Source of the DNA: Bacteroidia bacterium
GTDB taxonomy: Bacteria; Bacteroidota; Bacteroidia; Palsa-965
Length of the DNA stretch: 64,000 bases
NCBI GenBank assembly: GCA_039918435.1
Contig: JBDSHN010000075.1
Coordinates: forward strand, 13,342-77,341
Direction of reading: 5' to 3'
The first letter of the stretch is position 1. Each line of letters begins with the position of its first letter. The position numbers and the translations under genes were made by a program. The notes beneath the pieces were generated by a model that did no database searches, was not told where the DNA came from, and was given only the letters and a program-made list of their open reading frames with translations. This document shows, piece after piece, positions 1 to 64,000 of this stretch.

Positions 1-287
1 TGATTCAAACCATTGACGGAATAGAAGAAATGGAAGTTGGTTATTCCATCATGCCGGAGCATAGAAAAAAAGGCTACGCGCTGGAAGCTGCAAAAAAATG
101 CAAAAATTTCGCATTCGAAAATAATTTAAGAGACTCGCTCATTTCAACTATTCATATTGATAATGTCAACTCAGCGAAAGTGGCAATGGCGAATGGAATG
201 GTGAAAGAGAAGAAAACGATTTATATGGATAATCCTGTGAATATTTTTCGGATTTCAAGAGTGGAATGGATGACAAATGAGCGATAA
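1..287 (+). CDS. GNAT family N-acetyltransferase (5' end lies outside the window)
   Basis: The frame stays open from position 3 upstream of the listed ATG at 30. The C-terminal motif SIMPEHRKKGYALEAA is typical of a GNAT acetyl-CoA binding region. Confidence 0.55.
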   Translation, partial: IQTIDGIEEMEVGYSIMPEHRKKGYALEAAKKCKNFAFENNLRDSLISTIHIDNVNSAKVAMANGMVKEKKTIYMDNPVNIFRISRVEWMTNER

Positions 288-397
288 TATGGTTGCAATA
301 GCACAAAAAGAAAAGCGTCAGCAAGGGGAACAGAATGAAACAATTACAAACTGTAACCAGTTGAAATTACTGGCAGAAACGTATTTTTACATCCACA

Positions 398-1165
398 ATG
401 CCCAATCCAATTCAACTTTCCGTAGTCATCATCACTTTCAACGAAGAGCGTAACATCGCCCGTTGCCTGGATGCTGTGCGCGAAATTGCGGATGATGTTG
501 TTGTGGTTGATTCTTTCTCATCTGATAAAACAGAAAGTATCTGCCGGGAAAAAGGTGCGCGGTTTGTGCAGCATAAATTTGAAGGACATATCGAGCAAAA
601 AAATTACGCCATTACGCAAGCGAAATTTCCTTACTTGCTTTCACTAGATGCGGATGAAGCGCCGGAAGAAAAATTAATCGCTTCAATTAAAAAAGTGAAA
701 GCAGATTGGAAAGCGGATGGTTACGAAATGAACCGCCTTACTAATTATTGCGGAAAATGGATTAAACATTGCGGCTGGTACCCGGATGTGAAATTGCGTT
801 TGTGGGATTCAAGAAAAGGCAAATGGGGCGGAATTAATCCGCATGATAAATATGAAATGAATGCGGAGGCAAAGATCATCCACATTGAAGGCGATATTCT
901 GCATTACAGCTTTTATTCAATCGATCAGCATTATAAGCAGGTGGAATACTTCACCACCATTTCTGCAAAGGCGATGTTTGCGCAGGGAAAAAGATCTTCG
1001 GGAATAAAGCTGATCATAAAACCATTCGCAAAATTCCTGAAAGATTATATTTTCAAACTTGGAATTTTGGATGGCTATTATGGATTTGTCATCTCGCGCA
1101 TTTCTGCTTATGCGACGTACCTGAAATATAAAAAGCTGCTTACGCTTCAGCGAGCGTCTGCTTAA
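398..1165 (+). CDS. Family 2 glycosyltransferase (LPS-core type, WaaE/KdtX-like)
   Basis: The N-terminus LSVVIITFNEERNIARCLDAV...VVVVDSFSSD...SLDADE is a GT2 fold with a DxD-like DADE motif. Length is 255 aa. Confidence 0.7.
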   Translation: MPNPIQLSVVIITFNEERNIARCLDAVREIADDVVVVDSFSSDKTESICREKGARFVQHKFEGHIEQKNYAITQAKFPYLLSLDADEAPEEKLIASIKKVKADWKADGYEMNRLTNYCGKWIKHCGWYPDVKLRLWDSRKGKWGGINPHDKYEMNAEAKIIHIEGDILHYSFYSIDQHYKQVEYFTTISAKAMFAQGKRSSGIKLIIKPFAKFLKDYIFKLGILDGYYGFVISRISAYATYLKYKKLLTLQRASA

Positions 1166-2204
1166 ATACTTCAAGGTATTGTTCGGTTACATTACCGATC
1201 GAATTTCTTCGTGAAGTAATTTCAAACGCTTTTTCTGTCAATGTTTTTTTCAACGCCTCATCCGATAAGATAAGATCAAGATTTACCGCAAGCGCTTTCG
1301 GATCTTTAATGTTGCTCACCAATCCTGCATCACCGATAATTTCTTTCAGTCCGCCCGCACTTGTGGAAACTACCGGCACTTTATACATAAATGCATCGAG
1401 CACGCTGCTTCCCAATCCTTCTTCTTCGGAACTCATCACAAATGCATCGAACACCGCGAAAAAATCTTCTACGCGGTCAACGAATCCCATCAGCATATAA
1501 AAATCTTCAATCCCGTATTCTTTGATCTTCGCTTCGAGCGCTTCTTTTAAAATACCATCGCCGAAATGGAGAAAAATAAAATCCTGCCGTTTTTTTGAAA
1601 GCTCATAAACAGCAGCGGCCATCGTCAGCGGATCTTTATGCTGCACAAGGGCTGAAGTGGTTGCAAGAATTTTCTTAGCGTTATCTCCTTTCAAAGTAAT
1701 ATTCCGTTCGCTGAGAAAAAATTCGGCGCGTTCTTTATTCAGTTTATTGGCAACAACAATCTCCGTGATCAGCGCCACCTTTTTCACACCAATGCGCTCA
1801 AGAATTTCTTTGATCGGTGTTGAGATCGCAATGAGCTTGTCGGTCATGCGGTATTTCATCTTTGTGAAAAAACCTTTCGGAACAAAATCAACGCGGCGTG
1901 TATAAACGACCGGGCGCCCGTGAAAAGGTTTTGCAAGTAGTGCATGGAATTGTGCGTTGGCCGTTTGCACATGAATGATATCGTAAGCAGAACCATTCCG
2001 TGCAAGCCATGCAAATGCTTTTGCTTTGGAAGGAATGCAATGCACAGGAATGTTGAGCGCTTTTGTTTTTTCTTCAAGCGGAAAACCACCGATGCAAAGT
2101 AAATCCACCTTTTGAGCCACGTCACGGAAACCCTTGATGTTGTACCAGGTTTGCCGTTCGCCCCCTCTCCAGGTTTTTTCAGTATTTACTTCAAGTATAT
2201 GCAT
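1140..2204 (-). CDS. Glycosyltransferase family 4 (GT-B, RfaG-like)
   Basis: 354 aa. The C-terminal half (FVMSSEEEGLGSSVLDAFMYKVPVVSTSAGGLKEII) matches the GT4/GT1 EX7E-type nucleotide-sugar binding region. It converges on and overlaps the GT2 gene by 26 bp. Confidence 0.7.
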   Translation of the reverse strand: MHILEVNTEKTWRGGERQTWYNIKGFRDVAQKVDLLCIGGFPLEEKTKALNIPVHCIPSKAKAFAWLARNGSAYDIIHVQTANAQFHALLAKPFHGRPVVYTRRVDFVPKGFFTKMKYRMTDKLIAISTPIKEILERIGVKKVALITEIVVANKLNKERAEFFLSERNITLKGDNAKKILATTSALVQHKDPLTMAAAVYELSKKRQDFIFLHFGDGILKEALEAKIKEYGIEDFYMLMGFVDRVEDFFAVFDAFVMSSEEEGLGSSVLDAFMYKVPVVSTSAGGLKEIIGDAGLVSNIKDPKALAVNLDLILSDEALKKTLTEKAFEITSRRNSIGNVTEQYLEVFKQTLAEA

Positions 2205-2272
2205 GTGGAGTACGAATTATCACATTGTGACCACTATGTGGCGAATCGTTACGAATCTTACTAATGGTTTAC

Positions 2273-3967
2273 TTAAGGATTTGTTTCGCCTGGATTTTTG
2301 GTTTCTTCTGAACGGATGGCACTTTCTCTCGGCATGGCAAATAGAAACAATGCGTTGAAGAAAGCGAAAAAGTTTACGCCCTGGCTCGTTTCCAATGTAT
2401 CGTCATCGAAGAACGACATACAAAGAACAAGGAAAAAGGCGAGGTAGAGATAGCTTCTCCAGCGTTTCATTCTGCGCGGCGCATACCAGAGCGAAAAAAT
2501 AAAATACAACAACGCAGGAATGCCAAGACAAACGGCGATGGAAAGAAATTGGTTGTGCGCATGCATCCATTGATATTCACGTTCGAGCTTCGTGCCGTAA
2601 GAATGATAAACTTTCTCATACGACTTTTGCTGTCCTCCTGTACCCACACCAATCCATGGATGTTGCTTGATTGTTGTCAATGCTGTTTGCGCAAATTCCA
2701 TTCTCATAGTTACTGAATTTCCGCTCGGACTTCCGCCATAAAAATAATTGTGCAATTCCCAGCAGACCTGGTACGCTCTTCGTTCCAGGGGCGAACGTAA
2801 GCTGTCGAATTCATTGGTAGCCCCATTTTCAATTGCGCGGACTTCTTGGTCGCTCAGCTTTTCAATTGCCTCTGCATCTTTTCGGGAATTTGTGGAAGAA
2901 AGATAACGGAGAATCGTAAAGCAAATCTGGTCGCCGTTGACATCTTTTCCGGTGAAAGGAATTTGACTCCGCCGTGTCCATGCTGAATCTAACTCATCCC
3001 AACAATAATACACCATTACCTGGTGACCGTTTTCGATCATTGGGTAATTGAGATCGTGCATATACCGGTTTCCGTATTTGGTGGTATCATTCAAATGCTC
3101 AAGGTCGGCGGGAAGTATAGTGAAATGTTCTTTGTAAAAATGCTTCCCTGACATTGCTGCTATTGAAATACCTGCAATGAAAATAAAGATGATCACAATG
3201 GCTGCAATTTTTTTGCGGTAGATAAAAAACATGCTGACCAGAAGAATAAATCCGCCCAAAAATAAAATGACAAGCCCGGTGAGCGATTGCATATATTGCA
3301 GGAACCAGAGAAACCAGGCGATCAATATCATTGCACCGACACGCAGCATAATTTTCTTTTCCCTTACAATCCAGTGCCCGAGAAAAAATACGCTCAATGC
3401 GCACATCAGCGAAAGACGGATCAACGGAACAAAAACAGATGCATCGCGCAGGTTAGTGATCGGTTTTTTTGTCGGGAGAATTCCTTGTGCAATAAGCATG
3501 GTGGAAATGGTGCTCACAAAAACGGCAAGCACAAAAGTGAGCATCAGGAACTCAAAAAGTTTTTTATTCAGCGGCTGCGTCGTTCCGATAATGAGTGGAA
3601 CAATAAGAAGCGGCAATTTTATTTTCAGATCATTCCACGCAGCATGCTGATCGGGCGACCAGAGAATACCGATAAAGTGAAGCACAACAATCACCATCAG
3701 CACTGGAATGGCCGGACGTGCTTTGAAGAGTCGCCATTTCGGCTTTAGATTTTCTTCGGCGAGGTCATGAAAAAAAGCAGACAGGCTGAATTTTTTCCCT
3801 TTGTAATATTTCCAGACGGGCTCAGTGCGGGAACCTTCGAAAAGCCAGTTGAAGCTAAGCGTAAACAGGGAAGCGCCGATCAGGAATTTTCCTAACGACA
3901 AAGACGCGGCCATGAGAAACAAGCCAAAAATAAATAGCCAGCGATGGTATTTTTCCCCGAAGATCAA
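2273..3967 (-). CDS. O-antigen ligase/polymerase-like (Wzy_C family) polytopic membrane protein
   Basis: 564 aa with more than 10 predicted hydrophobic helices and a central loop typical of the O-antigen ligase family. It neighbours two LPS glycosyltransferases. Confidence 0.45.
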   Translation of the reverse strand: MIFGEKYHRWLFIFGLFLMAASLSLGKFLIGASLFTLSFNWLFEGSRTEPVWKYYKGKKFSLSAFFHDLAEENLKPKWRLFKARPAIPVLMVIVVLHFIGILWSPDQHAAWNDLKIKLPLLIVPLIIGTTQPLNKKLFEFLMLTFVLAVFVSTISTMLIAQGILPTKKPITNLRDASVFVPLIRLSLMCALSVFFLGHWIVREKKIMLRVGAMILIAWFLWFLQYMQSLTGLVILFLGGFILLVSMFFIYRKKIAAIVIIFIFIAGISIAAMSGKHFYKEHFTILPADLEHLNDTTKYGNRYMHDLNYPMIENGHQVMVYYCWDELDSAWTRRSQIPFTGKDVNGDQICFTILRYLSSTNSRKDAEAIEKLSDQEVRAIENGATNEFDSLRSPLERRAYQVCWELHNYFYGGSPSGNSVTMRMEFAQTALTTIKQHPWIGVGTGGQQKSYEKVYHSYGTKLEREYQWMHAHNQFLSIAVCLGIPALLYFIFSLWYAPRRMKRWRSYLYLAFFLVLCMSFFDDDTLETSQGVNFFAFFNALFLFAMPRESAIRSEETKNPGETNP

Positions 3968-4089
3968 ATTTATCTGGTGTGTGTGGTGCGAAAGTAAGGA
4001 ACTTCTGACAGCGATTCCGGCAACGAAGTGGAAAGAGGAAAATTGTGTCGGTTAGCTAAACGAACTCAACTTTTTAAAGCTTTCTTCGC

Positions 4090-5850
4090 TTAATCAGCTT
4101 TGTGCGCCATGTCAGCACGTTGTTTCGGTTTTTCCTTCACAACAATAGTGGTAAGAATACTTTTCCAGCCTTTCGGATCCAATAAAATTTCTGTTGCTTT
4201 TTTCAGATCAGGATCGTCTTTCAGGGATGCCGCAACTCTTCCTGATTCAAAATAATAACGGGAAGCAATTTCAGCTTCGAGCAATACTTTGATCTCCGTT
4301 TTGAATTGCTGGAAATCATCTGTTTTGCCTGACTGCACTTTTCGCAACAGCGCATCATATTCGGTAGAAGCCATTGCGAATGAATTATTTTTCTCCGCAT
4401 GCGTTTTATATTCCACAAGATCTTTTTCTTCACGCGAAGTATACTTGTAATCCTGCGTTTTTGCCCACGCAACAAATTCATCATACTCCGTATCTGTCAG
4501 CCTGAATTTATCCGACTTGTCGATGGACGCATGTTTACGGGCATACATTGTGGCGTAATGAAACAAAATATTTTTCGCGATCAATGAATCGGTGAGCACA
4601 CTGAAACGGCGTTCAGGAACTTCAAGGTCAGGAATTACTCCGAGTCCGTCCCATACCGTGCGGCCGTTTTTGGTTTTGAATGCGGTGATGAGTGAATCAT
4701 TAAAACGCGCAAGGCTTCCGTCAGGATTGCGGTGCGAATAATCGATCGACTGCACGCATCTTCCGCTTGGCGTATAATATTTTGCAACCGTTACTTTAAA
4801 AATAGAGCCGTAAGTCAACGGAAGCGTTTGCTGCACAAGCCCTTTTCCGAAAGAACGCTGACCAACAATAACAGCGCGATCTAAATCCTGAAGTGCACCA
4901 GCAACAATTTCAGAGGCAGATGCCGACCATGCATTGACCATTACCACAAGAGGAATTTGCAGGTCAACTGGAGTTGCTTCGGTTTTATATTCCTTATCCC
5001 ATTCTTTTACGCGGCCTTTCATGACCACGACAAGTTTTCCTTTTTCAACAAAAAGATTGACGATAGCTACGGCCTCGCGCAAAAGTCCGCCCGGGTTTTC
5101 ACGTTCATCCAGCACGATAGAAGTTGCGCCCTGCTGTTTAAGATTGAGCAATGCTTCACGCACTTCATTGGAAGCGCCATCCATAAAACCGGAAAGTTTA
5201 ATGAAGCCTACTTTGTTTTCAAGCAGCGCGTAGTAAGGAACGTTTTTCACTTTCACTTCATCGCGCACGATATTAAATTCCAATGGCTTCGGTTCATCAG
5301 CACGGCCCACTTTTATTTTCACAGAAGTATTCGGAATTCCTTTCATCAGCTTTCCTAATTCTTCGTAGGTTTTTCCTTTCGTAGCAATGCCATTGATCTC
5401 GAGAATAATGTCGCCTGCTTTTAATCCTGCTTTCTGTGCAGCAAAACCTTCGTAAGGCTGAGAAATATAAAAGTCATCGCCAATCTGTCTTACCTGCGCA
5501 CCGATTCCACCGTATTCACCAGAAGTCTGGTAGCGGTAATCTTCAATTTCCTCTGCAGAAATGTAATTCGTGTACGGATCAAGTGAGCCGAGCATGGCAT
5601 CAATTCCCGTTTTCATCAGCTGACCCGGCTTTGGCTCATCCACATAAAGTTTGTTGAGCTGCTGAAAAAGCGTTCCAAAGATTTCCATGTTCTTAGAGAT
5701 CTCGAACAAATGATCGTCGTCTTTATCTGCGAATGCAAATCCTACATAACCGCCAATGATTAATGCAAGCGGGATAGCAATACGACGCATCTTCTTTCTG
5801 AAAAAAGTAAGCGGAGATGTTTTTTCTGAAGCTGGGTTTTTCATTTGCAA
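4090..5850 (-). CDS. ctp: S41 family carboxyl-terminal processing peptidase (Ctp/tail-specific protease)
   Basis: PDZ region (AGLKAGDIILEINGIATKG) followed by the S41 catalytic region (VVMVNAWSASASEIVAGALQD, Ser/Lys dyad context). N-terminal signal/TM. Confidence 0.8.
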   Translation of the reverse strand: MQMKNPASEKTSPLTFFRKKMRRIAIPLALIIGGYVGFAFADKDDDHLFEISKNMEIFGTLFQQLNKLYVDEPKPGQLMKTGIDAMLGSLDPYTNYISAEEIEDYRYQTSGEYGGIGAQVRQIGDDFYISQPYEGFAAQKAGLKAGDIILEINGIATKGKTYEELGKLMKGIPNTSVKIKVGRADEPKPLEFNIVRDEVKVKNVPYYALLENKVGFIKLSGFMDGASNEVREALLNLKQQGATSIVLDERENPGGLLREAVAIVNLFVEKGKLVVVMKGRVKEWDKEYKTEATPVDLQIPLVVMVNAWSASASEIVAGALQDLDRAVIVGQRSFGKGLVQQTLPLTYGSIFKVTVAKYYTPSGRCVQSIDYSHRNPDGSLARFNDSLITAFKTKNGRTVWDGLGVIPDLEVPERRFSVLTDSLIAKNILFHYATMYARKHASIDKSDKFRLTDTEYDEFVAWAKTQDYKYTSREEKDLVEYKTHAEKNNSFAMASTEYDALLRKVQSGKTDDFQQFKTEIKVLLEAEIASRYYFESGRVAASLKDDPDLKKATEILLDPKGWKSILTTIVVKEKPKQRADMAHKAD

Positions 5851-5955
5851 TAATTTTGAAGTTGAATCTTAATTGTCAGGCTTTCTATTTTCATTTGTCA
5901 GCTTTCGATACGCTTCGCTACTCAGTCTGACAAATGAAGTAGAAAAGAAATATGA

Positions 5956-6210
5956 TCAAGGAACGGGATCATGCCCGTGCCCGCCCCATGGATGACAACG
6001 GCCAATTCTTTTTAATGCGAGCCAGCCACCTTTGAAAGGGCCGTGCTTGCGAATAGCGTGAATGCCGTATTCCGAGCAGCTGGGAGTGTAACGACAGCTG
6101 GCAGGAAGGTGAGGAGAGATGGCACGTTGATAAAAACGGATGGAGCCTACGAGGAAAAAAGATCCTGCGCGGCTGAAAATATTATGCTTTTGTTCCGCTT
6201 TTAACTGCAT
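5956..6210 (-). CDS. yidD: Membrane protein insertion efficiency factor YidD
   Basis: 84 aa. [59 protein letters not shown] is the canonical YidD sequence. It overlaps the rnpA 3' end, the usual rnpA-yidD arrangement. Confidence 0.85.
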
Positions 6211-6586
6211 CCGTTGCTTTTATCAAACGTTGTAAAGTTAAAATTATTTTCGCCTCGCTTTCCCTGAGTTCGAGCGGTTCTTTATGGACAAAAATGAGTA
6301 AAGCGCGCACTTTAACATTCTTTGTTTTAAGGTGATCGTAAAAAAAATGTTTGTTGGTGCGATAGCTTTCACGCAGCACTCTTTTAATACGATTTCGTGT
6401 AACTGCTTTTTTAAAGGTACGCTTGGGAACACCAAAAGCAATCTGTGCCGGGAAAGGCATTTCCACATCGGTGAACATCCACTTCACCCGGAAAGGAAAA
6501 ACATAAAATTCCTCCCCGTGACGCATGAGCGCGTCGAAGGTTTTTTTGCCGGAGAGCCGTTCTTCTTTCTGGAAAGTGTTTTTCAT
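6182..6586 (-). CDS. rnpA: Ribonuclease P protein component
   Basis: 134 aa basic protein. The motif [16 protein letters not shown] is the RNR motif of RnpA. It sits upstream of yidD. Confidence 0.75.
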
Positions 6587-6674
6587 GAATGGGAAAAGAT
6601 GAATGGTAACTGGTGATTGGCGATCGGGGAATAGGTTACATGCCGATTACCAATCACTAATCACCTTTCACCAA

Positions 6675-7445
6675 TCACTTCTTATTTACCTGCTTGATAT
6701 ATTCCTCTAACGCCATAGTCATGGAAGGAGTTCCTTGTTTTGGCGCGTGAATATCGAGGCGGAGGCCGGCTTCTTCAACAGCTTTTGCAGTGGACGGACC
6801 AAATGCTGCAATGCGTGTTTTATTCTGCTTGAACTTCGGAAAATTTTTGAGCAGCGAGGTGATGCCTGACGGTGAGAAGAAAACGAGAATATCGTAATAC
6901 ACATCGGCGAGGTCGCTCAGATCGCTGCATACGGTGCGATAGAGTATAGCCTTTGTGTAATTGATCTTGTGTTTGTCGAGAATTTCAGGAATATCTTCTT
7001 TGTGCACATCCGTACACGGATAAAGAAATTTATCTTCTTTGTGCTTGCGGATGATTTCGATAAGATCGGTGAATGTGGCTTTCCCGTGAAAGATCTTGCG
7101 CTTGCGGTATTGCACATATTTCTGAAGGTAATACGCCGTTGATTCGGAGATGCAGAAATATTTTAAAGTGTCGGGCACAGTAACGCGCATCTCGGAACAC
7201 ATGCGGAAGAAGTGATCCACAGCGTTACGGCTTGTCAGGATAACAGCGTTGTATTCATTGATGTTTACACGCTGCTGACGGAAATCCTGCGACGCAACTC
7301 CTTCTACGTGAATGAACTCGCGAAAGTCAATTTTCAGGCTGTACTTTTTCGCAAGATCCGCGTAAGGCGACTTGTCGGACTCAGGTTTAGGCTGAGTGAC
7401 CAGGATGCTTTTGACTTTGAGGTCAGTGTTCTTCGCTGCTGCCAA
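6675..7445 (-). CDS. hemD: Uroporphyrinogen-III synthase-like (HemD family) protein
   Basis: 256 aa. The N-terminus ILVTQPKPE resembles the HemD VLVTRP start, and the two-lobed length is appropriate. A DUF4271 membrane protein downstream is a frequent Bacteroidota partner. Confidence 0.5.
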   Translation of the reverse strand: MAAAKNTDLKVKSILVTQPKPESDKSPYADLAKKYSLKIDFREFIHVEGVASQDFRQQRVNINEYNAVILTSRNAVDHFFRMCSEMRVTVPDTLKYFCISESTAYYLQKYVQYRKRKIFHGKATFTDLIEIIRKHKEDKFLYPCTDVHKEDIPEILDKHKINYTKAILYRTVCSDLSDLADVYYDILVFFSPSGITSLLKNFPKFKQNKTRIAAFGPSTAKAVEEAGLRLDIHAPKQGTPSMTMALEEYIKQVNKK

Positions 7446-7450
7446 GTGCG

Positions 7451-8236
7451 CTAGGGGTTAAACGATTCAAATGTCCCAACGAATACCTTTAAAATCACGA
7501 CAAAAGGAATTATTTCGAGGGTGCAAAGGTACAGAATAATATAGAAAAAGGAAACAGAAGAGTTTGAAATTCCAATGAGGATAATTCTTAATAGCCTGTA
7601 AATCAGTATAAAACACCATGAAACAATTCCTGACCAAATTAAAATTTCTGCCGGAATCTGCCTTGCGTACGCCAAAAGCAGGCAAATCGGGAATAAAACG
7701 AGTCCGATGATTTTATTGAAAAGGAGGATATTATATACATATTCTGATGATGCTTCTTTCACTTCAAAGATGTTTCCGAGCATCCGTGTAGCAATAATTT
7801 TTACAAGATAGACGCAAAGAATAATTACGCTGATCATCCCAAAGCCGTTAAGACCTTCCCGCGCCGCGCCGAAATATCCCATCACCTGCCAGATGAAAAG
7901 TGGAAATACAAGGAGATAATTCACAAGCAATAAAACAGAGATGCGACTCGTGATCGAATATTCTTCGCGGTACATCACGCTTACTGATGATGCGCGAAAA
8001 AAGCCATTGAACAACAAAGCTAATTTCCGGTAATCGAAAACGCGTAGAATAACGATTAGTGTAAAGGAGAAAAAGAGAATTGCAGCACCCCACCAGTTTC
8101 CTTCTGCGGTTGCAAGTGGTAACGGATTAAATGTTTTTGGAAACGGGATGCCGTGAATTTCGGTTCCGGAAGCTTGCAGCAAAAGAGGAGGTTGAAAAAA
8201 TAATTGCATTGCAAGAGATTTGATTTCCGAAAGCAA
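7451..8236 (-). CDS. DUF4271-like polytopic membrane protein
   Basis: 261 aa with about 6 TM helices. Its position after the hemD-like gene matches the conserved Bacteroidota DUF4271 context. No catalytic motif is recognisable. Confidence 0.45.
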   Translation of the reverse strand: MLSEIKSLAMQLFFQPPLLLQASGTEIHGIPFPKTFNPLPLATAEGNWWGAAILFFSFTLIVILRVFDYRKLALLFNGFFRASSVSVMYREEYSITSRISVLLLVNYLLVFPLFIWQVMGYFGAAREGLNGFGMISVIILCVYLVKIIATRMLGNIFEVKEASSEYVYNILLFNKIIGLVLFPICLLLAYARQIPAEILIWSGIVSWCFILIYRLLRIILIGISNSSVSFFYIILYLCTLEIIPFVVILKVFVGTFESFNP

Positions 8237-8284
8237 ATTTAAGCATTAGGAAGCGCAATTACATGCTAAAGAAGGAACTGGAAA

Positions 8285-8318
8285 ATAAAAAATCCATATC
8301 ATTTAAGATATGGATTTT
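8285..8318 (-). terminator. Rho-independent terminator after the YceI gene
   Basis: 12-bp perfect stem (aaaatccatatc / gatatggatttt) with a 6-nt loop, followed on the minus strand by a U-run. Confidence 0.6.
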
Positions 8319-8350
8319 CATTTGATCGGAGCTTTTAAGAAATGAGCTGC

Positions 8351-8941
8351 TTATTTTTTTGATGCATTGATCAATTCGCTGTGAATAGTAACATCGATCT
8401 TCTCTGCAATTTTAGCGCCCACTGCAGTTGGTACTGCGATGTTATGATCTACAAGAGCCACCTGGAATTTAGTGTCAACGGTAACCGTGCTGCCTTTTAC
8501 AATAAGTGTGGCATCAATTGTTCTTGGTTTTGCAACACCGTGAATGGTGAGCGTTCCGGTAATGGTAACTTTTGTTGTACCATCTTTTGTGTAATCAACC
8601 GCCTCATTGATCTTTCCTTTGAAGGTTGCTTTTTGATTCGGATAAGTAACTTTTCCGTTTGCATCTTTCGGACCCGCTTTATCGGTTTCCATGTAATTTT
8701 CATTAAAGTGTTCCTGCATCAGCGAGTTGGCAAATACAAAACCTTTCATCGGAACAGTAACAAGCACATCGCCTGATTTTCCATTCAGAATTACAGTAGC
8801 AACCGTGTCTTTGGCAGTAATATCTTCTAACGGTGTGCTTGAATAGAAAGAGACTGCCGTTCTCGCACCTTTATAAACCTGCGCGTTCATGGAAATGGCT
8901 GTTGCCAAAACCGCAATAAATACAAAAATTGATTTTCTCAT
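8351..8941 (-). CDS. YceI family periplasmic protein
   Basis: Signal peptide MRKSIFVFIAVLATAISMNAQ, then a YceI-like lipid/polyisoprenoid-binding beta-barrel domain. The listed ORF starts 19 codons upstream, but the internal Met at 8941 gives a proper signal peptide. Confidence 0.65.
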   Translation of the reverse strand: MRKSIFVFIAVLATAISMNAQVYKGARTAVSFYSSTPLEDITAKDTVATVILNGKSGDVLVTVPMKGFVFANSLMQEHFNENYMETDKAGPKDANGKVTYPNQKATFKGKINEAVDYTKDGTTKVTITGTLTIHGVAKPRTIDATLIVKGSTVTVDTKFQVALVDHNIAVPTAVGAKIAEKIDVTIHSELINASKK

Positions 8942-9158
8942 AGCAATTAGCTTTTTTGATTGGTCTGTAATCGGTTTGCAATTACCCTGCCATTTCAAAT
9001 TGAATAAGCGGCAGGAGTGTTGGTCTAGTCAAAATTAACAATTATATGTACATACAAATAGTGCTAATTTTATGAAAGATTAGAAAAAAAACGTCAGGAT
9101 GCAAGAAAACTATCTTCCGGGAATAAAATGAATTGAGTTCACGGGAATATGTTTTGGC

Positions 9159-9166
9159 TATTTTTG
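9159..9166 (+). promoter_or_regulatory. Candidate Bacteroidota sigma-A -7 element (TAnnTTTG) for the acyl-CoA dehydrogenase gene
   Basis: TATTTTTG lies 30 nt before the ATG at 9196. Confidence 0.35.
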
Positions 9167-9195
9167 TGCTCCAATAAGAAAATAAGAACTAACCG

Positions 9196-10374
9196 ATGGC
9201 TACAGACAATTTCCAGGCACCTGATTATTATCAAATGGATGATTTGCTTACGGATGAGCATAAGCTTGTGCGTGACACTGCCCGTGCATGGGTGAAAAAA
9301 GAAATTTCTCCGATCATTGAAGATTACGCACAGCAGGCAAAATTTCCAACCCAGATCATCAAAGGTCTTGGAGAAATAGGCGCATTCGGTCCGTACATCC
9401 CGGCAGAATATGGCGGCCACGGACTTGACCAAATTTCTTACGGCTTGATCATGCAGGAACTTGAGCGCGGCGATTCAGGTGTGCGTTCCACCGCATCCGT
9501 TCAAAGTTCGCTTGTCATGTATCCGATCTATACATTCGGAACTGAAGAGCAGAAAAGAAAATACCTTCCAAAATTAGGAACCGGTGAATTGATGGGCTGT
9601 TTCGGTTTGACCGAGCCGGATCACGGTTCAAATCCATCTGGAATGACCACCAATTTCAAAGACAAAGGTGATCATGTGCTTTTGAACGGTGCAAAAATGT
9701 GGATCTCTAATTCGCCTTTTGCTGATATCGCTGTTGTATGGGCGAAAGATGAAGCTGGCGACATTCGCGGATTAATTGTGGAGCGCGGCATGGAGGGATT
9801 TACAACACCTGAAACGCATGGTAAATGGAGCCTGCGGGCAAGCGCAACAGGTGAATTGGTTTTCGATAACGTAAAAGTTCCAAAAGAAAATTTATTTCCA
9901 ACCGTAAAAGGTTTGAAAGGACCATTGAGCTGCCTGAACAGTGCGCGTTATGGAATTGCATGGGGCGCAATTGGCGCGGCAATGGATTGTTATGATACTG
10001 CTTTACGTTATTCGAAAGAAAGAATTCAATTCGGAAAGCCAATTGGCGGATTTCAATTGCAGCAGAAAAAATTAGCCGAGATGATCACGGAAATTACCAA
10101 AGCGCAATTGCTTTGCTGGAGATTAGGTGTGTTGAAAAATGAAAACCGCGCAACACCTGCACAAATTTCTATGGCGAAGCGTAACAGCGTTCACATGGCC
10201 ATCACCATCGCTCGTGAAGCACGCCAGATGCTGGGTGGAATGGGAATCACCGGCGAATACCCAATCATGCGCCACATGATGAATTTAGAATCGGTCATCA
10301 CCTACGAAGGAACACATGATATTCATCTGCTCATTACGGGAATGGATGTTACGGGGATTAATGCTATAGCTTAA
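9196..10374 (+). CDS. gcdH: Acyl-CoA dehydrogenase, glutaryl-CoA dehydrogenase-like
   Basis: 392 aa. It has ACAD N-terminal, middle and C-terminal domains (YGGHGLDQISYGLIMQELERGD; GCFGLTEPDHGSNPSGMTT; catalytic region ...YEGTHDIHLL). The N-terminus resembles GCDH family members. Confidence 0.75.
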   Translation: MATDNFQAPDYYQMDDLLTDEHKLVRDTARAWVKKEISPIIEDYAQQAKFPTQIIKGLGEIGAFGPYIPAEYGGHGLDQISYGLIMQELERGDSGVRSTASVQSSLVMYPIYTFGTEEQKRKYLPKLGTGELMGCFGLTEPDHGSNPSGMTTNFKDKGDHVLLNGAKMWISNSPFADIAVVWAKDEAGDIRGLIVERGMEGFTTPETHGKWSLRASATGELVFDNVKVPKENLFPTVKGLKGPLSCLNSARYGIAWGAIGAAMDCYDTALRYSKERIQFGKPIGGFQLQQKKLAEMITEITKAQLLCWRLGVLKNENRATPAQISMAKRNSVHMAITIAREARQMLGGMGITGEYPIMRHMMNLESVITYEGTHDIHLLITGMDVTGINAIA

Positions 10375-10380
10375 AAAAAA

Positions 10381-10600
10381 GGGACGGAAAAGGGGACAAG
10401 GGACGCGGGACGAAAATAAAAAAGAGAGGAACAAAAGGGACAGGAATAAATTCCATTCATGTTTTGTTCCTCTCTTTTTTGTCGCGTCATCCTTTTTTTT
10501 CGTCCCTCGTCCCCCTTTTTTTCCGTCCCCCCATTTTTCCGTCCCATCGCCCCCACTTTTCCCTCCCTCCTCCCTTTTCCTCCGCGAACAATTTTTAACA
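10381..10600. repeat. Long imperfect palindrome/terminator element built from GGGAC(G) and CGTCCC repeats
   Basis: The left arm has 4 x GGGAC and the right arm has 4 x CGTCCC, each preceded by a T-run. A perfect 19-bp inner stem forms between aaaaaagagaggaacaaaa (10408-10426) and ttttgttcctctctttttt (10462-10480). The element sits immediately after the gcdH stop. Confidence 0.6.
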
Positions 10601-10806
10601 AAAGCTTTCGTTTTAATTAAAAACAAGGGTTTCTCTCGCGGGAAGTCTTTGTTTACAGGTCATTACCTTTCGACCGTTTCCCTTGGCACGCGCCTTGCAT
10701 GCTTAAGAGGTGAACGGTCGTTGTAACTTTTAAGCCTGTATACAGTTATAGTATAAAGTTACCTGACCCAAAACAAGAAGTTTCACCCACATCTCCCGAA
10801 AAAATT

Positions 10807-11727
10807 ATGAAACACATTCACTTCTTGCGTACTGCGCTTCTACTGGTTCCGATGGCTTTACCGTTTGCCGGAACTTCACAGGATTTTATGAACGGCAGCT
10901 TTGAACAAAACGGAAAACTTTGTCTTATCAATACATCAACTTCCGTTTTTAACGCCAATGTTAAAAATACACGTGCATTCGGTTCGTATAAAAAACCTGA
11001 CATCGTAAGCAGCGATTGTAATTATGGCACTGCAAAAGATGGTAACTGGTTTGTTGGAATTGCAACGAATGTAAATGGTGGGATCCGCTCTGAAGCAATC
11101 ACACTTGAATTGACGCAACCGTTGGTGAAAGGCACACAATATTCACTTACATTTTTTGCCCGGCTGCATACTGTTGCCGCAAACATTGAAGTAGGTCAAA
11201 GTGTTGCTGATTCCTTGGCAGGACAAATTTTTTATACCGTTTCTGCTGATAATATCGGAAGCGAATGGTCGGAATTTACTATACGTTTTACTGCGCTGAA
11301 CGATGGAAAATATATTTCAGTGCGTGCGAATAATCCGAATTCAAACTCCGGTGTTTGGCTGGATGGATTTAAACTGCACCCGGTTTTTCAGCCTGATAAT
11401 GTTGTGATGACTTCAAAAACAGTTCCTGTAAAAGTTACTGCCGATAATGCGACACAGAAAAAAGAAGCAGTCACAACTTCAGCGCAGATTGGTCTTTTCC
11501 CGAATCCAAGCGAAGGAATTTTTAAAGTGAATACAGAAGATGAAGAGCTTTCCAGCCTTATCGTTTACAATATGCTTGGCACGCTGGTAGAGGAGCACAT
11601 AGCAACACCAGAGCAGCCGGTTCCGGATCAGATTGATTTAAGCGAGCAGCAGCCGGGAATGTATTTTGTGGAAATGGCAATGGTGGGTGGAGGGAAGGTT
11701 ACCAGGAGAATTATTGTAGCGAGATAA
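10807..11727 (+). CDS. Secreted protein with T9SS C-terminal sorting domain (type A CTD)
   Basis: N-terminal signal peptide. The C-terminal ~80 aa (LFPNPSEGIFKVNTE...LIVYNMLGTLVEE...QPGMYFVEMAMVGGGKVTRRIIVAR) has the characteristic Por_Secre_tail pattern. Confidence 0.7.
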   Translation: MKHIHFLRTALLLVPMALPFAGTSQDFMNGSFEQNGKLCLINTSTSVFNANVKNTRAFGSYKKPDIVSSDCNYGTAKDGNWFVGIATNVNGGIRSEAITLELTQPLVKGTQYSLTFFARLHTVAANIEVGQSVADSLAGQIFYTVSADNIGSEWSEFTIRFTALNDGKYISVRANNPNSNSGVWLDGFKLHPVFQPDNVVMTSKTVPVKVTADNATQKKEAVTTSAQIGLFPNPSEGIFKVNTEDEELSSLIVYNMLGTLVEEHIATPEQPVPDQIDLSEQQPGMYFVEMAMVGGGKVTRRIIVAR

Positions 11728-11813
11728 AAAAATGTGCAAATTATAAATGAGCAAATGTGCAGATGAAAAATGTTTCGTCTGCACATTTGCATTTGGAACC
11801 GATTGAATTTATT

Positions 11814-12530
11814 TTAAGTTTCCGGGCAAGGTTCATAGTTTTTCCATTCGTGTTTTATGCCGCGCATCAATAAGGCATTGTCAAATGTTACGCTGCCTTT
11901 TGGGAAAACACTTTCATCTTCAAAAAACCCTGACTTAACATTTTCCACAGCAAGCGGATCAACATGCCATTGAATAGTTTTTAATTCCATGCCGTCATAA
12001 CCAGATTTATTCGGTGAAAAGCCAATGGATCCATTCTTATAAAACTCAGAAGCTGTTTCAAGGTTTTTAAAAATGGAATTGTGCTCAAAACTTCCTGATT
12101 GCTTTGCTGAAATGGAAATGAAATTTTCATCAGCGCTTACAATAGTAATTTTGTATTCATCCACATTCTCATCAACGTCGAACTTTGCTAAATGATGGAT
12201 GCCGGGAAAAAGTCGCCCACCGGTCCAATGATTCAACAACGAGTTTGTATCCCTTCTGGGAATATAAACACCTTGTTTAACCTTGCTATTGTCTGTCCAT
12301 TCTACGGCAATTCTATGCGCAGCATTCTCAGAACCGATCCCGATTATTTCCGGGAATCCAAACGGGCGGATATACTTCAAACGTATTAAGCAAATTCCTG
12401 CAAGGCCTTTGTCTCCGATAAGAATTGGACGAAATGGTTTTGGTAAAAATTTTGCAAGCACGTCTTTGTCAACAGTAAAGTTGATTAAGATTCGTCTGTC
12501 AATTGTACCTTCAATCCTGGGGATCTTCAT
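11814..12530 (-). CDS. Hypothetical protein (possibly DUF2071-like), no signal peptide
   Basis: 238 aa ORF with good coding appearance. It lies 10 bp from the upstream membrane-protein gene. I recognise no motif with confidence. Confidence 0.4.
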   Translation of the reverse strand: MKIPRIEGTIDRRILINFTVDKDVLAKFLPKPFRPILIGDKGLAGICLIRLKYIRPFGFPEIIGIGSENAAHRIAVEWTDNSKVKQGVYIPRRDTNSLLNHWTGGRLFPGIHHLAKFDVDENVDEYKITIVSADENFISISAKQSGSFEHNSIFKNLETASEFYKNGSIGFSPNKSGYDGMELKTIQWHVDPLAVENVKSGFFEDESVFPKGSVTFDNALLMRGIKHEWKNYEPCPET

Positions 12531-12540
12531 TCCGGCTATT

Positions 12541-13218
12541 TTATTTATCCTTCAATAAAAATTCACCCTTCGTAAGCCATGAAAATCCGAACGCCCAAAG
12601 TGCGAGTGTTTCTAAACAGAAAACATATTTGTAAGCATTGAATTGCGGCTTATAGGATGGCATTGCAAAGTAAGGAATTAATAAAAGAATACAGGCGATC
12701 ATTACCCAGCCACAAATCTTATACACTTTATTCCTCCTTATTTTTTGTGCTGTGATAATGCCGGAAGTTTTTGTGAAAAGAAACAGTGAGAAATAAGCGA
12801 GCACGAGAAAAAATAATGCGGCGGAGCTTAAATGAATAATGCCAACATATTTTTCGTGCGCTGCCGGTATCATTCCGCCGGGTAAGCAGATGTCATCTTT
12901 TAGTGTTGTCGGGCAAATAGCAGCGATAGTGCCAAATGTTCCTGCGATGTTTCCCATTATCCCATCAATTTTTTGCGGGCCTTTGTAGGTAAAGAGAAAA
13001 ACAGAAAATGCGCAGAGGACACCAACAAAAACATTCCCCATATTAGTATGATAATAATTGCTGATGGAAGTCTCAACATGATCGCAGCCAAAAATTACCA
13101 CGGAACCAACAGCAAGAATAACCGGCAATAAAATTCCGAGCCATCCGACTGTTTTGCGTAAGGTTTTGTAGTGGATAAGGTAAAAAGGATTTTGCTGCCT
13201 GAGTAGTTTTTTGTCCAT
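12541..13218 (-). CDS. Hypothetical polytopic membrane protein (about 6 TM)
   Basis: 225 aa with alternating hydrophobic segments. It is tightly linked to 11814..12530. Confidence 0.45.
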   Translation of the reverse strand: MDKKLLRQQNPFYLIHYKTLRKTVGWLGILLPVILAVGSVVIFGCDHVETSISNYYHTNMGNVFVGVLCAFSVFLFTYKGPQKIDGIMGNIAGTFGTIAAICPTTLKDDICLPGGMIPAAHEKYVGIIHLSSAALFFLVLAYFSLFLFTKTSGIITAQKIRRNKVYKICGWVMIACILLLIPYFAMPSYKPQFNAYKYVFCLETLALWAFGFSWLTKGEFLLKDK

Positions 13219-13266
13219 TTTCAGGATGGTTTAATTCATCAAACACTGTGCTGACGACACGATTTT

Positions 13267-14091
13267 TTAATTCGGATTTTTCATGTGCCGGATAGAGTCG
13301 CTGGTGAATTGAGCTGTTAACGTTGGCTTGATCCGTTCATAATAATCATTGTCCAGGTACTTGATTAATTCAGTCAAAGTGCTGGTCATTCTTTTAAACC
13401 TTTCAAGCCTGAAATCTTTCTCTGGTCGCAGATCGGTAAAAAAATTTATTGCCGGGTTTAACCAAAATGGTTCCTTGTTTGTTTCATACTGGCTGATCAG
13501 CATTCTGAATTTTCCATAACCAATTATTGTTTTTTGTCCACCATTATTTTCTATCATTCCTTCACCAATTGCCCTTAATTCCTCCCGGTAAATTTGAACA
13601 TCCCAATCATCACCCGTATTTATTTGTCCGTCCGCAATGGCTTCCCTGATATGCGAGATAAGACTCAAAAAATGAAAGTTTTTACTTTTGGATTGACTGT
13701 CTAAAAAAGTAACTTCTTGCCGGTAAAGCTCCAGCCAGGCAAAAAAAGAACAAAATCTATAAAGAGTAGTTAAAAGCTTATAGTTTAAAAAATAAGGATC
13801 GGTTATATAGATACTTTGCATTTTATCTACTTTATCAAACAAGATTTTTGTCGATGAGTATTTAGACAACCATACATAGTTTTCGGCATAATCATGAAAT
13901 CTTCTCAGTAGTTCGGAAGACGACAAGAGAATGGGGTCTTTATATTTTTGCGATATTTTTTCAAGTGTTTTCTGCTCTTTAAGATTGTCGAAATAGCGAA
14001 CAAAAATAAATTCTTTAAGGAAAAGCCCTGTAAGCGTTCCGAATGTTGTTACTATTGCGGCCAGAACTGTAAAACCCAGATAATTTTTCAT
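13267..14091 (-). CDS. Hypothetical protein with N-terminal membrane anchor
   Basis: The listed ORF extends to 14124. The internal ATG at 14091 (MKNYLGFTVLAAIVTTFGTLTGLFL) gives a signal/TM start. The rest has no recognisable domain. Confidence 0.4.
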   Translation of the reverse strand: MKNYLGFTVLAAIVTTFGTLTGLFLKEFIFVRYFDNLKEQKTLEKISQKYKDPILLSSSELLRRFHDYAENYVWLSKYSSTKILFDKVDKMQSIYITDPYFLNYKLLTTLYRFCSFFAWLELYRQEVTFLDSQSKSKNFHFLSLISHIREAIADGQINTGDDWDVQIYREELRAIGEGMIENNGGQKTIIGYGKFRMLISQYETNKEPFWLNPAINFFTDLRPEKDFRLERFKRMTSTLTELIKYLDNDYYERIKPTLTAQFTSDSIRHMKNPN

Positions 14092-14351
14092 GGTTGTGTA
14101 AATAATCCGGCCAACATACAACACTTTTAATTGCTATGCTAAATTGCTGATTTAATTTTCCTCACCCGCCGGATTGTAGGAAATTTTCAGATTTTCCAGC
14201 ATACGCCCCGGTTCTGCAACCCAAAAACCCTGACCTCAAAAGCCGAACTCAAAACTTTTTCCTCACCTTCGCGTCACTTTTGTTAACCCACCGCCTTATT
14301 CCTACAGACCAGAGAATACCGGCCATGTATCTTACCGCAAAAGGCAATGCC

Positions 14352-14927
14352 ATGAGTATCGAAACAAAATATCACGCCAGCCGGGAACAGATTACCGCAG
14401 AGGAAGCGGAAATCGATGCCGCCAGGGGGAATCCTGCAAAGTTTGCCTCACTGTACAACCGCTATTATGCACGCATCCTCGGATTTGTGTATCAAAGGGT
14501 GGAAACGAAAGACGACGCTTACGATATAACTGCGCAGACTTTTATTGCTGCGCTGGAAAACATCGGCAAGTATAAATCGCAGGGAGTTCCCTTTTCGGCA
14601 TGGTTGTTCCGCATAGCGCTGAATGAGCTGAGCCGTTTTTACCGCCGCTCGAAAGTGCGCCAGGCAATAAGCATAGACGACACCCAGGTGGCTGAAATGC
14701 TGGGTGAACTCGGCGAAGAAAATACCGCTGTGACGGATGCAAGGCTGATGAGCGCAATGCAGCAGTTGGAACCAGGAGAAATTCAATTACTTGAAATGCG
14801 GTTTTTTGAAAAACGATCTTTTAAAGATGTGTGTGATGTATTAGGCATTTCTGAAACTGCTGCCAAAGCAAGAGTGTATCGATTGCTGGAGCGACTGAAA
14901 ATAATTTACACCGGATTACAATCATAA
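14352..14927 (+). CDS. RNA polymerase ECF-type sigma-70 factor
   Basis: Region 2 (YARILGFVYQRVETKDDAYDITAQTFIAALENIGKY...WLFRIALNELSRFYRR) and a region 4 HTH (FKDVCDVLGISETAAKARVYRLLERLK). The listed ORF starts 24 codons upstream, but the Met at 14352 gives the canonical length of about 190 aa. Confidence 0.8.
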   Translation: MSIETKYHASREQITAEEAEIDAARGNPAKFASLYNRYYARILGFVYQRVETKDDAYDITAQTFIAALENIGKYKSQGVPFSAWLFRIALNELSRFYRRSKVRQAISIDDTQVAEMLGELGEENTAVTDARLMSAMQQLEPGEIQLLEMRFFEKRSFKDVCDVLGISETAAKARVYRLLERLKIIYTGLQS

Positions 14928-14932
14928 TCAAC

Positions 14933-16519
14933 ATGAAAAATTATAACATCAAACGTAACCGTGAACCGTTAACGGATGCTGACATTTCGAAGGGGCAAAA
15001 CTTCGACGCGTTTTTAAAAGCATATTCGGGCGCGAAAATTCCTTTCTACAAAACCGGCACATTTTACATGAGTGTGATCGCGCTGGGAGTGGTGATTGGC
15101 GTGGGCGCTTATTTGCTTTCGGACGAAAAAGTTGTGAACCAATCCGCTTACGTGCAACCTGCATTGAACGGAATAGATGTAGCTGACACCGTGTTCAAAC
15201 TGGATGCCGCAGAAGGCGGAGAATTCATGTACACGACCGGCTCGCTCATTCGCATTCCTGAAGGCGGATTTTTAGACAGCGCAGGAAACATTGTAAAAGG
15301 AAACGTGGAAATACGTTACCGCGAATTTCATAATACTGCCGATGTTTTTCTTGCAGGAATTCCGATGACTTACGATTCTGCAGGAACCAAGTATCATTTT
15401 GAATCAGCCGGTATGCTGGAAATTACTGCATGGCAGAATGGAAAACCGTTGAAAGCAAATCCGGATGCGCCTGTGAAAGTAGCGATGGCTTCCAGTTCTG
15501 ATAATGAGAAGTTCAATGTGTACTATTTGGATACAATGAAGAAGAACTGGGATTTTATTGCGAAGGATAAAGCAGTTGTTGTTGGATTTGAAAAAGACAC
15601 CACGGTTAAAACTGACGCAAATAAAAAAGGAAAAATTTCTTCATCTGTTTCTCCGCCACTTGAAGTGAAAAAAGCCGATAAGAAAAAACCAAGCTTCGTG
15701 ATTGGATTTGATCCGGTTGAATTTCCTGAATTAGCTTCTTACGATGGCGTGCGTTTCCAGGTAGATGAAGAAAAGACACCCTACAATAAAGAAGACCGCA
15801 AAATAACATGGGAAGATGTAAGTATTCTTCGCAACAAAGACGGAGCAACTTACACGGTTACATTCACACACGGCGTAAAAACCAGCACTTACATTACGGA
15901 TGTGGTTGTGAATGCAGAAGATTACGCTGCTGCTAAAAAAGTGTATGATGCTAAATATGCTGCTTACCAGGCAACACTAAAAGCGATCAATGATAAAAGC
16001 GCAAATGACGATAAAGCCGCTGAAGCAAAATTACTGAATGCAGATGGTCAGCGTATTTTCGGTAACGATGCGGCAATGAAAGCATCACTTGCACGCCGTT
16101 CAGCAATTGACCGTAACCGTGAGAAAGAAGATATGGTGGTGCGCGAATTTATCATTGCTGATTTTGGAATCTGGAATTCTGATTGTCCGTCGAGCCTGCC
16201 GGAAGGTGAAACACTTTTTGTAAAACTTCTTGACAGCCGCACAAAAAAGCCAATGATAGTTAATCACGTTATCCTCGTTGAAAAAGGCAGGAACGCGGTT
16301 TATACTTATTACGCGAATGATTTGGCAAATTTCAAATTCAACAGCAATGCTGAAAATTTATTGTGGGCTGTAACGCAGGATGGAAAACTGGCAGTTTGCA
16401 GTGATGCAGATCTCAAAGCGATTGCAGGAAAATCAGAAGCAAATCTTACGATGACGGTAAGCGCGGAAGATTTAAAAACAGCAGAACAGGCGAAGGCAGT
16501 GCTTGGTATTGGGATGTAA
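14933..16519 (+). CDS. Membrane-anchored protein co-transcribed with the ECF sigma factor (putative anti-sigma or sensor; large extracytoplasmic domain of unknown fold)
   Basis: It starts 6 nt after the sigma gene stop. A short N-terminal cytoplasmic segment of about 45 aa is followed by one TM (SVIALGVVIGVGAYLL) and about 460 aa outside. Confidence 0.4.
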   Translation: MKNYNIKRNREPLTDADISKGQNFDAFLKAYSGAKIPFYKTGTFYMSVIALGVVIGVGAYLLSDEKVVNQSAYVQPALNGIDVADTVFKLDAAEGGEFMYTTGSLIRIPEGGFLDSAGNIVKGNVEIRYREFHNTADVFLAGIPMTYDSAGTKYHFESAGMLEITAWQNGKPLKANPDAPVKVAMASSSDNEKFNVYYLDTMKKNWDFIAKDKAVVVGFEKDTTVKTDANKKGKISSSVSPPLEVKKADKKKPSFVIGFDPVEFPELASYDGVRFQVDEEKTPYNKEDRKITWEDVSILRNKDGATYTVTFTHGVKTSTYITDVVVNAEDYAAAKKVYDAKYAAYQATLKAINDKSANDDKAAEAKLLNADGQRIFGNDAAMKASLARRSAIDRNREKEDMVVREFIIADFGIWNSDCPSSLPEGETLFVKLLDSRTKKPMIVNHVILVEKGRNAVYTYYANDLANFKFNSNAENLLWAVTQDGKLAVCSDADLKAIAGKSEANLTMTVSAEDLKTAEQAKAVLGIGM

Positions 16520-16695
16520 AAGAAAAAGGGACGAGCCTGCCTGCCAAAGTGCAAGCCTACGCATCTGTAGGCAGAGGACGAAATGAGGGCGGGGGACGAA
16601 AAAGCAAGTATGAAAATTTTTCGTCCCTTCGTCCCCGTTTTTTTCCGTCCCACAGCCCCTTTCTTTTTTCGTCCCTTTTCTTTTCTTAGTTTTAT
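16520..16695. repeat. Second copy of the GGGACG/CGTCCC palindromic terminator family
   Basis: gggggacgaaaaagc...ttttcgtccc forms an 11-bp perfect stem, followed by ttcgtccccgtttttttccgtccc...ttttttcgtccc. The motif and layout match 10381..10600, and it also lies directly after a plus-strand stop. Confidence 0.55.
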
Positions 16696-16698
16696 AAA

Positions 16699-17475
16699 AT
16701 GATCCCCAAGCGCATTTTTCTTTTTCTTTTTTTATTTGCCGGACTTTTTCAACTTCGGGCGCAGAGTGATACGATTGTTGTAAAAACTGTCGCGACAAAA
16801 ATTACTGTGTTACCTGAGCGATCCTTTTTGTATTTGAATGAGGATAATTTTTTCAAAATAAAGTATACCGGCAAGAATAAAATGGGCCGCATGGAATTGA
16901 AGGGCGGAACGATTGAGAAGAAAGATTCCATTTACAATTTCAAAGCAACAACAGGAACAAGTGCGATCCTCGTTATTTATGAAAAGCTGAAAAACGGCAC
17001 AGAGAAGATCGCGTTAACATGGACATATAAATTATTCGGAAGAGAAGTTCCGCGTGTAACATTAGATGGCGTTCCGAATGATTCTGTCATAGATAAGATC
17101 ACCGTTCTTGCGCTTGGCCGCCTGCAATGCAAGCAGAAATACGGAACTGATAAATACCAGGTTATTTCTTTCAGGATTTACATCAAGAACGGCAAGAAAT
17201 TCGATACGATCAGCGCAAAAGGTTACCAGCTTACGCCACAGATGAAGCGAAAAATTGATTCGATGGATGTGAATAAAAACGGGGGTATCCTGATGTTTGA
17301 AAACATTAAAGCGATTGGCCCGAACGGAAAAGAAATTGATCTGCCGCCACTGCGTGTTTATTTACGCGATACAAAAATAATGCAGTTCGGAGCTGGTGGA
17401 TGGAGAGAAGGAACAATGATTGGTGGTAAGAAGGAAGGATTGCTGGTTAGCAGGCGACGAGTGGGAAAGAAATAA
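16699..17475 (+). CDS. Secreted hypothetical protein
   Basis: Signal peptide MIPKRIFLFLFLFAGLFQLRAQ. 258 aa with no motif recognised. Confidence 0.45.
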   Translation: MIPKRIFLFLFLFAGLFQLRAQSDTIVVKTVATKITVLPERSFLYLNEDNFFKIKYTGKNKMGRMELKGGTIEKKDSIYNFKATTGTSAILVIYEKLKNGTEKIALTWTYKLFGREVPRVTLDGVPNDSVIDKITVLALGRLQCKQKYGTDKYQVISFRIYIKNGKKFDTISAKGYQLTPQMKRKIDSMDVNKNGGILMFENIKAIGPNGKEIDLPPLRVYLRDTKIMQFGAGGWREGTMIGGKKEGLLVSRRRVGKK

Positions 17476-17697
17476 AAATATAAAAATCAGAAGCAAAGTC
17501 CGGGGGAAATTCTTCCGGATTTTTTTTATTGGTTTCTTGTAAAATGGCTGCATAGCCCTGTTTAAACGTTTATATCCGTTTGTAAACGTTTAAAAACGGA
17601 TAGTCTCATTTTCATTTTTCACATTTGCGGCTCGTTTTGTTATCGGTGCATCTCGACAAACGGTATATGCAGGCTACTTAACTTAAAATATTAAAAA

Positions 17698-18222
17698 ATG
17701 AGCACTACACCCATTACTCCCGATGAAATACTCGTCACCAAGATTCATTTCATTCGCGGACAAAAAGTAATGATCGATCGCGATCTGGCAGAATTGTATG
17801 TCGTGGAGACGAAGCAATTGAAAAGACAGGTTAACAGGAATATTGACCGTTTTCCCCAAGATTTCATGTTTCAAATTACTAAAGAAGAATTAGAATCTTT
17901 AAGGAGCCAATTTGGCACCTTAAAGCGAGGTGAGCATACTAAATTTTTACCATTTGCATTTACGGAACAAGGAGTAGCGATGCTTTCCAGCGTGCTTTCC
18001 AGCAAACAGGCAATCGCGGTAAACATTCAGATTATACGTGTGTTTACAAGAATGCGGGAAATTGTTAGTTCTAATAGAGAAGTATTAATAAAACTTGAGC
18101 AACTCGAGGCAAGCGTAAATACAAACAGGGATGATATTGAAGAGATTTTTTCTGCTTTACAAAAACTGTTGGATCCCGAATTGCCACCCCGGGATATGAT
18201 TGGTTATAAGCCAAATTCTTAA
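17698..18222 (+). CDS. ORF6N (KilA-N related) domain protein
   Basis: The N-terminus (ITKIHFIRGQKVMIDRDLAELYVVETKQLKRQVNRNIDRFPQDFMFQIT...FLPFAFTEQGVAMLSSVL) matches the ORF6N/antirepressor-type DNA-binding domain common in Bacteroidota. Confidence 0.65.
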   Translation: MSTTPITPDEILVTKIHFIRGQKVMIDRDLAELYVVETKQLKRQVNRNIDRFPQDFMFQITKEELESLRSQFGTLKRGEHTKFLPFAFTEQGVAMLSSVLSSKQAIAVNIQIIRVFTRMREIVSSNREVLIKLEQLEASVNTNRDDIEEIFSALQKLLDPELPPRDMIGYKPNS

Positions 18223-18373
18223 TGTAATCTTGCCCGGTTTCCTGCCGGTTTTATGTTTGAACTTAGCGCAAAGGAACTGACAGATTAGAGGTCGCATTTT
18301 GTGATCTCCAATTGCGATAAAAATGAGATTACATTACGCGCCATTTTGTGTTAAAGAACAAGGAATTACAACT

Positions 18374-18798
18374 CCCGTTTGTTCGAGCGAAGTCGGGAAC
18401 ACACGGGCTAAGGATTTTATTGATTATTCAAACGAATTTATGAGAAGAAGATTTCATGTTTATATTTTGCTTTGTGCTGATGGCACTTATTATACCGGTA
18501 TGACAAACAATATCTGTCGTCGATTCGCGGAACATGAAGCCGCTTATAATCCGAAATCATATACCGCATCGCGGCTACCAGTTAAATTAATGTGGACGGA
18601 ACGGTATGACTCACCACGTTTTGCTTACAAAATGGAATGGAAAATAAAGAAGTGGTCTGCAGCCAAGAAAAAAGCCTTAATTGAAGAACGATTTGACGAT
18701 CTGAAAAACCTGGCGCGCTGCCTGAATAAAACATCGCATGAAAACTGGAAGAAAATAATTGAATCCCGTGTGTTCTCGACTTCGCTCGAACAAACGGG
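18374..18798 (+). mobile_element. Putative IR-bounded GIY-YIG cassette
   Basis: 34-bp imperfect terminal inverted repeats flank the GIY-YIG ORF: cccgtttgttcgagcgaagtcgggaacacacggg at 18374-18407 and its reverse complement at 18765-18798. No transposase or integrase is present. Confidence 0.4.
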
Positions 18799-18808
18799 AG
18801 GGCCTTAA
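18440..18808 (+). CDS. GIY-YIG nuclease family protein (YhbQ/UPF0213-like)
   Basis: FHVYILLCADGTYYTGMTNNICRRFAEHEAAYNPKSYTASRLPVKLMWTERYDSPRFAYKMEWKIKKWS is a GIY-YIG core of about 90 aa with a basic tail. The last 13 codons are encoded by the right inverted repeat. The listed ORF has a spurious 39-codon N-terminal extension. Confidence 0.7.
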   Translation: MRRRFHVYILLCADGTYYTGMTNNICRRFAEHEAAYNPKSYTASRLPVKLMWTERYDSPRFAYKMEWKIKKWSAAKKKALIEERFDDLKNLARCLNKTSHENWKKIIESRVFSTSLEQTGGP

Positions 18809-18949
18809 AACATTTATTTTGTTTCGCTCGAACAAGCAGGACCTCCTTAAAACATTTATTTCTTTCGCTCGAGCAAACGGGACCTCCTTAAAACATTTAT
18901 TTTCTTTCGCTCGAGCAAACGGCACCTCCTTAGAAAATTTAGTATTTTT
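18781..18949. repeat. Tandem direct repeat, 4 units of about 41-44 bp
   Basis: The units are TTCGCTCGA(A/G)CAA(A/G)C(A/G)GG(A/C)CCTCCTTAAAACATTTATTT(T)CT x4, directly abutting with no spacers. The first unit is the 3' half of IR-R. Confidence 0.8.
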
Positions 18950-19083
18950 TTCGAGCGAAAAACTCAGGCAGTCCTAAAAGTTATTCCATGTTTATTTTTA
19001 AATGTTTTAGTTTGAAATTTACATTGCTACAAACGCAGAATGACTAAACAAGAATTTCCTCCCCGTTCACAACAAAAATCTTT

Positions 19084-19117
19084 CCCGTTTGTTCGAGCGA
19101 AGTCGAGAACACACGGG
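19084..19117. repeat. Third copy of the 34-bp repeat, A orientation
   Basis: cccgtttgttcgagcgaagtcgagaacacacggg matches 18374-18407 at 33 of 34 positions. It sits about 30 nt before the recJ start. Confidence 0.75.
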
Positions 19118-19148
19118 AACAAATAGTAAATTTGTAATTCAACACCAT

Positions 19149-20909
19149 ATGAAAGCACCTGAAAATTTAACCTTAGAAATGCACGCATCACTCATTTACG
19201 AACGACCCGCAAACCGCTGGAAAGGCAAAATCCGTCCGCCTGCAACTGCTGTCAAAGACCTTGCTCAACAGCTGAACGGGAATGAGGTTGTTGCCACGCT
19301 TTTATTGCAACGCGGAATTTCAACATACGATGAAGCAAAAAAATTTTTCCGTCCCTCGCTCGACGACCTCCATGATCCATTCCTGATGAAAGACATGGAT
19401 AAAGCTGTTGCACGTATTGAAGCAGCCATTTCCAACAATGAAAAAATTCTTGTATACGGCGATTATGATGTAGACGGAACAACGGCAGTCGCACTTTTTT
19501 ATACGTACCTGAAATCGCAGAATGCCAATTGTGGTTTTTATATTCCTGATCGTTATGCCGAAGGTTATGGCATTTCATTTATAGCAATCGATTTTGCGAA
19601 GCAGGAAAATTATTCGCTCATCGTTGCGCTTGACTGCGGGATAAAAGCGAATGATAAAGTCAGCTATGCAAATGAAAAAGGAATTGATTTTATCATTTGT
19701 GATCATCATCGTCCGGGAGCTGTTTTACCTGATGCCATTGCCGTGCTCGATCCTAAACGTGAGGATTGTTTTTATCCGTATGATGAGCTTTGCGGATGCG
19801 GAATCGGTTTTAAATTAGCCCAGGCCATCGCGCAAAATAGAAATGAATCCGTTTCTTCATTGGAACATCTGCTTGACTTAGTCGCAGTTGCCATCGCTGC
19901 TGATATTGTTCCACTGACCGGTGAAAATCGTGTGCTGGCAACCTTTGGAATGAAGCGCATCAATGAAGATCCGCGACCCGGCTTTAAAGCAATGCTTCAA
20001 ATGGCAAAGCTGAAACGCAGCATTTCTATTTCTGATGTGGTTTTTATTTTCGCTCCGCGCATTAACGCCGCAGGAAGAATTGAACATGGCAAACTTGCTG
20101 TCGAATTGCTGACTTCACTGAATGAGGAAACAGCCAAAGTCGCTGCGGAAGTTGTCAATAAAAATAATGCTGATCGCCGTGATCTTGACAAAGCAATGAC
20201 GTCGCATGCCATGGAAATGATGGCGGCTTCTGTGGTCATGCAGTCAAGAAAATCCACCGTCGTCTTTGATCCTGGCTGGCACAAGGGTGTTGTTGGAATT
20301 GTTGCATCACGTCTCATTGAAAAATATTACCGTCCGACAATTGTGCTCACGGAATCAAATGGCAAAGTCACAGGCTCTGCACGATCGGTAAAAGATTTTG
20401 ATGTTTACGAAGTCATCGAAGCATGCAGTGATTTATTGATCCAATTCGGCGGACATAAGTATGCAGCCGGATTAACGATGGATCCTGCAATGGTAGAAAC
20501 CTTCATAGAAAAATTTGAATCAGAAGTTTGTGCACGCATCACGGAGGAGCAAATGATTCCTGAAATAGAAATCGACATGGAGATTCCTTTCGAAATGATC
20601 GATTGGAAATTTTTCGCTGTGCTAAAACAATTTGCGCCTTTTGGTCCGGGAAATATGAGTCCTGTTTTTCTGAGCAAAAAGGTCTGTGATCGCGGCTGGG
20701 CTAGAATAGTAGGGGAGCGCCATCTGAAAATGGATTTAATTAATCCTTCCAATCCTGATAGAATTTTCCCTGCGATTGCTTTTGGTTTCGGGAATATGCT
20801 TTCGTCGCTAGCGAATAAAAATGAAGTGAATGTTTGTTATACGATTGATGAGAATGAATATAATGGGAAGGTAAGTTTGCAGTTGGGAGTGAAGGATATG
20901 CGATGTTAG
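19149..20909 (+). CDS. recJ: Single-stranded-DNA-specific exonuclease RecJ
   Basis: DHH motifs (ILVYGDYDVDGTTAVAL; FIICDHHRP), a DHHA1 region (GGHKYAAGLT) and a C-terminal OB-like region. The listed ORF at 19089 begins inside the repeat, so 19149 (MKAPENL) is the more plausible start. Confidence 0.85.
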   Translation: MKAPENLTLEMHASLIYERPANRWKGKIRPPATAVKDLAQQLNGNEVVATLLLQRGISTYDEAKKFFRPSLDDLHDPFLMKDMDKAVARIEAAISNNEKILVYGDYDVDGTTAVALFYTYLKSQNANCGFYIPDRYAEGYGISFIAIDFAKQENYSLIVALDCGIKANDKVSYANEKGIDFIICDHHRPGAVLPDAIAVLDPKREDCFYPYDELCGCGIGFKLAQAIAQNRNESVSSLEHLLDLVAVAIAADIVPLTGENRVLATFGMKRINEDPRPGFKAMLQMAKLKRSISISDVVFIFAPRINAAGRIEHGKLAVELLTSLNEETAKVAAEVVNKNNADRRDLDKAMTSHAMEMMAASVVMQSRKSTVVFDPGWHKGVVGIVASRLIEKYYRPTIVLTESNGKVTGSARSVKDFDVYEVIEACSDLLIQFGGHKYAAGLTMDPAMVETFIEKFESEVCARITEEQMIPEIEIDMEIPFEMIDWKFFAVLKQFAPFGPGNMSPVFLSKKVCDRGWARIVGERHLKMDLINPSNPDRIFPAIAFGFGNMLSSLANKNEVNVCYTIDENEYNGKVSLQLGVKDMRC

Positions 20910-20951
20910 GGAAAGAGGAATATCAAATTATTTTTTAATCAAAATTTATTT

Positions 20952-21347
20952 ATGAAGAAAGAAGAATACCACCGGCTTGCGTCTGAGATTGTCAGTTCGT
21001 GCATTGAAGTTCATCGTCACATGGGACCTGGATTACTTGAATCCGTATATGAGGAATGTTTAATGAAGGAATTTGAGTTGCGTGGAATTTTTGCAGAGTC
21101 TCAGGTTGTAGTGCCGCTTTATTATAAAGGATATCGATTGGATAAGAGGTTTGAGGTTGATATTCTTATTGAGAGGGAAATTGTGCTGGAGCTAAAAGCA
21201 GTTTTGCTGATGCATCCTGTTTTTGAATTTCAATTGCTCTCCCATTTAAAACTTGCAGATAAACGCCTGGGATTTTTGCTCAATTTTAATGTTCCCTTAA
21301 TGAAAGATGGAATTAAGAGGAAAGTGAATGATTTTTTCCTGGACTGA
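20952..21347 (+). CDS. GxxExxY family protein (PD-(D/E)XK-like)
   Basis: HMGPGLLESVYEECLMKEFELRGI...YYKGYRLDKRFEVDILIEREIVLELKAV is the GxxExxY signature family. Confidence 0.65.
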   Translation: MKKEEYHRLASEIVSSCIEVHRHMGPGLLESVYEECLMKEFELRGIFAESQVVVPLYYKGYRLDKRFEVDILIEREIVLELKAVLLMHPVFEFQLLSHLKLADKRLGFLLNFNVPLMKDGIKRKVNDFFLD

Positions 21348-21519
21348 ATAACTTCGGAGAAACATTATCGTAAGGACATTTAGACGCGGAGGCGCAGAGA
21401 CGCAAAGAAACGCGGAGACATTACCTATAACAGAAAAGTCTTCGCGTACCCCTGCGCCCTTTTGCGCCCCCGCGTTAAAAAATAAAATGATTATTTCCTT
21501 CCTTAAAAGGATGTGGATT

Positions 21520-23673
21520 CTATGCCATATGATATTCAGCCTGAAAAAACTGTCTGGCTTTATTCAGATTCATTACTTGATGGAGTAGCTCTTGAATATC
21601 TCCTTCAATTTGTTCGGGTGGATCAGGTACAGATTTAGGATCATTGATAGAAAGTAATTGCTTTGCGTCTTCCAGCAGTTTAAGTGAGCTATAGTAATCT
21701 CTTAGCATGAATTCTAAGCGACGAATTTTAAATAAGAAAACAGCATCATAGCACGCGCGCTCTAATTGCATGTCCTCAGTTTGCACATAGATGTTATGAC
21801 GTAACCAGTCATGCAATTCATATCTCTGTCCGGATTTATATTCTTCTTTATCTTTATGAGATATGAAAAATTCGATTTCCCAATGGTGAACGGCATATTG
21901 CGAAAACAGAATATCTGATACTATCATTCGTAAATCTTCATCCTCAGAACGAATAAAATGTTCAAATGTCAAAGGAAGGCCCATTGCATTGTGTTGTCGA
22001 TACGTCTCCAAAATTTGTTGATATACCCTTTGCCAAAAAGGAAGTGGTACCCCGCCCTCGTTATCTAAAAGTTCAAAAATTAAAGACGTAACTGAAATTG
22101 CTTCTGACGGTTCAGGCGAATCAGAATTTTCGGTTCTGTTCCTTGTTAACGTTACAGAATTAGAGCCATACATTAATAAAATTCTAATAATATCCCTTTC
22201 AGGGGGTATGCCTCTTCCTAAACCATCTTCATAGTATGAATATTTAGAAGATCGTTTATCCTCTTCTTTTTCTTCTGAATCCAATTGAATGGAATCAATT
22301 ATTCCAGTTTGGCTTAATTGCTCAATGACATTAGGTTTATCCTTATCCTTTTTCTTTTCGTATTCTCTTTTACGAAGCTTGTTTAATTCGTTTAATAATG
22401 TTTGCTCATCAATTTTTAATATATAGCTACAATTCTTAACATAAACTGATCGTGTAATTGAATCGGGAATTTTGGCTACACTTTCAATGATTTCACGGAT
22501 AAGCCCCGCCTTTTTAATTGGATCGTTACCGACTTCTTTTGATAATAGCTGAGTTTTAAAACTGATAAAGTCTTTTGTATTGTCTTTAATAAACTGTTTC
22601 AATTCTTCACTCGAAACCTTTTTCGAATAAGAATCAGGATCATCACCATCAGGAAACAGCAATACACGCACATTCATTCCCTCTTCGAGAATCAGGTCAA
22701 TACCGCGGAAACTTGCTTTTATTCCTGCAGCATCACCATCATACAAAATGGTAATGTTATTCGTGTACCTGCGAATCAAACGGATTTGTTCAACGGTCAA
22801 TGCAGTTCCCGACGAAGCAACAACGTTTTCAATTCCCGCCTGGTGCATCGAAGTCACATCCGTATAACCTTCCACGAGGTAACAAACATCTTCCGAGATG
22901 ATCTGCTTCTTCGCGAAATACAAACCATAAAGTACATTGCTCTTATGATAAATGTCCGTCTCCGGTGAGTTAATATACTTCGCAACTTTTTTGTCCGTCT
23001 TTAAAGTCCGTCCGCCAAATGCAATAATTCTTCCGCTGGCATTATGAACAGGAAACATGACACGACCTTTAAAGCGATCGAAAAATTTATCTTTGTCTTC
23101 TTCGTTTTGAATTACGAGTCCGGCCTTAACCAGGTATTCTAATTTGTATCCGGCAGCGAGTGCAGCATCTGCAAAGTCTCTCCACACATCAGGCGAATAA
23201 CCCAGCATGAATTTCTCAATGATATCCGGTCGCATTCCACGTTCATGGAAATAAGAAAGTGCAATTGCTTTTCCTTCTTCCGTCTCGTGTAAATTTTTTG
23301 TAAAATGTTTTTGTGCAAATGCCGAAACCAAAAACAAACTCTCGCGTTCATTATCTTTCGCCTGCTGCTCACTCGAAACCTCTTCCTCTTCAATCTCGAT
23401 ATTATATTTTTTCGCCAGCCACTTCAACGCTTCGGGGTAAGTAATATGCTCATGCTCCATGATAAAGTTCACAGAGTTTCCACCCTTTCCACAACCAAAA
23501 CATTTATAAATTCCACGCGCCGGCGATACATTGAACGAAGGCGTCTTCTCATTATGAAAAGGACAAAGCCCGATCATATTTCCTCCTCGCTTTTTCAGCG
23601 ACACAAATTCACCCACCACCTCGTCAATGCGGGCAGTGTCAAAAATGCGGTCAACTGTTTCTTTAGGGATCAT
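21520..23673 (-). CDS. dnaG: DNA primase
   Basis: CHC2 zinc finger (CPFHNEKTPSFNVSPARGIYKCFGCGKGGN), RNA polymerase core region, and a TOPRIM domain (YLVEGYTDVTSMHQAGIENVVASSGTALT...LYDGDAAGIKA). 717 aa. Confidence 0.85.
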   Translation of the reverse strand: MIPKETVDRIFDTARIDEVVGEFVSLKKRGGNMIGLCPFHNEKTPSFNVSPARGIYKCFGCGKGGNSVNFIMEHEHITYPEALKWLAKKYNIEIEEEEVSSEQQAKDNERESLFLVSAFAQKHFTKNLHETEEGKAIALSYFHERGMRPDIIEKFMLGYSPDVWRDFADAALAAGYKLEYLVKAGLVIQNEEDKDKFFDRFKGRVMFPVHNASGRIIAFGGRTLKTDKKVAKYINSPETDIYHKSNVLYGLYFAKKQIISEDVCYLVEGYTDVTSMHQAGIENVVASSGTALTVEQIRLIRRYTNNITILYDGDAAGIKASFRGIDLILEEGMNVRVLLFPDGDDPDSYSKKVSSEELKQFIKDNTKDFISFKTQLLSKEVGNDPIKKAGLIREIIESVAKIPDSITRSVYVKNCSYILKIDEQTLLNELNKLRKREYEKKKDKDKPNVIEQLSQTGIIDSIQLDSEEKEEDKRSSKYSYYEDGLGRGIPPERDIIRILLMYGSNSVTLTRNRTENSDSPEPSEAISVTSLIFELLDNEGGVPLPFWQRVYQQILETYRQHNAMGLPLTFEHFIRSEDEDLRMIVSDILFSQYAVHHWEIEFFISHKDKEEYKSGQRYELHDWLRHNIYVQTEDMQLERACYDAVFLFKIRRLEFMLRDYYSSLKLLEDAKQLLSINDPKSVPDPPEQIEGDIQELLHQVMNLNKARQFFQAEYHMA

Positions 23674-23758
23674 TTTTTCGGATTGTGAAGTTACGAAAAA
23701 GGATTATTGGCTGAGGGAGTATAAATGTAAAGCGTTGAATCTGCGCAATCTAATTTGG

Positions 23759-23806
23759 GCGTGCCCCATGAAGTAAGGCTCCTTCGCATTACTTCATGGG
23801 GCACGC
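23759..23806. repeat. Perfect 18-bp-stem hairpin in the dnaG/DGPF divergent intergenic region
   Basis: gcgtgccccatgaagtaa, a 12-nt loop, then ttacttcatggggcacgc. There is no flanking U-run. A second hairpin with a 9-bp stem lies at 23824-23869. Confidence 0.6.
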
Positions 23807-23989
23807 TTTCGGCAGTCGCTTCCCGTCAAAAGGTAGTGATCTCAATAAACCATAAGTTTTCTTTTGACGAGAGAGCTCGACAATGCCTCAATCCTTCACA
23901 CAAAAAAACAACAGAACTGTCCAATTCTCAGACTTCCACTTGTTATTAGAGTAATTCTTATATTCATAACAATTAAATACAAAAACAAA

Positions 23990-24343
23990 ATGGACGAATT
24001 CATTTTAATTTTCAGGCACGAAGACGGAAAAAAAGTAGCATCGCCGGAACAGATCCAGCTATGGATGAAACAAACCATGGACTGGATTGGCAGCATTGCG
24101 GCGCAAAATAAATTCAGCGGCGGGAATGGTCTTGCATTTGAAAACGCAAAAGTTGTGCATCACAATAAAACAATAACCAACGGACCATTTGGCGATATTA
24201 AAGAAACGCTCGGCGGTTATGTTATTGTAAAAGCAAATTCTATTGAAGAAGCTGCTGAAATGGCAAAAGGTTCACCGGTATTGCAGGGCGAAGGAAATAC
24301 AATTGAAGTGCGAAAACTTGTAAAAGGAGATGGTGTTCACTAA
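23990..24343 (+). CDS. YciI-like / DGPF domain protein
   Basis: 117 aa. The DGPF motif appears in TNGPFGDIKETLGGYVIVKA, with the typical length and an A-rich leader. The listed ORF has a 42-codon spurious N-terminal extension. Confidence 0.65.
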   Translation: MDEFILIFRHEDGKKVASPEQIQLWMKQTMDWIGSIAAQNKFSGGNGLAFENAKVVHHNKTITNGPFGDIKETLGGYVIVKANSIEEAAEMAKGSPVLQGEGNTIEVRKLVKGDGVH

Positions 24344-24404
24344 TTAATATTTTTGCAGGAGCATTTCCAAAGCAGATTGAAATGCTCCTGCATATATTTG
24401 AAGC

Positions 24405-25631
24405 ATGGAGCAACAACAGCTGATCCCACATTTGTTTCGTTCGGAATACAGGAAAATTGTTGCTGTGCTTTGCCATCATTTCGGCATAGATCATATCCAG
24501 GCGGCGGAAGACATTGCAAGCGAAACGTTTCACACCGCGCTTGATACCTGGAGCTATAAAGGCATTCCTGGAAATCCGAAAGGATGGCTTTATACGGTTG
24601 CGAAGAACAAAGCGGCAAATTACCTGAAGCGTAATAAAATTTTCAGCAATAAGGTGGCGCCTGCCTTGCAACAATTTCCAATTTCTGTTAACGAAGAGGA
24701 TATTGATCTTTCCGATAAAAATATTTCCGACAGTCAGCTTCAAATGTTATTTACTGTTTGTCATCCTTCCATTTCTTCAGAGGCGCAGGTTGGTTTAGCT
24801 CTTCGTATTTTATGTGGTTTTGGCATTGAAGAGATTGCAGATGCTTTTCTTACGAATAAGGAAACGATCAACAAACGACTTTTCAGGGCGAAGGAAAAGT
24901 TGCGGGCAGAACGAATAGAAATTAAATTTCCGGGGAAGGAAGAAATCGCAAATCGTCTTGACGCTGTTTTAACTACGATTTATCTTTTGTTCAATGAAGG
25001 TTATTATTCTGAAAGCAATAACCAGGTAGTAAGAAAAGATTTTTGCCTCGAAGCAATGCGTCTTGCTTACCTGTTAATTGAGAATGAGCAGACGAATACG
25101 CCCCGTGTAAATGCACTTCTTTCCTTAATGTGTTTTTATTCTTCACGGTTCGAAGCCCGGGTAGGAAAGCAGGGAGAAATGGTTTTGTATGAAGCCCAGG
25201 ATGAAAATCTGTGGAATAATGAACTGATTGCGGAGGGAAGTTATTTTCTGAAGCAGGCTTCCATTGGTAATGAGCTTTCAAAATACCATTTGGAGGCAGC
25301 TATTGCTTATTGGCATACAGTCAAGGCAGATACAAAAGAAAAGTGGGAAAATATTCTGCAGCTTTATAATCGTTTATTGCAGGTTGAATATTCTCCTGTT
25401 GCAGCGCTTAACAGAACGTATGCGCTTTCAAAAACAAATGGAAAGCAGGAAGCAATACGGGAAGCGGAAAAATTGAATTTGAGTTCCAATCACTTCTATT
25501 TTACACTGCTTGGCGAATTGTATAAGGGCATTGATAACGTTAAGGCAAAAAACAATTTTCAACACGCATTTGAATTGGCAAAAACACAAACCGATAAGCA
25601 GGTTATTCAGAAGCAGATTGATGGTTTGTGA
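24405..25631 (+). CDS. ECF sigma factor with a long C-terminal (TPR-like) extension, ECF42-like
   Basis: Sigma-70 region 2 (FHTALDTWSYKGIPGNPKGWLYTVAKNKAANYLKR) and region 4 (ALRILCGFGIEEIADAFLTNKETINKRLFRAKEKLR), then an alpha-helical extension of about 220 aa. It is adjacent to a DGPF protein, the conserved ECF42 context. Confidence 0.65.
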   Translation: MEQQQLIPHLFRSEYRKIVAVLCHHFGIDHIQAAEDIASETFHTALDTWSYKGIPGNPKGWLYTVAKNKAANYLKRNKIFSNKVAPALQQFPISVNEEDIDLSDKNISDSQLQMLFTVCHPSISSEAQVGLALRILCGFGIEEIADAFLTNKETINKRLFRAKEKLRAERIEIKFPGKEEIANRLDAVLTTIYLLFNEGYYSESNNQVVRKDFCLEAMRLAYLLIENEQTNTPRVNALLSLMCFYSSRFEARVGKQGEMVLYEAQDENLWNNELIAEGSYFLKQASIGNELSKYHLEAAIAYWHTVKADTKEKWENILQLYNRLLQVEYSPVAALNRTYALSKTNGKQEAIREAEKLNLSSNHFYFTLLGELYKGIDNVKAKNNFQHAFELAKTQTDKQVIQKQIDGL

Positions 25632-25690
25632 AACATACTTGCTATTTTTGAACGCATAATTAAACAAAGCTTTTAATTCAACTCAACTCA

Positions 25691-26428
25691 ATGCAATTCG
25701 AAGTTTTTCCGACGTTAGCGATAATGGCAGAGCTTTACCGGCAGCCTTTATCCACAGAAAGATTTAAAAATTACCTGCAACTGCTGCAAGGCAATTCAAA
25801 AGACGATCTTGTATTTCCCGCGGGCGGATTTAACCCGATGGCGAAAGAACATGCGCTTGTGAAGTTGAAGGAATTGCAAAAAAATGGTGCTGAAGAAATT
25901 GCCACTGATGTGTTGAATGGGCTGAATAAGAAACTTCAGAAAGAAAATGATGAGCTCTTCAAAGTTGCATTAAACCTTTCTGATGATTTACAAGGCGGCT
26001 GGACCAATCGTTTTACCAGCGATTACGATAGTAAATTCAAAATCAATGCGCTTGTAAGACGGAAATTCTGCACGCCCATTTTCTGGACAGGCGAAGAATT
26101 TTCGGAAGAATTGATTCGCACGCGCGTGTCGCACTATTGCTACCGCACTTTGTATCGGACAAATCATTCAGCGCCCGAAACATTGCAGGCGCATATTGAA
26201 ATGGAGAAATTCGTTGTAAAAGAAAGCGGCAGGAAGGAAGTGAAATCACTCAACGATTTCGATTTTATAAATGCTTTCTATCAACAGCAAAAGGAAAACA
26301 ACGAATACAATCTGGTATTCAATTTCCTTTATGGTGATGAAGCGTGTAAATCGCTGGAGTTTCCGGCTTATGGAATTAAAGCGCCAATGGCCGGTTTTTC
26401 ATTCGCAGCTGAACTGGCAGAAAATTAA
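25691..26428 (+). CDS. Hypothetical cytoplasmic protein
   Basis: 245 aa ORF with a coding-like composition. No motif recognised. Confidence 0.35.
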   Translation: MQFEVFPTLAIMAELYRQPLSTERFKNYLQLLQGNSKDDLVFPAGGFNPMAKEHALVKLKELQKNGAEEIATDVLNGLNKKLQKENDELFKVALNLSDDLQGGWTNRFTSDYDSKFKINALVRRKFCTPIFWTGEEFSEELIRTRVSHYCYRTLYRTNHSAPETLQAHIEMEKFVVKESGRKEVKSLNDFDFINAFYQQQKENNEYNLVFNFLYGDEACKSLEFPAYGIKAPMAGFSFAAELAEN

Positions 26429-26513
26429 ATCTCTTATCGCATTGCTGTGGTTCCTCATCACCAGCAATTTTATATACATGGGCGAATGGGTTTATAAAAA
26501 TTCTTACATCCTG

Positions 26514-26969
26514 TTATTCACCGCCAAAATCTTTCTCCACCAATCGTCCTTCTTCATTCCAGAATTTCCAGTCGCCAACCATTTTATCTCCTTTGTAATA
26601 TCCTTCCGTGCTTTTCAGGCCGTTTTGCCAATAAGAAACACCATATCCTTCACGGAAACCCGCTTTATATATTCCGCGGCTCCACTCTTTTCCGTCCCTG
26701 TAAAAAGTAATCCATTCGCCCGAACGTACACCTCCGGCAACTTCACCGCGCATGTAAATAACACCATTTTCATAACGCTCAATGTGCTCGCCGTTTAAAA
26801 TAGTGTCCTGCACTGCATGCGCAACATGTTCAAGCGGATCGCTGACCGTCATGCCTTTTTTATTCCCGTTCGTGGTATCGATCTTCTTTGTATCTGCCGC
26901 AGTTTCATTTCCACAGGAGAAAATAAAAAACAGCGAGGCGAAAGTGGTAGAAAAAATTAATTTACGCAT
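26514..26969 (-). CDS. MORN-variant repeat lipoprotein (YwqK-like family)
   Basis: Lipoprotein signal MRKLIFSTTFASLFFIFSCG, then YwqK/MORN-variant repeats (G.W..Y..G......G.Y..G...G.W..W). Its start overlaps the stop of the upstream paralogue within ATGCGTAA. Confidence 0.55.
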   Translation of the reverse strand: MRKLIFSTTFASLFFIFSCGNETAADTKKIDTTNGNKKGMTVSDPLEHVAHAVQDTILNGEHIERYENGVIYMRGEVAGGVRSGEWITFYRDGKEWSRGIYKAGFREGYGVSYWQNGLKSTEGYYKGDKMVGDWKFWNEEGRLVEKDFGGE

Positions 26970-27768
26970 AGATAATTTCTTTGTAAAGTTTTGAGTCACG
27001 GTAATATTCAAGCTTTTTGATTTTACCATTTTCACCAAAGTACTTCCACTTTTTAATCTTTACACCATCTTTATAATAACCGGTCGAACTTACTTTACCA
27101 CTGGGCTGATATTGGATCCATTTGCCATCATACCGTCCACCGTCGTAGTCGCCTTCCACGAGTTTATTTCCCGGAACATCATAAAATATCCAATGTCCTT
27201 GTGCCTGGCCTTTTTCAATATGACCAGAACTTTCCAGCTGGCCATTGTCGTACCAGTGTGAGAAGGAGCCATCGATCAGATTGTTTTTAAAATCGGCGGC
27301 TTCCTGCAATTGCCCGTTCGCGTACCAGCGAAGCCAGCGGCCGTTTTTAATTCCATGTTTGTAAACGCCCGCTTCTTTGCGGATCGTATCGCCCCAATAT
27401 TCAATCCACAGACCGTCGAGCGTATCATTTTTAAAATGAGCCATCCGCTGAATGCCGCCGTTCGGAAAAAAGAAATACCAAAGACTGTCGAGGTGATCTT
27501 GCTTATACCAGCCGTAGCTGTCGAGCTTTCCTTCCGGTGTCCAGAAAAACCAGCAGCCTGTTGATTTCCCATTCACATATTTACCACCGGATTTTTTCAT
27601 TCCGTTCTCATGGTAAAATGTCCAGTCACCATTCAGCTTTCCTTCGGCATTCACCATTCCTTCACCGCTTGTTTTACCGCTTGAGAAAGTGAATTTTTGG
27701 TAATGATCCTGCGCATGCAGAAAGTTGGCCGCGATAAACAGGAAGAAAAGAAAGATTATTTTTTTCAT
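26962..27768 (-). CDS. MORN-variant repeat protein (YwqK-like), secreted
   Basis: Signal peptide MKKIIFLFFLFIAANFLHAQ, followed by more than 8 tandem G(xW/Y) repeat units. Confidence 0.55.
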   Translation of the reverse strand: MKKIIFLFFLFIAANFLHAQDHYQKFTFSSGKTSGEGMVNAEGKLNGDWTFYHENGMKKSGGKYVNGKSTGCWFFWTPEGKLDSYGWYKQDHLDSLWYFFFPNGGIQRMAHFKNDTLDGLWIEYWGDTIRKEAGVYKHGIKNGRWLRWYANGQLQEAADFKNNLIDGSFSHWYDNGQLESSGHIEKGQAQGHWIFYDVPGNKLVEGDYDGGRYDGKWIQYQPSGKVSSTGYYKDGVKIKKWKYFGENGKIKKLEYYRDSKLYKEIIYA

Positions 27769-28748
27769 TTTTCGCGTTCGGTAGTATAAAGAACCAGGTC
27801 GTGAAGGGATTGGCGCGATGGACTTTCCGGAAAAGTTGCCAATAGGTCGAGTGCTTTTTTGCGGAATTCATACATACGCTCGCGTGCATAAGCAATTCCG
27901 CCTGATGCATGAACAAATGCAATTACTTCCTGCACCTTATCCGGTTCTTCATTGTGATGCTTCACAAGATTTATAATGCGTCGCTTGTCAGAACGTGAAG
28001 CATTATTAAGCGCGAAGATCAAAGGCAGCGTCATCTTTTTTTCTTTGATATCAATGCCAGTCGGTTTACCAATATCACTTGCAGCGCCATAATCGAAAAG
28101 ATCGTCCTTCAGCTGGAACGCAATTCCGGTAAGCTCACCGAACTCGTGCATTCTTTTTTGTATTGCTTCGTCGTTGGTTACACTTGCAGCGCCGCTTGTG
28201 CAGCAGGAGGCAATCAATGATGCAGTTTTCTGGCGGATGATCTCGAAATAAACCGGTTCAGCAATATCCATTCTGCGTGCTTTTTCGATCTGGAGCAATT
28301 CGCCTTCACTCATCTCGCGCACCGCTTCGGAAACAATTTTCAATAGATGAAAATCACCATTGTTAATTGAAAGTAATAAGCCGCTCGAAAGCAGATAATC
28401 ACCCACGAGCACAGCGATTTTATTTTTCCATAACGCATTCACAGAAAAAAATCCGCGGCGCATATTGGAATCATCCACAACATCATCGTGAACCAATGTT
28501 GCTGTGTGGAGCAATTCAATTAAAGCAGCAGCGCGATAGGTCGAATCATTGACTTCGCCACAGACTTTCGCACAAAGGAAAACGAACATCGGACGAAGCT
28601 GCTTTCCTTTCCTGCGGACAATATATTGGGTGATTTTATCGAGCAGCGGAACCGAACTCTTCATGGAAGACCTGAATTTCTGCTCGAAAATTTCCATTTC
28701 GGCAGCAACAGGGGATTTGATTTCGGTAATTGAAGTCATCAGGTGCAA
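27765..28748 (-). CDS. ispB: Polyprenyl synthetase (octaprenyl/solanesyl-diphosphate synthase-like)
   Basis: FARM motif LVHDDVVDDSNMRRG and a second Asp-rich motif QLKDDLFDY. 327 aa. Confidence 0.8.
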   Translation of the reverse strand: MHLMTSITEIKSPVAAEMEIFEQKFRSSMKSSVPLLDKITQYIVRRKGKQLRPMFVFLCAKVCGEVNDSTYRAAALIELLHTATLVHDDVVDDSNMRRGFFSVNALWKNKIAVLVGDYLLSSGLLLSINNGDFHLLKIVSEAVREMSEGELLQIEKARRMDIAEPVYFEIIRQKTASLIASCCTSGAASVTNDEAIQKRMHEFGELTGIAFQLKDDLFDYGAASDIGKPTGIDIKEKKMTLPLIFALNNASRSDKRRIINLVKHHNEEPDKVQEVIAFVHASGGIAYARERMYEFRKKALDLLATFPESPSRQSLHDLVLYTTEREK

Positions 28749-28835
28749 AGGTAATTAAGGTATTGGGTTAATTGAGGCAAATGGGCTGAATCTTTAATTC
28801 CCTGGAAACCCCAATTACCTCTACCCATTTTCCAA

Positions 28836-30386
28836 TTACCTGATCATAACATCCGCCAGTTTATAGCTGCTGCCTTTTTCACCGTAAAGGATCATCCGGT
28901 GCTCGTTTATCTGCATGAATAATTTCGGTCGCAGTATTATTTTAAGATCGCTGTTGGTGAACATGGATTGCCGTTCCGGGTTACCGTTGCTGTCCATGGT
29001 TACCAAAACTGCAATTGACTTTTTCGGATTATTCATGTAGCGGAATTTCTGGCTGTTTTCGTTTTTCAGGTTTTTTGCATTGTCGTTGAACATGAAATAC
29101 ATTTTATCACCCGATACAGCGAATGTAAAAGAGGAATAATAACCACCATCATTCCGGCTGACCTGGTATTTCGGAATTTTTTTCGCCCATGAAATTTCAC
29201 CTGCCGGATTAATACTTACAACAATAATATCATTGTAATAATAATAGTAAGTGTACGTATAAGAATGTGTTGTCGGATCATAGCTCTGTACCATCACTTC
29301 ATAATATTGTTCGGCAACGAGTATTGCTCCACCATCTTCACGCAACACAAGATGCCGGAGAATATAATCGTAAAGCTCTTTTCGTTTTTCGACTTTCCGT
29401 TCACTCATAAACTGCGAAAGAAAATCGGGGCGGAAATCCATCGTGCCTTGTTTGGTGATCTCTTTTGTCGCTTTATCGATCTTCACATAAAAAGCGCCGA
29501 TGATGGAAGCAGAGCTTTTATTGGAATAAAAACCGGCACAGATAATATCTCCTTTTTCATTTACTGTCATCCGCACATCAGAAATAAATTTAGGATCAAG
29601 ACTTACTTTATATTCTTTGAGGTTATCTGTTTCGTGCTCATACATTAATACCGCATGAAAATAAGTTGGTATTGATCGCCGCTCCTGCCGCGACATCACA
29701 GATTTATCTTTCGAAACCGTCGCCATCATATACACATCATCATTCGCGGCAACAATAAAATTATCAAGTGAAAAGAACTCATCTTTATACGGTGGAACAA
29801 TTTCTTTTTTCCATAATGAAAACAGGTCTTTGTCAAGCAATTCAAGTGAAAATTTTTCATTGGCATATTCATCGTAAGGCGGATTGACCACAACAAGAAT
29901 ATGATTCGAATCCAGTGACATGCCCGTATAAAAACTGCCGGGATTACTCCTTTTTATTGCCGGAATGCTGGCTACCGCGGTCCACTCTTTTTTTAAGGTG
30001 CTGTGCTCATCAAGAATTTTCGCATAAAGAATATTCACATCTTTTACGCGATCATAATCATGCGCGAAGAGGAGAATATTACCACCCATAAAATAAATTT
30101 CATCCAGCGAAAGTTCATTTTTCCCCGGGCCTTCAAGAGAAATAACCTTGGTATAATCAAGGCTGAGATCATTCAGCTTATACCGTTCAATAATAGGATC
30201 GTGGTTTCCGAAAAGAGAATATTCACTGCGCAGCGTATAAACAAAAGTGCCATCTTCTCCGAGCATCCGGGTCATGGCGGTTTTCCTTGGTTTTTTCTGT
30301 GGCACGCCCCAGGTTATTTCCATTTGTGCGGAAAGGAATATGGGAAAGAAAATAATCAGTGAAAGATACTGACGGAAACGCCGCAT
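28836..30386 (-). CDS. Secreted hypothetical protein
   Basis: Signal peptide MRRFRQYLSLIIFFPIFLSAQ. 516 aa, with a Tyr/Thr low-complexity patch TYTYYYYYND. No domain recognised. Confidence 0.45.
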   Translation of the reverse strand: MRRFRQYLSLIIFFPIFLSAQMEITWGVPQKKPRKTAMTRMLGEDGTFVYTLRSEYSLFGNHDPIIERYKLNDLSLDYTKVISLEGPGKNELSLDEIYFMGGNILLFAHDYDRVKDVNILYAKILDEHSTLKKEWTAVASIPAIKRSNPGSFYTGMSLDSNHILVVVNPPYDEYANEKFSLELLDKDLFSLWKKEIVPPYKDEFFSLDNFIVAANDDVYMMATVSKDKSVMSRQERRSIPTYFHAVLMYEHETDNLKEYKVSLDPKFISDVRMTVNEKGDIICAGFYSNKSSASIIGAFYVKIDKATKEITKQGTMDFRPDFLSQFMSERKVEKRKELYDYILRHLVLREDGGAILVAEQYYEVMVQSYDPTTHSYTYTYYYYYNDIIVVSINPAGEISWAKKIPKYQVSRNDGGYYSSFTFAVSGDKMYFMFNDNAKNLKNENSQKFRYMNNPKKSIAVLVTMDSNGNPERQSMFTNSDLKIILRPKLFMQINEHRMILYGEKGSSYKLADVMIR

Positions 30387-30430
30387 ACCGATGAAGATTT
30401 CGTAACTTTAACAAAGCTACGAATTAGAAA

Positions 30431-31174
30431 ATGAGAACTGCTTTTTACATTTCGCTCTTTTTATTTTTGCATGGGATCATCCTTCCTGCTCAGATTGTTC
30501 TTCACACCTCCGTTGATACCACTCCTGCAAAAACAACTGTTAAAGTAGCTGTGCTGAATCCGCACGGAAAACAAGCTGTTGCTTACAGCGGACATTCGAT
30601 GCCGGTTGACAGCGTGCAGCAAGCATTAAAAATAAATCCTGCTAACTTTTTGCGGGGCGATTTTTCTTTGTATTACGAGTATCGTTTAGCACGGCATTAT
30701 AGTGTGGAAGGTGCGCTCGGTGTTACGTATGTCGATTATGTTTATGAGCTTACGCAAAATGCAGGACGTTTTATTTTAAAAGCGAACGAAGCAAACGCTG
30801 TAAAATTTTATTCAGGTGTTTCAACGCGATTGCAATTTCGTTGGTATCCCTCCCGGTACGAAACTGCAATTTCCGGTTATTATTTTGCCCCTGAGATCAG
30901 CTACCGCACCTATAAAATGGATTACCTCGTGAATACCGGACTCATTTCGGAGCCGCACCGGTTAAACAGGAAATACACCGACATCCGCTTACAGTTTGGC
31001 CGACAAGATCCTGATCCGTATGATTCATTTTTCTGGGAATGGTATTTGTCCGCAGGCTTCCGTCATTTCAACCAGGACTATGTAGAAAAATCAGGACTCG
31101 ATGCAGAATTCGGTCATGAAGATTATTGGGGTCCTGTTGTAGGCGGAGGAATTAAACTTGGATTTAATCTTTAG
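30431..31174 (+). CDS. Putative outer-membrane beta-barrel protein
   Basis: Signal peptide, alternating amphipathic beta-strand pattern, and an aromatic-rich C-terminus ...VVGGGIKLGFNL. Confidence 0.4.
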   Translation: MRTAFYISLFLFLHGIILPAQIVLHTSVDTTPAKTTVKVAVLNPHGKQAVAYSGHSMPVDSVQQALKINPANFLRGDFSLYYEYRLARHYSVEGALGVTYVDYVYELTQNAGRFILKANEANAVKFYSGVSTRLQFRWYPSRYETAISGYYFAPEISYRTYKMDYLVNTGLISEPHRLNRKYTDIRLQFGRQDPDPYDSFFWEWYLSAGFRHFNQDYVEKSGLDAEFGHEDYWGPVVGGGIKLGFNL

Positions 31175-31184
31175 CTTAAATCAA

Positions 31185-31256
31185 TTTGCTAATATGCTGA
31201 TGAGTTAATGTGCTAATCCCGTCAGCACTTTATTATTGGCAAATTAGCACATGCTG
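31185..31256. repeat. TGCTAAT-heptad repeat element, copy 1
   Basis: tttgctaatatgctgatgagttaatgtgctaatcc ... ggcaaattagcacatgctg contains a 10-bp inverted pair atgtgctaat/attagcacat. It shares TTTGCTAATATGCT(A/G)ATGA with copy 3 and abuts the rlmN stop. Confidence 0.6.
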
Positions 31257-32339
31257 TTACTTCTTCAACTTCAACGCTTCTCCCGACTTAGTAATCGCTT
31301 CATTCTTATTCGCTAATTGTCCGCATGCTGCGTCGATGTCTTTTCCTCTTGAACGGCGAACATTTACGATTACGCCCCGCTCTTCGAGAATGTGAGTGAA
31401 ACGATTTAAACGTTCAGGTAAGGTTTGTTGAAATTCTCCATCATCAATCGGGTTGTATTCAATGATATTTACTTTTGCTGGAACTTTTTTGCAGAATGCG
31501 GCTAATTCTTTCGCGTCTTCAGCACCATCATTAAAATCTTTGAACACGATAAATTCAAAGGTGACACGCGTTCCTGTTTTGTCGTAAAAATGATTCATTG
31601 AATCAGCCAAAGCGTCAAGTGAATTTTCTTCATTGATAGGCATGATGTGATTTCGTTTGACATCATTCGCGGCGTGAAGCGAAAGTGCAAGATTGAATTT
31701 CACTTCATCATCACCCAGCTTGTGGATCATTTTTGCAATGCCGGCAGTAGAAACCGTGATACGTGAAGGCGACATATTCAATCCTTCAGGCGAAGTGATT
31801 TTCTCCACCGAAGTAAGCACGTTTTTATAATTCAGCAGCGGTTCGCCCATTCCCATGTACACGATATTCGTGAGCGGTTGCTGGTAACGCTCCTGTGCTT
31901 GGTTGCGGATGAGCACCACCTGGTCGTAAATTTCTTCTGCACCAAGGTTTCTTAATCGTGCAAGACGACCTGTTGCGCAGAATTTACATGTGAGACTACA
32001 GCCAACCTGTGAAGAAATGCACGCAGTCATCCGCGAATCGGTGGGAATAAGAACACCTTCAACAATGTTATTGTCATAAAGCCTGAATGCGCTCTTGATC
32101 GTACGGTCGTTAGAAACCTGGAAATTATCAATGCCGACAATTGGAAAAGAAAAATGTTCTTCCAGCACGGCTCGTGTTTCTTTCGAAAGATTCGTCATTT
32201 CCGAAAATCCGCGCGCCGATTTTTGCCAAAGCCATTCCCATACTTGTTTCCCACGGAACGCTTTTTCACCATGATCGGTAAAAAAAGTTTTCAGCTCATC
32301 AAGAGAAAGGCTGCGGATATTTGGTTTTGCCAATGACAT
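31257..32339 (-). CDS. rlmN: 23S rRNA (adenine2503-C2)-methyltransferase / tRNA m2A37 methyltransferase RlmN
   Basis: Radical-SAM CxxxCxxC (GCSLTCKFCATG), a C-terminal Cys, and the conserved N-terminal FRGKQVWEWLW. Confidence 0.85.
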   Translation of the reverse strand: MSLAKPNIRSLSLDELKTFFTDHGEKAFRGKQVWEWLWQKSARGFSEMTNLSKETRAVLEEHFSFPIVGIDNFQVSNDRTIKSAFRLYDNNIVEGVLIPTDSRMTACISSQVGCSLTCKFCATGRLARLRNLGAEEIYDQVVLIRNQAQERYQQPLTNIVYMGMGEPLLNYKNVLTSVEKITSPEGLNMSPSRITVSTAGIAKMIHKLGDDEVKFNLALSLHAANDVKRNHIMPINEENSLDALADSMNHFYDKTGTRVTFEFIVFKDFNDGAEDAKELAAFCKKVPAKVNIIEYNPIDDGEFQQTLPERLNRFTHILEERGVIVNVRRSRGKDIDAACGQLANKNEAITKSGEALKLKK

Positions 32340-32429
32340 ACTGCAAAGGTACGATGGAAATTCACGATCTTTACCGGATTGGGAAGATTCGCCCGATCTT
32401 TGATAAGTGCGTTTTAATTAATTTTATTT

Positions 32430-33596
32430 ATGCGTTTTCTTACTGCCGACTATATTTTTTCCGCCCATACAGGATTTATAAAAAAAGGAATTCTTGCCAT
32501 CGATGCAAACGGTGTTGTGTTTGATCTGATTGATCCCGAAAAGACAGAAAAGGTTCCAGTGGCCGAAAAATTCGACGGTATTCTTTTTCCCGGATTTGTA
32601 AATGCGCATTGTCATCTTGAACTTTCTCATTTGCATGGTAAGATCACGAAACAAACAGGTTTTGTTGAATTTGCAAAAGAGCTGCTTTCAAAACGGTCTG
32701 CATTTTCGCACGATGATATTTCTGCCGCCATTGAAAAAGCAGATGAAGAAATGTTCAATAACGGAATTGCCGGCGTTGGTGATATTTCAAATAACGCCGA
32801 TACATTTTCACAAAAAGAAAAGAACAGAATTCTTTATCATACGTTTATCGAAGTGCTTGCATTAAATCCTACCATGGCGGAAAAAGTAGCGGCTACCGGA
32901 ATAGAATTGCTGCGTACTGCACCGAAACCGAATTCACTTGTGCCGCATGCACCATATTCCGTTTCTCCTGAGCTGTTGGAAATTATTGCAAATTCGTCGC
33001 ATGAAGAAAATGTTCCGCTCACTATTCACAACCAGGAAAGCCTGGGAGAAAGTGAATTTTTTGCCAAACGTTCGGGTCCGATGAAAGGTTTTTATGAATT
33101 CCTCGGGCTTGACATTTCCTTTTTCAAACCAACAGGATTAAATTCACTTCGCAGCACGCTCAAATATTTGCCGCATAACAGGAATATTGTTCTTGTACAC
33201 AATACATTTACTTCTGCTGAAGATATCCGCTGGGCCGAATTTTACAGCAAGAATTTGTATTGGTGTTTTTGTCCGAATGCGAATTTATATATCGAGAATA
33301 AGCTTCCCGATTTCAATTTATTCATAGAAGGGAAAACGAAAATTGTCATTGGAACAGATTCATTGGCTTCGAATGATAAGCTTTCTGTGCTGGATGAGTT
33401 AAAAGTCATTGCTAAAACCGTTCCGGGAATTTCATTGGAGCAATTACTTACCTGGGCAACAAAGAACGGTGCAGAAGCATTGAATTTATCTTCCCTCGGA
33501 ACATTCGAAAAAAATAAAAAACCGGGAGTGAATTTACTTTCGAAAAGTACCGTTGCTAAGCTGTTGCCTGAAAGTGAAGTGAAGCGAATTTGTTGA
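32430..33596 (+). CDS. Amidohydrolase family protein (metal-dependent hydrolase, deaminase-like)
   Basis: GFVNAHCHLELSHLHG is the HxH metal-binding motif of the amidohydrolase superfamily. A later HNQES and a C-terminal D are consistent. 388 aa. Confidence 0.6.
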   Translation: MRFLTADYIFSAHTGFIKKGILAIDANGVVFDLIDPEKTEKVPVAEKFDGILFPGFVNAHCHLELSHLHGKITKQTGFVEFAKELLSKRSAFSHDDISAAIEKADEEMFNNGIAGVGDISNNADTFSQKEKNRILYHTFIEVLALNPTMAEKVAATGIELLRTAPKPNSLVPHAPYSVSPELLEIIANSSHEENVPLTIHNQESLGESEFFAKRSGPMKGFYEFLGLDISFFKPTGLNSLRSTLKYLPHNRNIVLVHNTFTSAEDIRWAEFYSKNLYWCFCPNANLYIENKLPDFNLFIEGKTKIVIGTDSLASNDKLSVLDELKVIAKTVPGISLEQLLTWATKNGAEALNLSSLGTFEKNKKPGVNLLSKSTVAKLLPESEVKRIC

Positions 33597-33649
33597 GGAA
33601 TGATAATTTCAGCAAGCGCAGAAATTCCTCCTTCTCAATTACTAATTAA

Positions 33650-34360
33650 TCACAGAAGTGTTCCACCATTCAAATCTCCCGCCACCGTCCGCCTGGATTT
33701 CAAAATTGCTTCAGCAATAATTAAATCCGTCGGTGTTGTCAATTTGAAATTATCCACGTTGCCATCCACGAGATGAATGGATTCCCCAAATGATTCTACA
33801 ACAGAAGCATCGTCGGTAAATGTGTATTTGTATTCCTGCGAATATGCTTTCTTCAGCAGCGGAACAGAAAAACATTGCGGCGTTTGTATCAGGCAATATT
33901 TTGAACGGTCAACAGCAACGCTGGGCTTTGAATCGTTCTGGCGGATGGAATCACTCAGCGGAATTGAAGGAACACCGCTTCCGTTAAGCTCAGCCATATT
34001 GAACGAATTGAGAATTGTTTTTTTTGTGACCAGCGGACGAACAGCATCATGCACTGCAACAAGCGCCTCTTCATCCGGAATTAAAGAAAGACCATTCTTC
34101 ACCGATTCAAAACGCGTTTCGCCTCCCGCCGTGATCTGAACCGGAACCGGAAGTTTATATTCCTGCGCGATCTTTTCCCAATGTGAAAACTCGCTGGCAG
34201 GTAAAACAAGAATAACGATGATGTCTTTATCGTAATCAGCAAACGCGGCAATGCTATGCAATAAAACAGGGCGTCCGTCCAGCTTTAAAAACTGTTTTGG
34301 TGTGGGAGATTGCATCCGCGAACCTCTTCCTGCTGCAACGATGATGACGTAATGTTTCAA
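33650..34360 (-). CDS. ispD: 2-C-methyl-D-erythritol 4-phosphate cytidylyltransferase
   Basis: The N-terminus YVIIVAAGRGSRMQSPTPKQFLKLDGRPVL is canonical IspD. 236 aa. Confidence 0.8.
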   Translation of the reverse strand: MKHYVIIVAAGRGSRMQSPTPKQFLKLDGRPVLLHSIAAFADYDKDIIVILVLPASEFSHWEKIAQEYKLPVPVQITAGGETRFESVKNGLSLIPDEEALVAVHDAVRPLVTKKTILNSFNMAELNGSGVPSIPLSDSIRQNDSKPSVAVDRSKYCLIQTPQCFSVPLLKKAYSQEYKYTFTDDASVVESFGESIHLVDGNVDNFKLTTPTDLIIAEAILKSRRTVAGDLNGGTLL

Positions 34361-34374
34361 GATTCCAAATATAG

Positions 34375-34583
34375 GGGGAAGTAGTTAGTCCGCGGCGGAG
34401 AAGTTATTAGTTCGGGGAATTTTTTGAAAAAGAGAACCAATTACAAGTGAAAACGAATTTATGAAAGCTCTTGGATTACATATTATTCGTACCATTCAGA
34501 ATTTGTTCTCCATCCAACAAAAAAAATCGGAGAAAACAGACGCATCCATTTTCTCCGAACTAAAAACTAATCCACCGCGGCGG
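34375..34583. mobile_element. MITE-like element bounded by inverted repeats of about 35 bp
   Basis: The left repeat is gtagttagtccgcggcggagaagttattagttcgg (34375-34409). The right is ccgaactaaaaactaatccaccgcggcggactacgaact (34545-34583). They are reverse-complement related through AGTCCGCGGCGG..TTAGTT..AGTTCG, and the ~135-bp interior has no ORF. Confidence 0.4.
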
Positions 34584-34591
34584 ACTACGAA

Positions 34592-35641
34592 CTATATGAT
34601 AAGCATGGCATCGCCGTAGCTCAGGAAACGGTATTTTTCTTTTACCGCTTCTTTGTATGCTTTCATGATCAGGTCATAACCACCGAATGCCGAAACCATC
34701 ATCAGCAAAGTAGATTCTGGCGCATGGAAATTAGAGATCATGCAGTTTGCGATTGAAAAATCATAAGGAGGAAAAACAAATTTGTTTGTCCAGCCGCTGA
34801 ATGGTTTCAGGTATCCATCGGTAGAAACCGAAGTTTCAGTTGCACGGATAGTAGTTGTTCCTACTGCACAAACGCGTTTTTTATTGCGTTTCGCTTCATT
34901 CACCAGCAATGTTGCACTAACGGGAATCTCAAGCTTTTCAGATTCCATTTTGTGCTTGGTGAGATCTTCCACTTCAACCGGACGGAAACTTCCCAATCCA
35001 ACGTGCAAGGTCAGCTTTGGGAATGTAATGCCTTTTAATTCCAGGCGTTTCAACAGCTCACGTGAGAAGTGCAATCCTGCAGTCGGAGCAGCAACAGCAC
35101 CTTCCACATCAGCGTAAACAGTCTGGTAACGGTCTTTATCTTCCGGGCTCAGCGGACGTTTGATGTATTTCGGAATAGGTGTATTTCCGAGAAGTTCAAT
35201 TGTTTTTTTGAATTCTTCGAACGGGCCGTCGAAAAGGAAACGCAATGTACGGCCACGACTTGTGGTGTTATCAATTACTTCAGCAACGAGGTTATCATTT
35301 TCGCCGAAGTAAAGCTTATTGCCGATACGGATTTTACGCGCAGGATCTACAAGCACATCCCAGAGGCGGCTTTCACGGTTCAGTTCACGAAGAAGAAAAA
35401 CTTCAATTTTAGCGCCTGTTTTTTCTTTGTTTCCGTAAAGGCGTGCAGGAAATACTTTCGTGTCATTCAAAATCATGCAATCGCCGTCATCGAAGTAGTT
35501 GATGATGTCTTTGAAGATCTTGTGCTCGATCTTGCCGGTTTTACGGTCAATGACCATCATCCGCGACTCATCACGGTTCTTTGAAGGGTAATCTGCCACC
35601 AGCTCTGGCGGAAGATGAAATTTGAATTGAGATAATTTCAT
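34592..35641 (-). CDS. queA: tRNA preQ1(34) S-adenosylmethionine ribosyltransferase-isomerase
   Basis: [19 protein letters not shown]...DESRMMV... is the canonical QueA N-terminus. 349 aa. Confidence 0.85.
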
Positions 35642-35854
35642 AGTACTCGAAATGGGTCTATACGGCCTTTGCGGACGCGTGATAATTACATGAAATTGTT
35701 ACGAGTTAACGGGAGATTGCCTTCACCTGTACCTTCGAACGGGCGCAAATATATCCTTCCGCATACCCCCTTGTCAAGTAAAATCGTATAAATCATTCAA
35801 ATAATCGGCGGTTAAGCCTGGAAGCCTTGTCAATGCTGGGAAATATTTCTGTGA

Positions 35855-36095
35855 GGAGGTTGGTAGTTGGTGTTAAAATGTAGGTGGTTGGTTGTAAAAA
35901 GGTCGAAAGTTGTTGGAAAGGTGCATTTACTTGTTCATTGAGCATTGAACATTTGACATTGTTTGTTTCGGATTTGGAGAAATTCTCATGGCAGCAAAAT
36001 GTTCAATGTCAAACTCACAATAGTCAATGGACAAGGTTAAAAAGAGTCAAAAACCACCAACCACCAACTCTTTTTCAACCACCCCCCCTTTTTAT
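35855..36095. repeat. Long imperfect palindrome with GGTTGG-repeat and CCAACC-repeat arms
   Basis: The left arm is gaggaggttggtagttggtg...gtaggtggttggttg...gttgttgg. The right arm is caaaaaccaccaaccaccaactc...caaccaccccccc. The centre holds partially complementary segments (cattgaacatttgacattg and aaatgttcaatgtcaaac). It lies in the 620-bp queA/DUF2306 divergent region. Confidence 0.45.
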
Positions 36096-36260
36096 ACTTC
36101 AAATGCACTATTGCCCCTTCAAAAATCATTTTCCACCTTTGAAATACACTTATTCAACAGATCTGCCATTTGTTGTTGAAAGTCGGCCAGTAACAAAAAT
36201 TAACTACTCCGTCTGTGACTTATCAGCTTATTTGGCGTTATAAATCAGCAAACCTCTAAC

Positions 36261-36935
36261 ATGAACAGCAGGATTCTTTCCGCCAAAAACGCCATCACCT
36301 TCGGGGTGTTTGTGCTGTTCTGGATTCCCGTCACCTTGCTGAGCCTGCTCCTTGTTTTTAACACAATTCCCTATTTTTCTTTTAACGCCGATATGCCTTT
36401 TCTGGAAACAAGGGAAGTATTGTACGCAAAACCAGTGTGGAGAATTTGTTTTTACGTGCATATTGCTGCCGGTTCATTCTGCATTCTTACTGCGCTCGTG
36501 CAGTTTTCTTCCTGGATATTGAAAAAACGAAAAAAGCTGCACATCATCTCCGGAAAAATTTATGTGTTTGTGGTATTGCTCATCGGCGCGCCAACCGGAT
36601 TTTACATGACATTTTTTGCAGAAGGCGGCGTTGGTGAAAGAATCTGTTTTATGCTGATGGCCATCTTCTGGTTTTATTCCACGCTGCGCGGATTTAAAGC
36701 TGCGGTGTATGATAAAAATTTTCTTTCGCATAAATACTGGATGATGCGATCATATTCCATGGCGCTTACAGCAGTTACATTCCGTATTTATCACATCATC
36801 TTCGATAAAATGGGAATGGTTCATTTCGATAACTATTCCCTTTCGCTCTGGATAAGCGTATTTGGAAACGCGCTAGTCTGTGAAGCGATCATTTTCTCTC
36901 AATCAAAAAAATACCTCAGCACACTTAAATTCTAA
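36261..36935 (+). CDS. DUF2306-like polytopic membrane protein
   Basis: 224 aa with 6 TM helices. The pattern resembles DUF2306. Confidence 0.4.
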   Translation: MNSRILSAKNAITFGVFVLFWIPVTLLSLLLVFNTIPYFSFNADMPFLETREVLYAKPVWRICFYVHIAAGSFCILTALVQFSSWILKKRKKLHIISGKIYVFVVLLIGAPTGFYMTFFAEGGVGERICFMLMAIFWFYSTLRGFKAAVYDKNFLSHKYWMMRSYSMALTAVTFRIYHIIFDKMGMVHFDNYSLSLWISVFGNALVCEAIIFSQSKKYLSTLKF

Positions 36936-36939
36936 TCTT

Positions 36940-37389
36940 ATGAAAACGTTCCTCACCATTTGTATTTGCGCCATGGTCACCGCCGGAATTTATGGTTTTG
37001 CGGATATGGCAGGCGATGTAAAAAACGGCACAATGATCCGATATGATCAAGACGATGAAGAATATGTGGATGTTTCACAAGGCGCATTGACTGTTGGAAT
37101 ATTGAATAATAACGCGACAAAAACTCAAGCTGTTATTTCTGAAACGAAAACAGCATCAAAGCAACAGCCCGAGATAAAGCTCATAGCAAAAAAGAAGATT
37201 GTTGTGAAAGATGAAACTGTTGTTGAAGAAAAAGAAGTTGTGAGCGTAAATGAAGAAAAATTTACAACAGATGTGATAGTAGATTCCGTTCCTAAGGAAG
37301 CGGTAAAAGAAGATTTAGAAATTAATTACAGGGAATTTTCACGCGGCGCACCACGCAAGCACAAAAGCAAAAAGCATCCAAAAGAATAA
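36940..37389 (+). CDS. Hypothetical membrane-anchored, Lys/Glu-rich protein
   Basis: The Met at 36940 gives MKTFLTICICAMVTAGIYGF (TM or signal). The remainder is charged low-complexity. The listed ORF has a 20-codon upstream extension. Confidence 0.35.
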   Translation: MKTFLTICICAMVTAGIYGFADMAGDVKNGTMIRYDQDDEEYVDVSQGALTVGILNNNATKTQAVISETKTASKQQPEIKLIAKKKIVVKDETVVEEKEVVSVNEEKFTTDVIVDSVPKEAVKEDLEINYREFSRGAPRKHKSKKHPKE

Positions 37390-37537
37390 TTTCAAATAAA
37401 ATAGTTTCGCTTTTGTAACTTTTTGAAAGCACGGTGTTATACTACTGACAACAACGGAAACTACTGGTTGTCCTCGCCGAAGGAGCTCTTTCGGACCGGG
37501 AAAGGCAGGGACCGCAGCCCGAACCCCCGGATCATTT

Positions 37538-37574
37538 AACGCCCGTTTTCTTCCTCAGGAACGGGCGTTTTTTA
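37538..37574 (+). terminator. Rho-independent terminator
   Basis: aacgcccgtt, 12-nt loop, aacgggcgtt (10-bp stem), followed by a T-run. Confidence 0.7.
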
Positions 37575-37618
37575 ATTTCAAATTGTGGTGAAGAAAAATC
37601 GTTTGCCAAACAATTCCA

Positions 37619-37900
37619 ATGGCAGCAAAGAAAAGCATATTCGAATTTATTATTGAAGTTCTCGGTTGGATTCAAATTGTTGCATCGCCATTATTCACAG
37701 GAATTATTATTGGCTTTGTTGTATACCTCGCAAAACCTGATGGAACGGGAATTACAATCGCATTTTCACTTGCAGCACTCGGATTAATCATTGGAATAAC
37801 CTGGGCTACGCGCGTTTGGAACAGAAAAGGAACAATACATTTTATGTCGAGAGTAATGGCAACTCCCGAACTTGATAAACCAAAAAAGGAAGAAGAATAA
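37619..37900 (+). CDS. Small hypothetical membrane protein (2 TM)
   Basis: 93 aa with two hydrophobic helices and a basic-acidic C-terminal tail. Confidence 0.35.
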   Translation: MAAKKSIFEFIIEVLGWIQIVASPLFTGIIIGFVVYLAKPDGTGITIAFSLAALGLIIGITWATRVWNRKGTIHFMSRVMATPELDKPKKEEE

Positions 37901-38024
37901 GGCATTACAAATGTAAAAAAATCATATTTAACACAATGAAAGAGGACGGTGAAAAAAAACAGCCTGAATTGTTGTACATTTCGAGAAATTTAAAACTTAA
38001 TTAATAACCCTAAACAGTTTTCTT

Positions 38025-39035
38025 ATGAAAAAAATTACTCTGCTATTTTTAATGACGGGTGGATTGTGCGCTACACTGGCTGCGCAGCCTGTTCTTACTG
38101 CTGCTGGCATTATGCCGGTTGTAGGTAATGTACTCAGCACAACCAATGGCGGTTATGTAAATCCGGGACCTGCTGGTGCAAACCAAACCTGGAACCTGGC
38201 ATTTGCAAATGGCGGTGCTTCTACTTCTACTGGTGTAACTCCTGGTTCTACTCCTTATGCTGCAAACTTTCCGCAGTCAACTGTTTCATTGCCAGGTGGT
38301 GGAGCTTATGTTTATTATAAAGGAACAGCAGCTGCATGGCAGAATTGCGGACTTGTAGATCCGAATGGAGTTGTTCTGGCTTATTCTGATTTTGAGGACA
38401 TATTGCATTTCCCATTTACTTATACAAATACTTATACAGACACTTGGGCAACAACATTTGTATCGTCCTCAACCACTTACTATCGTTCGGGAACAACAAC
38501 TGTAACTGCTGATGCCTACGGCACTCTCACTACTCCTGATGGAACATTTACGAATGTAACACGCGTTCATTTTTATCAGGTGTACAGCGATTCAGCAAAC
38601 ATGCAGAGCCAGCCAGTTATATTAGAATATGAGAACGATGAGTACATGTGGTACCTGAATGGTAACCATTCCGTGATTGCAGCAGTTTATATCCTTACAC
38701 CAGATTTTACTTCAACTATTATGGGCGGATTTTACATGAACAACGTAGTAAGCGGAGTAAATGATTTTTCTGCACTTACCGCTTTATCACTTGCTCCGAA
38801 TCCCGCTAACGATGTTGCAAATTTCAATATTGAGCTGAATGAAGCAAAAGAATTGAACGTTACAATTTATAATTATGCCGGACAGGAAATCGGAAAGAGC
38901 ATTACCACAGCAGGTTTTGTTGGTGAAAATAAAATAGCTTTCTCCGTAGCTGAGCTTGCAGCAGGTTCTTATTTTGCAATTGTTTCGCTTGACGGCGTAC
39001 AAGCATCATCACAAAAAATTGTTGTGACGCACTAA
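38025..39035 (+). CDS. Secreted protein with T9SS C-terminal sorting domain
   Basis: Signal peptide MKKITLLFLMTGGLCATLAAQ. The C-terminal CTD is LSLAPNPANDVANFNIELNEAKELNVTIYNYAGQEIGK...GSYFAIVSLDGVQASSQKIVVTH. Confidence 0.7.
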   Translation: MKKITLLFLMTGGLCATLAAQPVLTAAGIMPVVGNVLSTTNGGYVNPGPAGANQTWNLAFANGGASTSTGVTPGSTPYAANFPQSTVSLPGGGAYVYYKGTAAAWQNCGLVDPNGVVLAYSDFEDILHFPFTYTNTYTDTWATTFVSSSTTYYRSGTTTVTADAYGTLTTPDGTFTNVTRVHFYQVYSDSANMQSQPVILEYENDEYMWYLNGNHSVIAAVYILTPDFTSTIMGGFYMNNVVSGVNDFSALTALSLAPNPANDVANFNIELNEAKELNVTIYNYAGQEIGKSITTAGFVGENKIAFSVAELAAGSYFAIVSLDGVQASSQKIVVTH

Positions 39036-39055
39036 CAAAAATTATTTATAAAATG

Positions 39056-39095
39056 AAAAGAGTCCCGTAGCAATGCGGGACTCTTTTCATTTTAT
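39056..39095. terminator. Bidirectional terminator hairpin between convergent genes
   Basis: gaaaagagtcccg, 8-nt loop, cgggactcttttc. A-rich on the left and T-rich on the right. Confidence 0.65.
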
Positions 39096-39109
39096 AAGCA
39101 TTGAAACTT

Positions 39110-40210
39110 TTATTTTCCGCCATTCTTAATAAATGTATTCAGCTTTTCTTTATCGCTGCTGAATGTCAATTCATCCACGAGCTTGTAGTAATTATTCTGA
39201 TCGGCACACTTTGCATAAAGCAACTTGAATGCTTTGACTTTTTCATCGCCGAAAGAAAATTCCTTTCCGATTAATTTGATCTGGTCCACGCTGAAGCAAT
39301 GATCCTTTGCCAAAAGCTCTACCAATCCCATTTTATCAGCAGGAAAACTTTTTGCTTTCAACGAAGTCATAATGCCGTTAAAATCTGTAGTTGATACGCT
39401 GCATACAACGGGTGCCGGCGCAGGAACAGCGACCGGTGGTGTCAGGTAGCCACTCGCAAATTCCTTCCATTGATTCTGCAAACGTATATCTGTAAAAAGA
39501 ACAATGCCCGACTGGTAATTTTCAAGATCATAGATTCTCGGGAAAGCGGATTGCATTTGCTGCAGGCGGAAATCTTCTGACTTTAACATGGAAACCAATT
39601 TCATCAGCTGTGCAAAATCAAGGCAGGAGGAATTGGATGCATTTTGAATTGCCACTTGTTTTGATTCATCTGTCGGCTGCACGAAAATATTTTGTGCAAT
39701 TGATTTGAAAGCCATTTCAGTTATTACTGGTCCGTTACAGCCGCGTTTGCCATTGTAATTAATGCTTGATGGATACGCTACATTCGGAAAAGAGGGAGAC
39801 ATTGGAGCTGGTGCAACAAGAATTGCCGGTTCGACAGGTGCAGGAGCTGCAACAGGTTCGTGAATGTAATCGTGGAGACGGAAGGCATAAGAAAATGCAG
39901 TGAACGAATCGTATACATCATAAAAATTCACCTGGTCGAACGTATGCGAATAGGCAACTTTGCAAAATTCAAGGCGGTAATTGTCTTCTGTAAAAAGAAG
40001 TGCAATATTTTTTACCTGCGCCGCCATCAGGCAATTTGTCCCGGCAAATGCTGTGGCTTTTTCCAGCTTTTTCTGATTCGTTTGCTGAATGGCTACCTGG
40101 TTAAAATTGGCCTGGAAAATTTGCTGACTTACCGGGTTAATGCAATTCTGTGAAAAACCTGCCAGCGAAAAAGCAATAGCAAAGAAGAAAATAAAAGTAA
40201 TTTTTTTCAT
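39110..40210 (-). CDS. Secreted protein with three DUF4476-like repeats separated by Pro/Ala-rich linkers
   Basis: Signal peptide. Three modules of about 100 aa each end in ...F(N/T)..(S/K)..F..D....L.... The linkers are VAAPAPVEPAILVAPAP and PAPAPV. Confidence 0.4.
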   Translation of the reverse strand: MKKITFIFFFAIAFSLAGFSQNCINPVSQQIFQANFNQVAIQQTNQKKLEKATAFAGTNCLMAAQVKNIALLFTEDNYRLEFCKVAYSHTFDQVNFYDVYDSFTAFSYAFRLHDYIHEPVAAPAPVEPAILVAPAPMSPSFPNVAYPSSINYNGKRGCNGPVITEMAFKSIAQNIFVQPTDESKQVAIQNASNSSCLDFAQLMKLVSMLKSEDFRLQQMQSAFPRIYDLENYQSGIVLFTDIRLQNQWKEFASGYLTPPVAVPAPAPVVCSVSTTDFNGIMTSLKAKSFPADKMGLVELLAKDHCFSVDQIKLIGKEFSFGDEKVKAFKLLYAKCADQNNYYKLVDELTFSSDKEKLNTFIKNGGK

Positions 40211-40323
40211 GAGGGGAGGAAGTTTACCGTGTTCTGTGTTTTTAATTTTGATCGTTATTTAAAAAATCTTTGACTGAATGTTTTCCTGTAAAACAAAAGT
40301 AATGCCAGTTTTTTGAAATATAC

Positions 40324-41898
40324 TCAGTCACTAACCAAAACTTCACCTGTCATTTCTTCAGGAACATCAATTCCCATCATGGTGAGCAGGGAAGGAGCGA
40401 GATCAGCCAACTTTCCGTTTTTAATTTTTTTGTAATTCGCATCAATCAAAATGCAGGGAACAGGATTGGTGGAATGCGCTGTATTAGGCGTACCATCGGG
40501 GTTGATCATATAATCCGCATTTCCATGATCGGCGATGATGATGAAAGAATAATTATTTTTTATTCCTGCTTCCACCACACGCTGCAAACACACATCGACT
40601 GTTTCAACGGCTTTGATCACCGAAGGATAAACACCGGTGTGTCCCACCATATCAGCGTTGGCGAAATTGAGGCAAACAAAATCCGGGTTGCCTTTTTCAA
40701 GCTCGGGAACAATTGCATCTGTCAATGGAATTGCGCTCATTTCCGGTTGCAGGTCATACGTTGCAACTTTCGGTGAAGGAATCATAATGCGTGATTCGCC
40801 ATGGAATTCCTGCTCACGGCCGCCGGAGAAAAAGAAAGTAACATGCGGATATTTTTCTGTTTCAGCAATGCGGATCTGCTTCAGATTAGCTTTGGCGATC
40901 ACTTCACCCAAGGTCATTTTCAGATCATCTTTATCATAAATGACATGCACGTTTTTAAATGAATGGTCGTAATTCGTCATCGTGACGTAAAACAACGGAA
41001 TTGTTTTCATTCCCTGGTCGGGCATATCTTTTTGCGTGAGCACGGTAGTAATTTCCCTGCAACGGTCGGTGCGGAAATTAAAACAAAGTACAGCATCGCC
41101 TTCCCTGATCGTCGCTACCGGAGAATTATTTTCTGTAAGGATGATCGGCTTAATAAATTCATCCGTTACATTTTCAGCATACGAATCAGTAATTGCTTTT
41201 AATGCATCCGTTGAAAAATTTCCAATTCCGTTTACCAAACCATCATAAGCAATCTTCACGCGTTCCCATCTTTTATCGCGGTCCATGGCATAATATCTTC
41301 CCGTAATTGAAGCAAGTTTCCCTGTGGTAGATTTTATATGCTCCAGCAAGTTGCTGATATACGCATAGCCACTTTTCGGATCTGTATCACGTCCGTCGGT
41401 GAAGGCGTGCACAAATACATTTTCCACATTATGTTTTTTTGCGAGACTCAATAAATGATGCAAATGGGCCTGCGAAGAATGCACACCGCCTTCTGAAACC
41501 AGCCCGATAAAATGCAGCGCTTTTTTTCTTGCTCCTTCGGGGTTTTGTTTTACGTATTCGAATGTTTCAAGAATTACCGGATGTGTATCAATTGTTTTTT
41601 CTCTACAGGCCAGATTTATTTTCGCGAGATCCTGGTAAACAATACGACCAGCCCCTATATTCAAATGGCCTACTTCCGAATTTCCCATTTGTCCATCAGG
41701 CAAACCAACATCTTCACCGGACGTTTTTAATGTGCTGTGCGGATAGGTTGCAAGCAGATGATCGAAGAATGGAGTACGCGCATTTGCAATGGCATCCGAT
41801 TTTGTTCCATCACCGATTCCCCATCCATCAAGAATAATGAGCGCTGCCTTTTGCACTTTCCTTTTTTGTTCTGTGCTTGTTGAAGAATTCGTTTTCAT
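40324..41898 (-). CDS. gpmI: 2,3-bisphosphoglycerate-independent phosphoglycerate mutase
   Basis: LIILDGWGIG...SEVGHLNIGAGRIVYQ...ADHGNADYM is canonical iPGM. 524 aa. Confidence 0.85.
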   Translation of the reverse strand: MKTNSSTSTEQKRKVQKAALIILDGWGIGDGTKSDAIANARTPFFDHLLATYPHSTLKTSGEDVGLPDGQMGNSEVGHLNIGAGRIVYQDLAKINLACREKTIDTHPVILETFEYVKQNPEGARKKALHFIGLVSEGGVHSSQAHLHHLLSLAKKHNVENVFVHAFTDGRDTDPKSGYAYISNLLEHIKSTTGKLASITGRYYAMDRDKRWERVKIAYDGLVNGIGNFSTDALKAITDSYAENVTDEFIKPIILTENNSPVATIREGDAVLCFNFRTDRCREITTVLTQKDMPDQGMKTIPLFYVTMTNYDHSFKNVHVIYDKDDLKMTLGEVIAKANLKQIRIAETEKYPHVTFFFSGGREQEFHGESRIMIPSPKVATYDLQPEMSAIPLTDAIVPELEKGNPDFVCLNFANADMVGHTGVYPSVIKAVETVDVCLQRVVEAGIKNNYSFIIIADHGNADYMINPDGTPNTAHSTNPVPCILIDANYKKIKNGKLADLAPSLLTMMGIDVPEEMTGEVLVSD

Positions 41899-42893
41899 AT
41901 TTTAGGTAGTGTAATTTCAAAAATGCTTCCGCCTCCATCATTGTCATGAATTTTAACCTGCCAGTTATGCGCTTCAGAAAGTGAGCGGACGATATACAGT
42001 CCCAGTCCGGTTCCTTTTGTCGTGCGTGTTTCTTCATTACCAATGCGGTAAAATCTTCCGAAAATATTTTCTCTTTCCGCACCCGGAATTCCAGCGCCGC
42101 GATCGGCAACAGCTAAAACGGTCGAATCATTTTTCTTTGTAAGTGAAATTTTTATTTCTGTTCCCGGCTTCGAATATTTAACAGCATTTTCCACAATGTT
42201 CAGGAACATGGAGTGAAAACCAATACGGTCAAATGATGCATAAATATCCGGTTCAATGAAAACCTTAACTTCATGATGTCGTGCTGAACCTGAAGAAATC
42301 TTTTCTGTAAGCGCTTTCAATTCTTCAGAAAGATTTATTTTTTCAGGATGATGCGAATAGCTATGATTATCAAGACGCGCGGCAACAAGTATATTTTCAA
42401 CGAGTGCATTCAGCCGGTCTGTATCTTCAATTGCATCTTCTAGCATTTCATGTTGCTTCTCCTTCGGAAGATCTCTTTTGCGTATCGTTTCCAGCTGCAA
42501 ACGAACAGAAGCAAGAGGCGATTTTAATTCATGTGTAACAGACAGCAGGAAGTTTTTCTGTTGTGCAGAAAGTGCAACTTCTTTTTTGAAACTGTTTCTT
42601 GTCCGCAGAATTCCCAGCAAAAGCAACACAAGAAAAACAGATCCTTCGCCGAAGATCATCATCCATTGTTTGTGCAGCTTTTCTTTTAAGATCGCATTCT
42701 GAAGGGCAAGGTCTGACGTATTCAAAGTAACAGGCTGAGGAGACGACATGGAAATAAGCGCTTGCTGTTCGAGCACAGTTACATCGTTATTTAAACGCAC
42801 GAGCAGAAATGCCCACCATCCGAATTGGATGAAGACGTAAACTACAACAATATAAAACAGCAATAAAGGCCGCGGACGCTTCCCTGTAGGCAT
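41895..42893 (-). CDS. Sensor histidine kinase (HisKA + HATPase_c), membrane-bound
   Basis: Two N-terminal TM helices. H-box VTHELKSPLASVRLQLE, N-box NIVENAVKYS, and G-boxes ADRGAGIP and GTGLGLYIV. It overlaps gpmI by 4 bp, and no response regulator is adjacent. Confidence 0.75.
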   Translation of the reverse strand: MPTGKRPRPLLLFYIVVVYVFIQFGWWAFLLVRLNNDVTVLEQQALISMSSPQPVTLNTSDLALQNAILKEKLHKQWMMIFGEGSVFLVLLLLGILRTRNSFKKEVALSAQQKNFLLSVTHELKSPLASVRLQLETIRKRDLPKEKQHEMLEDAIEDTDRLNALVENILVAARLDNHSYSHHPEKINLSEELKALTEKISSGSARHHEVKVFIEPDIYASFDRIGFHSMFLNIVENAVKYSKPGTEIKISLTKKNDSTVLAVADRGAGIPGAERENIFGRFYRIGNEETRTTKGTGLGLYIVRSLSEAHNWQVKIHDNDGGGSIFEITLPKI

Positions 42894-43003
42894 ACGTCAA
42901 AGATACAAATGAAAAAGTCCCGCTCTAGACGGGACTTTTAGGGGAGAACTTGTGACAAACCCATGAAAACTTAACACATATTCCCCTTTTTCAGTATTGA
43001 ACT

Positions 43004-43456
43004 TTATTTTGTGATGTGCGCCGGAGAAAAATTATCGAAGCCTGTTTTTATTTCATTTGCATCGGCCTGCAGCTGTAATAAGTCTGCTTTTAATTCCGCA
43101 AGCTGCGCTTCGTTGCGTTCTGCATTGGTTGTATCTGCCTGTATCAATTGCATTTTATGGTAAGCCTGGCGTTCTGAATTCTTTTCAAGCAAGTCTTTAT
43201 GATGATTTACAATTTCCAGCGCTTTGCTGTCTTTTACACAGCCCATTTCATCGCTGTATATTTTAACATGGTTAGCGTGAATGAGCTTCACTTCAGCCAA
43301 CTGCTTTTCGAAAAGGGAAACCTGTTGCGCTAACAAAACGGATGAACCGGTTGATTTCTGATCGGCCTTGCTTTCATTACACGAAGAGCAAAAAATGGCG
43401 GTTAACGTAAAAACAAAAGCGACTAAAGGAACAAGTGAACGGCGGTACGTTTGCAT
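43004..43456 (-). CDS. Hypothetical coiled-coil lipoprotein
   Basis: Lipoprotein signal ...FTLTAIFCSSC, then a helical Gln/Leu/Ala-rich region. 150 aa. Confidence 0.4.
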   Translation of the reverse strand: MQTYRRSLVPLVAFVFTLTAIFCSSCNESKADQKSTGSSVLLAQQVSLFEKQLAEVKLIHANHVKIYSDEMGCVKDSKALEIVNHHKDLLEKNSERQAYHKMQLIQADTTNAERNEAQLAELKADLLQLQADANEIKTGFDNFSPAHITK

Positions 43457-43788
43457 CTGAATAAATTAAGGGATGCAAAAATAGTTTTCATAATGACAGG
43501 AAAGAAAAGTATTAGACGACAGGAAATTCAGGTCAGACCGATGACGTATGGACAGCGATGAGTGAATAAATAATATGCAGCAGGAGGAAAAATTATTGAG
43601 CAATTCCCCATATTGGGAAAAATTTTTATTTTATTTTGCCTGGTATAGCTGCGGCAAATTATTTTAAAAAGATGGAAGAAATAGTACAGCGTTGAGACAA
43701 AAAATAGCCGCCATTTAAGAGGGCAGCTATGAAAATATTAAAGTGGGACGTACTGGGTTCGTCCGCCGCGGCGGACAGTGAACTCTAC

Positions 43789-44034
43789 TTAATATCCTGT
43801 TTGAGATTTAATAAAATCTCTTCCCTTGCCGCTTTTAAGAAATTTCTCACGTGCTATTGCTTCGGATCGTGTTTCAAATTCTTCTTTGTAAATCAAGCTC
43901 CATGGACCTTTATTCTTGGTATAAACACCAAGCAATCCAAGATTGTGCTGAATTAGCCGGGTTTCAATATCCTCAGTATGCCCAGTGTACTTTTTACAAA
44001 CTTTTTCAGAAAAGATGACATAAATATAAAACAT
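43789..44034 (-). CDS. GIY-YIG nuclease family protein (YhbQ/UPF0213-like)
   Basis: The 81-aa protein MFYIYVIFSEKVCKKYTGHTEDIETRLIQHN...FETRSEAIAREKFLKSGKGRDFIK is a paralogue of 48020..48307. Confidence 0.7.
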   Translation of the reverse strand: MFYIYVIFSEKVCKKYTGHTEDIETRLIQHNLGLLGVYTKNKGPWSLIYKEEFETRSEAIAREKFLKSGKGRDFIKSQTGY

Positions 44035-44042
44035 AGCTTAAC

Positions 44043-44074
44043 AAAAAAATAGCTACCAATTGAAGTTGGCAGCT
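44043..44074 (-). terminator. Hairpin plus U-run between tRNA-Val(GAC) and the GIY-YIG ORF
   Basis: On the minus strand: agcugcc, loop, gguagcu, then AUUUUUUU. The ORF start codon is 8 nt further on. Confidence 0.6.
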
Positions 44075-44094
44075 ATGGTTATTATTAAATTTTG

Positions 44095-44169
44095 TGGGAC
44101 GTACTGGGTTCGAACCAGTGACCTCTACGTTGTCGACGTAGCGCTCTAAACCAGCTGAGCTAACATCCC
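44095..44169 (-). tRNA. tRNA-Val (anticodon GAC)
   Basis: Minus strand: GGGATGTTAGCTCAGCTGGTTTAGAGCGCTACGTCGACAACGTAGAGGTCACTGGTTCGAACCCAGTACGTCCCA. It has D- and T-arm consensus, the anticodon loop TCGACAA, and a 7-bp acceptor stem with one G-U pair. The discriminator is A and CCA is not encoded. Confidence 0.85.
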
Positions 44170-44216
44170 TGCGGGCACGAAATTAAATAATTAAATGGAA
44201 GTTGCTGCCAAAACAA

Positions 44217-44909
44217 TTATTTGCGTTGCTTGATCAGTTCGAAAAAAGGTTTCTTATACGTTTCCGAAACAGGAATAAAAATTTCCCCGATCTTGATTTC
44301 GTCACGCTCGATCGATTCTATCTTGTCAATCGCAACCATAAAAGATTTATGCACCCTGAAAATTATTTCGGATGAAATCTGCGCTTCAAAATCTTTAAAC
44401 GTCTGAAGCGTCATTATTTTTTTCGTCGTAGTATGAATTCTTCTGTAATCGCGCATTCCTTCGATATAAATTATTTCTGGAAGGGAAATTTTTTCAAGGC
44501 GATACTCGGTTTTGACAAAAATATAATCCTTACCGGTTACAGGAATATTTTTTTCCGATTCGATGCGTACACGTTCCACAGCCTGGAAAAAACGCTCGAA
44601 CGTATACGGTTTTAATAAATAATCAGTCACATTCAGCTCGAAACCTTTAAGCGCAAATTCCTGGTATGCAGTGGTAATAATGATCTTTGCATTTGTCTGT
44701 GCTGATTCAAGAAGCTGAATGCCGGAAAGCTCACCGAGATTAATATCCAAAAACACTAAATCAACCGTATTGGATTTTAAAAATGCAAGTGCTGCGTAAG
44801 CATTATCAAATGTGGCAAGCAAATGCAAATGAGCAAGCTTTAATACATAGTTCCTCGCCCGTTCAAGCGCTAAGGGTTCGTCCTCTACAATAATGCAGTT
44901 AATTTTCAT
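44217..44909 (-). CDS. LytTR-family response regulator (REC + LytTR DNA-binding)
   Basis: REC domain (IVEDEPLALE...DLVFLDINL...) and a C-terminal LytTR domain (FVKTEYRLEKISLPEIIYIEGMRDYRRIHT). Confidence 0.8.
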   Translation of the reverse strand: MKINCIIVEDEPLALERARNYVLKLAHLHLLATFDNAYAALAFLKSNTVDLVFLDINLGELSGIQLLESAQTNAKIIITTAYQEFALKGFELNVTDYLLKPYTFERFFQAVERVRIESEKNIPVTGKDYIFVKTEYRLEKISLPEIIYIEGMRDYRRIHTTTKKIMTLQTFKDFEAQISSEIIFRVHKSFMVAIDKIESIERDEIKIGEIFIPVSETYKKPFFELIKQRK

Positions 44910-45969
44910 TCCGCCTGATGATCAGTTTAACATGATACACTTCATCTGCACTCGTCACATCTAAGGTATGCATCCCGGGATATAAAAGCGCCAGCCGTTT
45001 TTTTATCAATTCATTCCCAAGCCCGCCTTGTTCATCACCTTTTTGTTTTTGCGTGAAATGATTTTTGCAATTGAAAATAATTTTATCCGGCGCTATCTCA
45101 AAATCAATACTGATCGTGTTGGACGATTTTTTATTTTCGGAATGCTTAAATGCATTTTCTATAAACGGAACAAATAACATCGGCTCAATCAGCATGCCTT
45201 CTGCATCACCCTTCACGCTGTATTGAATGTAATCAGGATTGGAAGTTCTGATTTTCTGCAGGCTGATGTATTCTTCAATGTAAGTTAACTCCCTTGTGAG
45301 CAATATTTTTTCCGTTTTGGTTTCATACAGCATAAAGCGCATGATTCCCGAAAGTTTATTCAGGTAAGCCGAAGCTTTTTTCGCATCTTTTTCAATCAGC
45401 ACATCAATATTATTAAGCGTGTTGAATAAAAAATGCGGATTAAGCTGCGATTTTACCAATGCCATTTCCATTTCGAAATTCTTTTGTGTCAGCTCTTCTT
45501 TTAGTTTGATATCACCATACCACGAAATAAATCCACGCATGACCAAAGCAATAATGCCATGAATAAGCGCCAGGATGGAAATTACGATTGTAATTGTAAT
45601 CGCGGAATTCCAATGGTCAGCAAACATAATAAGGGGATTAACAAAAACAGATAAGAACGTTTCAGGAATGATCGCGCTGATCATTGACACTAAAATTCCG
45701 GCGACAATCAGTGCAAGAATTTTTCTGCGTTTTAGAAATTTATCAAACAGGAAAAAATAAAACGCGTAGAATGAAAGTAAAGCTGTTCCGATGGTTAAAG
45801 CCGTTAAAGGCGATAAAAACAAAAGCTTCATCAGCTGGATCAGCCCCGGCGTAAAACGGTTTGAGCCCGCACTCATTGCCAGCAGAAGGCCGAACAGTAA
45901 TAAAAAGTACAGCAGCCAATATCCGGCATGCAAAAGAAGAGTGACGGTTTTTTTCATTGGATTGCGCAT
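44899..45969 (-). CDS. LytS/YehU-type sensor histidine kinase (His_kinase + HATPase)
   Basis: An N-terminal multi-TM domain precedes the LytS-type His_kinase motif QLNPHFLFNTLNNI. It overlaps the response-regulator start. Confidence 0.75.
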   Translation of the reverse strand: MRNPMKKTVTLLLHAGYWLLYFLLLFGLLLAMSAGSNRFTPGLIQLMKLLFLSPLTALTIGTALLSFYAFYFFLFDKFLKRRKILALIVAGILVSMISAIIPETFLSVFVNPLIMFADHWNSAITITIVISILALIHGIIALVMRGFISWYGDIKLKEELTQKNFEMEMALVKSQLNPHFLFNTLNNIDVLIEKDAKKASAYLNKLSGIMRFMLYETKTEKILLTRELTYIEEYISLQKIRTSNPDYIQYSVKGDAEGMLIEPMLFVPFIENAFKHSENKKSSNTISIDFEIAPDKIIFNCKNHFTQKQKGDEQGGLGNELIKKRLALLYPGMHTLDVTSADEVYHVKLIIRRNEN

Positions 45970-46009
45970 GTAAATTATGCAATATTCAGCTTGTACATTC
46001 TTAATCTGC

Positions 46010-46780
46010 TCATCCCTTTTCTTTTTTATTCACGTAAAGGATATAGCTGATAATTGTAAAGACCAAAAAGTATCCGAGCGCAAGCACATGAATTGGCGTT
46101 TCCCTGTTATACTTTCCAACGCCGTGTAAATAATTTAAACCGCAATAGCTATAAGGAATCCAGTGACCATATTCCCAGCCAAGTACGGCGATGGAAAGGA
46201 TCCAGCATGCAATTCCAAACGCAACCGGCACAAGGAAATTTTTAAACTGCAGACTGATCAGGTATTGAAGTGCAAGAACAGGAAGACAATCGATAAAGTA
46301 GTGAAAATTTTCTTTCACGAAAAATAACCACGGAATCGGTTCCGTTGGATATGCAATGCCGAAAACAAGGTTCGGAATAATGCCGCTAAGATAAATTCCG
46401 ATGTTGAAAAGAATGAAAAATTGCACCAGCATAACCAGAATCACCGTGAGCTTGGCAAAAAAAATGGTGGTTAATGTTTGTGGAGTTGTATGCAATTGTT
46501 TCCAGGTATTGTTTTTGAATTCCAGCTGTGTAATCAGGCTGGCGGCCAAAGCAATTCCTAACGGAAGCAAAAAAACAGCCATCGGTTCCAACGCATCATT
46601 CCATAGATTTTCCCAATAACGAGCTGAAATACTTGCTTTGCTTAATGCGCTATGTCGTACCAGTTTCGCAACTAAAATAACTGCGGGAATAAAAAATGCA
46701 CCAGCCACGACAAGGATCGAAGCAAGGCTGCGTTTCTTTTTTAACCATTCACTTTGAAAGGAATAAATAAAATTTCTCAT
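46010..46780 (-). CDS. ABC-2 type transporter permease
   Basis: 256 aa with about 6 TM helices. It overlaps the ATPase gene by 4 bp. Confidence 0.55.
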   Translation of the reverse strand: MRNFIYSFQSEWLKKKRSLASILVVAGAFFIPAVILVAKLVRHSALSKASISARYWENLWNDALEPMAVFLLPLGIALAASLITQLEFKNNTWKQLHTTPQTLTTIFFAKLTVILVMLVQFFILFNIGIYLSGIIPNLVFGIAYPTEPIPWLFFVKENFHYFIDCLPVLALQYLISLQFKNFLVPVAFGIACWILSIAVLGWEYGHWIPYSYCGLNYLHGVGKYNRETPIHVLALGYFLVFTIISYILYVNKKEKG

Positions 46781-47691
46781 TGTGCATCGTTTTTTACCAG
46801 GTCCATAAAAATAGATTCAAGGTCATTTTTCACATGATGTATCTGGAATACTTCAATATTGTTTTGTACAAGCTGCTTGTTTAAACCGGCTACTGTTTTT
46901 TCTTCCGTAACCGGAATTGAAACAGCTCCATGCAAAAGCACTGGCGTAAATCCATTTGCAGAAATTATCCTTGCCGTTTGTTCTGGATCATTCGTTTCAA
47001 ACTTTATAACAGCAGTTTGTTTTTGTTTCAAATGCAACTCATCAAGTGTTCCCTGGAACATAATGGAGCCTTTGTTGATTATACCGACGTGAGTCACCAT
47101 CTTTTCGATTTCAGCTAATAAATGGCTGGAAATAATAATGGTCATGTTCTGCTCCGTATTCAGTTTTTTCAAAAGGTCACGAATTTCCAGAATGCCATTC
47201 GGATCAAGTCCGTTGGTGGGTTCGTCCAGAATAAGCAGGGAAGGCGAGTGAAGCAATGCAATGGCGATGCTCAGCCGCTGTTTCATTCCAAGCGAAAAAT
47301 TCGAAGTCTTTTTATTTTTGGTATGAGACAGCCCGACAATTTCAAGCACTTCGTTAATCCGCTGCTCCGGACATTGATATACTTTTTGAAGTACGCGTAA
47401 ATTTTCTGCCGCAGTTAAATGTCCATAAAGAGAAGGCGATTCGATCAACGAACCGGTTTGCTTTAATAGTTCAATCCGGTGTGTGCTGAAAGGTTGATTG
47501 AAAATCAGAATCTCTCCTTTTTGTTTTTTAATCAATCCGAGCAGCAGCCGGAGCGTGGTTGTTTTTCCTGCTCCGTTCGGGCCTAAGAAGCCATACAATG
47601 AACCTTGCGGCACTTGCAGGTTAATATCTTTCAGCGCCGTTTCCCCGCCGGAAAATGTATGGGTAAGGTTTTTTGTCTCAATGCAGTTCAT
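46777..47691 (-). CDS. ABC transporter ATP-binding protein
   Basis: Walker A (GPNGAGKTT), signature (LSLGMKQRLSIAIAL), Walker B (LLILDEPTNGLD) and H-loop. Confidence 0.85.
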   Translation of the reverse strand: MNCIETKNLTHTFSGGETALKDINLQVPQGSLYGFLGPNGAGKTTTLRLLLGLIKKQKGEILIFNQPFSTHRIELLKQTGSLIESPSLYGHLTAAENLRVLQKVYQCPEQRINEVLEIVGLSHTKNKKTSNFSLGMKQRLSIAIALLHSPSLLILDEPTNGLDPNGILEIRDLLKKLNTEQNMTIIISSHLLAEIEKMVTHVGIINKGSIMFQGTLDELHLKQKQTAVIKFETNDPEQTARIISANGFTPVLLHGAVSIPVTEEKTVAGLNKQLVQNNIEVFQIHHVKNDLESIFMDLVKNDAQ

Positions 47692-47854
47692 GCAACTTTA
47701 TTTTGCTGCCAAAGTAGAAAAGGCTTGAACGCCTATGAAAACCGATATGCAAAGCGGGGGAGTTTGTCTGCGAAAGGGGTGATTAATCCTGCAAAATAAT
47801 CTGCGTTTTGTCCGTTTGGAGGAAAAAATCAGCTAAAACATTTTCCAATGAATT

Positions 47855-47884
47855 TTGCAGATGTAAAAGAAGCAGTTATATTTG
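47855..47884 (+). promoter_or_regulatory. Bacteroidota sigma-A promoter for tRNA-Val(TAC): TTG (-33) and TATATTTG (-7)
   Basis: TATATTTG at 47877-47884 fits TAnnTTTG. A TTG lies about 22 nt upstream, and the tRNA 5' end is 20 nt downstream. Confidence 0.5.
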
Positions 47885-47903
47885 CACCCCTCAAGGGAAA
47901 AAT

Positions 47904-47981
47904 GGGAGCTTAGCTCAGCTGGTTCAGAGCACCTGCCTTACAAGCAGGGGGTCATAGGTTCGAACCCTATAGCTCCCACCA
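47904..47981 (+). tRNA. tRNA-Val (anticodon TAC), CCA encoded
   Basis: GGGAGCTTAGCTCAGCTGGTTCAGAGCACCTGCCTTACAAGCAGGGGGTCATAGGTTCGAACCCTATAGCTCCCACCA. The anticodon loop is CTTACAA and the fold is a canonical cloverleaf. Confidence 0.85.
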
Positions 47982-47988
47982 CATTCTA

Positions 47989-48019
47989 CCCACTTTCTAT
48001 TATGAAAGTGGGTTTTTTT
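47989..48019 (+). terminator. Hairpin plus T7 between the tRNA and the GIY-YIG ORF
   Basis: cccactttc, loop tattat, gaaagtggg (9-bp stem), then TTTTTTT directly abutting the ATG at 48020. Confidence 0.65.
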
Positions 48020-48307
48020 ATGCCTAAAATCTACATCCTCTTTTCCAAAAAATTGAATAAATACTACGTTGGGTATACTTCTGATGATTTGGAAGAGCGT
48101 TTGAGAAAGCATAATTCTAATCACTCGGGTTTTACAGGCGGATTTGGTGATTGGGAGATTAAGCATTTCGAGTCTTTCGAAACAAAAGAAGAAGCATTAA
48201 TCAGAGAAAAACAAATAAAAGGGTGGAAGAGCAGAAAATTGATAGAAAAACTAATCAAAAAATATGATTCAGAGCATCCCGACATGAAGTCGGGAGGAAC
48301 CCTATAG
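48020..48307 (+). CDS. GIY-YIG nuclease family protein (YhbQ/UPF0213-like)
   Basis: MPKIYILFSKKLNKYYVGYTSDDLEERLRKHN...FETKEEALIREKQIKGWKSRK has a GIY-YIG core. The listed ORF 47882..48307 runs spuriously through the tRNA. Confidence 0.7.
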   Translation: MPKIYILFSKKLNKYYVGYTSDDLEERLRKHNSNHSGFTGGFGDWEIKHFESFETKEEALIREKQIKGWKSRKLIEKLIKKYDSEHPDMKSGGTL

Positions 48308-48371
48308 CTCCCACAACTAAAAGCCTGTTAATACGCTGTATTGACAGGCTTTTCTGCTTTTAAATAAGCGG

Positions 48372-49676
48372 CTAAATCACCTCCGCAACCACAAACGTAC
48401 TTCCGCCCAAAAATACCATATCTCCCTGCTTTGCTGCGTCTTGGGCTGATTTTAATGCCTGTTTCACCGAACCATAAATTTTTCCCTTCAACCCAATTTT
48501 CCCCGCTTTTTGAGCCAATTCCTCCGCATCCATCGATCTCGGCAGGTCGGCGCGGCAAAAATAATAAGTGGCCCTTTTAGGTAAAAGTGCTAGAACACGA
48601 GCCGGATCTTTGTCGCCAACCACGCCAAAAACGATGTGCAGCTTTTTATGCGGTGTCTTTTTTAATTGCGCGACAACTTCTTTTATTCCCGCTTCGTTGT
48701 GGCCCGTATCTGCAATGGTCAACGGTTTTTTTGCGATCACCTGCCAACGTCCCTGCAAACCGGTAAGTGCAATTACATTTCGGAATCCGTTGCGGATCGC
48801 TTTATCCGGAATAAGAAAACCTGATTCGCGTAAGCTATCAATCGCAGAAAGAACGGTGATGATATTTTTTTGCTGATAAAATCCTGGAAGGCCGCAACGC
48901 AGATTTTTATGCACGATGTTTTTTCCGGCCTTTACATCTCCAGTCAGTAAAAGCGGAAGTGATTTGGATGGATGAAACCTGCTCAGCTGAAATTCATCAT
49001 CTGCAAATCGTAATGGCGCTTTTTCAGCTTTGGCTTTCTTTTCAAAAACGGTTTTTACTTCTTGCTGCGTTTCACCAATGACGACAGGAATTCCCGGTTT
49101 AATTATTCCCGCTTTTTCAGCTGCGATTTTTTTCAGTGTCTTGCCTAAAAGATTGGTGTGATCAAGACTGATATTGGTTATGACGGAAACAAGAGGAGTA
49201 ATTACATTGGTAGAATCCAGTCTTCCGCCGAGACCGGTTTCGATCACAGCAATAGCCACTTTTTCTTTCGCGAAATAATCAAATGCTAATCCAACAGTCC
49301 ATTCAAAAAAAGAAGGCTGCACTTTTTTAAATAATTTTTTGTGATCGGCTACAAATTTCACCACGCGCGGTTTCGGAATCATAGTTCCATTGATGCGAAT
49401 GCGTTCACGAAAATCTTTGAGATGCGGTGAAGTGTACAATCCTGTTTTATATCCTGCTTCCTGTAAAACCGCGGCAAGCAAATGTGAAGCAGAACCTTTT
49501 CCGTTTGTTCCTGCAATATGAATCGACTTGAATTTATTTTCAGGATGATTTAACGCAGTGCAAATTTTCAGGGTGTTGGAAAGATCCGGTTTATATGCAG
49601 CCGGACCAACACGATGAAACATCGGCAGGCAGCTGTATAAATAATTGAGCGTTTGTTTATAATCGAGAGATGTCAT
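48372..49676 (-). CDS. folC: Bifunctional folylpolyglutamate synthase/dihydrofolate synthase
   Basis: Mur-ligase P-loop HIAGTNGKGS and the FolC-type middle and C-terminal domains. 434 aa. Confidence 0.8.
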   Translation of the reverse strand: MTSLDYKQTLNYLYSCLPMFHRVGPAAYKPDLSNTLKICTALNHPENKFKSIHIAGTNGKGSASHLLAAVLQEAGYKTGLYTSPHLKDFRERIRINGTMIPKPRVVKFVADHKKLFKKVQPSFFEWTVGLAFDYFAKEKVAIAVIETGLGGRLDSTNVITPLVSVITNISLDHTNLLGKTLKKIAAEKAGIIKPGIPVVIGETQQEVKTVFEKKAKAEKAPLRFADDEFQLSRFHPSKSLPLLLTGDVKAGKNIVHKNLRCGLPGFYQQKNIITVLSAIDSLRESGFLIPDKAIRNGFRNVIALTGLQGRWQVIAKKPLTIADTGHNEAGIKEVVAQLKKTPHKKLHIVFGVVGDKDPARVLALLPKRATYYFCRADLPRSMDAEELAQKAGKIGLKGKIYGSVKQALKSAQDAAKQGDMVFLGGSTFVVAEVI

Positions 49677-49678
49677 TG

Positions 49679-49712
49679 GATACGAATTACGAAGCGTACG
49701 AAAATACGAAAG
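49679..49712. repeat. TACGAA-hexamer repeat element, copy 1 (abuts the folC start codon)
   Basis: ggaTACGAAtTACGAAgcgTACGAAaaTACGAAagg shares GGATACGAATTACGAA...ATACGAAAGG with 56418-56454. Confidence 0.6.
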
Positions 49713-49777
49713 GAAATAATGGGGACTTCCACTATTTCCTTTCTAAGCTTTTTCTCACTCATTTCATATTTCGTACT

Positions 49778-50647
49778 CTACTTAAGCGTAAAAATAATGT
49801 CAATCGAAAGCGCTAATGACTCCGGCGCTTGCGGATCAGGATTGAATTTAATATTGTAAGCCGACTGAACGGCCGTTGCAACCAATGTTGAATTAAAAGT
49901 GGTGCTTCCGGCAGAGCTTCGTTCAGCTTTCGTCACTTTTCCCTGGCGGTTTACAGTAACTGTCACCACCACTTTTCCTTCTTCTTGCGTCGGGTTTACA
50001 ATCTGCGGCGCGAAAACAATGGAGCGGTAACGTTTGGCATTTCCTGTTTTATCATTTCCATTTTCTCCGCCAGGACCGTCTACACCAGGATCGCCGCCTT
50101 TCCCCGGACCAATATCACTTCCGCTTCCGTTCCCTAAACCGGCAGTGTACGGATCTCCTTTTCCATCACCACCAATTTTCACGGAAGCTTTTCCTTTGTT
50201 CTTATTAAAATTTGCAATCGCATCAAGCATTGCCGTGCTTGGCTGTTGTGCATTACCGGTATGATTTGTATTTGTTGCAGCAGGATTATCGGGGTTGTTG
50301 CTTGTCACTGCGCCGTTATCTGGAGGATTTGTTGGCGGCGCACTGGCAGCATCAGATGGATCTTGCATTCCGGGAGTGCCGGTATTTCCTTCTGATCCGC
50401 CGGCACGAACTTCTGCACCGCCACCGGTGCCCATGTTTAATCCGATCTCTAAAGTGATCATTTCGTCCGGTGGCGGAATTGCCGGAATAGGTGTGATTAT
50501 TTTGATGAGCAATAGAATCAGGAAAAGCAAAATTGCAAACGTAACAGTGAGGATTATTCCGATTACCCGGCCTTTACGTTCTTCTTCAGTAAGTTCTTGT
50601 TTCTCCAGGCCAAAGCCGGCAGAAATATTCAGGCTGTTTGCGCTCAT
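49778..50647 (-). CDS. TonB family protein (Gly/Pro-rich spacer, C-terminal TonB domain)
   Basis: N-terminal TM anchor, a long Gly/Pro/Asn/Thr-rich spacer, and a C-terminal ~80 aa TonB-like fold (VVVTVTVNRQGKVTKAE...YNIKFNPD). It lies downstream of exbD. Confidence 0.55.
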   Translation of the reverse strand: MSANSLNISAGFGLEKQELTEEERKGRVIGIILTVTFAILLFLILLLIKIITPIPAIPPPDEMITLEIGLNMGTGGGAEVRAGGSEGNTGTPGMQDPSDAASAPPTNPPDNGAVTSNNPDNPAATNTNHTGNAQQPSTAMLDAIANFNKNKGKASVKIGGDGKGDPYTAGLGNGSGSDIGPGKGGDPGVDGPGGENGNDKTGNAKRYRSIVFAPQIVNPTQEEGKVVVTVTVNRQGKVTKAERSSAGSTTFNSTLVATAVQSAYNIKFNPDPQAPESLALSIDIIFTLK

Positions 50648-50648
50648 C

Positions 50649-51047
50649 TTATTTAGTGGTTTTAGCCTGAAGCACCATTTTCAGATTCAACTTGCTGCCT
50701 ATTTGCATCACGTCTGCGAGATCTTGAATGGAAAGTGATTTATCCATCACCAAAGTAACGTTTGTGTTTTGCTTCGCTTTTGTTTCTGCTAATAAGGCCG
50801 GCTCCATCTGGTCAATAGTGATCGGGACGTTATTAATCCAGTATTTATGATTCGCATCCACTTGCAGCAACACTTGCTTTGATTGCATCTGCTCTACTTT
50901 TACAGAGCTCGGCAATTCAAGCTTAATTGCATTCCTGTTCGCCATTGTAGAAAGAATGATGAAGAACAACAGGAGGAAGAACATAATATCGTTCAACGAA
51001 TCTGTAAAAACTTCAGCACCTTCTTTTTGTTTCCGTCTGAGCTGCAT
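50649..51047 (-). CDS. exbD: Biopolymer transport protein ExbD/TolR
   Basis: 132 aa with a single TM (IMFFLLLFFIILSTM) and a periplasmic domain. Confidence 0.75.
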   Translation of the reverse strand: MQLRRKQKEGAEVFTDSLNDIMFFLLLFFIILSTMANRNAIKLELPSSVKVEQMQSKQVLLQVDANHKYWINNVPITIDQMEPALLAETKAKQNTNVTLVMDKSLSIQDLADVMQIGSKLNLKMVLQAKTTK

Positions 51048-51090
51048 GGTTGATAATGTGTTAATATAAAACGCAGGAGATTTGCAATTA

Positions 51091-51822
51091 TTATTTACCC
51101 GGCTCGTTTATCACGTCTAAAAATCCGAGCGTAGCAATTTCAATTTTCTTCGCCACATTATCGACCATTGTATTCAGGAAGTGATACATCATAAAAGCAA
51201 GCACACCTACAGTGAGTCCGGCAGCGGATGAAAACATTTTAAGATACAATCCATGAGAAATATTCTGGATACTTACTTCACCACCTGAATTTGCAATGTC
51301 ACGGAAGATGACAATTACACCGAAAATAGTTCCGATAAAACCTAACATCGGAGCAATGCGGGCAATAAGGCTGATAAAGTGAAGGTTTTTTTCTGCGCGT
51401 GAAATTTCAAGCTTGCCTGTTGTTTCCATCGCTTCTGAAATTTCGCGCGTTGGTTTTCCCAATCGTGAAATTCCTTTTTCAATGACACGTGCAACCGGTG
51501 TATTCTGCACGCGGCATAATTCTCTCGCGGAATCAATTTTTCCGTTGAGCAGGTAATCCCTGATGTTGAGTGAAAAATTGCTATCGACTTTTCCTGCTTT
51601 TGAAATAACGACTAATCGCTCAATGGTAAAATAAACCGCGATCAGTAGGAAAATAACCATCGGTATCATTACCCATCCGCCTTCGGTGAGCATTCCGAGC
51701 GGAGTAGTAATGCTTTGCGTCGGACCGGTTGGCCCCGGAATACCGGTTGGTGCAATAATTCCTGCCGCCTGGGCTGTGTCAGTAGCCGCGCCTGCAGCCT
51801 GTAAAAGAATATGGTGAAGCAT
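51091..51822 (-). CDS. exbB: MotA/TolQ/ExbB proton channel
   Basis: 243 aa with three TM helices and the conserved C-terminal region (GLTVGVLAFMMYHFL). Confidence 0.8.
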   Translation of the reverse strand: MLHHILLQAAGAATDTAQAAGIIAPTGIPGPTGPTQSITTPLGMLTEGGWVMIPMVIFLLIAVYFTIERLVVISKAGKVDSNFSLNIRDYLLNGKIDSARELCRVQNTPVARVIEKGISRLGKPTREISEAMETTGKLEISRAEKNLHFISLIARIAPMLGFIGTIFGVIVIFRDIANSGGEVSIQNISHGLYLKMFSSAAGLTVGVLAFMMYHFLNTMVDNVAKKIEIATLGFLDVINEPGK

Positions 51823-51980
51823 GATTTTCGGTTGTTGTTAATTAGAACGCATACAATCACCCGAAATTATCTTAAAGCGAAGGGCCCCCGGTGTATGCTC
51901 TGAGCCGATTTTCAACACCAGCGTGTTCATTCCGGAGGCCCATGATCCTGCATCCCAGCAGAATCCTCGTCGCGACGATC

Positions 51981-52095
51981 AAAAAAAGGGGGCAGGGTTT
52001 TAGGGGCAGGAGGCAGGTGCAGTATATTATTGTATTTAATTAACACAAGTAATTTTTTTTCTGCCGCCTGCCTCCTTTTTTCCTGCTCCTCTTTT
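51981..52095. repeat. Long imperfect palindrome with GGGGCAGG-type arms
   Basis: The left arm is aaaaaaagggggcagggttttaggggcaggaggcaggtgcag. The right arm is ctgccgcctgcctccttttttcctgctcctcttttt. The loop is AT-rich and about 38 nt. On the minus strand it is followed by a U-run, so it is the likely terminator of the TonB gene. Confidence 0.5.
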
Positions 52096-52880
52096 TATTT
52101 CAATATAAATCTCACAGGTTTATTGTACAGATATTCTACAATCTCCCCATTCTCATCCTTCACAGGTTCCCATTTAGGCATGAACTTAGCCACGCGCAAA
52201 ACTTCCCTGTCAAGCAACGGATTTACACCTTTCGCTATTTTGATATCGCGGACGTCTCCTTTGGTATCAACAATGAAGGTGAGAACAACAGTTCCCTGAA
52301 TTCCATCGTCTTTCGCAGCTTGCGGATATTTGATGTTCTTCACGAAAAATGCATCAAGTCCCGGATCCTTCGGAGGAAATGGAAGCCAGTCACGAAGCGT
52401 TGGCTTTTTCGGAATTGAATCTTTGCAATTCGGGCAAGGATTTACCGCAACAGTACCAGTATCCTTCAATAAACCAATTCCCTTTTCAGATCCATTCGGA
52501 TTTCCGGGGGTTAAGGTCAGGTCTACATGGCTTAGGGAATCTTTTGTAATTACAATATTGCTTGTAATTGTGTTTGAAGATCCCTTTGGTGCGGGCGGTT
52601 TGGTCACAACTGGTTTTATTGGCGGATTGACCGGAGGATTTCCAATTATCATAACCGAATCATGAATTGTCGTTACTGATGTTGGCATTGCTGCATTGGA
52701 TTCCGGCATATTAATAAAATACGTGCCAAGCGCGATAGAGAAAAGTGTGACCGCAAAAAAAGCGGCGAGCAAAACATTCCTGCTATAACGTTTACGGATT
52801 TGATAGGCACCGTAATTTTTGTGCCGGTTTTCGAATACAAGCTCATTGAAGCTTGCATTAAGCACCATATTAGTGTCCAT
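52095..52880 (-). CDS. tonB: Energy transducer TonB
   Basis: N-terminal RHKNYGAYQIRKRYSRNVLLAAFFAVTLFSIAL (TonB anchor), a Pro-rich spacer (PPVNPPIKPVVTKPPAPK), and a C-terminal TonB domain (GIQGTVVLTFIVDTKGDVRDIKIAKG...NGEIVEY). Confidence 0.7.
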   Translation of the reverse strand: MDTNMVLNASFNELVFENRHKNYGAYQIRKRYSRNVLLAAFFAVTLFSIALGTYFINMPESNAAMPTSVTTIHDSVMIIGNPPVNPPIKPVVTKPPAPKGSSNTITSNIVITKDSLSHVDLTLTPGNPNGSEKGIGLLKDTGTVAVNPCPNCKDSIPKKPTLRDWLPFPPKDPGLDAFFVKNIKYPQAAKDDGIQGTVVLTFIVDTKGDVRDIKIAKGVNPLLDREVLRVAKFMPKWEPVKDENGEIVEYLYNKPVRFILK

Positions 52881-53388
52881 ACGATTTTTGTTTTTGGTGT
52901 CAGCTGTTTTTAAATTCAGCGTGACCGGGTTAGTTAATCTGTTTCAATGTCTCGTGCTGCAGCTGGAGACATTCTTCTATTTGCTGCCGGGATGTATTCG
53001 CCAACCGGTTGGATGTATCTGCGGGATGAGCAGATCGCAATTGGTTTTTACAAATAGAAGAGTAAAGTTCAGATCATCTATGGAAGGATATTGCTTTCAC
53101 TATTGTATACAGCAACGTTAAGCAGTAAGTTTCATGCAAGTAACGACAGATGTATATCTGGCGGAGAAAAAGATGTAAGTGGGGGAAATTCAATATTCAA
53201 CTATTCAATATTCAAAATTGCAAAAGGAAATTCAAAATAAAAGAAGAATTTCCTTGTTTTAGTTATGGAAAAACAAAAAATATTGAATCCAACGAGGTTG
53301 TCATACCGTGTGTTCCGTCTGAAAGAAATGCTTACTGTTTATCAATGAGATTTAATTCAGACGGAATGTATCGAGGTCGGGGCTGCGG

Positions 53389-54609
53389 TTAAAGAAGCTG
53401 CTTCAACGCAATAGAAAATGCTGCTTTTGCAATATTCGTTTTGCCGGGATTTAAAGAATATGTTTTTTCCATTGCTTTTTTAATGGTAAAAGAAACATCA
53501 TTAAAAATAGCATCATCGGTAAGCACGGCATCTTCCTGCATGAGGTAAGCAAACACTCTTGCCATTCCGCAATTCGCAATGAAATCCGGAATGAGACTGA
53601 CGCGTTCATCTGCATATTCTCCGATTGGTCCGAAGAAAATTTCTTTATCCGCAAACGGAACATTCGCACCGCATGCAATTACTTCGAGACTATTACCGAT
53701 CATCAGATCAAGCTGCTCTCTTGTTACTAATCTTGAAGCGGCCGCAGGAATAAAAATTTCAGCACCGCAAGACCATGCTGCATTTTTGGTTTCCTCAGGT
53801 GAAAGCAGGTTTTCAGCAACCAGCTTATTACTTGTTTTATTATTAAAGAGTGTTGTAATTTCTTCAAATGTAAATCCATCAGCATTCACAAGTCCGCCTT
53901 CACGATCGATGATCGCTGTGATGCGCGCACCCATTTGCGCAAGATAATAAGCAGCCGCAGAAGCAACATTTCCCCAGCCCTGGATAATTGCTCTTTTCCC
54001 TTTTACATCACCGCCCCACACATCATAATAATGCTTCACCGATTCCGCCACACCATAACCAGTGATCATGTCTGCCACTGTCAATCCCTGTACAGGAACA
54101 TATTTTTCATCCGTTACTTTTTTTACTACGCCCTCGCGCAATTGCTCAATACGTTTTGAAGCGCCCGAATCTCCCGCGCCGAAATGTCCACGCACAACAC
54201 CTTCCTGCGGATGAAGCAAACCATATTGCTGCGTAATTGCTATCACATCATGAATTTCATCCACGTTCAAATCGCCGCCTGTGCCGTAATAATTTTTCAG
54301 CAATGGCATTACTGCTTTGAACCAACGCTCCAGCACACCTTTCCGGCGTGGATCAGAAGGATCAAAATTAATTCCGGATTTTGCTCCACCAATTGGCGGA
54401 CCGGCAACTGTGAACTTCACTTCCATTGTTTTTGCAAGCGATTCCACTTCCCGGCGATCCAATCCTTTACGCATACGTGTACCGCCGCCTGCCGCACCTC
54501 CGCGAAGGGAATTGATCACAATCCACCCTTCAGCTTCTGTTTCAGTGTCTTTCCATTCAAAAATTATTTCGGGTCTTTTGTTTTCGTATGCGTCGAGTAA
54601 ATCTTTCAT
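53389..54609 (-). CDS. Glu/Leu/Phe/Val dehydrogenase family protein
   Basis: The catalytic Lys region is AGPPIGGAKSGINFDP and the Rossmann NAD(P) region is IQGWGNVASAAAYYL. 406 aa. Confidence 0.7.
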   Translation of the reverse strand: MKDLLDAYENKRPEIIFEWKDTETEAEGWIVINSLRGGAAGGGTRMRKGLDRREVESLAKTMEVKFTVAGPPIGGAKSGINFDPSDPRRKGVLERWFKAVMPLLKNYYGTGGDLNVDEIHDVIAITQQYGLLHPQEGVVRGHFGAGDSGASKRIEQLREGVVKKVTDEKYVPVQGLTVADMITGYGVAESVKHYYDVWGGDVKGKRAIIQGWGNVASAAAYYLAQMGARITAIIDREGGLVNADGFTFEEITTLFNNKTSNKLVAENLLSPEETKNAAWSCGAEIFIPAAASRLVTREQLDLMIGNSLEVIACGANVPFADKEIFFGPIGEYADERVSLIPDFIANCGMARVFAYLMQEDAVLTDDAIFNDVSFTIKKAMEKTYSLNPGKTNIAKAAFSIALKQLL

Positions 54610-54770
54610 TGTTGCTTCCGGATTGTGAGGCGCAAAAGTACGAAATGAGGCGATTGAAAAAATTAATCATACGAATATTGACGGAGCAAAAAAAATATTT
54701 AAACTTGCCTCATAATTATTGCAGGATAGAAAACCTTTCTACCTTTACTGACAATAAGATTCATCACAAG

Positions 54771-55070
54771 ATGGCAAAGACAAATAAACTACCGAAAGAA
54801 ACTACTTCTGCAAAAGACAAAGCAGGTGCCGTTGAAAAAACGTCAAAGAAAAAAAAGTCTTCTGAAGAAGATGATGACGAAGATGTTCCTGCAGAGGAAA
54901 CAGAAGACGAGGATCTTCCAGAGGAGGACGACGATTTTGAAAAACCTGAAGAGGAAGATGACAGCGACGATGTTGATGATAAAAAAATCAAGATCGAAGA
55001 AGTGGATATTGAAAATCTTGAGGATGACGAGGATGAGGAAGAACCTTTCTTCGAAGACGACAACTTTTAA
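54771..55070 (+). CDS. Small highly acidic protein (about 60% Asp/Glu after a basic N-terminus)
   Basis: MAKTNKLPKETTSAKDKAGAVEKTSKKKKSSEEDDDEDVPAEETEDEDLPEEDDDFE... The listed ORF from 54588 is an unsupported upstream extension. Confidence 0.4.
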   Translation: MAKTNKLPKETTSAKDKAGAVEKTSKKKKSSEEDDDEDVPAEETEDEDLPEEDDDFEKPEEEDDSDDVDDKKIKIEEVDIENLEDDEDEEEPFFEDDNF

Positions 55071-55095
55071 TCGTTTTCAAAATTCTTTTTGAATA

Positions 55096-55126
55096 CAAAA
55101 ATCCGGTGATGAGCCGGATTTTTTTT
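55096..55126 (+). terminator. Rho-independent terminator
   Basis: aaaaatccgg, loop tgatgag, ccggattttt, then T-run. Confidence 0.65.
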
Positions 55127-55162
55127 GTTTTTGCGTGAGTGATTGAGGTATTGTTGGAGCTC

Positions 55163-55223
55163 TTTTTTTGAAGTTGAACCCTCAAAGGGTTTCAAACCCT
55201 TTGAGGGTTCAACTTCAAAAAAA
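55163..55223. terminator. 61-nt perfect palindrome (bidirectional terminator candidate)
   Basis: tttttttgaagttgaaccctcaaagggttt c aaaccctttgagggttcaacttcaaaaaaaa forms a perfect stem of about 30 bp with T and A runs at both ends. Confidence 0.65.
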
Positions 55224-55308
55224 AGCGACTACCGAAAGCACGACCTCGTCAATGGTAAACTTAATTTTTATTGAATTCTCAGTTTGACGAGGACACGCCC
55301 GGATTACT

Positions 55309-56379
55309 TTAATAATAAATAGTTCCCCCGCTGCTATCCTGCCGCGCACCAGTTACGCTGTTTAAGGTATTGATCTTGTTCTGCCAGCGTAATAATCCGA
55401 GAAACGCAAAGATCAACGCTTCTTTAAAATCAATCGTTTCTCTTTCGGGAAGAATAATTTTTGCCTTGCATTTTTCTTTCAGCAATGAAATTAAAAATGC
55501 ATTATGTGCGCCGCCGCCTGTAACAAGCATTTTTCCATTTCCGTTTGCCGCAAGAGAAATCTGGTGCGCTACATGCTCTGTAAATGTGCGAAGCAGGTCT
55601 TCGGCTTTTTCTGATTCGGGAAGCAAGGGAAAAATAACTTCTTCCACCCATTCGCGCCCGATTGATTTTGGTGGCGATTTTTGAAAGTAGGCGAGTGCAT
55701 TCAGGGTTGAAAAAATTTCCGGAATAAGCTTTCCAGATGCTGCGAATGATCCGTTTTCATCGAATGGCTTATACAAACGCGACGCCAATCGGTTCATTAC
55801 ATAATTGACTGCGCAAATATCATAAGCAATTCTTTTTCCATTTGATTCAAAAGAAATATTTGCAAATCCTCCGAGATTCAAACAGTAATCGAATTTCTTA
55901 AAAAGCAACGCATCGCCAATAGGAACGAGTGGCGCTCCTTGTCCGCCCAGCGCTACATCCAGCGTACGGAAATCACACACAACAGGAATGCCGCAAGCCA
56001 TTCGCAATGCCGCGCCCGAACCCGCCTGGAACGTGTAACCTTTTTCTCCGGAGGAGCGGGCAGGCTGATGAAAAATAGTATGACCGTGCGAAGCAACAAA
56101 ATCTGGCGGCTGAAGATTGAAATTCTTTAAAAATGTAAACACACATTCGCCGAGATAAGTACCATATTCAGAATGAAAACGTTGCAATTCATCGCCGGAA
56201 GTTTTTTCTGCATGCAACAATTTTTTCACCCATTCTTCCGGGTAAATAATCGTTTTTGCTTCTTCAATTTCATACTTCCATTCCCCGTCATTTTCCCAAA
56301 ATTTCACGAGGCAAATATCCAGGCCGTCAAGCGAAGTGCCCGACATTAAGCCAATTACGCGATGAGAAGCAGTTGCCAT
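55309..56379 (-). CDS. anmK: Anhydro-N-acetylmuramic acid kinase
   Basis: The N-terminus MATASHRVIGLMSGTSLDGLDICLV and overall ~355 aa length fit AnmK. The listed start at 56415 is a TTG read as Met, so the ATG at 56379 is preferred. Confidence 0.8.
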   Translation of the reverse strand: MATASHRVIGLMSGTSLDGLDICLVKFWENDGEWKYEIEEAKTIIYPEEWVKKLLHAEKTSGDELQRFHSEYGTYLGECVFTFLKNFNLQPPDFVASHGHTIFHQPARSSGEKGYTFQAGSGAALRMACGIPVVCDFRTLDVALGGQGAPLVPIGDALLFKKFDYCLNLGGFANISFESNGKRIAYDICAVNYVMNRLASRLYKPFDENGSFAASGKLIPEIFSTLNALAYFQKSPPKSIGREWVEEVIFPLLPESEKAEDLLRTFTEHVAHQISLAANGNGKMLVTGGGAHNAFLISLLKEKCKAKIILPERETIDFKEALIFAFLGLLRWQNKINTLNSVTGARQDSSGGTIYY

Positions 56380-56394
56380 TTTAGGTAATGAATT

Positions 56395-56454
56395 ACGAAT
56401 GAAACTAATATACAAAAGGATACGAATTACGAATCAAAACGAATATACGAAAGG
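56395..56454. repeat. TACGAA-hexamer repeat element, copy 2 (5' region of anmK)
   Basis: aattacgaatgaaa...ggaTACGAAtTACGAAtcaaaACGAATaTACGAAagg. Confidence 0.6.
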
Positions 56455-56558
56455 CTTTGACCAAGACCCATTTTCAAATTATTCGCGGCATTCGTTTTCA
56501 TTAGTAATTCGTTCACCACAATTATGGTATTTTTCGCACTAAAAGTTATCTTTGTCGC

Positions 56559-57734
56559 ATGGAAACCACCTTAGCAACCGATATCTCCCACGGACTCAAT
56601 TTCGAGCTTTCCGAAGAACATTTAATGATCCAGAAAGCTGCCCGTGATTTTGCGCAGAACGAATTGAAGCCCGGCGTAATTGAACGCGACGAGCACCAGA
56701 AATTTCCGACAGAGCAAGTGAAAAAGATGGGCGAACTCGGATTTTTAGGAATGATGGTGGATCCGAAATATGGAGGTGGCGGAATGGATACCATTTCCTA
56801 CGTGCTAGCGATGGAAGAAATTTCCAAAGTAGATGCTTCCTGCTCCGTGATCATGTCGGTGAATAATTCACTTGTTTGCTGGGGAATTCAAAATTTCGGT
56901 ACAGAAGAGCAAAAGCAAAAATATTTAATTCCGCTTGCAAAAGGCGAGATCATCGGAGCTTTCTGCCTTTCAGAACCGGAAGCAGGATCGGATGCAACTT
57001 CACAGCGCACAACTGCAATTGACAAAGGCGATCATTATTTGCTAAACGGAACAAAGAACTGGATTACCAATGGAAACAGCGCTTCTGTTTATTTGGTAAT
57101 TGCACAAACTGATGTTGCAAAAGGCCACAAAGGAATCAACGCATTCATCCTGGAAAAAGGAATGCCCGGATTTGTTGTTGGTCCGAAAGAAAATAAAATG
57201 GGCATTCGTGCCAGCGATACACATTCGCTCATGTTCACCGACGTAAAAGTTCCGAAAGAAAACCGCATCGGCGATGATGGATTCGGATTTAAGTTCGCAA
57301 TGAAAACATTAACCGGCGGACGAATCGGTATTGCATCTCAAGCACTTGGGATTGCATCGGGTGCTTACGAATTAGCACTCGGTTATTCCAAAGAAAGAAA
57401 AGCATTTGGCAAGCCAATTCACGAACACCAAGCCATTGCATTCAAGCTTGCCGATATGGCAACTGAAATTGAAGCCGCGCGTTTGTTATGTTTAAAAGCA
57501 GCATGGCACAAAGACATGCACATGGATTATGGTTTGTCGAGCGCAATGGCAAAATTATTCGCATCGCGTGTAGCAATGTGGGTAACCACAGAAGCAGTTC
57601 AGGTGCACGGCGGTTACGGTTACGTGAAAGAATACCACGTAGAACGCTTAATGCGCGATGCTAAAATTACGCAGATCTACGAAGGAACTTCAGAAGTGCA
57701 GAAGATCGTTATTTCAAGAAATATTCTTGGGTAA
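56559..57734 (+). CDS. Acyl-CoA dehydrogenase (short/medium-chain type)
   Basis: YGGGGMDTISYVLAMEEISKVDAS...GAFCLSEPEAGSDA...YEGTSEVQKIVISRNILG has the full ACAD architecture. 391 aa. Confidence 0.85.
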   Translation: METTLATDISHGLNFELSEEHLMIQKAARDFAQNELKPGVIERDEHQKFPTEQVKKMGELGFLGMMVDPKYGGGGMDTISYVLAMEEISKVDASCSVIMSVNNSLVCWGIQNFGTEEQKQKYLIPLAKGEIIGAFCLSEPEAGSDATSQRTTAIDKGDHYLLNGTKNWITNGNSASVYLVIAQTDVAKGHKGINAFILEKGMPGFVVGPKENKMGIRASDTHSLMFTDVKVPKENRIGDDGFGFKFAMKTLTGGRIGIASQALGIASGAYELALGYSKERKAFGKPIHEHQAIAFKLADMATEIEAARLLCLKAAWHKDMHMDYGLSSAMAKLFASRVAMWVTTEAVQVHGGYGYVKEYHVERLMRDAKITQIYEGTSEVQKIVISRNILG

Positions 57735-57740
57735 GGAAGG

Positions 57741-57777
57741 AATGTGCTAATCTGCTAATGGGTTAATGTGCTAATGA
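57741..57777. repeat. TGCTAAT-heptad repeat element, copy 2
   Basis: aatgtgctaatctgctaatgggttaatgtgctaatga lies 7 nt after the ACAD stop. A weak hairpin plus T-run follows at 57776-57808. Confidence 0.65.
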
Positions 57778-57942
57778 AAAAGCCGGTCTTAGTTGATCGG
57801 CTTTTTTGTGGGGTTTAGGAAAAGAAGTTGAAAATGATCAGGAGCTATTCCGGCTATCCGCTGCAAGTCCTCCCATAAAGTACGCGCTGCGCTTGACTTT
57901 ATGGTCCGGGCTTTACGCTGCTATCCGGGCTAAAAAAAATCA

Positions 57943-58620
57943 TTACAAACTAAAATACCGGATGAGTGCAAAAGTCAGCGCAAACAAACCAAGCGCCAGC
58001 GTAATAAGATAAACGGGCAACAACAACGCTGATCCTGCAACGAGCAACACAATAGTAAAAATAAGTCCGACAGTATCAGCAATTCCTGCTAAAACAAACA
58101 AAGTTGATTTCTTTTTATTTTTCGCGATCATGTAAACGAATCCGAGAAAATAAAACCAATAGGGAGGAAGCACAAGACAAACGAGCGTAAATAAAAAGAT
58201 AGTCACTGCATCGGATAACCATCCCGGCACACTGGCATTGCTTGGTAACAGTTTGTGTGTTGTTTTAACTTTAAATAAACTGCTTTTCGGATTTTTAATT
58301 TTCTGCTGCGTTTTCTTTTCTGCTGCATTTATTTTTGGAACCGGAGCAGTTGTAATTACTGTTTCATTTGTCTTTACATCGGCAATTATAACTGAAACAG
58401 AATCGGGTTGTTTGAGTTTAACCATTGGCGAAATTGAAGCCATCGCGCCTTCCTGTTTTTCAGAAGCGGAAACTGATTTGAGGCTTTCAACATAAAAACC
58501 TTTCCGGTAATGGCGTTTCTGAAGGTCGATTGCACCTATAGAAGAACAAGCGGCAAAAAAGAAACACAAAAGAAACACAAAAGCGGCCTGTTTGAAATCG
58601 GGGCGTTTTTTCATTAGCAT
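57943..58620 (-). CDS. Hypothetical membrane protein (lipoprotein-like N-terminus, C-terminal TM bundle)
   Basis: ...FLLCFFFAACSS..., then an extracytoplasmic segment and 4 C-terminal TM helices. The first codons (ATGCTAATG) are encoded by repeat copy 3. Confidence 0.45.
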   Translation of the reverse strand: MLMKKRPDFKQAAFVFLLCFFFAACSSIGAIDLQKRHYRKGFYVESLKSVSASEKQEGAMASISPMVKLKQPDSVSVIIADVKTNETVITTAPVPKINAAEKKTQQKIKNPKSSLFKVKTTHKLLPSNASVPGWLSDAVTIFLFTLVCLVLPPYWFYFLGFVYMIAKNKKKSTLFVLAGIADTVGLIFTIVLLVAGSALLLPVYLITLALGLFALTFALIRYFSL

Positions 58621-58655
58621 ATTAGCAAATTAACCCATTAGCAGATTAGCACATT
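58611..58655. repeat. TGCTAAT-heptad repeat element, copy 3, inverted relative to copy 2
   Basis: tcattagcatattagcaaattaacccattagcagattagcacatt is the reverse complement of aatgtgctaatctgctaatgggttaatttgctaatatgctaatga. Confidence 0.65.
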
Positions 58656-59990
58656 TCCAATTACCTCCATCTTCATGCCCCTCGAACCTTTAATTAAAAT
58701 CAACGCATTCTCCGGCATATTCTTTTTCATCCATTCCGCCGCCGCAGTTGCATCATCAAATTTAACCGAATTGTAACGGTACTTAGTATTCGCAAATAAT
58801 TTTCCAACCAGCACAACCGTTGAATCAGGAACTTTTTCTCCAATAAGATTTACCACCTGCTGATGTTCTTTCGCAGCAGCATCTCCCAATTCAAACATAT
58901 CGCCCAGCACAAGAATTTTTTTCTTCGCAGGCATTTTCGACATGTTTTCTATTGCCGCCGCCATGCTCGATGGATTTGCGTTGTAGCAATCGAGGAGCAT
59001 TGAATTGCTGCCACGCGTTTCTAATTGCGAACGTGCGTTTGAGGGAGCATAAGAAGCAATTGCATCATCAATTTCTTTTGCTTCAATTCCGAAATGAAAT
59101 CCCACAGCACAGGCGGCAATTAAATTCGGAAGATTGTATGCACCTGCCATTTTTGTCTGCACCTCATGCGATTCAATAGCGGGCGCAGACCATTCGAATT
59201 TCACAAAAGGATCGGCAGAAATTAATTTTCCATTCACATCTGCATTTCCTTTCGTTCCGTAGGTAAGCTGCTTCAGTTCCGCCGCACGGTGCACAATACG
59301 TTCATCATCGCTGAGTACAAAAGCAAAACCGCTTCTCTCCGCGAGAGCAATAAAAAGTTCGGTTTTACCAATGAGTACGCCCTCCGCACCACCAAAACCT
59401 TCCAGGTGCGCAAGGCCAACATTGGTGATCAATCCGAAATCAGGCTCTGCGATGGAGCTCAGCAATTCAATTTCTTTCTGGTGATTCGCGCCCATTTCAA
59501 TCACCGCCATTTCATGTGCTTCATTCAATTGCAGCAACGTAAGCGGCACACCAATATGGTTGTTGAGATTTCCTTCCGTAAAAAGTGTGTTGAATTTTTT
59601 TGAAAGCACGCGGGCAAGCAATTCTTTCGTCGTCGTTTTTCCATTGCTGCCTGTCAATCCAAAAACGCGCAATCCTTTTTTTCCTAATTGCTGACGATGA
59701 TAACGTGCAAGATTTTGCAATGCAGTAAGTACATCTTCCACAACCAGAAAAGCTTCTCCGTCGCCGGCTTCCATTTCATCGATTACCGCATACGCAGCTC
59801 CTTTTGCGAGTGCGTCTTTTGCAAATAAATTGCCATTGAAATTTCCGCCTTTCAACGCGAAGAAAATACTGCCCGCAATAATATTCCGTGTATCCGTAGA
59901 GATTTTCGGATGCTGGAGGAAAATAGAATAAAGTTTTTCTCTGCCGATCATTCTTGTATTCGTATCCGTTTCAAAGCGACGGATTCGCAC
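58638..59990 (-). CDS. murF: UDP-N-acetylmuramoyl-tripeptide--D-alanyl-D-alanine ligase
   Basis: Mur-ligase P-loop GLTGSNGKTTTKELL, the MurF-type N-terminal domain (IFFALKGGNFNGN) and a C-terminal domain. The true start may be the Met at 59951. Confidence 0.8.
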   Translation of the reverse strand: MRIRRFETDTNTRMIGREKLYSIFLQHPKISTDTRNIIAGSIFFALKGGNFNGNLFAKDALAKGAAYAVIDEMEAGDGEAFLVVEDVLTALQNLARYHRQQLGKKGLRVFGLTGSNGKTTTKELLARVLSKKFNTLFTEGNLNNHIGVPLTLLQLNEAHEMAVIEMGANHQKEIELLSSIAEPDFGLITNVGLAHLEGFGGAEGVLIGKTELFIALAERSGFAFVLSDDERIVHRAAELKQLTYGTKGNADVNGKLISADPFVKFEWSAPAIESHEVQTKMAGAYNLPNLIAACAVGFHFGIEAKEIDDAIASYAPSNARSQLETRGSNSMLLDCYNANPSSMAAAIENMSKMPAKKKILVLGDMFELGDAAAKEHQQVVNLIGEKVPDSTVVLVGKLFANTKYRYNSVKFDDATAAAEWMKKNMPENALILIKGSRGMKMEVIGNVLIC

Positions 59991-60083
59991 TTTCGTTTTT
60001 GTTCGTTTTTCGTACCCTTTGTAAAAGAAAGAGGCTCCAAGTTACAAAGAACTCAGAGCCTCAGAATATTTTGTGATCAGCTT

Positions 60084-61616
60084 TTATCCGCCGCCCAATC
60101 CTACAGGACTTCCTACGCGATCCATTGCGCAACGGAATCCAATGTAATCAGTTGCCTGCTGCTGGTCGAGGAAACGACGTGTTCCGGGCACCATCCAATA
60201 AGCTCTGTCACGCCATGAACCGCCTTTGTAAACGTGAGCCTTGTCGTTAATAAGGGAAGTCATTCCGAATTCATACATCAGCTTGTTTGGAGATACACTT
60301 GCTGGATCTGTATAATAAACAGATGATATTCCATCACCATCTCCGAAGCTGATATTGTCTGAATATTTATAGTTACGACGTTTGTCGAGCTTATCTTCTT
60401 TGTAAGCAATATTCACCTCGCGGTAACGAATACCTCCGGGAATTGAAACGATATTGCTGTCTTTGTCATAACGAACTGAATCTTCTACCGCGTAAGTTCC
60501 CGGGGTGAGTGAATCTTCCAGCTGTGTCTGGAATACATTTCCACGGAAAGCGCGGAAGTCAGCGTCATCTGTTTCAGACAAAGGACGATATACATCCATT
60601 ACCCACTCAGAAACGTTACCTGCCATATTGTACAAGCCGTAATCATTCGGCCAGTAAGAATAAACAGGAGCAGTAATATCAGCAGCATCATTCAACATAC
60701 CCGCAGTTCCCATGTTATCTCCATTGGAACGTTTGAAGTTTGCCTGCATCTGACCGATGTAACGCTCGTCAGGATTACGAACTGCATGCCCGTTCCATGG
60801 ATAAAGACGACGGTCAGTGATACGCTCGCCAACAGTATTTCCGATCAATCCATAAGCTGCGTATTCCCATTCCGCTTCTGTTGGGAGGCGGTATTTCGGA
60901 AGCAGGATTCCATCTTCCATGCGCACCATACGATCTTCAGGGCCGGTAGGGTTTAAGCTTGGAATATTCTGAACCACGTTTCCTACATAAGGATTGTTTG
61001 CTTTTGAACCTGCGAGATAATGATCCGTATTAAAAGTTGCATCATTTACCTGATCCGGTGCGAAATCAAGCACACCTTCACGGATGAGGATGAATTCGTT
61101 TACACGATCAGAGCGCCAGCTACAGAAGTTAGAAGCCTGAAGCCAGTTCACACCTACAACAGGATAATCCCTGTAAGAAGGATGGCGCAGGTAATAAGTT
61201 ACGTAAGGCTCATTATAAGCAAGCTTTTCGCGCCATACCAATGTGTCAGGCAATGCACCTACATAAACTTCAGGATAATCTGCCTGAAAAACACGGCCAG
61301 TCCAATACAAATACTCGAGGTAATCGAGGTTGCGGACTTCGGTTTCATCCATATAAAAGGAAGAAACAGTCACACGGCGTGGCTGATTATTCCAATCGTA
61401 ATTTACGTCTTGTTCCACGCGGCCCATTGTGAATGTACCACCTTCGATCATAACCAAGCCGGGACCTGTTTCCTGTTCTTCGTATGGTACAACCTCAAAA
61501 CCGCCATTGTTCGGGTCGTTGTAATTCCAGCCTGTTACATTGGAACGTTCCTTCTGACAAGAGGCCAGAAAAGTAATTCCTGCAATAAGCATCAACGGCA
61601 TCGCTGCTTTCTTCAT
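60084..61616 (-). CDS. gldJ: Gliding-motility lipoprotein GldJ (FGE-sulfatase/SUMF1-like)
   Basis: Lipoprotein signal LIAGITFLASC, then FGE-like regions (...GGTFTMG...RVTVSSFYMDETEVRNLDYLEY...MAGNVSEWV...). Its position next to porP/sprF and porU matches Flavobacterium-type loci. Confidence 0.65.
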   Translation of the reverse strand: MKKAAMPLMLIAGITFLASCQKERSNVTGWNYNDPNNGGFEVVPYEEQETGPGLVMIEGGTFTMGRVEQDVNYDWNNQPRRVTVSSFYMDETEVRNLDYLEYLYWTGRVFQADYPEVYVGALPDTLVWREKLAYNEPYVTYYLRHPSYRDYPVVGVNWLQASNFCSWRSDRVNEFILIREGVLDFAPDQVNDATFNTDHYLAGSKANNPYVGNVVQNIPSLNPTGPEDRMVRMEDGILLPKYRLPTEAEWEYAAYGLIGNTVGERITDRRLYPWNGHAVRNPDERYIGQMQANFKRSNGDNMGTAGMLNDAADITAPVYSYWPNDYGLYNMAGNVSEWVMDVYRPLSETDDADFRAFRGNVFQTQLEDSLTPGTYAVEDSVRYDKDSNIVSIPGGIRYREVNIAYKEDKLDKRRNYKYSDNISFGDGDGISSVYYTDPASVSPNKLMYEFGMTSLINDKAHVYKGGSWRDRAYWMVPGTRRFLDQQQATDYIGFRCAMDRVGSPVGLGGG

Positions 61617-61700
61617 GATAAATTTTGTTGAGTGTAGTAGATTTCCCTTTGATGTATAACGTTGAATTTCCCTTTTGTTACATGTGGCTCTGAAAATAAA

Positions 61701-62654
61701 TCAGAACGACGGGCAGCTTACGGTACGGAATTTCTTCTTTTTAGGCTTACACTGGAACTGCATCTGGAAAGAGAGTTCGTGTGAACCTGCCGTTGCATTG
61801 GTCAGCTTGGAGACTGTTACGTCATAGCTGTAACCGAATTTAAAGAGATCCTGCTGGAAACCGATCAGGAGAATGAATGAATCCTGGTTGCGGTACCACA
61901 AACCACCTACGATCGGGCCTTTGGTGAAATAGAGACCGAGATTAAGCTGTTGGAAATCCTGCTGCTTTTGGAAAAGAATATTCGGAGAAATGCTTGATTC
62001 GCCATAACGCCCCCCAAGTGGAATAACAGCGCCTGCGTGGCCTGTATATTTCAATGGAAGTTTTGAGGGTCCGAGAAATCCTTCATCAGGTTCTGTAATG
62101 TGGTGAACGGCAAACCCGAAGAAATAATGGCGGCTGTAACCGAGTAAACCTGCTGAAAAGTCAACGTTGGTGCGGCTTGTAACATTCGGAACCTCAGCTG
62201 TAGTGTATACGAATCCACGGCGCGGATCGATCATATCACCGAAATTCAGCTTGTTCCAGTCTACCGACTTTTGCATGTATGTAGCCTGTAAACCTACTTT
62301 AATTGAAAATTCACGGGTAACGTTAAGCTGGTAAGAATAAATTCCCGAAATGTTTGTGGTATTAATGGTAGCCTGTCCTGCGCGGTCATTGGTCATTATA
62401 AACCCAATTCCGCCACCGATTCCGTCAATATGCTGATCGTAGGAAGCGCTGTAGGTAACGAATGTTCCGGAAATACCTGGCCATTGGTTACGATAGTTCA
62501 GGCAGATACGCGGACAACGGGCAGTTCCTGCAAATGCAGGATTAAGATATAAAGGGTTGGCATAGAACTGTGTGAACTCAGGATCCTGAGCCATCAGATC
62601 GCCTAAACCGGCAGTAAATATCAAACCTAGAGCAATTACGACACGCTTGAGCAT
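61701..62654 (-). CDS. T9SS membrane protein PorP/SprF family
   Basis: AQDPEFTQFYANPLYLNPAFAG matches the PorP/SprF N-terminal signature (QDPQFSQY..N.L..NPA.AG). About 317 aa, with an outer-membrane beta-barrel-like C-terminus. Confidence 0.65.
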   Translation of the reverse strand: MLKRVVIALGLIFTAGLGDLMAQDPEFTQFYANPLYLNPAFAGTARCPRICLNYRNQWPGISGTFVTYSASYDQHIDGIGGGIGFIMTNDRAGQATINTTNISGIYSYQLNVTREFSIKVGLQATYMQKSVDWNKLNFGDMIDPRRGFVYTTAEVPNVTSRTNVDFSAGLLGYSRHYFFGFAVHHITEPDEGFLGPSKLPLKYTGHAGAVIPLGGRYGESSISPNILFQKQQDFQQLNLGLYFTKGPIVGGLWYRNQDSFILLIGFQQDLFKFGYSYDVTVSKLTNATAGSHELSFQMQFQCKPKKKKFRTVSCPSF

Positions 62655-62908
62655 GGGCAGGGTGTAAGAGATATGAAAACAATTTTACGTAAAATAAATG
62701 AAACAGTTTCAAAAAATATTCTTTTCTGAAACTGACATGCGCAATAAACTGTGTTTGCCTCCGTTATTCCCGTGGTTTGAAAGTCATCAGGAAATGCGGT
62801 TATCACCAAAAGTATCGTAATTTCCCGAAAAAAGCAACAAGCGGCCCTGAAAACCGTGATTAACTCAAGCATTCGCTACCTTTGAAACCCTTATACCTGC
62901 GGTAAACC

Positions 62909-64000
62909 ATGAGGATTTATAACATTAAACAATGCCTGCTCCTTTCATTCGCCCTCGCCGGGCTTTTTTTTCCGGCATCAGGACAAAGAACGGTTGTAAG
63001 AACCGAACCCAAGACTGAACCTAAGTATGTATTGAATTGGATGGTACCAGTCACCACCCAGTTTTCCGTTGCTGAATCCAAAACTTTTCTGGTTTTCGAC
63101 GGCGTCTCCTACGACGCTGAAAAAAATTATCTTCCTCTCTTTACCGAAATGCGCAAGCTTCCAGCAGGCAGCAATGCAGTTTCTGCAACTATTCAGAACC
63201 CCATTTATGCCCTGCTTGACCAGGCTTCAGTAACAGCGCTTGGAACAGCGTCCTCTTTTCTTACAGGAGAAGCACAGCTCAAAGTCAATTTTACTTTAAG
63301 CAGGAAAGAGCCCTTTGCAGACATTTCCATTATTCCATTACGTAAAAATCCTTCCACCGGACAAATTGAAAAGCTGGTGAGCTTCTCTTTAGACATCCAT
63401 GGAAATTCAAACGGACTTCGTATTTCAAGCTCAGCGGCTGTTGCGTTTGCTTCTTCTTCTGTTTTGGCAAGCGGAACATGGTACCGCATCGGCGTAACGA
63501 ATACCGGCATTCACAAGCTGAGCTATAATTTTCTTTCCGGCCTTGGCATTGACATGAGCACGTTAAGTCCATCGAACCTTCGTTTGTATGGAAATGGTCA
63601 TGGTCAATTGCCTTATTCCAATTCCGGAGCGCACCAGGATGATCTGCAGGAGTATGCTATTGCCGTCCGTGACCTGAATTCAAACGGAACTTTCGATACA
63701 GACGATTACGCTTTGTTCTACGGCACGTCACCGAATTCCTGGAAATACAATTCTACTCCTGGTCACGCACATTATCATCATTCCGTTCATAATTATTCCG
63801 ATACCACGTATTATTTTATCACAACTGATCTCGGTCCGGGAAAAAGAATTCAATCACAGGCTTCCAGTCCTGCAATACCCACACACACGGTGACCACCTT
63901 TGATGATTACCAGTTTCATGAGTTTGATTATGAAAACATGATCAAATCAGGACGTGAATGGTATGGTGAGAAATTCGACATTCTGAATTCTTACAGCTTC
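62909..64000 (+). CDS. porU: T9SS sortase PorU (C25-family), N-terminal part; the gene continues past the window
   Basis: The frame is open from the ATG at 62909 to the window end. A signal peptide is followed by SGTWYRIGVTNTGIHKLSYNFLSGLGID...LRLYGNGHGQLPYSN, which matches the PorU N-terminal region. The six-frame track omits it because it has no stop. Confidence 0.65.
   Translation, partial: MRIYNIKQCLLLSFALAGLFFPASGQRTVVRTEPKTEPKYVLNWMVPVTTQFSVAESKTFLVFDGVSYDAEKNYLPLFTEMRKLPAGSNAVSATIQNPIYALLDQASVTALGTASSFLTGEAQLKVNFTLSRKEPFADISIIPLRKNPSTGQIEKLVSFSLDIHGNSNGLRISSSAAVAFASSSVLASGTWYRIGVTNTGIHKLSYNFLSGLGIDMSTLSPSNLRLYGNGHGQLPYSNSGAHQDDLQEYAIAVRDLNSNGTFDTDDYALFYGTSPNSWKYNSTPGHAHYHHSVHNYSDTTYYFITTDLGPGKRIQSQASSPAIPTHTVTTFDDYQFHEFDYENMIKSGREWYGEKFDILNSYSF

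Follow-up and report, generated by a model that had tools for sequence, protein, structure and literature searches.

A GIY-YIG nuclease gene flanked by hairpin repeats

The locus described here lies in a 64-kb window (the whole stretch of DNA that was analysed) and comprises a small nuclease gene, three copies of a 34-nt hairpin repeat and a short tandem array, situated between an ORF6N-domain gene and recJ (Table 1).

Table 1. Genes and repeat features of the locus, in coordinates of the 64-kb window.
Feature	Position	Strand	Remarks
ORF6N-domain gene	17698..18222	+	upstream neighbour
Left hairpin copy	18374..18407	+	CCCGTTTGTTC-GAGCGAAGTCGG-GAACACACGGG
GIY-YIG nuclease gene, UPF0213/YhbQ type, 122 aa	18440..18808	+	PF01541, orthologue comparison
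Right hairpin copy, inverted	18765..18798	-	overlapped by the 3' end of the GIY-YIG ORF
Tandem array	18781..18941	+	TRF: period 42, 3.9 copies, 88% matches
Degenerate half-site, opposite orientation (TTTTTTCGAGCGAAA)	18946..18960	+	fifth half-site; closes the array
Third hairpin copy	19084..19117	+	31 nt ahead of the true ATG of recJ
recJ (DHH, DHHA1 and RecJ_OB domains)	19149..20909	+	neighbour, outside the element

The true start of the GIY-YIG gene is ATG 18440, 32 nt downstream of the left hairpin; the listed ORF, also the GenBank model, has 161 aa, begins at 18323 and reads through that hairpin. The conserved part of the gene, a 108-aa core, ends near 18763, and the tails of the orthologues diverge past ...SHENWK. 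From there the reading frame runs on for ~14 codons through the right hairpin into the first array unit. An initial annotation of this DNA had assigned the last 13 codons and the stop to the right repeat. This holds for codons 109-120, whereas the last two codons and the TAA (18806-18808) belong to the first array unit. The annotation was correct in treating the ORFs at 18677..18925 (-) and 18759..18977 (+) as artefacts, as these are unsupported translations of the repeats, and likewise the 20 N-terminal codons of the listed recJ, where the TTG start at 19089 adds translated repeat ahead of the true ATG at 19149.

The 122-aa protein matches Pfam family PF01541 with 52.5 bits (cut-off 22.6, E = 6e-14), and GIY-YIG is the sole domain found, with no obvious separate DNA-binding domain. 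Its AlphaFold2 model has a pLDDT of 90. The closest PDB sequences are the UPF0213 proteins BH0048 (1zg2, E = 1.1e-11) and EF2693 (1ywl, E = 4.6e-9), and a ranking by fold also placed these two first, followed by the branched-DNA nuclease Slx1. Across 49 sequences, the catalytic positions Y8, Y17/Y18, R28, H32 and E66 show no variation or are conserved to at least 90%. The subfamily carries a short, helical C-terminal extension that includes a conserved stretch containing Cys/His. The protein is not covered by any NCBIfam model, and an exact database look-up of the 122-aa product found no match because the database entry is the 161-aa model. The UPF0213-type family as a whole comprises 7,308 representative clusters.

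The three copies of the 34-mer lie where the initial annotation had placed them, with 0, 1 and 1 mismatches in the order of Table 1. No further copy was found in the 64 kb at up to three mismatches, and shuffled sequences gave an expectation of 0.00. All three full copies lie at the GIY-YIG gene; dispersal is seen in other genomes. The repeat arms reach 36 nt, as 18764-18799 is 100% complementary to 19083-19118 and 18372-18407 is 97% complementary to 18765-18800. Each 34-mer copy folds into the 10-bp stem previously claimed, which consists of 5+5 bp with one T.C mismatch inside and encloses a 12-nt loop. Folding energies range from -8 to -10 kcal/mol, with z-scores of merely -1.9 to -2.8. The loop of the left copy ends in TCGG and not in TCGA. 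Inverted doublets are absent from the window and were found in relatives (L002, L004, L176 and Sphingomonas).

The head-to-tail array of ~42-bp units had been placed at 18781-18949; the extent given by TRF is that of Table 1. Each unit consists of the distal hairpin half (TTCGCTCGARCAAACGGGA) and an AT-rich tail of ~23 nt (CCTCCTTAAAACATTTATTTTCT), and the first unit is half of the right hairpin copy itself. The half-unit boundary in the window falls directly behind GAGCGAA. The half-site TTCGCTCGARCAAAC occurs seven times, always within 18377-19101, where 0.47 occurrences are expected. The same combination of half and AT-rich tail is also found upstream of the GIY-YIG gene in the related assembly L007. 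We rejected a CRISPR array, as the whole 42-bp unit repeats, including the stretch between half-sites, without unique spacers; there are no cas-like genes near the array.

Beyond recJ lies a PDDEXK_3 gene, which we checked and found to be without similar flanking repeats. The window holds two other GIY-YIG genes, and the initial annotation had proposed that the present element follows the same logic as these tRNA cassettes. The resemblance is superficial only. Both genes belong to a different GIY-YIG subfamily, are enclosed by directly duplicated tRNA 3' ends and lack hairpins of this kind.

A hairpin family shared by distant GIY-YIG loci

The hairpins belong to a family with a covarying stem of 4-5 bp, a centre of 11-12 nt with the pattern GAGC-(GNA or YT)-GTCGA and usually a (T/C)GTCA 5' tag; there is no conserved 3' tail. 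The conserved centre probably forms tandem G.A pairs and a GNA triloop. In the window copy, the tag is missing and CGTTT has been absorbed into a longer stem.

The hairpins were counted in 80 metagenomic loci, which encode relatives with 36-54% identity and are not fully independent of one another. Strict hairpins, defined by a GAGC-N3-4-TCGA loop and a perfect stem of at least 4 bp, numbered 131 within 300 bp of the gene versus 22 in the remaining ~250 kb. At least one lay near the gene in 46/80 loci and on both sides in 32/80. Shuffles give 0.15. After clustering of the relatives at 70% identity, 34 of the 52 clusters had a hairpin. In the other 34/80, no canonical loop accompanies the gene, and some of them have variant or expanded loops. 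Relative to other intergenic DNA of the same loci, the strict 16-mer core is enriched 3.6-fold, a milder figure than the one per base.

Stem positions 1-4 pair in 89-92% of instances picked by their loop alone, compared with 38-74% for shuffled partners. The third pair illustrates this covariation, being CG in 57 instances, GC in 43, TA in 27 and AT in 21. Near GIY-YIG genes, the tag reads TGTCA in 69/170 instances and CGTCA in 10/170. Viral relatives lack the association: none of 22 viral GIY-YIG loci has the hairpins (0/22), the 21-nt core had no match in viral contigs, and the viral proteins are without the C-terminal extension.

The arrangement of hairpin, gene and hairpin was also identified in the isolates Geojedonia litorea, Lacinutrix sp., Jiulongibacter sediminis and Sphingomonas parapaucimobilis, and in Jiulongibacter the gene plus hairpins is tandemly duplicated. 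Whole- or half-unit arrays adjoin the GIY-YIG gene in many loci. Tandem amplification of half-units is a recurrent feature of the hairpin family, in line with what had been suggested for the present array. Hairpins are also scattered at sites without the gene, as in Sphingomonas and Flavobacteriaceae. Over 100 kb of the Sphingomonas replicon, 11 hairpins occupy six sites, mainly as head-to-head doublets, and 5/11 lie at most 0.9 kb from the gene. Among loci picked by the 21-nt core, 117/120 lacked a GIY-YIG gene of this type within about 4 kb. The evidence on whether the hairpin is simply a ubiquitous repeat unconnected with GIY-YIG genes is thus mixed, since most core copies do not lie beside such a gene, whereas the gene family is strongly associated with hairpins. 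The earlier suggestion of a REP/MITE-like element linked to a nuclease gene, whose mobilising role is hypothetical, is supported by the same hairpin family recurring at related genes across many lineages, though not the viral ones, and being dispersed elsewhere.

Variable hairpins around a resident gene

Orthologues of the GIY-YIG gene are present at the same site beside recJ in 5/5 related assemblies, with 70-88% amino-acid identity. The hairpins flanking them vary in orientation, number and form, and include single hairpins, half-unit arrays with periods of 28-42 and doublet units of ~115 bp. The latter occur in L002 and L004 on both sides of the GIY-YIG gene and have terminal inverted repeats of 22-27 nt. 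The sister MAG carries a solitary hairpin copy with its own half-unit array on a different contig. A simple inversion between inverted copies was rejected as the source of the orientation difference from L007, because the strand of the gene stays the same while the hairpins flip.

The hairpin sequence itself is conserved, with 31-33 of the 34 positions identical between related genomes, the T.C mismatch included, despite saturated neutral sites. For the third copy, which keeps its position, 32/34 positions are identical in L001 and 31/34 in L007 where synonymous sites are saturated. This retention of the recJ-proximal copy in three genomes would also fit a reading in which the hairpins are functional cis-elements or structural motifs of DNA or RNA, the nuclease is a host factor that processes or tolerates them or is regulated by them, and the arrays result from replication slippage. 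Palindromes are hot-spots of slippage, and the hairpins often overlap the 3' end of the nuclease gene or sit just ahead of its start. REP-type elements are described as acting as RNA or DNA structural elements (PMC3733652). We nevertheless regard this reading as unlikely. Hairpins near the gene take both orientations on both sides (upstream, 44 + and 26 -; downstream, 37 - and 24 +), which argues against a strand-specific RNA signal. An intrinsic terminator was rejected, as no T-runs follow the hairpins and 0/3 window copies were called terminator-like by a scan that did call the terminator of the ORF6N gene at 18234-18248. Promoter-like matches in the scan were at chance level. Neither the window hairpins nor ten motif loci reached the gathering score of any Rfam 15 family, and matches at E-values up to 10 were at chance level. 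Further, close relatives that keep the gene in place differ in the number, orientation and form of their hairpins, and copies with the same half-unit arrays occur far from any GIY-YIG gene. Elsewhere in the window there is an Rfam match to Flavo-1 that is unrelated to the hairpins.

The gene, in turn, is vertically inherited and under strong purifying selection. Its identity to the orthologues parallels that of RecJ (88.5 versus 88.9%, 86.7 versus 89.1% and 70.5 versus 66.2%), and dN/dS is 0.024-0.035, with dS saturated. Being syntenic, co-diverging with recJ and having a dN/dS of 0.02-0.04, it is not a recently mobile cassette. These data bear on a second reading, according to which the gene is a selfish cassette that homes into pre-existing hairpins, the flanking copies are relics or duplicates of the target, and the hairpins spread by other means. 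Several observations would suit such a cassette. The two other small GIY-YIG genes of the window sit within duplicated tRNA 3' ends as inserted cassettes would, the ORF6N and GIY-YIG genes do not keep the same order across orthologous loci, and there is the tandem duplication in Jiulongibacter. IS110-family elements such as ISPpu9 are, moreover, described as inserting into REPs. Still, we consider this reading somewhat less probable again than that of cis-elements. The gene has held its site and co-diverged with recJ to synonymous saturation, and such a fixed site and low dN/dS are unlike a decaying or hopping homing gene. Its flanks carry complete hairpins and not the two halves of one split target, its product has no extra DNA-binding domain of the kind found in homing enzymes, and its viral relatives have no hairpins.

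That the pattern reflects chance or misassembly is very improbable. The sequence does come from a contig of a MAG, and repeats tend to be misassembled, but no copies are expected by chance, the array units differ among themselves (88% matches) and equivalent arrangements occur in independent assemblies and isolate genomes.

Comparison with known repeat and nuclease systems

The pairing of a nuclease gene with its hairpins most resembles REP/REPIN-RAYT systems. As these are described, they too are built from short, imperfectly palindromic repeats whose conserved 5' tag is unpaired; these occur as singles, head-to-head doublets and clusters and are scattered over intergenic regions. Repeats of the same system likewise lie on both sides of the enzyme gene, in many cases inverted and reaching into the gene ends, and the gene is resident and vertically inherited. 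However, the enzyme here is a GIY-YIG nuclease, whereas RAYTs are HUH/Y1 transposases of the IS200/IS605-like type; gene calls for the neighbouring loci included no HUH/Y1 transposase. The tag reads (T/C)GTCA instead of GTAG, the centre of the hairpin is conserved rather than the stem, and half-unit arrays are prominent. REP copy numbers in a genome often exceed 100; the 64-kb window, where copy number is very low, has 3, all local, and 100 kb of Sphingomonas has 11.

The tag recalls the CGTC/TGTC-tagged REP super-family of Alphaproteobacteria, Bacteroidetes and Spirochaetes (Di Nocera et al. 2013, PMC3733652), which is described as mainly head-to-head dimers that 'apparently lack a dedicated transposase'. 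Where the tag is present in our hairpins, it is likewise unpaired and followed by a stem that begins with A; the window copy lacks it. As described there, however, families CGTC-1 to CGTC-4 have stems of 8-9 bp, loops of 4-5 nt and a CCA tail, and the tagged REPs encode peptides such as VIAGLDPAIH and DGRVKPGHD, where the present hairpins encode VFSTSLEQTG and LDSARx. Set against these descriptions, the differences in stem, loop, tail and peptides indicate that the hairpins are not the same families, and we rejected identity with CGTC-1 to CGTC-4 (PMC3733652).

On the protein side, UPF0213/YhbQ and Slx1 are closest in sequence and fold and share the conserved catalytic residues. UPF0213 proteins have solved structures and no assigned function. 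Slx1 requires Slx4 and a RING domain, and its cleavage of branched DNA shows no preference for sequence. Like the Seg proteins and I-TevI, the present gene is a small GIY-YIG gene between unrelated genes. Such free-standing homing endonucleases have a distinct DNA-binding domain and occur sporadically among relatives, unlike the present gene, which is syntenic, under purifying selection and without such a domain. A homing endonuclease gene, for which sporadic presence and relaxed selection are expected, was rejected given the 5/5 assemblies with the gene at one site and its dN/dS. The terminal inverted repeats of the ~115-bp units in L002 and L004 are reminiscent of MITEs. No IS transposase of a known family was seen to be linked to the hairpins, and the window element is a bare 34-nt hairpin.

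A nuclease and its proposed cognate hairpin

Gene and hairpin are associated, the hairpin is conserved and covaries, the gene is resident and under purifying selection, and arrays recur. These findings lead us to favour, with a probability of roughly 55%, a reading of the locus as one case of a widespread REP/RAYT-like pairing between a resident GIY-YIG nuclease and cognate hairpin repeats. Our inference is that the protein acts on the hairpin by binding or cutting it, and so drives its copying. The nuclease may recognise the hairpin when it is extruded from the duplex, or when it is exposed as single-stranded DNA at the replication fork, and would then nick it in or beside the conserved centre. 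Repair of the nick, template switching or re-ligation could yield the observed repeat products, namely local whole- or half-unit arrays such as the 42-bp array found here, flipped or relocated copies, head-to-head doublets and, occasionally, new copies elsewhere in the genome.

More tentatively, since we would put it at somewhat below even odds, UPF0213-type GIY-YIG nucleases may be the dedicated enzymes of a tagged hairpin family that crosses phyla. They would then form a second REP-like system that is independent of RAYTs. It would also be the first case in prokaryotes of a repeat or mobile-DNA system whose driving enzyme is a GIY-YIG nuclease. Our searches of the literature on GIY-YIG together with REP, REPIN, RAYT or MITE, on COG2827/YhbQ/UPF0213 and on the motif text found no earlier account of a GIY-YIG gene paired with hairpin repeats. 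A GIY-YIG counterpart of REP/RAYT systems has apparently not been described so far.

REP-type hairpins are among the commonest bacterial repeats, and a cognate enzyme, RAYT, is known only for those with a GTAG tag. The pairing gives two orphans, the hairpins and the UPF0213/YhbQ proteins, a testable partner. If the nuclease acts on the hairpin, the partnership of a host-resident repeat and its enzyme would have arisen independently, and its action would explain the repeat-derived tails and N-terminal extensions seen in annotations, such as the 161-aa GenBank model. If UPF0213-type nucleases are indeed the dedicated enzymes, this would provide a function for a large orphan protein family and might account for how tagged REPs without a dedicated transposase are generated and preserved.

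A GIY-YIG gene flanked by hairpin repeats

The GIY-YIG ORF is genuine (PF01541, E = 6e-14), and its true start is the ATG at 18440, matching the orthologues; the GenBank model P0001 ('MAG: Bacteroidia bacterium', 161 aa) reads through the left hairpin. The conserved protein stops near ...SHENWK, and the tails of the orthologues are unrelated. It had been proposed that the right repeat encodes the ORF end. The tail VFSTSLEQTGGP is indeed read-through into the right hairpin, but it also runs on into the first array unit. A confident AlphaFold2 model (pLDDT 90) has a GIY-YIG core followed by C-terminal helices, and the closest solved structures are the UPF0213 proteins BH0048 and EF2693 (function-unknown) and then Slx1, a branched-DNA nuclease. 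The catalytic residues are conserved, and the protein family is large (7,308 representative clusters, E up to 1e-3). At six metagenomic loci (L145, L165, L179, L187, L171 and L195) the domain forms the N-terminus of a much longer open frame of ~400-500 aa, reflecting either read-through or a fused architecture.

Features of the window around the hairpin repeats and at the tRNA-linked GIY-YIG genes
Feature	Position	Strand	Remarks
ORF6N-domain gene			upstream neighbour
Left hairpin copy, 34-mer CCCGTTTGTTCGAGCGAAGTCGGGAACACACGGG	18374-18407	+	reference sequence
Second hairpin copy	18765-18798	-	1 mismatch to reference
Tandem array	18781-18941		period 42, 3.9 copies, 88% matches
Degenerate half-site	18946-18960		opposite orientation, closes array
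Third hairpin copy	19084-19117	+	1 mismatch to reference
recJ	true start 19149		downstream neighbour
PDDEXK_3 ('GxxExxY') nuclease-family gene	20952-21347		directly after recJ
Small GIY-YIG ORF	43789..44034	-	flanked by direct ~68-nt copies, 43700-43761 and 44045-44112
Second small GIY-YIG ORF	48020..48307	+	after tRNA-Val(tac), region 47904-48318

The initial annotation placed the 34-mer at three sites, one of them inverted, and this was borne out with at most one mismatch and none expected by chance. No further match with up to three mismatches occurs in the 64 kb (chance expectation none), and the three copies visible in the source organism are all local within this window. The arms reach 36 nt, with complementarity of 100% between copies 2 and 3 and 97% between copies 1 and 2. 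The fold of every copy is a stem of 5+5 bp, interrupted by a single T.C mismatch and capped by a 12-nt loop, of only modest stability (-8 to -10 kcal/mol, z-scores -1.9 to -2.8). Of the four ~42-bp units previously assigned to 18781-18949, the tandem array itself stands, although it ends earlier, after 3.9 copies, and gives way to the reversed half-site. Its unit consists of the distal hairpin half TTCGCTCGARCAAACGGGA plus ~23 AT-rich bases. The window's seven half-sites all fall inside 18377-19101 (expected 0.47).

Synteny of the PDDEXK_3 gene is kept in the orthologous locus L001 (89.8% identity) and in a 144-kb JGI contig; a search for flanking repeats around it found none. The tRNA cassettes, once thought to follow the same logic, are a separate matter: the window's two other small GIY-YIG genes are just 28-29% identical to the gene at 18440, sit in duplicated tRNA-Val 3' ends and have no family hairpin. 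At the first, each ~68-nt copy is a tRNA-Val(gac) 3' end with its trailer hairpin, and within region 43700-44169 the arrangement resembles a ~350-bp cassette that entered at the end of the tRNA. At the second, a shortened pseudo-tRNA forms the 3' end, with duplicated D-arm (48265-48276) and T-arm/acceptor (48297-48317) and the hairpin CCCGACATGAAGTCGGG in place of the anticodon arm.

Stable gene, unstable hairpins

The gene occupies the same place in five related assemblies, and its divergence tracks that of RecJ: identities are 88.5% and 88.9%, respectively, in L001, 86.7% and 89.1% in L007, and 70.5% and 66.2% in L002. With dS saturated, dN/dS was 0.024-0.035 for the GIY-YIG gene versus 0.046 for RecJ. 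Shared site, RecJ-like divergence and low dN/dS together show that the gene is resident and under strong purifying selection.

The repeats vary between these loci. In L001, half-units form an upstream array of period 28, the 3' end of the gene bears one reverse full copy and an additional half, and a forward copy precedes recJ. In L007 both gene-flanking hairpins are oriented opposite to those of the window, with the gene strand unchanged. There (760-840) the upstream hairpin replaces the 3' end of ORF6N, which encodes 149 aa versus 174 aa in the window; arrival or movement of the hairpin therefore truncated this neighbour. On both sides of the gene, L002 and L004 carry ~115-bp units whose terminal inverted repeats of 22-27 nt are formed by the core. 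The recJ-proximal copy is positionally conserved in three genomes. Across the orthologous genomes the hairpin is identical at 31-33 of 34 positions, including the T.C mismatch, which is far more than saturated neutral sites would permit.

Association of the hairpin with the gene

We examined 80 partly redundant metagenomic loci encoding relatives 36-54% identical to the protein. Of the hairpins with a perfect stem of at least 4 bp, 131 lay no more than 300 bp from the gene and 22 elsewhere. They occurred at 46 loci and on both sides at 32 (shuffles, 0.15), comprised 60 distinct stems, and came from loci of 32-65% GC; when the proteins were grouped at 70% identity, 34/52 clusters were positive. 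Blind alignment of upstream against downstream flanks recovered a shared repeat beyond control in ~55/69 loci, nearly always the studied hairpin type. In the same loci, the strict 16-mer core had a density per kb of 1.36 near the gene, 0.38 in other intergenic sequence and 0.02 in coding sequence. Orientation was biased (upstream +, downstream -) without being fixed. The hairpin-gene-hairpin layout also occurs in the isolates Geojedonia litorea, Lacinutrix sp. MEBiC02595, Jiulongibacter sediminis and Sphingomonas parapaucimobilis YK209. As a negative control, 22 viral loci with GIY-YIG relatives (no C-terminal extension) had no hairpins.

Near the relatives, the general form is a variable stem of 4-5 bp around a conserved GAGC-(GNA or YT)-GTCGA centre. 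Among 170 unique instances picked by this centre alone, stem positions 1-4 pair in 89-92%, against 38-74% for shuffled partners, and stem pair 3 covaries clearly (CG 57, GC 43, TA 27, AT 21). An unpaired tag precedes the stem on the 5' side (TGTCA in 69/170, CGTCA in 10/170), with none on the 3' side. C-GNA-G triloops and tandem sheared G.A pairs are DNA structures that such a centre can form, and we infer that it may combine both. Some lineages have an extra hairpin inserted within the centre. No Rfam family matches the hairpin, and a terminator scan found it not terminator-like.

Two other elements were seen alongside. A Flavo-1 RNA match (RF01705; 57843-57935, minus strand) places the window in Bacteroidota, and a second Flavo-1 copy, at L065 671-747, is separated by ~80 nt from a member of the studied hairpin family. 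The 8-nt unit AATGTGCT forms two separate arrays of ~4.4 copies each (31183-31217 and 57741-57776).

Arrays and dispersed copies

Whole- or half-unit arrays are common beside the gene (periods 15, 21, 22, 25, 27 and 28 nt; up to 9.9 copies), so the 42-bp array is a trait of the family rather than a local peculiarity. In Jiulongibacter sediminis (L233, 200-1400) the gene and its hairpins are tandemly duplicated with a period of 581 bp, beside a 22-nt half-unit array and a loop variant ending CCGA.

Scanning the 21-nt core TGTTCGAGCGNAGNCGRGAAC against one genome per species gave at least 120 loci; those among the matches listed come from Flavobacteriaceae, Streptomyces, Sphingomonas, candidate-phyla bacteria, Stahlbacteria, Omnitrophota and others. 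The initial annotation's link between repeat and GIY-YIG ORFs, which held at the 46 gene-selected loci, is mostly missing when starting from the core: among the matches listed, 117 of 120 core-selected loci lack such a gene within ~4 kb. On another contig, the sister MAG has one isolated copy, accompanied by a 19-nt half-unit array of its own. Across 100 kb of a Sphingomonas replicon, 11 hairpins occupy six intergenic sites, mostly as head-to-head doublets, with five of the 11 situated no more than 0.9 kb from the GIY-YIG gene. With its ribosomal-protein, RNA polymerase, ATP synthase and his genes, the 395-kb S. parapaucimobilis record NZ_CP155752.1 (L236/L237), which bears a plasmid label, behaves like a piece of chromosome or a chromid.

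Streptomyces loci (L011, L013, L014 and ~50 others among the matches listed) carry an identical 21-nt core inside a conserved ~65-nt repeat, GCGGCnCCGCnGCGATGGGGGTCCCCCC-core-TTGGGGGAG, with no gene of the subfamily within ~4 kb. Long-period arrays of composite units occur in Formosa sp. 4Alg 33 (L079, 5750-6109), with four core copies at ~113 nt spacing, and at another Flavobacteriaceae locus (L106, 3380-3837), with three copies spaced by 228 nt.

A proposed REP/RAYT-like system on a different enzyme

The pattern is that of REP/REPIN repeats and their RAYT genes: a resident, selected enzyme gene has its own short tagged palindromes on either side, these are dispersed as singles and head-to-head doublets, copies turn over fast, and the recognised part is conserved while the stem covaries. 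Membership of that system is ruled out, since a GIY-YIG nuclease takes the place of the RAYT and the tag differs from GTAG. Our searches (REP/REPIN/RAYT/MITE, COG2827/YhbQ/UPF0213 and motif text) found no description of a GIY-YIG-hairpin pairing. Di Nocera et al. 2013 (PMC3733652) described REPs with CGTC/TGTC tags that 'apparently lack a dedicated transposase'; their intragenic analysis omitted ORFs <120 aa. Many hairpins of the studied family bear such a tag, but the four families described there differ in stem size, loop size and encoded peptides, making the common tag a lead rather than membership.

Hairpins acting in cis as structural or regulatory elements and multiplying by slippage seem unlikely, given their free orientation, turnover and dispersal. 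Somewhat less probable still is a selfish gene cassette that targets hairpins, since the gene is syntenic and under purifying selection and the hairpins on both flanks are complete. An artefact is hardly credible.

We favour, at a probability of roughly 55%, a system of the REP/RAYT kind that relies on a different enzyme: the GIY-YIG nuclease would work on the hairpin once it is extruded and would thereby give rise to arrays, flips and new copies.

Follow-up and report, generated by a model that had tools for sequence, protein, structure and literature searches.

We found that the window, a stretch of 64,000 nt of genomic DNA from a Bacteroidia bacterium, carries four arrays of the octamer AATGTGCT that form two inverted pairs, a compact pair between rlmN and its convergent neighbour gene and a wide pair across the gap between murF and an acyl-CoA dehydrogenase gene. 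A first-pass annotation had recognised three dispersed copies, all of which lie where it had placed them, and these are probably the arms of two foldback-type (hairpin-shaped) extragenic repeat elements. No published description of the octamer family was found, and it is apparently undescribed so far. The repeat unit, equivalent to N-TGCTAAT, has a period of 8 bases according to Tandem Repeats Finder, not the 7 bases of the heptads proposed earlier. It is degenerate, with the consensus AATGTGCT and the general form RAT-N-TG-NN, and the window arrays include the variants GGGTT, CTGCT, and TTGCT. When up to three mismatches were allowed, TGCTAATNTGCTAAT matched the window 22 times against 9.3 expected, a number attained in none of 100 shuffles, and 13 of these 22 matches were located in copies 1, 2, and 3. 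The bare 7-mer TGCTAAT showed no overall enrichment in the window (14 matches versus 11 expected), and 10 of the 14 fall inside arrays. Almost all long intergenic regions of the window have their own flavour of inverted short-period array. The features of the two elements are as follows.

31183 to 31217, + strand: forward arm of copy 1, four octamer units plus AAT (AATTTGCT AATATGCT GATGAGTT AATGTGCT AAT)
31218 to 31234, no strand: loop of the compact element
31235 to 31253, - strand: short inverted arm of copy 1, CATGTGCT AATTTGCC AAT on the - strand
57741 to 57775, + strand: forward arm of copy 2, AATGTGCT AATCTGCT AATGGGTT AATGTGCT AAT
57778 to 57806, + strand: terminator-like hairpin with a 15-bp stem (A-run, GCCGGTC, loop, GATCGGC, T-run)
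57843 to 57935, - strand: Flavo-1 RNA, 44.8 bits against a gathering score of 42
57943 to 58620, - strand: gene encoding a membrane or lipoprotein-like protein of 223/225 aa, variable cargo
58613 to 58655, - strand: forward arm of copy 3, AATGTGCT AATCTGCT AATGGGTT AATTTGCT AATATGCT AAT

The start of each of the four arrays lies at the stop of a same-strand gene, from 18 nt inside it to 8 nt past it, and each array therefore points away from that stop. Copy 1 had been described as abutting the rlmN stop (31257-31259), which is true of its inverted partner, 3 nt away and counted with CAT, not AAT, as its first unit, but not of its forward array, which instead adjoins the stop of ORF 30431..31174 and starts 8 nt past it. 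The short partner at 31235-31253 matches TGCTAATNTGCTAAT at 31235-31249 with one mismatch; it fails the rule used in our counts, by which an array has at least three units. Copy 2 starts 6 nt past the acyl-CoA dehydrogenase stop (57732-57734). Copy 3 opens in murF codon N (..G N V L I C *) and closes in the start ATG of the following gene, and the final five murF codons with the stop (..GNVLIC*, stop 58638-58640) lie within it, which had been missed earlier. For the gene 3' of murF, the longest ORF starts at 58620 (MLMKK), whereas on a public contig of identical sequence the gene is called from 58614 (MKK); copy 3 overlaps either of these start codons, as had been claimed. Copies 2 and 3 are 97% complementary over 35 nt (34/35 identical when both are read in the forward direction), and copies 1 and 2 show 89% identity across 35 nt.

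Copies 2 and 3 were correctly reported to bracket the gene 57943..58620 in inverted orientation, and a Pfam search of its product gave no match. In relatives, the two arms bracket zero, one, two, or three small genes, and the membrane-protein gene is therefore variable cargo, not a partner of the repeat. The terminator-like hairpin lies directly 3' of copy 2 within the wide loop and is conserved in relatives; the 78-nt stretch that contains it folds at -24.5 kcal/mol, and it was absent from a simple terminator scan because its stem includes A/T runs. The Flavo-1 RNA is a passenger in the wide loop, outside the repeat itself, and Flavo-1-like sequence was recognised by eye, unscored, in the relatives L247 and L253.

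A census of the family was performed using the 23-base pattern TGCTNATGNGTTAATNTGCTAAT, for which we estimate about one chance match in 596 Gb. The pattern matched at least 119 genome loci and 45 phage loci. Among the matches listed, all taxon-labelled genome matches are from Bacteroidota (a handful have generic labels only), with Chitinophagales, Saprospiraceae, Sphingobacteriales, Bacteroidales, Flavobacteriales, and Cytophagales represented, and an ordered 35-mer, GTGCT / NTGCT / GRGTT / GTGCT, is shared by distant genomes. The distribution in Bacteroidota is patchy: 650 kb of unselected Bacteroidota DNA around 80 murF homologues contained 2 array-like runs versus 0.85 by chance. Across the set of 218 arrays, an ORF boundary is found no more than 10 nt from the 5' end in 113 of 205 cases (78 at stop codons and 35 at start codons), compared with only 10 of 199 for the 3' end, the boundaries outside the window and its relatives being those of a crude longest-ORF map and not of a trained gene caller. 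The commonest arrangement is a TAA overlapping the first AAT at stop codons and a distance of 6 nt at start codons. Facing pairs within 250 nt obey the rule 5'-(AATGTGCT)n-loop-(AGCACATT)n-3' in 158 cases versus 5 of the opposite arrangement (59 versus 0 in genomes, 99 versus 5 in phage contigs). The outermost unit is the most canonical, being AATGTGCT in 56% of arrays; four units are the commonest length (94/218; range 3 to 24), and the two arms of a pair are often unequal. T precedes the outer end in only 61% of arrays, no general target-site duplication was visible, and searches next to arrays and between distant arm pairs revealed no transposase, RAYT, or any other gene that recurs.

The octamer family is very dense in some Bacteroidota phages, with 233 arrays across 356 kb of phage loci; the phage contigs are mostly from one sample and interrelated, and their counts are therefore non-independent. 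In L124, a genuine phage according to PHROGs, elements occupy the gap between the portal and protease genes and the gaps 3' of the major head and major tail genes. No arrays were found in the cultured Bacteroides phage Bacuni_F1, which shares 75% identity with L124 in its capsid protein and in which the portal gene overlaps the protease gene. Between orthologous phage sites, length varies by multiples of 8 or 16 nt, showing that units are gained and lost in such steps, and also through tandem duplication of whole modules; at one of them the original element is swapped for a GTGCAAAT-flavour element with a different loop. Comparison of an empty site (..cacACTATGgcacgc..) with a filled site (..ACTATGctg[111-135 nt]aactCTATGgcacgc..) in phages with flanks 88-100% identical shows that an element was inserted or deleted at a gene boundary, and a short direct duplication accompanies it. 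At this single clean site the duplication flanking the element is 5 bases long, and template switching at microhomology could equally be its source. One loop core, GAGTGGCACAATCCTTA, recurs at an unrelated site, and identical loop cores at unrelated sites occur in phage and Prevotella contigs alike.

The family extends beyond the three copies first noted, both across Bacteroidota and in the relatives of the window. Among three genomes with 85-88% identical MurF, the murF arm has been kept in place in all (L247, L249, and L251) and the dehydrogenase arm in two (L247 and L249), with 33/35 identity to copy 2 and followed by the same terminator hairpin as in the window; at the dehydrogenase site, L251 has an array of a different flavour. 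The two wide arms are 34/35 identical to each other in the window versus 29/35 and 27/35 in relatives. In L249 and L251, the array bridges the murF stop to the start of the downstream gene (...GCTAATGAAAAA), and L247 keeps the murF array with no following gene. In L252, which has no arrays, murF still ends GGA AAT GTG CTG, i.e. AATGTGCT as codons N-V-L, so that an in-place origin from coding sequence is possible at the murF site. An inverted low-complexity hairpin lies flush with both stops of the rlmN junction in three of four lineages (the window, L255/L256, and L259), and its sequence differs each time.

RNA folding of the copy 1 region (31175-31256) gave -22.9 kcal/mol on the + strand (z = -3.6) and -18.3 kcal/mol on the - strand (z = -1.8). 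A single forward arm (35-mer) folds at -4.7 kcal/mol (z = -0.8), and the reverse arm, at -1.0 kcal/mol, is an almost structureless RNA. Between same-strand genes, sense folds were weaker than antisense folds (12 versus 22 for genomes, p = 0.008; 10 versus 64 for phages). No U-run was found 3' of element hairpins, the hairpin 3' of the L124 major head gene being followed instead by A7, and the simple scan detected no terminator at copy 1.

On balance, we favour the octamer element being a REPIN- or foldback-MITE-like element that is tolerated, and possibly used, by genes at their boundaries. Its arm is a polar array, usually of four to five degenerate octamer units, with the outer end placed at the stop of a same-strand gene or about 6 nt away from an opposite-strand start, and its loop, from a few bases to several hundred, can accommodate a terminator, a small RNA, or small genes. 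Insertion may be the work of an enzyme or of template switching, and the two arms of an element may be homogenised with each other. The forward arm contains TAA in all three frames and the reverse arm TAG or TAA in all three; with stops in every frame, canonical reverse units lacking ATG, and near-structureless reverse RNA, the element could adjoin a stop or start without extending or masking an ORF. The arms may also pair in transcripts, copy 1 being predicted to form a hairpin across the convergent gene junction and copies 2 and 3 to pair over 845 nt on the - strand transcript, and such pairing may stabilise or delimit transcripts. Against this explanation, the long conservation of the arrays at murF and at the dehydrogenase gene, in place as well as in sequence, goes further than a purely selfish element would predict.

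It is possible, if doubtful, that the paired arms are instead a host-selected RNA signal, a 3'-UTR or intercistronic hairpin ending, attenuating, processing, or protecting transcripts like REP stabilisers or the RNase III sites of T7, with mobility secondary. Retention of the murF arm in three relatives and the dehydrogenase arm in two at this MurF identity points that way, as do the flush rlmN-junction hairpins of differing sequence, the placement of phage elements after portal, major head, and major tail genes, the significant fold of the copy 1 region, and the greater similarity of the window's wide arms than of the relatives' arms. However, array-like runs occur at the chance rate in unselected Bacteroidota DNA, and the cultured phage relative, where the same genes overlap, has none; the hairpins lack a U-run and copy 1 a scanned terminator, the sense fold is the weaker one between same-strand genes, paired arms are often unequal, and copy 2 is followed by an ordinary terminator hairpin of its own. 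Translational coupling, by which the forward arm would hand ribosomes from a stop to the next start through overlapping three-codon mini-ORFs (AUG-NNN-UAA, via UAAUG), is very unlikely. Copy 3 spans exactly from the murF stop to the next ATG, the bridging is preserved in L249 and L251, where a downstream gene is present, and UAAU provides a strong context for termination in E. coli, but a forward array ends within 10 nt of a downstream start in only 4 of 199 cases, behind most of them lies a loop with a reverse arm, a terminator, or nothing, no stop codon is present in the flavours GTGCAAAT, GTGCCAAT, and TTGAAAAT, and L247 retains its array with no following gene.

The earlier suggestion of an operator for an unknown regulator is not upheld, since the copies lie at stops and not promoters, unit number is free, and the flavour was replaced at one orthologous phage site. 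These points also bear on the wider proposal, which we judge unlikely, that the octamer is a site for an operator protein, a nucleoid protein, or a post-transcriptional regulator (compare that made for TAACTGA heptamer repeats): a single octamer common to distant orders, strict period 8, polar arrays, and best conservation in the outermost unit fit it, but arrays of 3 to 24 units with no linked gene found are missing from most Bacteroidota, and a spacing of 8 bp does not keep phase with the DNA helix. Independent in-place replication slippage at gene boundaries, yielding simple-sequence arrays neither mobile nor functional, would account for the 8- or 16-nt length steps, the excess of unrelated heptamer arrays in array-rich genomes (8.1 per 100 kb versus 2.15 in the unselected sample), the inverted short-period array flavours of almost all long intergenic regions of the window, and the murF end of the array-free relative as a potential seed. 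It is nevertheless improbable given the 35-mer shared by distant genomes, the arm polarity of 158 to 5, the identical loop cores at unrelated sites, and the clean insertion with flanking duplication at one site.

The preferred foldback- or REPIN-like reading can be set against known systems. Foldback transposons (Drosophila FB and relatives) have long inverted arms of degenerate short tandem subrepeats, variable or unequal in length, and a variable central loop able to carry cargo, and the octamer element resembles them, by analogy, in its unequal subrepeat-built arms and variable cargo-bearing loop. They are eukaryotic and far larger, with transposases known for some families, and there is no link by descent. 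With REP/BIME/REPIN sequences of Proteobacteria, the octamer family shares short, high-copy extragenic repeats near gene 3' ends, frequent hairpin-forming inverted pairs of fixed polarity, occurrence inside transcription units, and a patchy spread across lineages with stable position within a lineage. The REP/BIME-like label first applied thus holds by analogy (dispersed, extragenic, at gene ends, often in foldable inverted pairs, many copies in some genomes) but not as membership: a REP is a 20-40 nt imperfect palindrome with a GTAG or CGTC tag (PMC3733652), whereas the octamer arm is a non-palindromic tandem array (-4.7 kcal/mol, z = -0.8) with neither tag and no RAYT-type gene nearby. REPINs are described as mostly vertically inherited (10.1101/2022.05.22.493013), whereas the octamer family is spread over an entire phylum and the phages of that phylum. 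Mrazek 2007, as cited in PMC4679880, dealt more broadly with long simple-sequence repeats. The TAACTGA heptamer direct repeats of Beggiatoaceae, Cyanobacteria, and five Bacteroidetes (MacGregor 2015, PMC4679880) are likewise intergenic tandem arrays of a 7-8 nt unit with stop codons, a few bases from gene boundaries, with a patchy phylogenetic spread suggesting horizontal transfer. They differ in unit and period (7 versus 8 here) and are described as direct repeats in forward orientation, most of them immediately 5' of a start codon, apart from one 'indirect' case (PMC4679880), whereas the octamer rule is inverted forward-loop-reverse pairs, in which the AUG-rich orientation is the one that comes after stop codons. 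The BrickBuilt MITE of Porphyromonas gingivalis, with a 23-nt minisatellite between distinct leader and tail parts (PMC4596501), is also a Bacteroidota intergenic repeat with tandem subrepeats and inverted ends. In contrast to BrickBuilt, which is species-specific, lies 49-591 nt from genes, and has promoter activity (PMC4596501), the octamer arrays are set against gene ends and the family spans Bacteroidota.

Octamer arrays were found at the three places marked by the first-pass annotation (c1, c2 and c3). Arrays that read AATGTGCT are referred to as F and their complements, which read AGCACATT, as R.

Octamer arrays and the RNA lying between c2 and c3 (window positions)
31183-31217, + strand: c1, with a short inverted partner at 31235-31253
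57741-57775, + strand: c2
58613-58655, - strand: c3
57843-57935, - strand: Flavo-1 RNA (Rfam RF01705), 44.8 bits against a gathering score of 42

The unit had been taken for a heptad, but Tandem Repeats Finder gave a period of 8, not 7. Over 35 nt, complementarity between c2 and c3 is 97% and identity between c1 and c2 is 89%. When up to three mismatches were allowed, a two-unit pattern matched 22 times in the window against 9.3 expected, a number reached in none of 100 shuffles. According to ORF maps and the gene calls of an identical public contig, all F arrays of the window are directed away from the stop codon of a same-strand gene. c1 starts 8 nt past the stop of ORF 30431..31174, and its partner 3 nt past the rlmN stop. 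c2 starts 6 nt past the stop of the acyl-CoA dehydrogenase gene and is followed by a terminator-like hairpin, for which we relied on the fold because a simple terminator scan did not list it. c3 starts inside murF (-18 overlap), codes for ..N-V-L-I-C-stop and runs as far as the ATG of the gene that follows. For the membrane-protein gene, the longest ORF begins at 58620 (MLMKK) with an ATG from the last repeat unit, and the database call starts at 58614 (MKK), six bases downstream. Since a stop codon recurs every 8 nt (TAA in the F arm, TAG or TAA in the R arm), neither arm leaves any of the three frames open. Most F units contain an AUG, forming ATG-NNN-TAA mini-ORFs linked via TAATG, and canonical R units contain no ATG.

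With its partner, c1 is a complete small element that occupies the 82-nt gap of two convergent genes, and the region folds at -22.9 kcal/mol (z = -3.6). c2 and c3 are arms at both ends of the 903-nt murF/dehydrogenase gap, and their wide loop contains the terminator hairpin, the Flavo-1 RNA and the membrane-protein gene. By eye, Flavo-1-like sequence was also seen at the same place in two relatives of the window, L247 and L253.

Nearly all longer intergenic regions of the window have their own inverted pair of degenerate arrays with a 7-8-nt period.

Regions with inverted arrays of 7-8-nt period (window positions)
10375-10570
16580-16690
11728-11800
21385-21500
35890-36095
51990-52090
49680-49777
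56385-56540
28745-28835
6610-6674

The flavours of these intergenic regions, that is, the sequence variants of the array unit, are GGGACGAA/TTCGTCCC, AATGTGCA, GCGCAGAGAC, GGGGCAGG, TACGAA and GGTAATTG, together with CATTGAAC, which sits nested within GGTGGTTG. The architecture is a general one, and the TGCTAAT family is one of its flavours. Separate from the octamer family is a repeat structure at 18372-19118, in which 3.9 tandem copies of a 42-nt unit (18781-18941) are flanked by a 36-nt sequence in three copies (18372, 18764 and 19083; 97-100% matched, direct or inverted).

A protein search identified MurF relatives with 75-88% identity, and the gene order porP/sprF, gldK-like, murF, variable stretch, dehydrogenase, anmK is kept.

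Arrays at the murF and dehydrogenase ends in relatives of the window
L247, MurF 87%: murF end, F array of 4 units; dehydrogenase end, F arm 33/35 to c2 with the same terminator hairpin
L249, MurF 85%: murF end, F array of 4 units; dehydrogenase end, F arm 33/35 to c2 with the same terminator hairpin
L251, MurF 88%: murF end, F array of 6 units; dehydrogenase end, octamer array of another flavour
L253, MurF 75%: murF end, degenerate; dehydrogenase end, GTGCAAAT-flavour array
L252, MurF 76%: none at either end
L254, MurF 66%: none at either end

The number of small genes between the arms is zero in L247, one in the window and in a JGI contig, two in L249 and three in L251, and no Pfam matches were obtained for small genes in this interval (window 57776-58612, L247, L249, L251 and the JGI contig). 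This interval, with its conserved arms at murF and the dehydrogenase gene, is a variable spot. The two arms are identical at 34/35 positions in the window versus 29/35 and 27/35 in relatives, and at the rlmN junction the relatives have inverted arrays of wholly different flavours, or none. A C-terminus of the form (N/D)VL(M/I/V)(G/C/N), encoded by RATGTGCTAATGGG, is shared by about 40 MurF homologues with at least 65% identity. The endings supplied by octamer units in the window (58638-58655) and these homologues are ..NVLIC*, ..NVLMG*, ..DVLMG* and ..DVLINN*, and more distant MurF proteins end in ..VAEAL. Either the reading frame has taken in the repeat, or those codons gave rise to the array.

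A search pattern made of the 23 bases common to c1-c3, for which we estimate about one chance match in the 596-Gb genome collection, matched at least 119 genome stretches. This number, together with the murF arrays kept in L247, L249 and L251, disposes of the possibility that the family amounts to three unconserved copies. Among the matches listed, all that name a taxon are Bacteroidota, and a handful are labelled only 'bacterium' or 'metagenome assembly'; the orders and families named are Chitinophagales, Saprospiraceae, Sphingobacteriales, Flavobacteriales, Cytophagales and Bacteroidales, the last including Prevotella, Muribaculaceae, Phocaeicola and Parabacteroides. Cultured carriers are Flaviaesturariibacter amylovorans JCM 17919, Chitinophaga rupis DSM 21039, Adhaeribacter soli MA2 and Paraflavitalea speifideaquila BL16E. 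Arrays contain 3-24 units (mode 4), the most canonical unit being the outermost one, and the form RAT-N-TG-NN fits nearly all period-8 flavours.

Placement was counted on a crude longest-ORF map of the 119 listed loci and the window. In 113 of 205 arrays, the 5' end of F was no more than 10 nt away from an ORF boundary, 78 of them at stop codons (commonly with TAA overlapping the first AAT) and 35 at opposite-strand start codons (commonly 6 nt off), whereas the 3' end did so in only 10 of 199. Because both arms carry stops in all frames, comparing the two ends controls for ORF-calling artefacts. As between gene ends and promoters, the 78 arrays and all window arms that start at stop codons speak for gene ends. 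Opposite-strand arrays within 250 nt of each other were arranged as F-loop-R in 59 cases and as R-loop-F in none in the genomes, and genomes and phages together gave 158 F-loop-R pairs versus 5 of the opposite kind. Over longer ranges the usual order is R..gene..F. Compact elements, with inverted arms, are about 75-400 nt long. Copies of one element (..TGCTAATgaataagaat..) were observed at the extreme ends of the short MAG contigs L008 and L076, and from this position the repeats evidently break short-read assemblies.

In IMG/VR, the 23-base pattern retrieved 45 contig stretches with 233 arrays in 356 kb. Facing pairs were again F-loop-R (99 versus 5), with the same one-sided placement as in genomes. 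One of these contigs, L124, is a real phage with portal, protease, major head, major tail and amidase genes (PHROGs); its F-loop-R elements occupy the entire portal/protease gap and also lie 3' of the major head and major tail genes. The nearest cultured phage, Bacteroides phage Bacuni_F1 (capsid protein 75% identical), has zero arrays, and its portal and protease genes overlap. Orthologous elements were compared between related phages with 83-100% identical flanks. Their length differences are multiples of 8 or 16 nt, and some show a tandem duplication of the entire module. Furthermore, 3' of the major head gene, the GTGCTAAT-flavour element has given way to one of GTGCAAAT flavour, whose loop (41 nt) is a different one. 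At the single cleanly polymorphic site, the empty form ..cacACTATGgcacgc.. contrasts with the filled form ..ACTATGctg[111-135 nt]aactCTATGgcacgc.., indicating an insertion at a start codon with a 5-nt CTATG duplication on the flanks. The loop core of this site was also present at an unrelated site and in a Prevotella-assigned contig. A general target-site duplication was not visible in the array flank composition, which does not support TA or TTAA duplication as a general rule either. The flanks of L100, a contig assigned to Prevotella sp. UMGS287, are 96-100% identical to the IMG/VR phages L125, L122 and L147, so that L100 is either a prophage or a contig of phage origin that was binned with Prevotella; this gives a hint as to which host the array-rich phages have. 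At one site of related phages (L130 1-105, L160, L157 and L143), a further inverted-array flavour was noted by eye, with a unit of about 8-9 nt (ATGAGTTTA) and the loop gggttgaacatgaataaac.

Single arms folded at -4.7 kcal/mol for F (35 nt, z = -0.84) and at -1.0 kcal/mol for R, that is, R RNA is essentially unstructured and F RNA only weakly structured. Predicted mean fold energies of pairs ranged from -34 to -59 kcal/mol across junction classes. G-U asymmetry, used as a test for a sense-strand RNA hairpin, gave the reverse outcome: with crude gene calls, and with phage contigs that are related to one another, the sense fold of same-strand-gene pairs was stabler in 12 cases and the antisense fold in 22 in genomes (p = 0.008), and in 10 and 64, respectively, in phages. 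On the same calls, the longer arm was on the start-codon side in 15 versus 6 cases in genomes and 45 versus 14 in phages. The antisense excess is at least partly due to this longer start-side arm and, in the phage set, to the replacement of G by A at position 4 of the units in the stop-side arm. Stronger antisense folds and longer start-side arms argue against selection for a strong mRNA hairpin; beyond that, the fold asymmetry is not clean evidence for anything. Both fit with R sequence remaining unpaired before start codons.

As an unselected control, we used 80 loci (650 kb) from a metagenome scan with MurF, whose MurF homologues are 45-51% identical. They contained 2 array-like runs against 0.85 expected by chance, indicating that the family is not a general expression signal of Bacteroidota. 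Unrelated heptamer arrays occurred at 8.1 per 100 kb in array-selected flanks versus 2.15 in unselected DNA.

The proposal that the repeat is an operator for an unknown regulator gained no support, since all window copies are at stop codons and no array-specific recurrent regulator was found in flanking ORFs. Intrinsic terminators, which consist of a G+C-rich hairpin with a U-run immediately after it, were rejected: the arrays are A/T-rich with no U-run, and a terminator scan listed none at c1. A canonical separate terminator follows within 75 nt in only 13 of 218 arrays, c2 included. The Bacteroidota promoter (-7 TAnnTTTG, -33 TTTG) is not matched by units that read TAATTTGC or TAATGTGC, one base short, and lie at stop codons. 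The idea that start codons keep to the array's 8-nt phase was dismissed as the commonest gap of 6 nt gives a 9-nt spacing, and a Chi-like recombination octamer as the bare 7-mer is not enriched outside arrays in the window count. The likenesses to a DnaA box and to a Fur box are superficial. At the gathering score, Rfam yielded only Flavo-1 and tRNAs in the window, and when the copies and phage elements were scanned permissively, nothing but miRNA-like hairpin noise below the threshold came up.

We propose that the element spreads and changes as DNA, that its translation safety may let genes tolerate it flush at their boundaries, and that homogenisation or a putative RNA role might account for its long retention in place in some lineages. 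Bacteroidota do not use Shine-Dalgarno-guided initiation or classical ribosome-binding sites. A bolder reading, which we regard as rather improbable, is a Bacteroidota-specific punctuation of gene boundaries, with a candidate transposase/recombinase as installer or a candidate factor that binds the 8-nt unit in RNA or DNA; F arms after stops and AUG-free, unstructured R arms before starts would insulate translation and delimit transcripts, and the system would have been taken over in its entirety by the phages that infect array-rich hosts.

Provided that the rules apply across whole genomes, the arrays make up a large and apparently undescribed bacterial repeat family, common to very distant Bacteroidota and to phages with about one array per 1.5 kb. 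The family follows an unusually strict grammar: units of 8 nt, a single polarity of the arms, and outer ends that abut stop or start codons. It bears on the ways in which short repeats enter compact genomes and stay there (in this family, clear insertion polymorphism stands alongside long positional conservation), on gene separation and expression in a phylum without classical ribosome-binding sites, and on why certain genomes gather 7-8-nt arrays. In practice, the arrays give real genes stop codons and C-terminal residues, as in MurF (..NVLIC*, ..NVLMG*), offer spurious upstream ATGs to gene callers and disrupt short-read assembly. The cultured carriers make these questions experimentally accessible.

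Literature searches with the exact sequences GTGCTAATGTGCTAAT and ATTAGCACATT or with octamer/REPIN/MITE-foldback keywords returned no description of the element, and the closest published phenomenon found was the TAACTGA heptamer repeats (PMC4679880). These differ in having a 7-nt direct-repeat unit, TAACTGA, instead of the octamer AATGTGCT, and in their arrangement. The suggested kinship with REP/BIME sequences was partly borne out, in that the element is extragenic, multi-copy and near gene 3' ends: 78 arrays start within 10 nt of a stop codon, as do 4/4 window arms including the -18 murF overlap. On the other hand, a REP unit is an imperfect palindrome of 20-40 nt, and the single octamer arm contains none (35-nt F fold, z = -0.84). 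One end of a REP also carries a conserved tetranucleotide, GTAG or CGTC (PMC3733652), a tag absent from the array composition table, where the outer end reads (T)AATGTGCT. By these defining features, the octamer element is not a REP or BIME. No linked enzyme was found at the fetched array loci. REPINs have a cognate single-copy RAYT gene, typically repeat-flanked, and the 717 flanking ORFs of these loci contained only response regulators, ABC ATPases and T9SS tails as recurrent families. MITEs have a related transposase-encoding element; none was found among the fetched loci, and distant F..R pairs there enclosed no autonomous element but only ordinary cellular genes, e.g. P-type ATPase, Ffh, alanine dehydrogenase and TsaE. 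The octamer elements nevertheless share with REPINs two inverted repeats in a fixed relative orientation (158 versus 5 pairs), separated by a spacer and capable of forming a hairpin, and with MITEs their small size and inverted repeats at the ends; the best fit is an extragenic repeat of foldback type that resembles REPINs or MITEs.

Follow-up and report, generated by a model that had tools for sequence, protein, structure and literature searches.

The inverted repeat in the spacer between queA and ispD is probably part of a composite spacer and not of a transposon. We propose that this spacer, in the 64-kb stretch of DNA analyzed here (the window), is made up of copies of a short repeat, the terminator of queA, and a GC palindrome that belongs to a family linked to GIY-YIG nuclease genes and tRNA genes; we hold this explanation as a whole with moderate confidence. 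By itself, the inverted repeat between queA and ispD amounts to an ordinary, lineage-specific spacer of short repeats that bears a terminator. Its value is that of a pointer: the GC palindrome marks a precise and recurrent rearrangement of tRNA genes beside minimal GIY-YIG genes in several Bacteroidota.

An inverted repeat that shares an 11-mer with a tRNA-Val(GAC)/GIY-YIG cassette

Both genes are encoded on the minus strand (queA, 34592-35641; ispD, 33650-34360, with a TTG start) and are separated by 231 nt (34361-34591). The best local alignment pairs 34381-34419 with the reverse complement of 34551-34588 over 39 columns, with 31 matches, one gap and 131 nt between the arms. Its score of 36 exceeds everything obtained from 500 shuffles of the spacer (14.6 ± 2.3, maximum 27). 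The repeat reported in the initial annotation is therefore real, but its arms, which had been placed at 34375-34409 and 34545-34583, were off by 6-10 nt. RNA read from the minus strand of the spacer has a predicted fold of -74.3 kcal/mol (z = -6.0). The whole element is present in three contigs of the same species (L001-L003, 97-100% identity), and a 3-nt change in L002 and L003 improves the complementarity of the arms, which then match at 31 of 34 positions. The GC cores of the two arms run in the same direction on one strand (TCCGCCGCGGA occurs twice in L002) while their flanks are inverted, an arrangement that a simple inverted duplication does not predict.

The spacer repeat and the tail of the tRNA-Val(GAC)/GIY-YIG cassette have an exact 11-mer, CCGCGGCGGAC, in common. 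With up to one mismatch this 11-mer is found five times where 0.48 matches are expected, and none of 100 shuffles reached that number, so the motif is in excess over chance within the window. The 9-mer CCGCSGCGG likewise occurs at only three sites in the 64 kb, the two arms and the cassette tail (about 0.27 expected). Two details given previously were reproduced, namely the identity at 16 of 19 positions between ccgcggcggactacgaact (34575-34593) and ccgcggcggacagtgaact (43766-43784), and the perfect 16-bp palindrome GTCCGCCGCGGCGGAC at the cassette tail (43761-43776). The motif that is truly shared comes down to the 11-mer core and the palindrome family to which it belongs. The additional GAACT, which had been counted as part of it, has two unrelated origins: judging from its contexts, the agreement is a coincidence, because GAACT is derived from the tRNA in the cassette (AGTTCACTG vs AGGTCACTG, variable loop and T stem) and belongs to a TAGTTCG unit overlapping the queA stop codon in the right arm.

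Parts of the spacer

Read on the minus strand, the queA stop codon is followed by the right arm, a terminator, an inner segment of about 100 nt, the left arm, a -7-like box and the ispD start. The right arm (34551-34594, minus strand) is a double unit, TAGTTCGTAG-TCCGCCGCGGTGGA-TTAGTTTTTAGTTCGGAGAA (nhmmer E = 7e-14), which begins at the TAG stop codon of queA and continues as TTCGTAG-TCCGCCGCGGTGGA-TTAGTTTTTAGTTCGGAGAA. Its GC core (TCCACCGCGGCGGA on the plus strand, 34571-34584) matches the 14-mer of the palindrome family at 13 of 14 positions and reads TCCGCCGCGGA in L002 and L003. Together with the U-rich GTTTTTAGTT, the hairpin of this palindrome forms a second, weaker predicted terminator-like site (34587-34568).

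The main predicted terminator of queA occupies 34517-34558 (minus strand). Its stem TCGGAGAAAATGGA/TCTGTTTTCTCCGA (34558-34527) has 14 pairs, a 4-nt loop and a T8 tail, and is thereby predicted to be an intrinsic terminator. The inner segment that follows (34420-34516, minus strand) is specific to this species (L001-L003); it is missing from the spacer of the sister species, contains no gene of note and matches no Rfam family. The spacer in its full length did not match any Rfam family either, at gathering or at permissive thresholds. The spacer also contains small ORFs of up to 52 aa that overlap queA; we consider them spurious.

On the ispD side, the left arm (34381-34419, plus strand) is one double unit of about 42 nt, GTAGTTAG-TCCGCGGCGGA-GAAGTTATTAGTTCGGGGAA (nhmmer E = 3e-11). 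Its core, TCCGCGGCGGA (34389-34399), has 11 nt and equals the 14-mer palindrome of the family minus one CCG triplet. On the strand of the genes, the arm reads TTCCCCGAACTAATAACTTC-TCCGCCGCGGA-CTAACTAC and consists of G-poor CCCCGAACTAAT... units immediately 5' of ispD. Outside the arm, 6 nt upstream of the TTG start, lies a candidate -7 box, TATATTTG (34366-34373, minus strand), which fits TAnnTTTG, the Bacteroidota -7 promoter box, and may serve as a promoter. From these predictions, the interior of the element appears to be transcription punctuation of the host.

The arm repeat and its palindrome in a sister species

The double unit of about 42 nt has the form AGTTnTTAG - palindrome TCCGCCGCGGCGGA - GGAGTTTTTAGTTCGGAG and can be read as two tandem units of 14-16 nt ('AGTTnTTAGTTCGGAG' type), the first of which is interrupted by the GC palindrome. 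Sequence collections were scanned with the pattern GTCCGCSGCGGN{6,12}TTAGTTCGG, which requires 20 exact bases. Among 185,579 species genomes there were four true matches, on four contigs of a single MAG (JANOCU01); five further matches, in GC-rich genomes, were dismissed as chance. The metagenome collection gave nine matches, all attributed to chance except one doubtful case (L018), and the viral collection gave none.

JANOCU01 represents a sister species (QueA 97% identical; DNA 74-83% identical over 21 kb of synteny). Its four copies, which lie at intergenic sites, align with the window arms over about 45 nt (nhmmer E = 1e-11 to 1e-15). When all nine copies of arms or units are placed in one such alignment, the two copies from the JANOCU01 queA-ispD spacer lack exactly the 11-nt core. 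The palindrome thus corresponds to a net +11-nt indel within a plain unit, AGT[T/A]C directly followed by GGAG vs AGTCC-GCCGCGGCGGA-GGAG, which is present in the window species and missing at the orthologous position of JANOCU01. Within JANOCU01, the ispD-side and etfB copies agree even in their outer flanks (GGGAAG...AGAAAAA); what sets them apart is the palindrome. Its queA-ispD spacer contains two forward units, the same terminator and four reverse units, with neither palindromes nor the inner 100 nt. As the orthologous units differ by a clean 11-nt gap, the alignment suggests that the inverted unit arrays are older than the palindrome and that the latter is an indel in a pre-existing spacer repeat. 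In position and flanks the window cores are identical to the sister copies with a perfect 14-mer, but the cores themselves are degenerate (11 nt; 13/14).

With two in the window and four in JANOCU01, no more than six palindrome-bearing double units are known in all, which points to a small or an under-sampled family. Plain units (..TTAGTTCGGAG) free of the palindrome occur in arrays elsewhere (L005:5490-5565, L023:11860-11895 and L004:4044-4110). The etfB-etfA spacers of relatives with 85-91% EtfB identity are unrelated and contain different short repeats.

The palindrome replaces loop positions of tRNA segments beside GIY-YIG genes

In the tRNA-Val(GAC) cassette of the window, the GIY-YIG ORF for a protein of 81 aa (43789-44034, minus strand) is directly followed by a copy of the 3' part of the tRNA (43743-43788, minus strand), in which the perfect 14-bp palindrome TCCGCCGCGGCGGA (43762-43775) takes the place of G53-T54-T55. 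The minus strand thus reads gtagAGTTCACTG-TCCGCCGCGGCGGA-CGAACCCAGTACGTCCCAC where tRNA-Val(GAC) reads gtagAGGTCACTG-GTT-CGAACCCAGTACGTCCCAC. A diverged copy of the tRNA terminator comes after this tail. The arm cores TCCGCGGCGGA and TCCGCCGCGGTGGA are degenerate members of the same palindrome family (TCCGCC-NN-GGCGGA type).

Loci with homologues of the GIY-YIG protein were chosen by protein similarity alone (68-81% identity). Every locus fetched carries a duplicated 3' segment of a tRNA behind the GIY-YIG gene, with G53-T54-T55 replaced by a palindrome. The T-loop is substituted in this way in segments of tRNA-Val(GAC) (L027, and L029 with the variant TTCGCCGCGGCGAA), tRNA-Val(TAC) (L028) and tRNA-Phe (L036, and L039-L041 with the variants TCCGCCTAGGCGGA and TGCGCCGCGGCGCA). 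All four sequence variants are perfect palindromes, with two different compensatory changes at pair 2/13 and a center that varies from CGCG to CTAG. Read from these sequences, the variation argues for selection on, or generation of, symmetry at the DNA level and not merely of an RNA stem.

The T-loop is not the only site of replacement. In 5' tRNA fragments of L027 and L029, a D-loop triplet (GCT or GAT) is exchanged for the same 14-mer. L029 carries four tandem 5' fragments of tRNA-Val of about 50 nt each (acceptor strand and D stem; 4710-4900) just upstream of the intact tRNA, and in L027 a 5' fragment (130-190) and a 3' fragment bracket the intact tRNA and the GIY-YIG gene. The whole module of terminator, GIY-YIG gene and T-loop-substituted tRNA-Phe fragment is tandemly duplicated in L039 (3634-4400), L040 and L041, with two or three palindrome variants per locus, a picture suggestive of segmental amplification. 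In L036 the tRNA-Phe that precedes the cassette is apparently truncated, and ARAGORN detected no tRNA there.

Strict palindromes were counted 12 times in 39.6 kb of GIY-YIG loci, all of them in cassettes, and not once in the control loci for queA and etfB, which total 109.8 kb. Together with the arm repeats of the sister species, the palindrome at all fetched homologue tails supports the earlier proposal that the spacer is tied to GIY-YIG cassettes by a shared motif. What the two have in common appears, from these alignments, to be a palindrome family and no common transposon. No GIY-YIG genes were found within 8 kb of the solo copies of the palindrome, so the link of these copies to the nuclease is circumstantial.

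Three solo 14-mers lack the AGTTCGGAG flanks (L004:2332-2345, L008:2991-3004 and L028:4552-4565). Two of them stand after a stop codon and are followed by T-runs, in a terminator-like arrangement; one is enclosed in a separate inverted-repeat element (TTGTCATTCTG ... CTGAATGACAA), 187 nt 5' of tRNA-Val. In a scan of viral sequences, the signature of the cassette tail matched solely in contigs of 59-72% GC, and the D-loop signature gave no match. One of the viral contigs (IMG/VR, 72% GC; L030:3250-3350) contains several near-identical tandem palindromes of the GTCCGCCGCGGCGGAC type, and GC-rich viral contigs (L031-L034) contain GTCATCCTGAG-14mer-CGAAGGATC; these may be related to the Bacteroidota family or may reflect composition.

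The palindrome is not constant among GIY-YIG cassettes. A second cassette of the window (47904-48360) consists of tRNA-Val(TAC) (47904-47981), a terminator and a GIY-YIG ORF (48021-48307) whose product is 43% identical to that of the first. The 3' end of this ORF enters a tRNA-like copy (48268-48314), after which a diverged copy of the terminator follows. Between ORF start and the end of this copy (48021-48314) the hairpin is a different one: in the tRNA-like copy, TCCCGAC-ATGAA-GTCGGGA (48277-48295) stands in place of the region that extends from anticodon arm to T-loop. A third small GIY-YIG gene (plus strand, from the ATG at 18440 to 18808; Pfam PF01541, E = 6e-14) lies between perfect 36-nt inverted repeats (18372-18407 and 18764-18800), and this repeat recurs once more at 19083-19118. 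After the gene, half of the hairpin is reused in a 42-nt tandem repeat of 3.9 copies (18781-18941). A caution for annotators is that neither the short ORF tails nor the 'pseudo-tRNA' fragments of these genomes are random decay; both are structured.

Alternative explanations for the inverted repeat

The initial annotation called the element MITE-like, and a related reading is that the arms are the ends of a MITE- or REPIN-like non-autonomous element, the pair of which would be moved as a unit by an enzyme acting in trans, GIY-YIG or other. We consider this unlikely, even though the element is small, free of any credible ORF, situated at gene ends and bounded by significant terminal inverted repeats, the arms are dispersed in the sister genome, and their palindrome is the one found in GIY-YIG cassettes. 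Searches for the whole element with blastn gave no second copy in the 64 kb of the window, in the related loci (about 398 kb) or in the collections of plasmids and phages, and the arm pattern, scanned against the genome, metagenome and viral collections, gave no locus with two arms. Conservation of the two repeats as a unit in other copies had been named beforehand as decisive, and no other paired copy exists in the material searched; palindrome-bearing copies in JANOCU01 are solo and unpaired at three of the four loci. The flanks (...TATAGGGGGAA before one arm and TATATGATAAG after the other) hold no direct repeat that could be a target-site duplication. Direct repeats beside the core were rejected in that role, as the plain units stand in tandem even at sites without the palindrome. 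The interior contains a host terminator that is kept in the sister species. No precise empty site was found among the relatives, because the orthologous sister spacer already has both unit arrays in addition to the terminator, without the palindrome or the inner 100 nt, and the spacers of farther relatives are unrelated. The suggestion that the element could be a gene-less derivative of the cassette did not hold up either: no tRNA or tRNA-like sequence is present in 34300-34660, where the flanks are AGTTCGGAG-type units, and a tblastn search of the window (E <= 10) for GIY-YIG remnants recovered only 43792-44034 and 48020-48247, none of it within the element.

Alternatively, the long hairpin might itself be the function, in mRNA 3'-end protection, insulation from read-through or regulation of ispD, with the repeats kept for their complementarity. 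The inverted architecture and a strong predicted fold do recur in two species with 74-83% identical DNA (z = -6.0 in the window, -6.5 in JANOCU01), the right-arm unit and the terminator are 86% conserved over 51 nt, and the 3-nt change in L002 and L003 betters the pairing of the arms. We nonetheless find this rather improbable. The architecture is missing in relatives with 91-93% QueA identity, whose queA-ispD spacers are unrelated, there is no Rfam match, and with the terminator ahead of the left arm, a normal queA transcript would not include both arms. Moreover, the etfB-etfA spacer composed of the same units folds no better than its shuffles (z = -0.6), and copies occur in both orientations relative to genes. 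It is very improbable that chance alone, by way of low-complexity, self-complementary spacer DNA and a fortuitous 11-mer match to the cassette, accounts for the observations. Only the 11-mer core is truly common to both, GAACT being of two origins, which would suit chance; the shuffle tests reject it, and an identical 14-mer is seen again in independent assemblies, invariably in one and the same position of the tRNA, as well as in the arm repeat of another species.

A possible origin of the palindrome

If the spacer is composite as we propose, queA transcripts would end at about 34560-34567, behind the palindrome hairpin with its U-run, and at 34517-34526, behind the main terminator, both predicted sites, and ispD would be transcribed from its own promoter, with a predicted start near 34360. 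The long hairpin between the arms would form only in read-through RNA, in which it could act as a further block or an insulator. The arm palindromes (11 nt; 13/14) would be decaying copies of the 14-mer, and they may have been placed by the same DNA-level process as those in the tRNA loops, plausibly with the involvement of a GIY-YIG nuclease. Slx1 is a structure-specific nuclease, and stand-alone GIY-YIG domains are Slx1-like; a nick directed by a hairpin or cruciform and followed by repair is thus a reasonable guess for how the palindrome could be written. That the nuclease simply recognizes CCGCGG, like Eco29kI or Cfr42I, is weakened by the CTAG-centered variant TCCGCCTAGGCGGA.

We tentatively suggest, as a possibility that we would not yet call probable, that a clade of Bacteroidota has an undescribed system, a GIY-YIG counterpart of REP-RAYT, with the perfect 14-bp palindrome as its cis element. 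GIY-YIG nucleases of about 80 aa would write the palindrome into positions in single-stranded loops (G53-T54-T55 of the T-loop, the D-loop and GTTCGG-like spacer units), with local duplication of tRNA segments, and the queA-ispD arms would be non-autonomous progeny. The two other GIY-YIG genes of the window each have a hairpin of their own (18372-19118 and 48277-48295), which fits one hairpin per nuclease lineage. Should nuclease and palindrome prove to be linked in mechanism, REP-RAYT would be joined by a second example of a nuclease that has a dedicated palindrome in the genome, and tRNA loci would be edited or duplicated by the system as well.

Comparison with known systems

Bacterial MITEs such as the Correia elements of Neisseria are 100-250 bp long, have terminal inverted repeats, reside in intergenic regions and can supply terminators or promoters. 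The queA-ispD element resembles them in size, terminal inverted repeats, intergenic site and terminator, but differs in that no target-site duplication or multiple full copies were found, the interior is host-specific and the orthologous site is not empty. The mobile GC clusters of yeast mitochondria are short GC-rich palindromic insertions in AT-rich spacers, polymorphic for presence and absence, which also occur in structured RNA genes. In contrast to these, the palindrome described here is located on a bacterial chromosome, is unrelated in sequence, has a fixed length of 14 bp, replaces a trinucleotide and is linked to GIY-YIG and tRNA genes.

REP, BIME and REPIN sequences and their RAYT transposases (IS200/IS605-type Y1) are known from Enterobacteria and Pseudomonas; REPs are dispersed short extragenic palindromes, mostly vertically inherited and overlapping with terminator-like functions, whose proposed driver is a single-copy nuclease gene with the cognate palindrome on its flanks (PMC3337134, bioRxiv 10.1101/2022.05.22.493013). 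As with REPs and REPINs, the palindromes here are short and extragenic, often in inverted pairs just after stop codons. Unlike them, they are present in a handful of copies (four of the exact pattern in JANOCU01) rather than hundreds, and the perfect 14-mer stands within tandem units of 14-16 nt and also in fragments of tRNA genes. The nuclease genes seen beside related palindromes are, in contrast to RAYTs, minimal GIY-YIG genes only.

SegB of phages T4 and T6 is a free-standing GIY-YIG homing endonuclease encoded in a tRNA gene cluster and can drive segmental duplication (PMC13096335). The cassettes are similar in that GIY-YIG genes adjoin tRNA genes, and the tandem tRNA fragments of L029 and L039-L041 resemble segmental duplication; however, the proteins are bare catalytic domains of 81-95 aa, and palindrome substitution in tRNA loops is undescribed for SegB. 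Cfr42I and Eco29kI are GIY-YIG restriction endonucleases with the site CCGC/GG (PMC2241918, PMC1952068). Their symmetric site has a parallel in CCGCGG, which is central in the commonest palindrome variant and present in both arms, whereas the variant TCCGCCTAGGCGGA lacks it, no methyltransferase partner is present and the proteins are much smaller, so that on comparison we see a resemblance only. Stand-alone GIY-YIG domains of prokaryotes have been discussed solely as a minimal Slx1-like, possibly ancestral form of the fold (PMC1564403). Our literature search found no directly relevant description of an association of bacterial GIY-YIG genes, tRNA genes and palindromes.

Other repeats in the window and in relatives

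G-poor tandem units of 7-14 nt (on the sense strand) are located directly 5' of start codons in the window (34375-34420) and at L004:4036-4110, L042:10860-10891, L044:3370-3416 and L045:10825-10865. At one and the same spacer, the units vary from species to species (CCGAACT.., TCGTAAA.., TCACCAA..), and their complements often stand after the preceding stop codon, which results in inverted arrays. The G-poor units may be related to Shine-Dalgarno-independent initiation in Bacteroidota.

Relatives also carry a further dispersed element, about 90-110 nt long and with the ends GTCAGCCTTCGATACAT ... ACACTCAGTCTGACAA, which occupies different intergenic sites from one relative to the next (L042:10745-10830, L045:10745-10825 and 12540-12625, L044:3280-3360 and L004:2245-2310) and is not clearly present in the window. 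It is a better MITE candidate than the queA-ispD repeat.

Finally, the window contains a match to Flavo-1 RNA (57843-57935, minus strand; 44.8 bits vs a gathering score of 42) in the region 57741-58655. Inverted arrays of 8-nt units enclose it, AATGTGCT (57741-57776) on one side and CATTAGCA (58612-58655) on the other, and a related array is found at 31183-31217.
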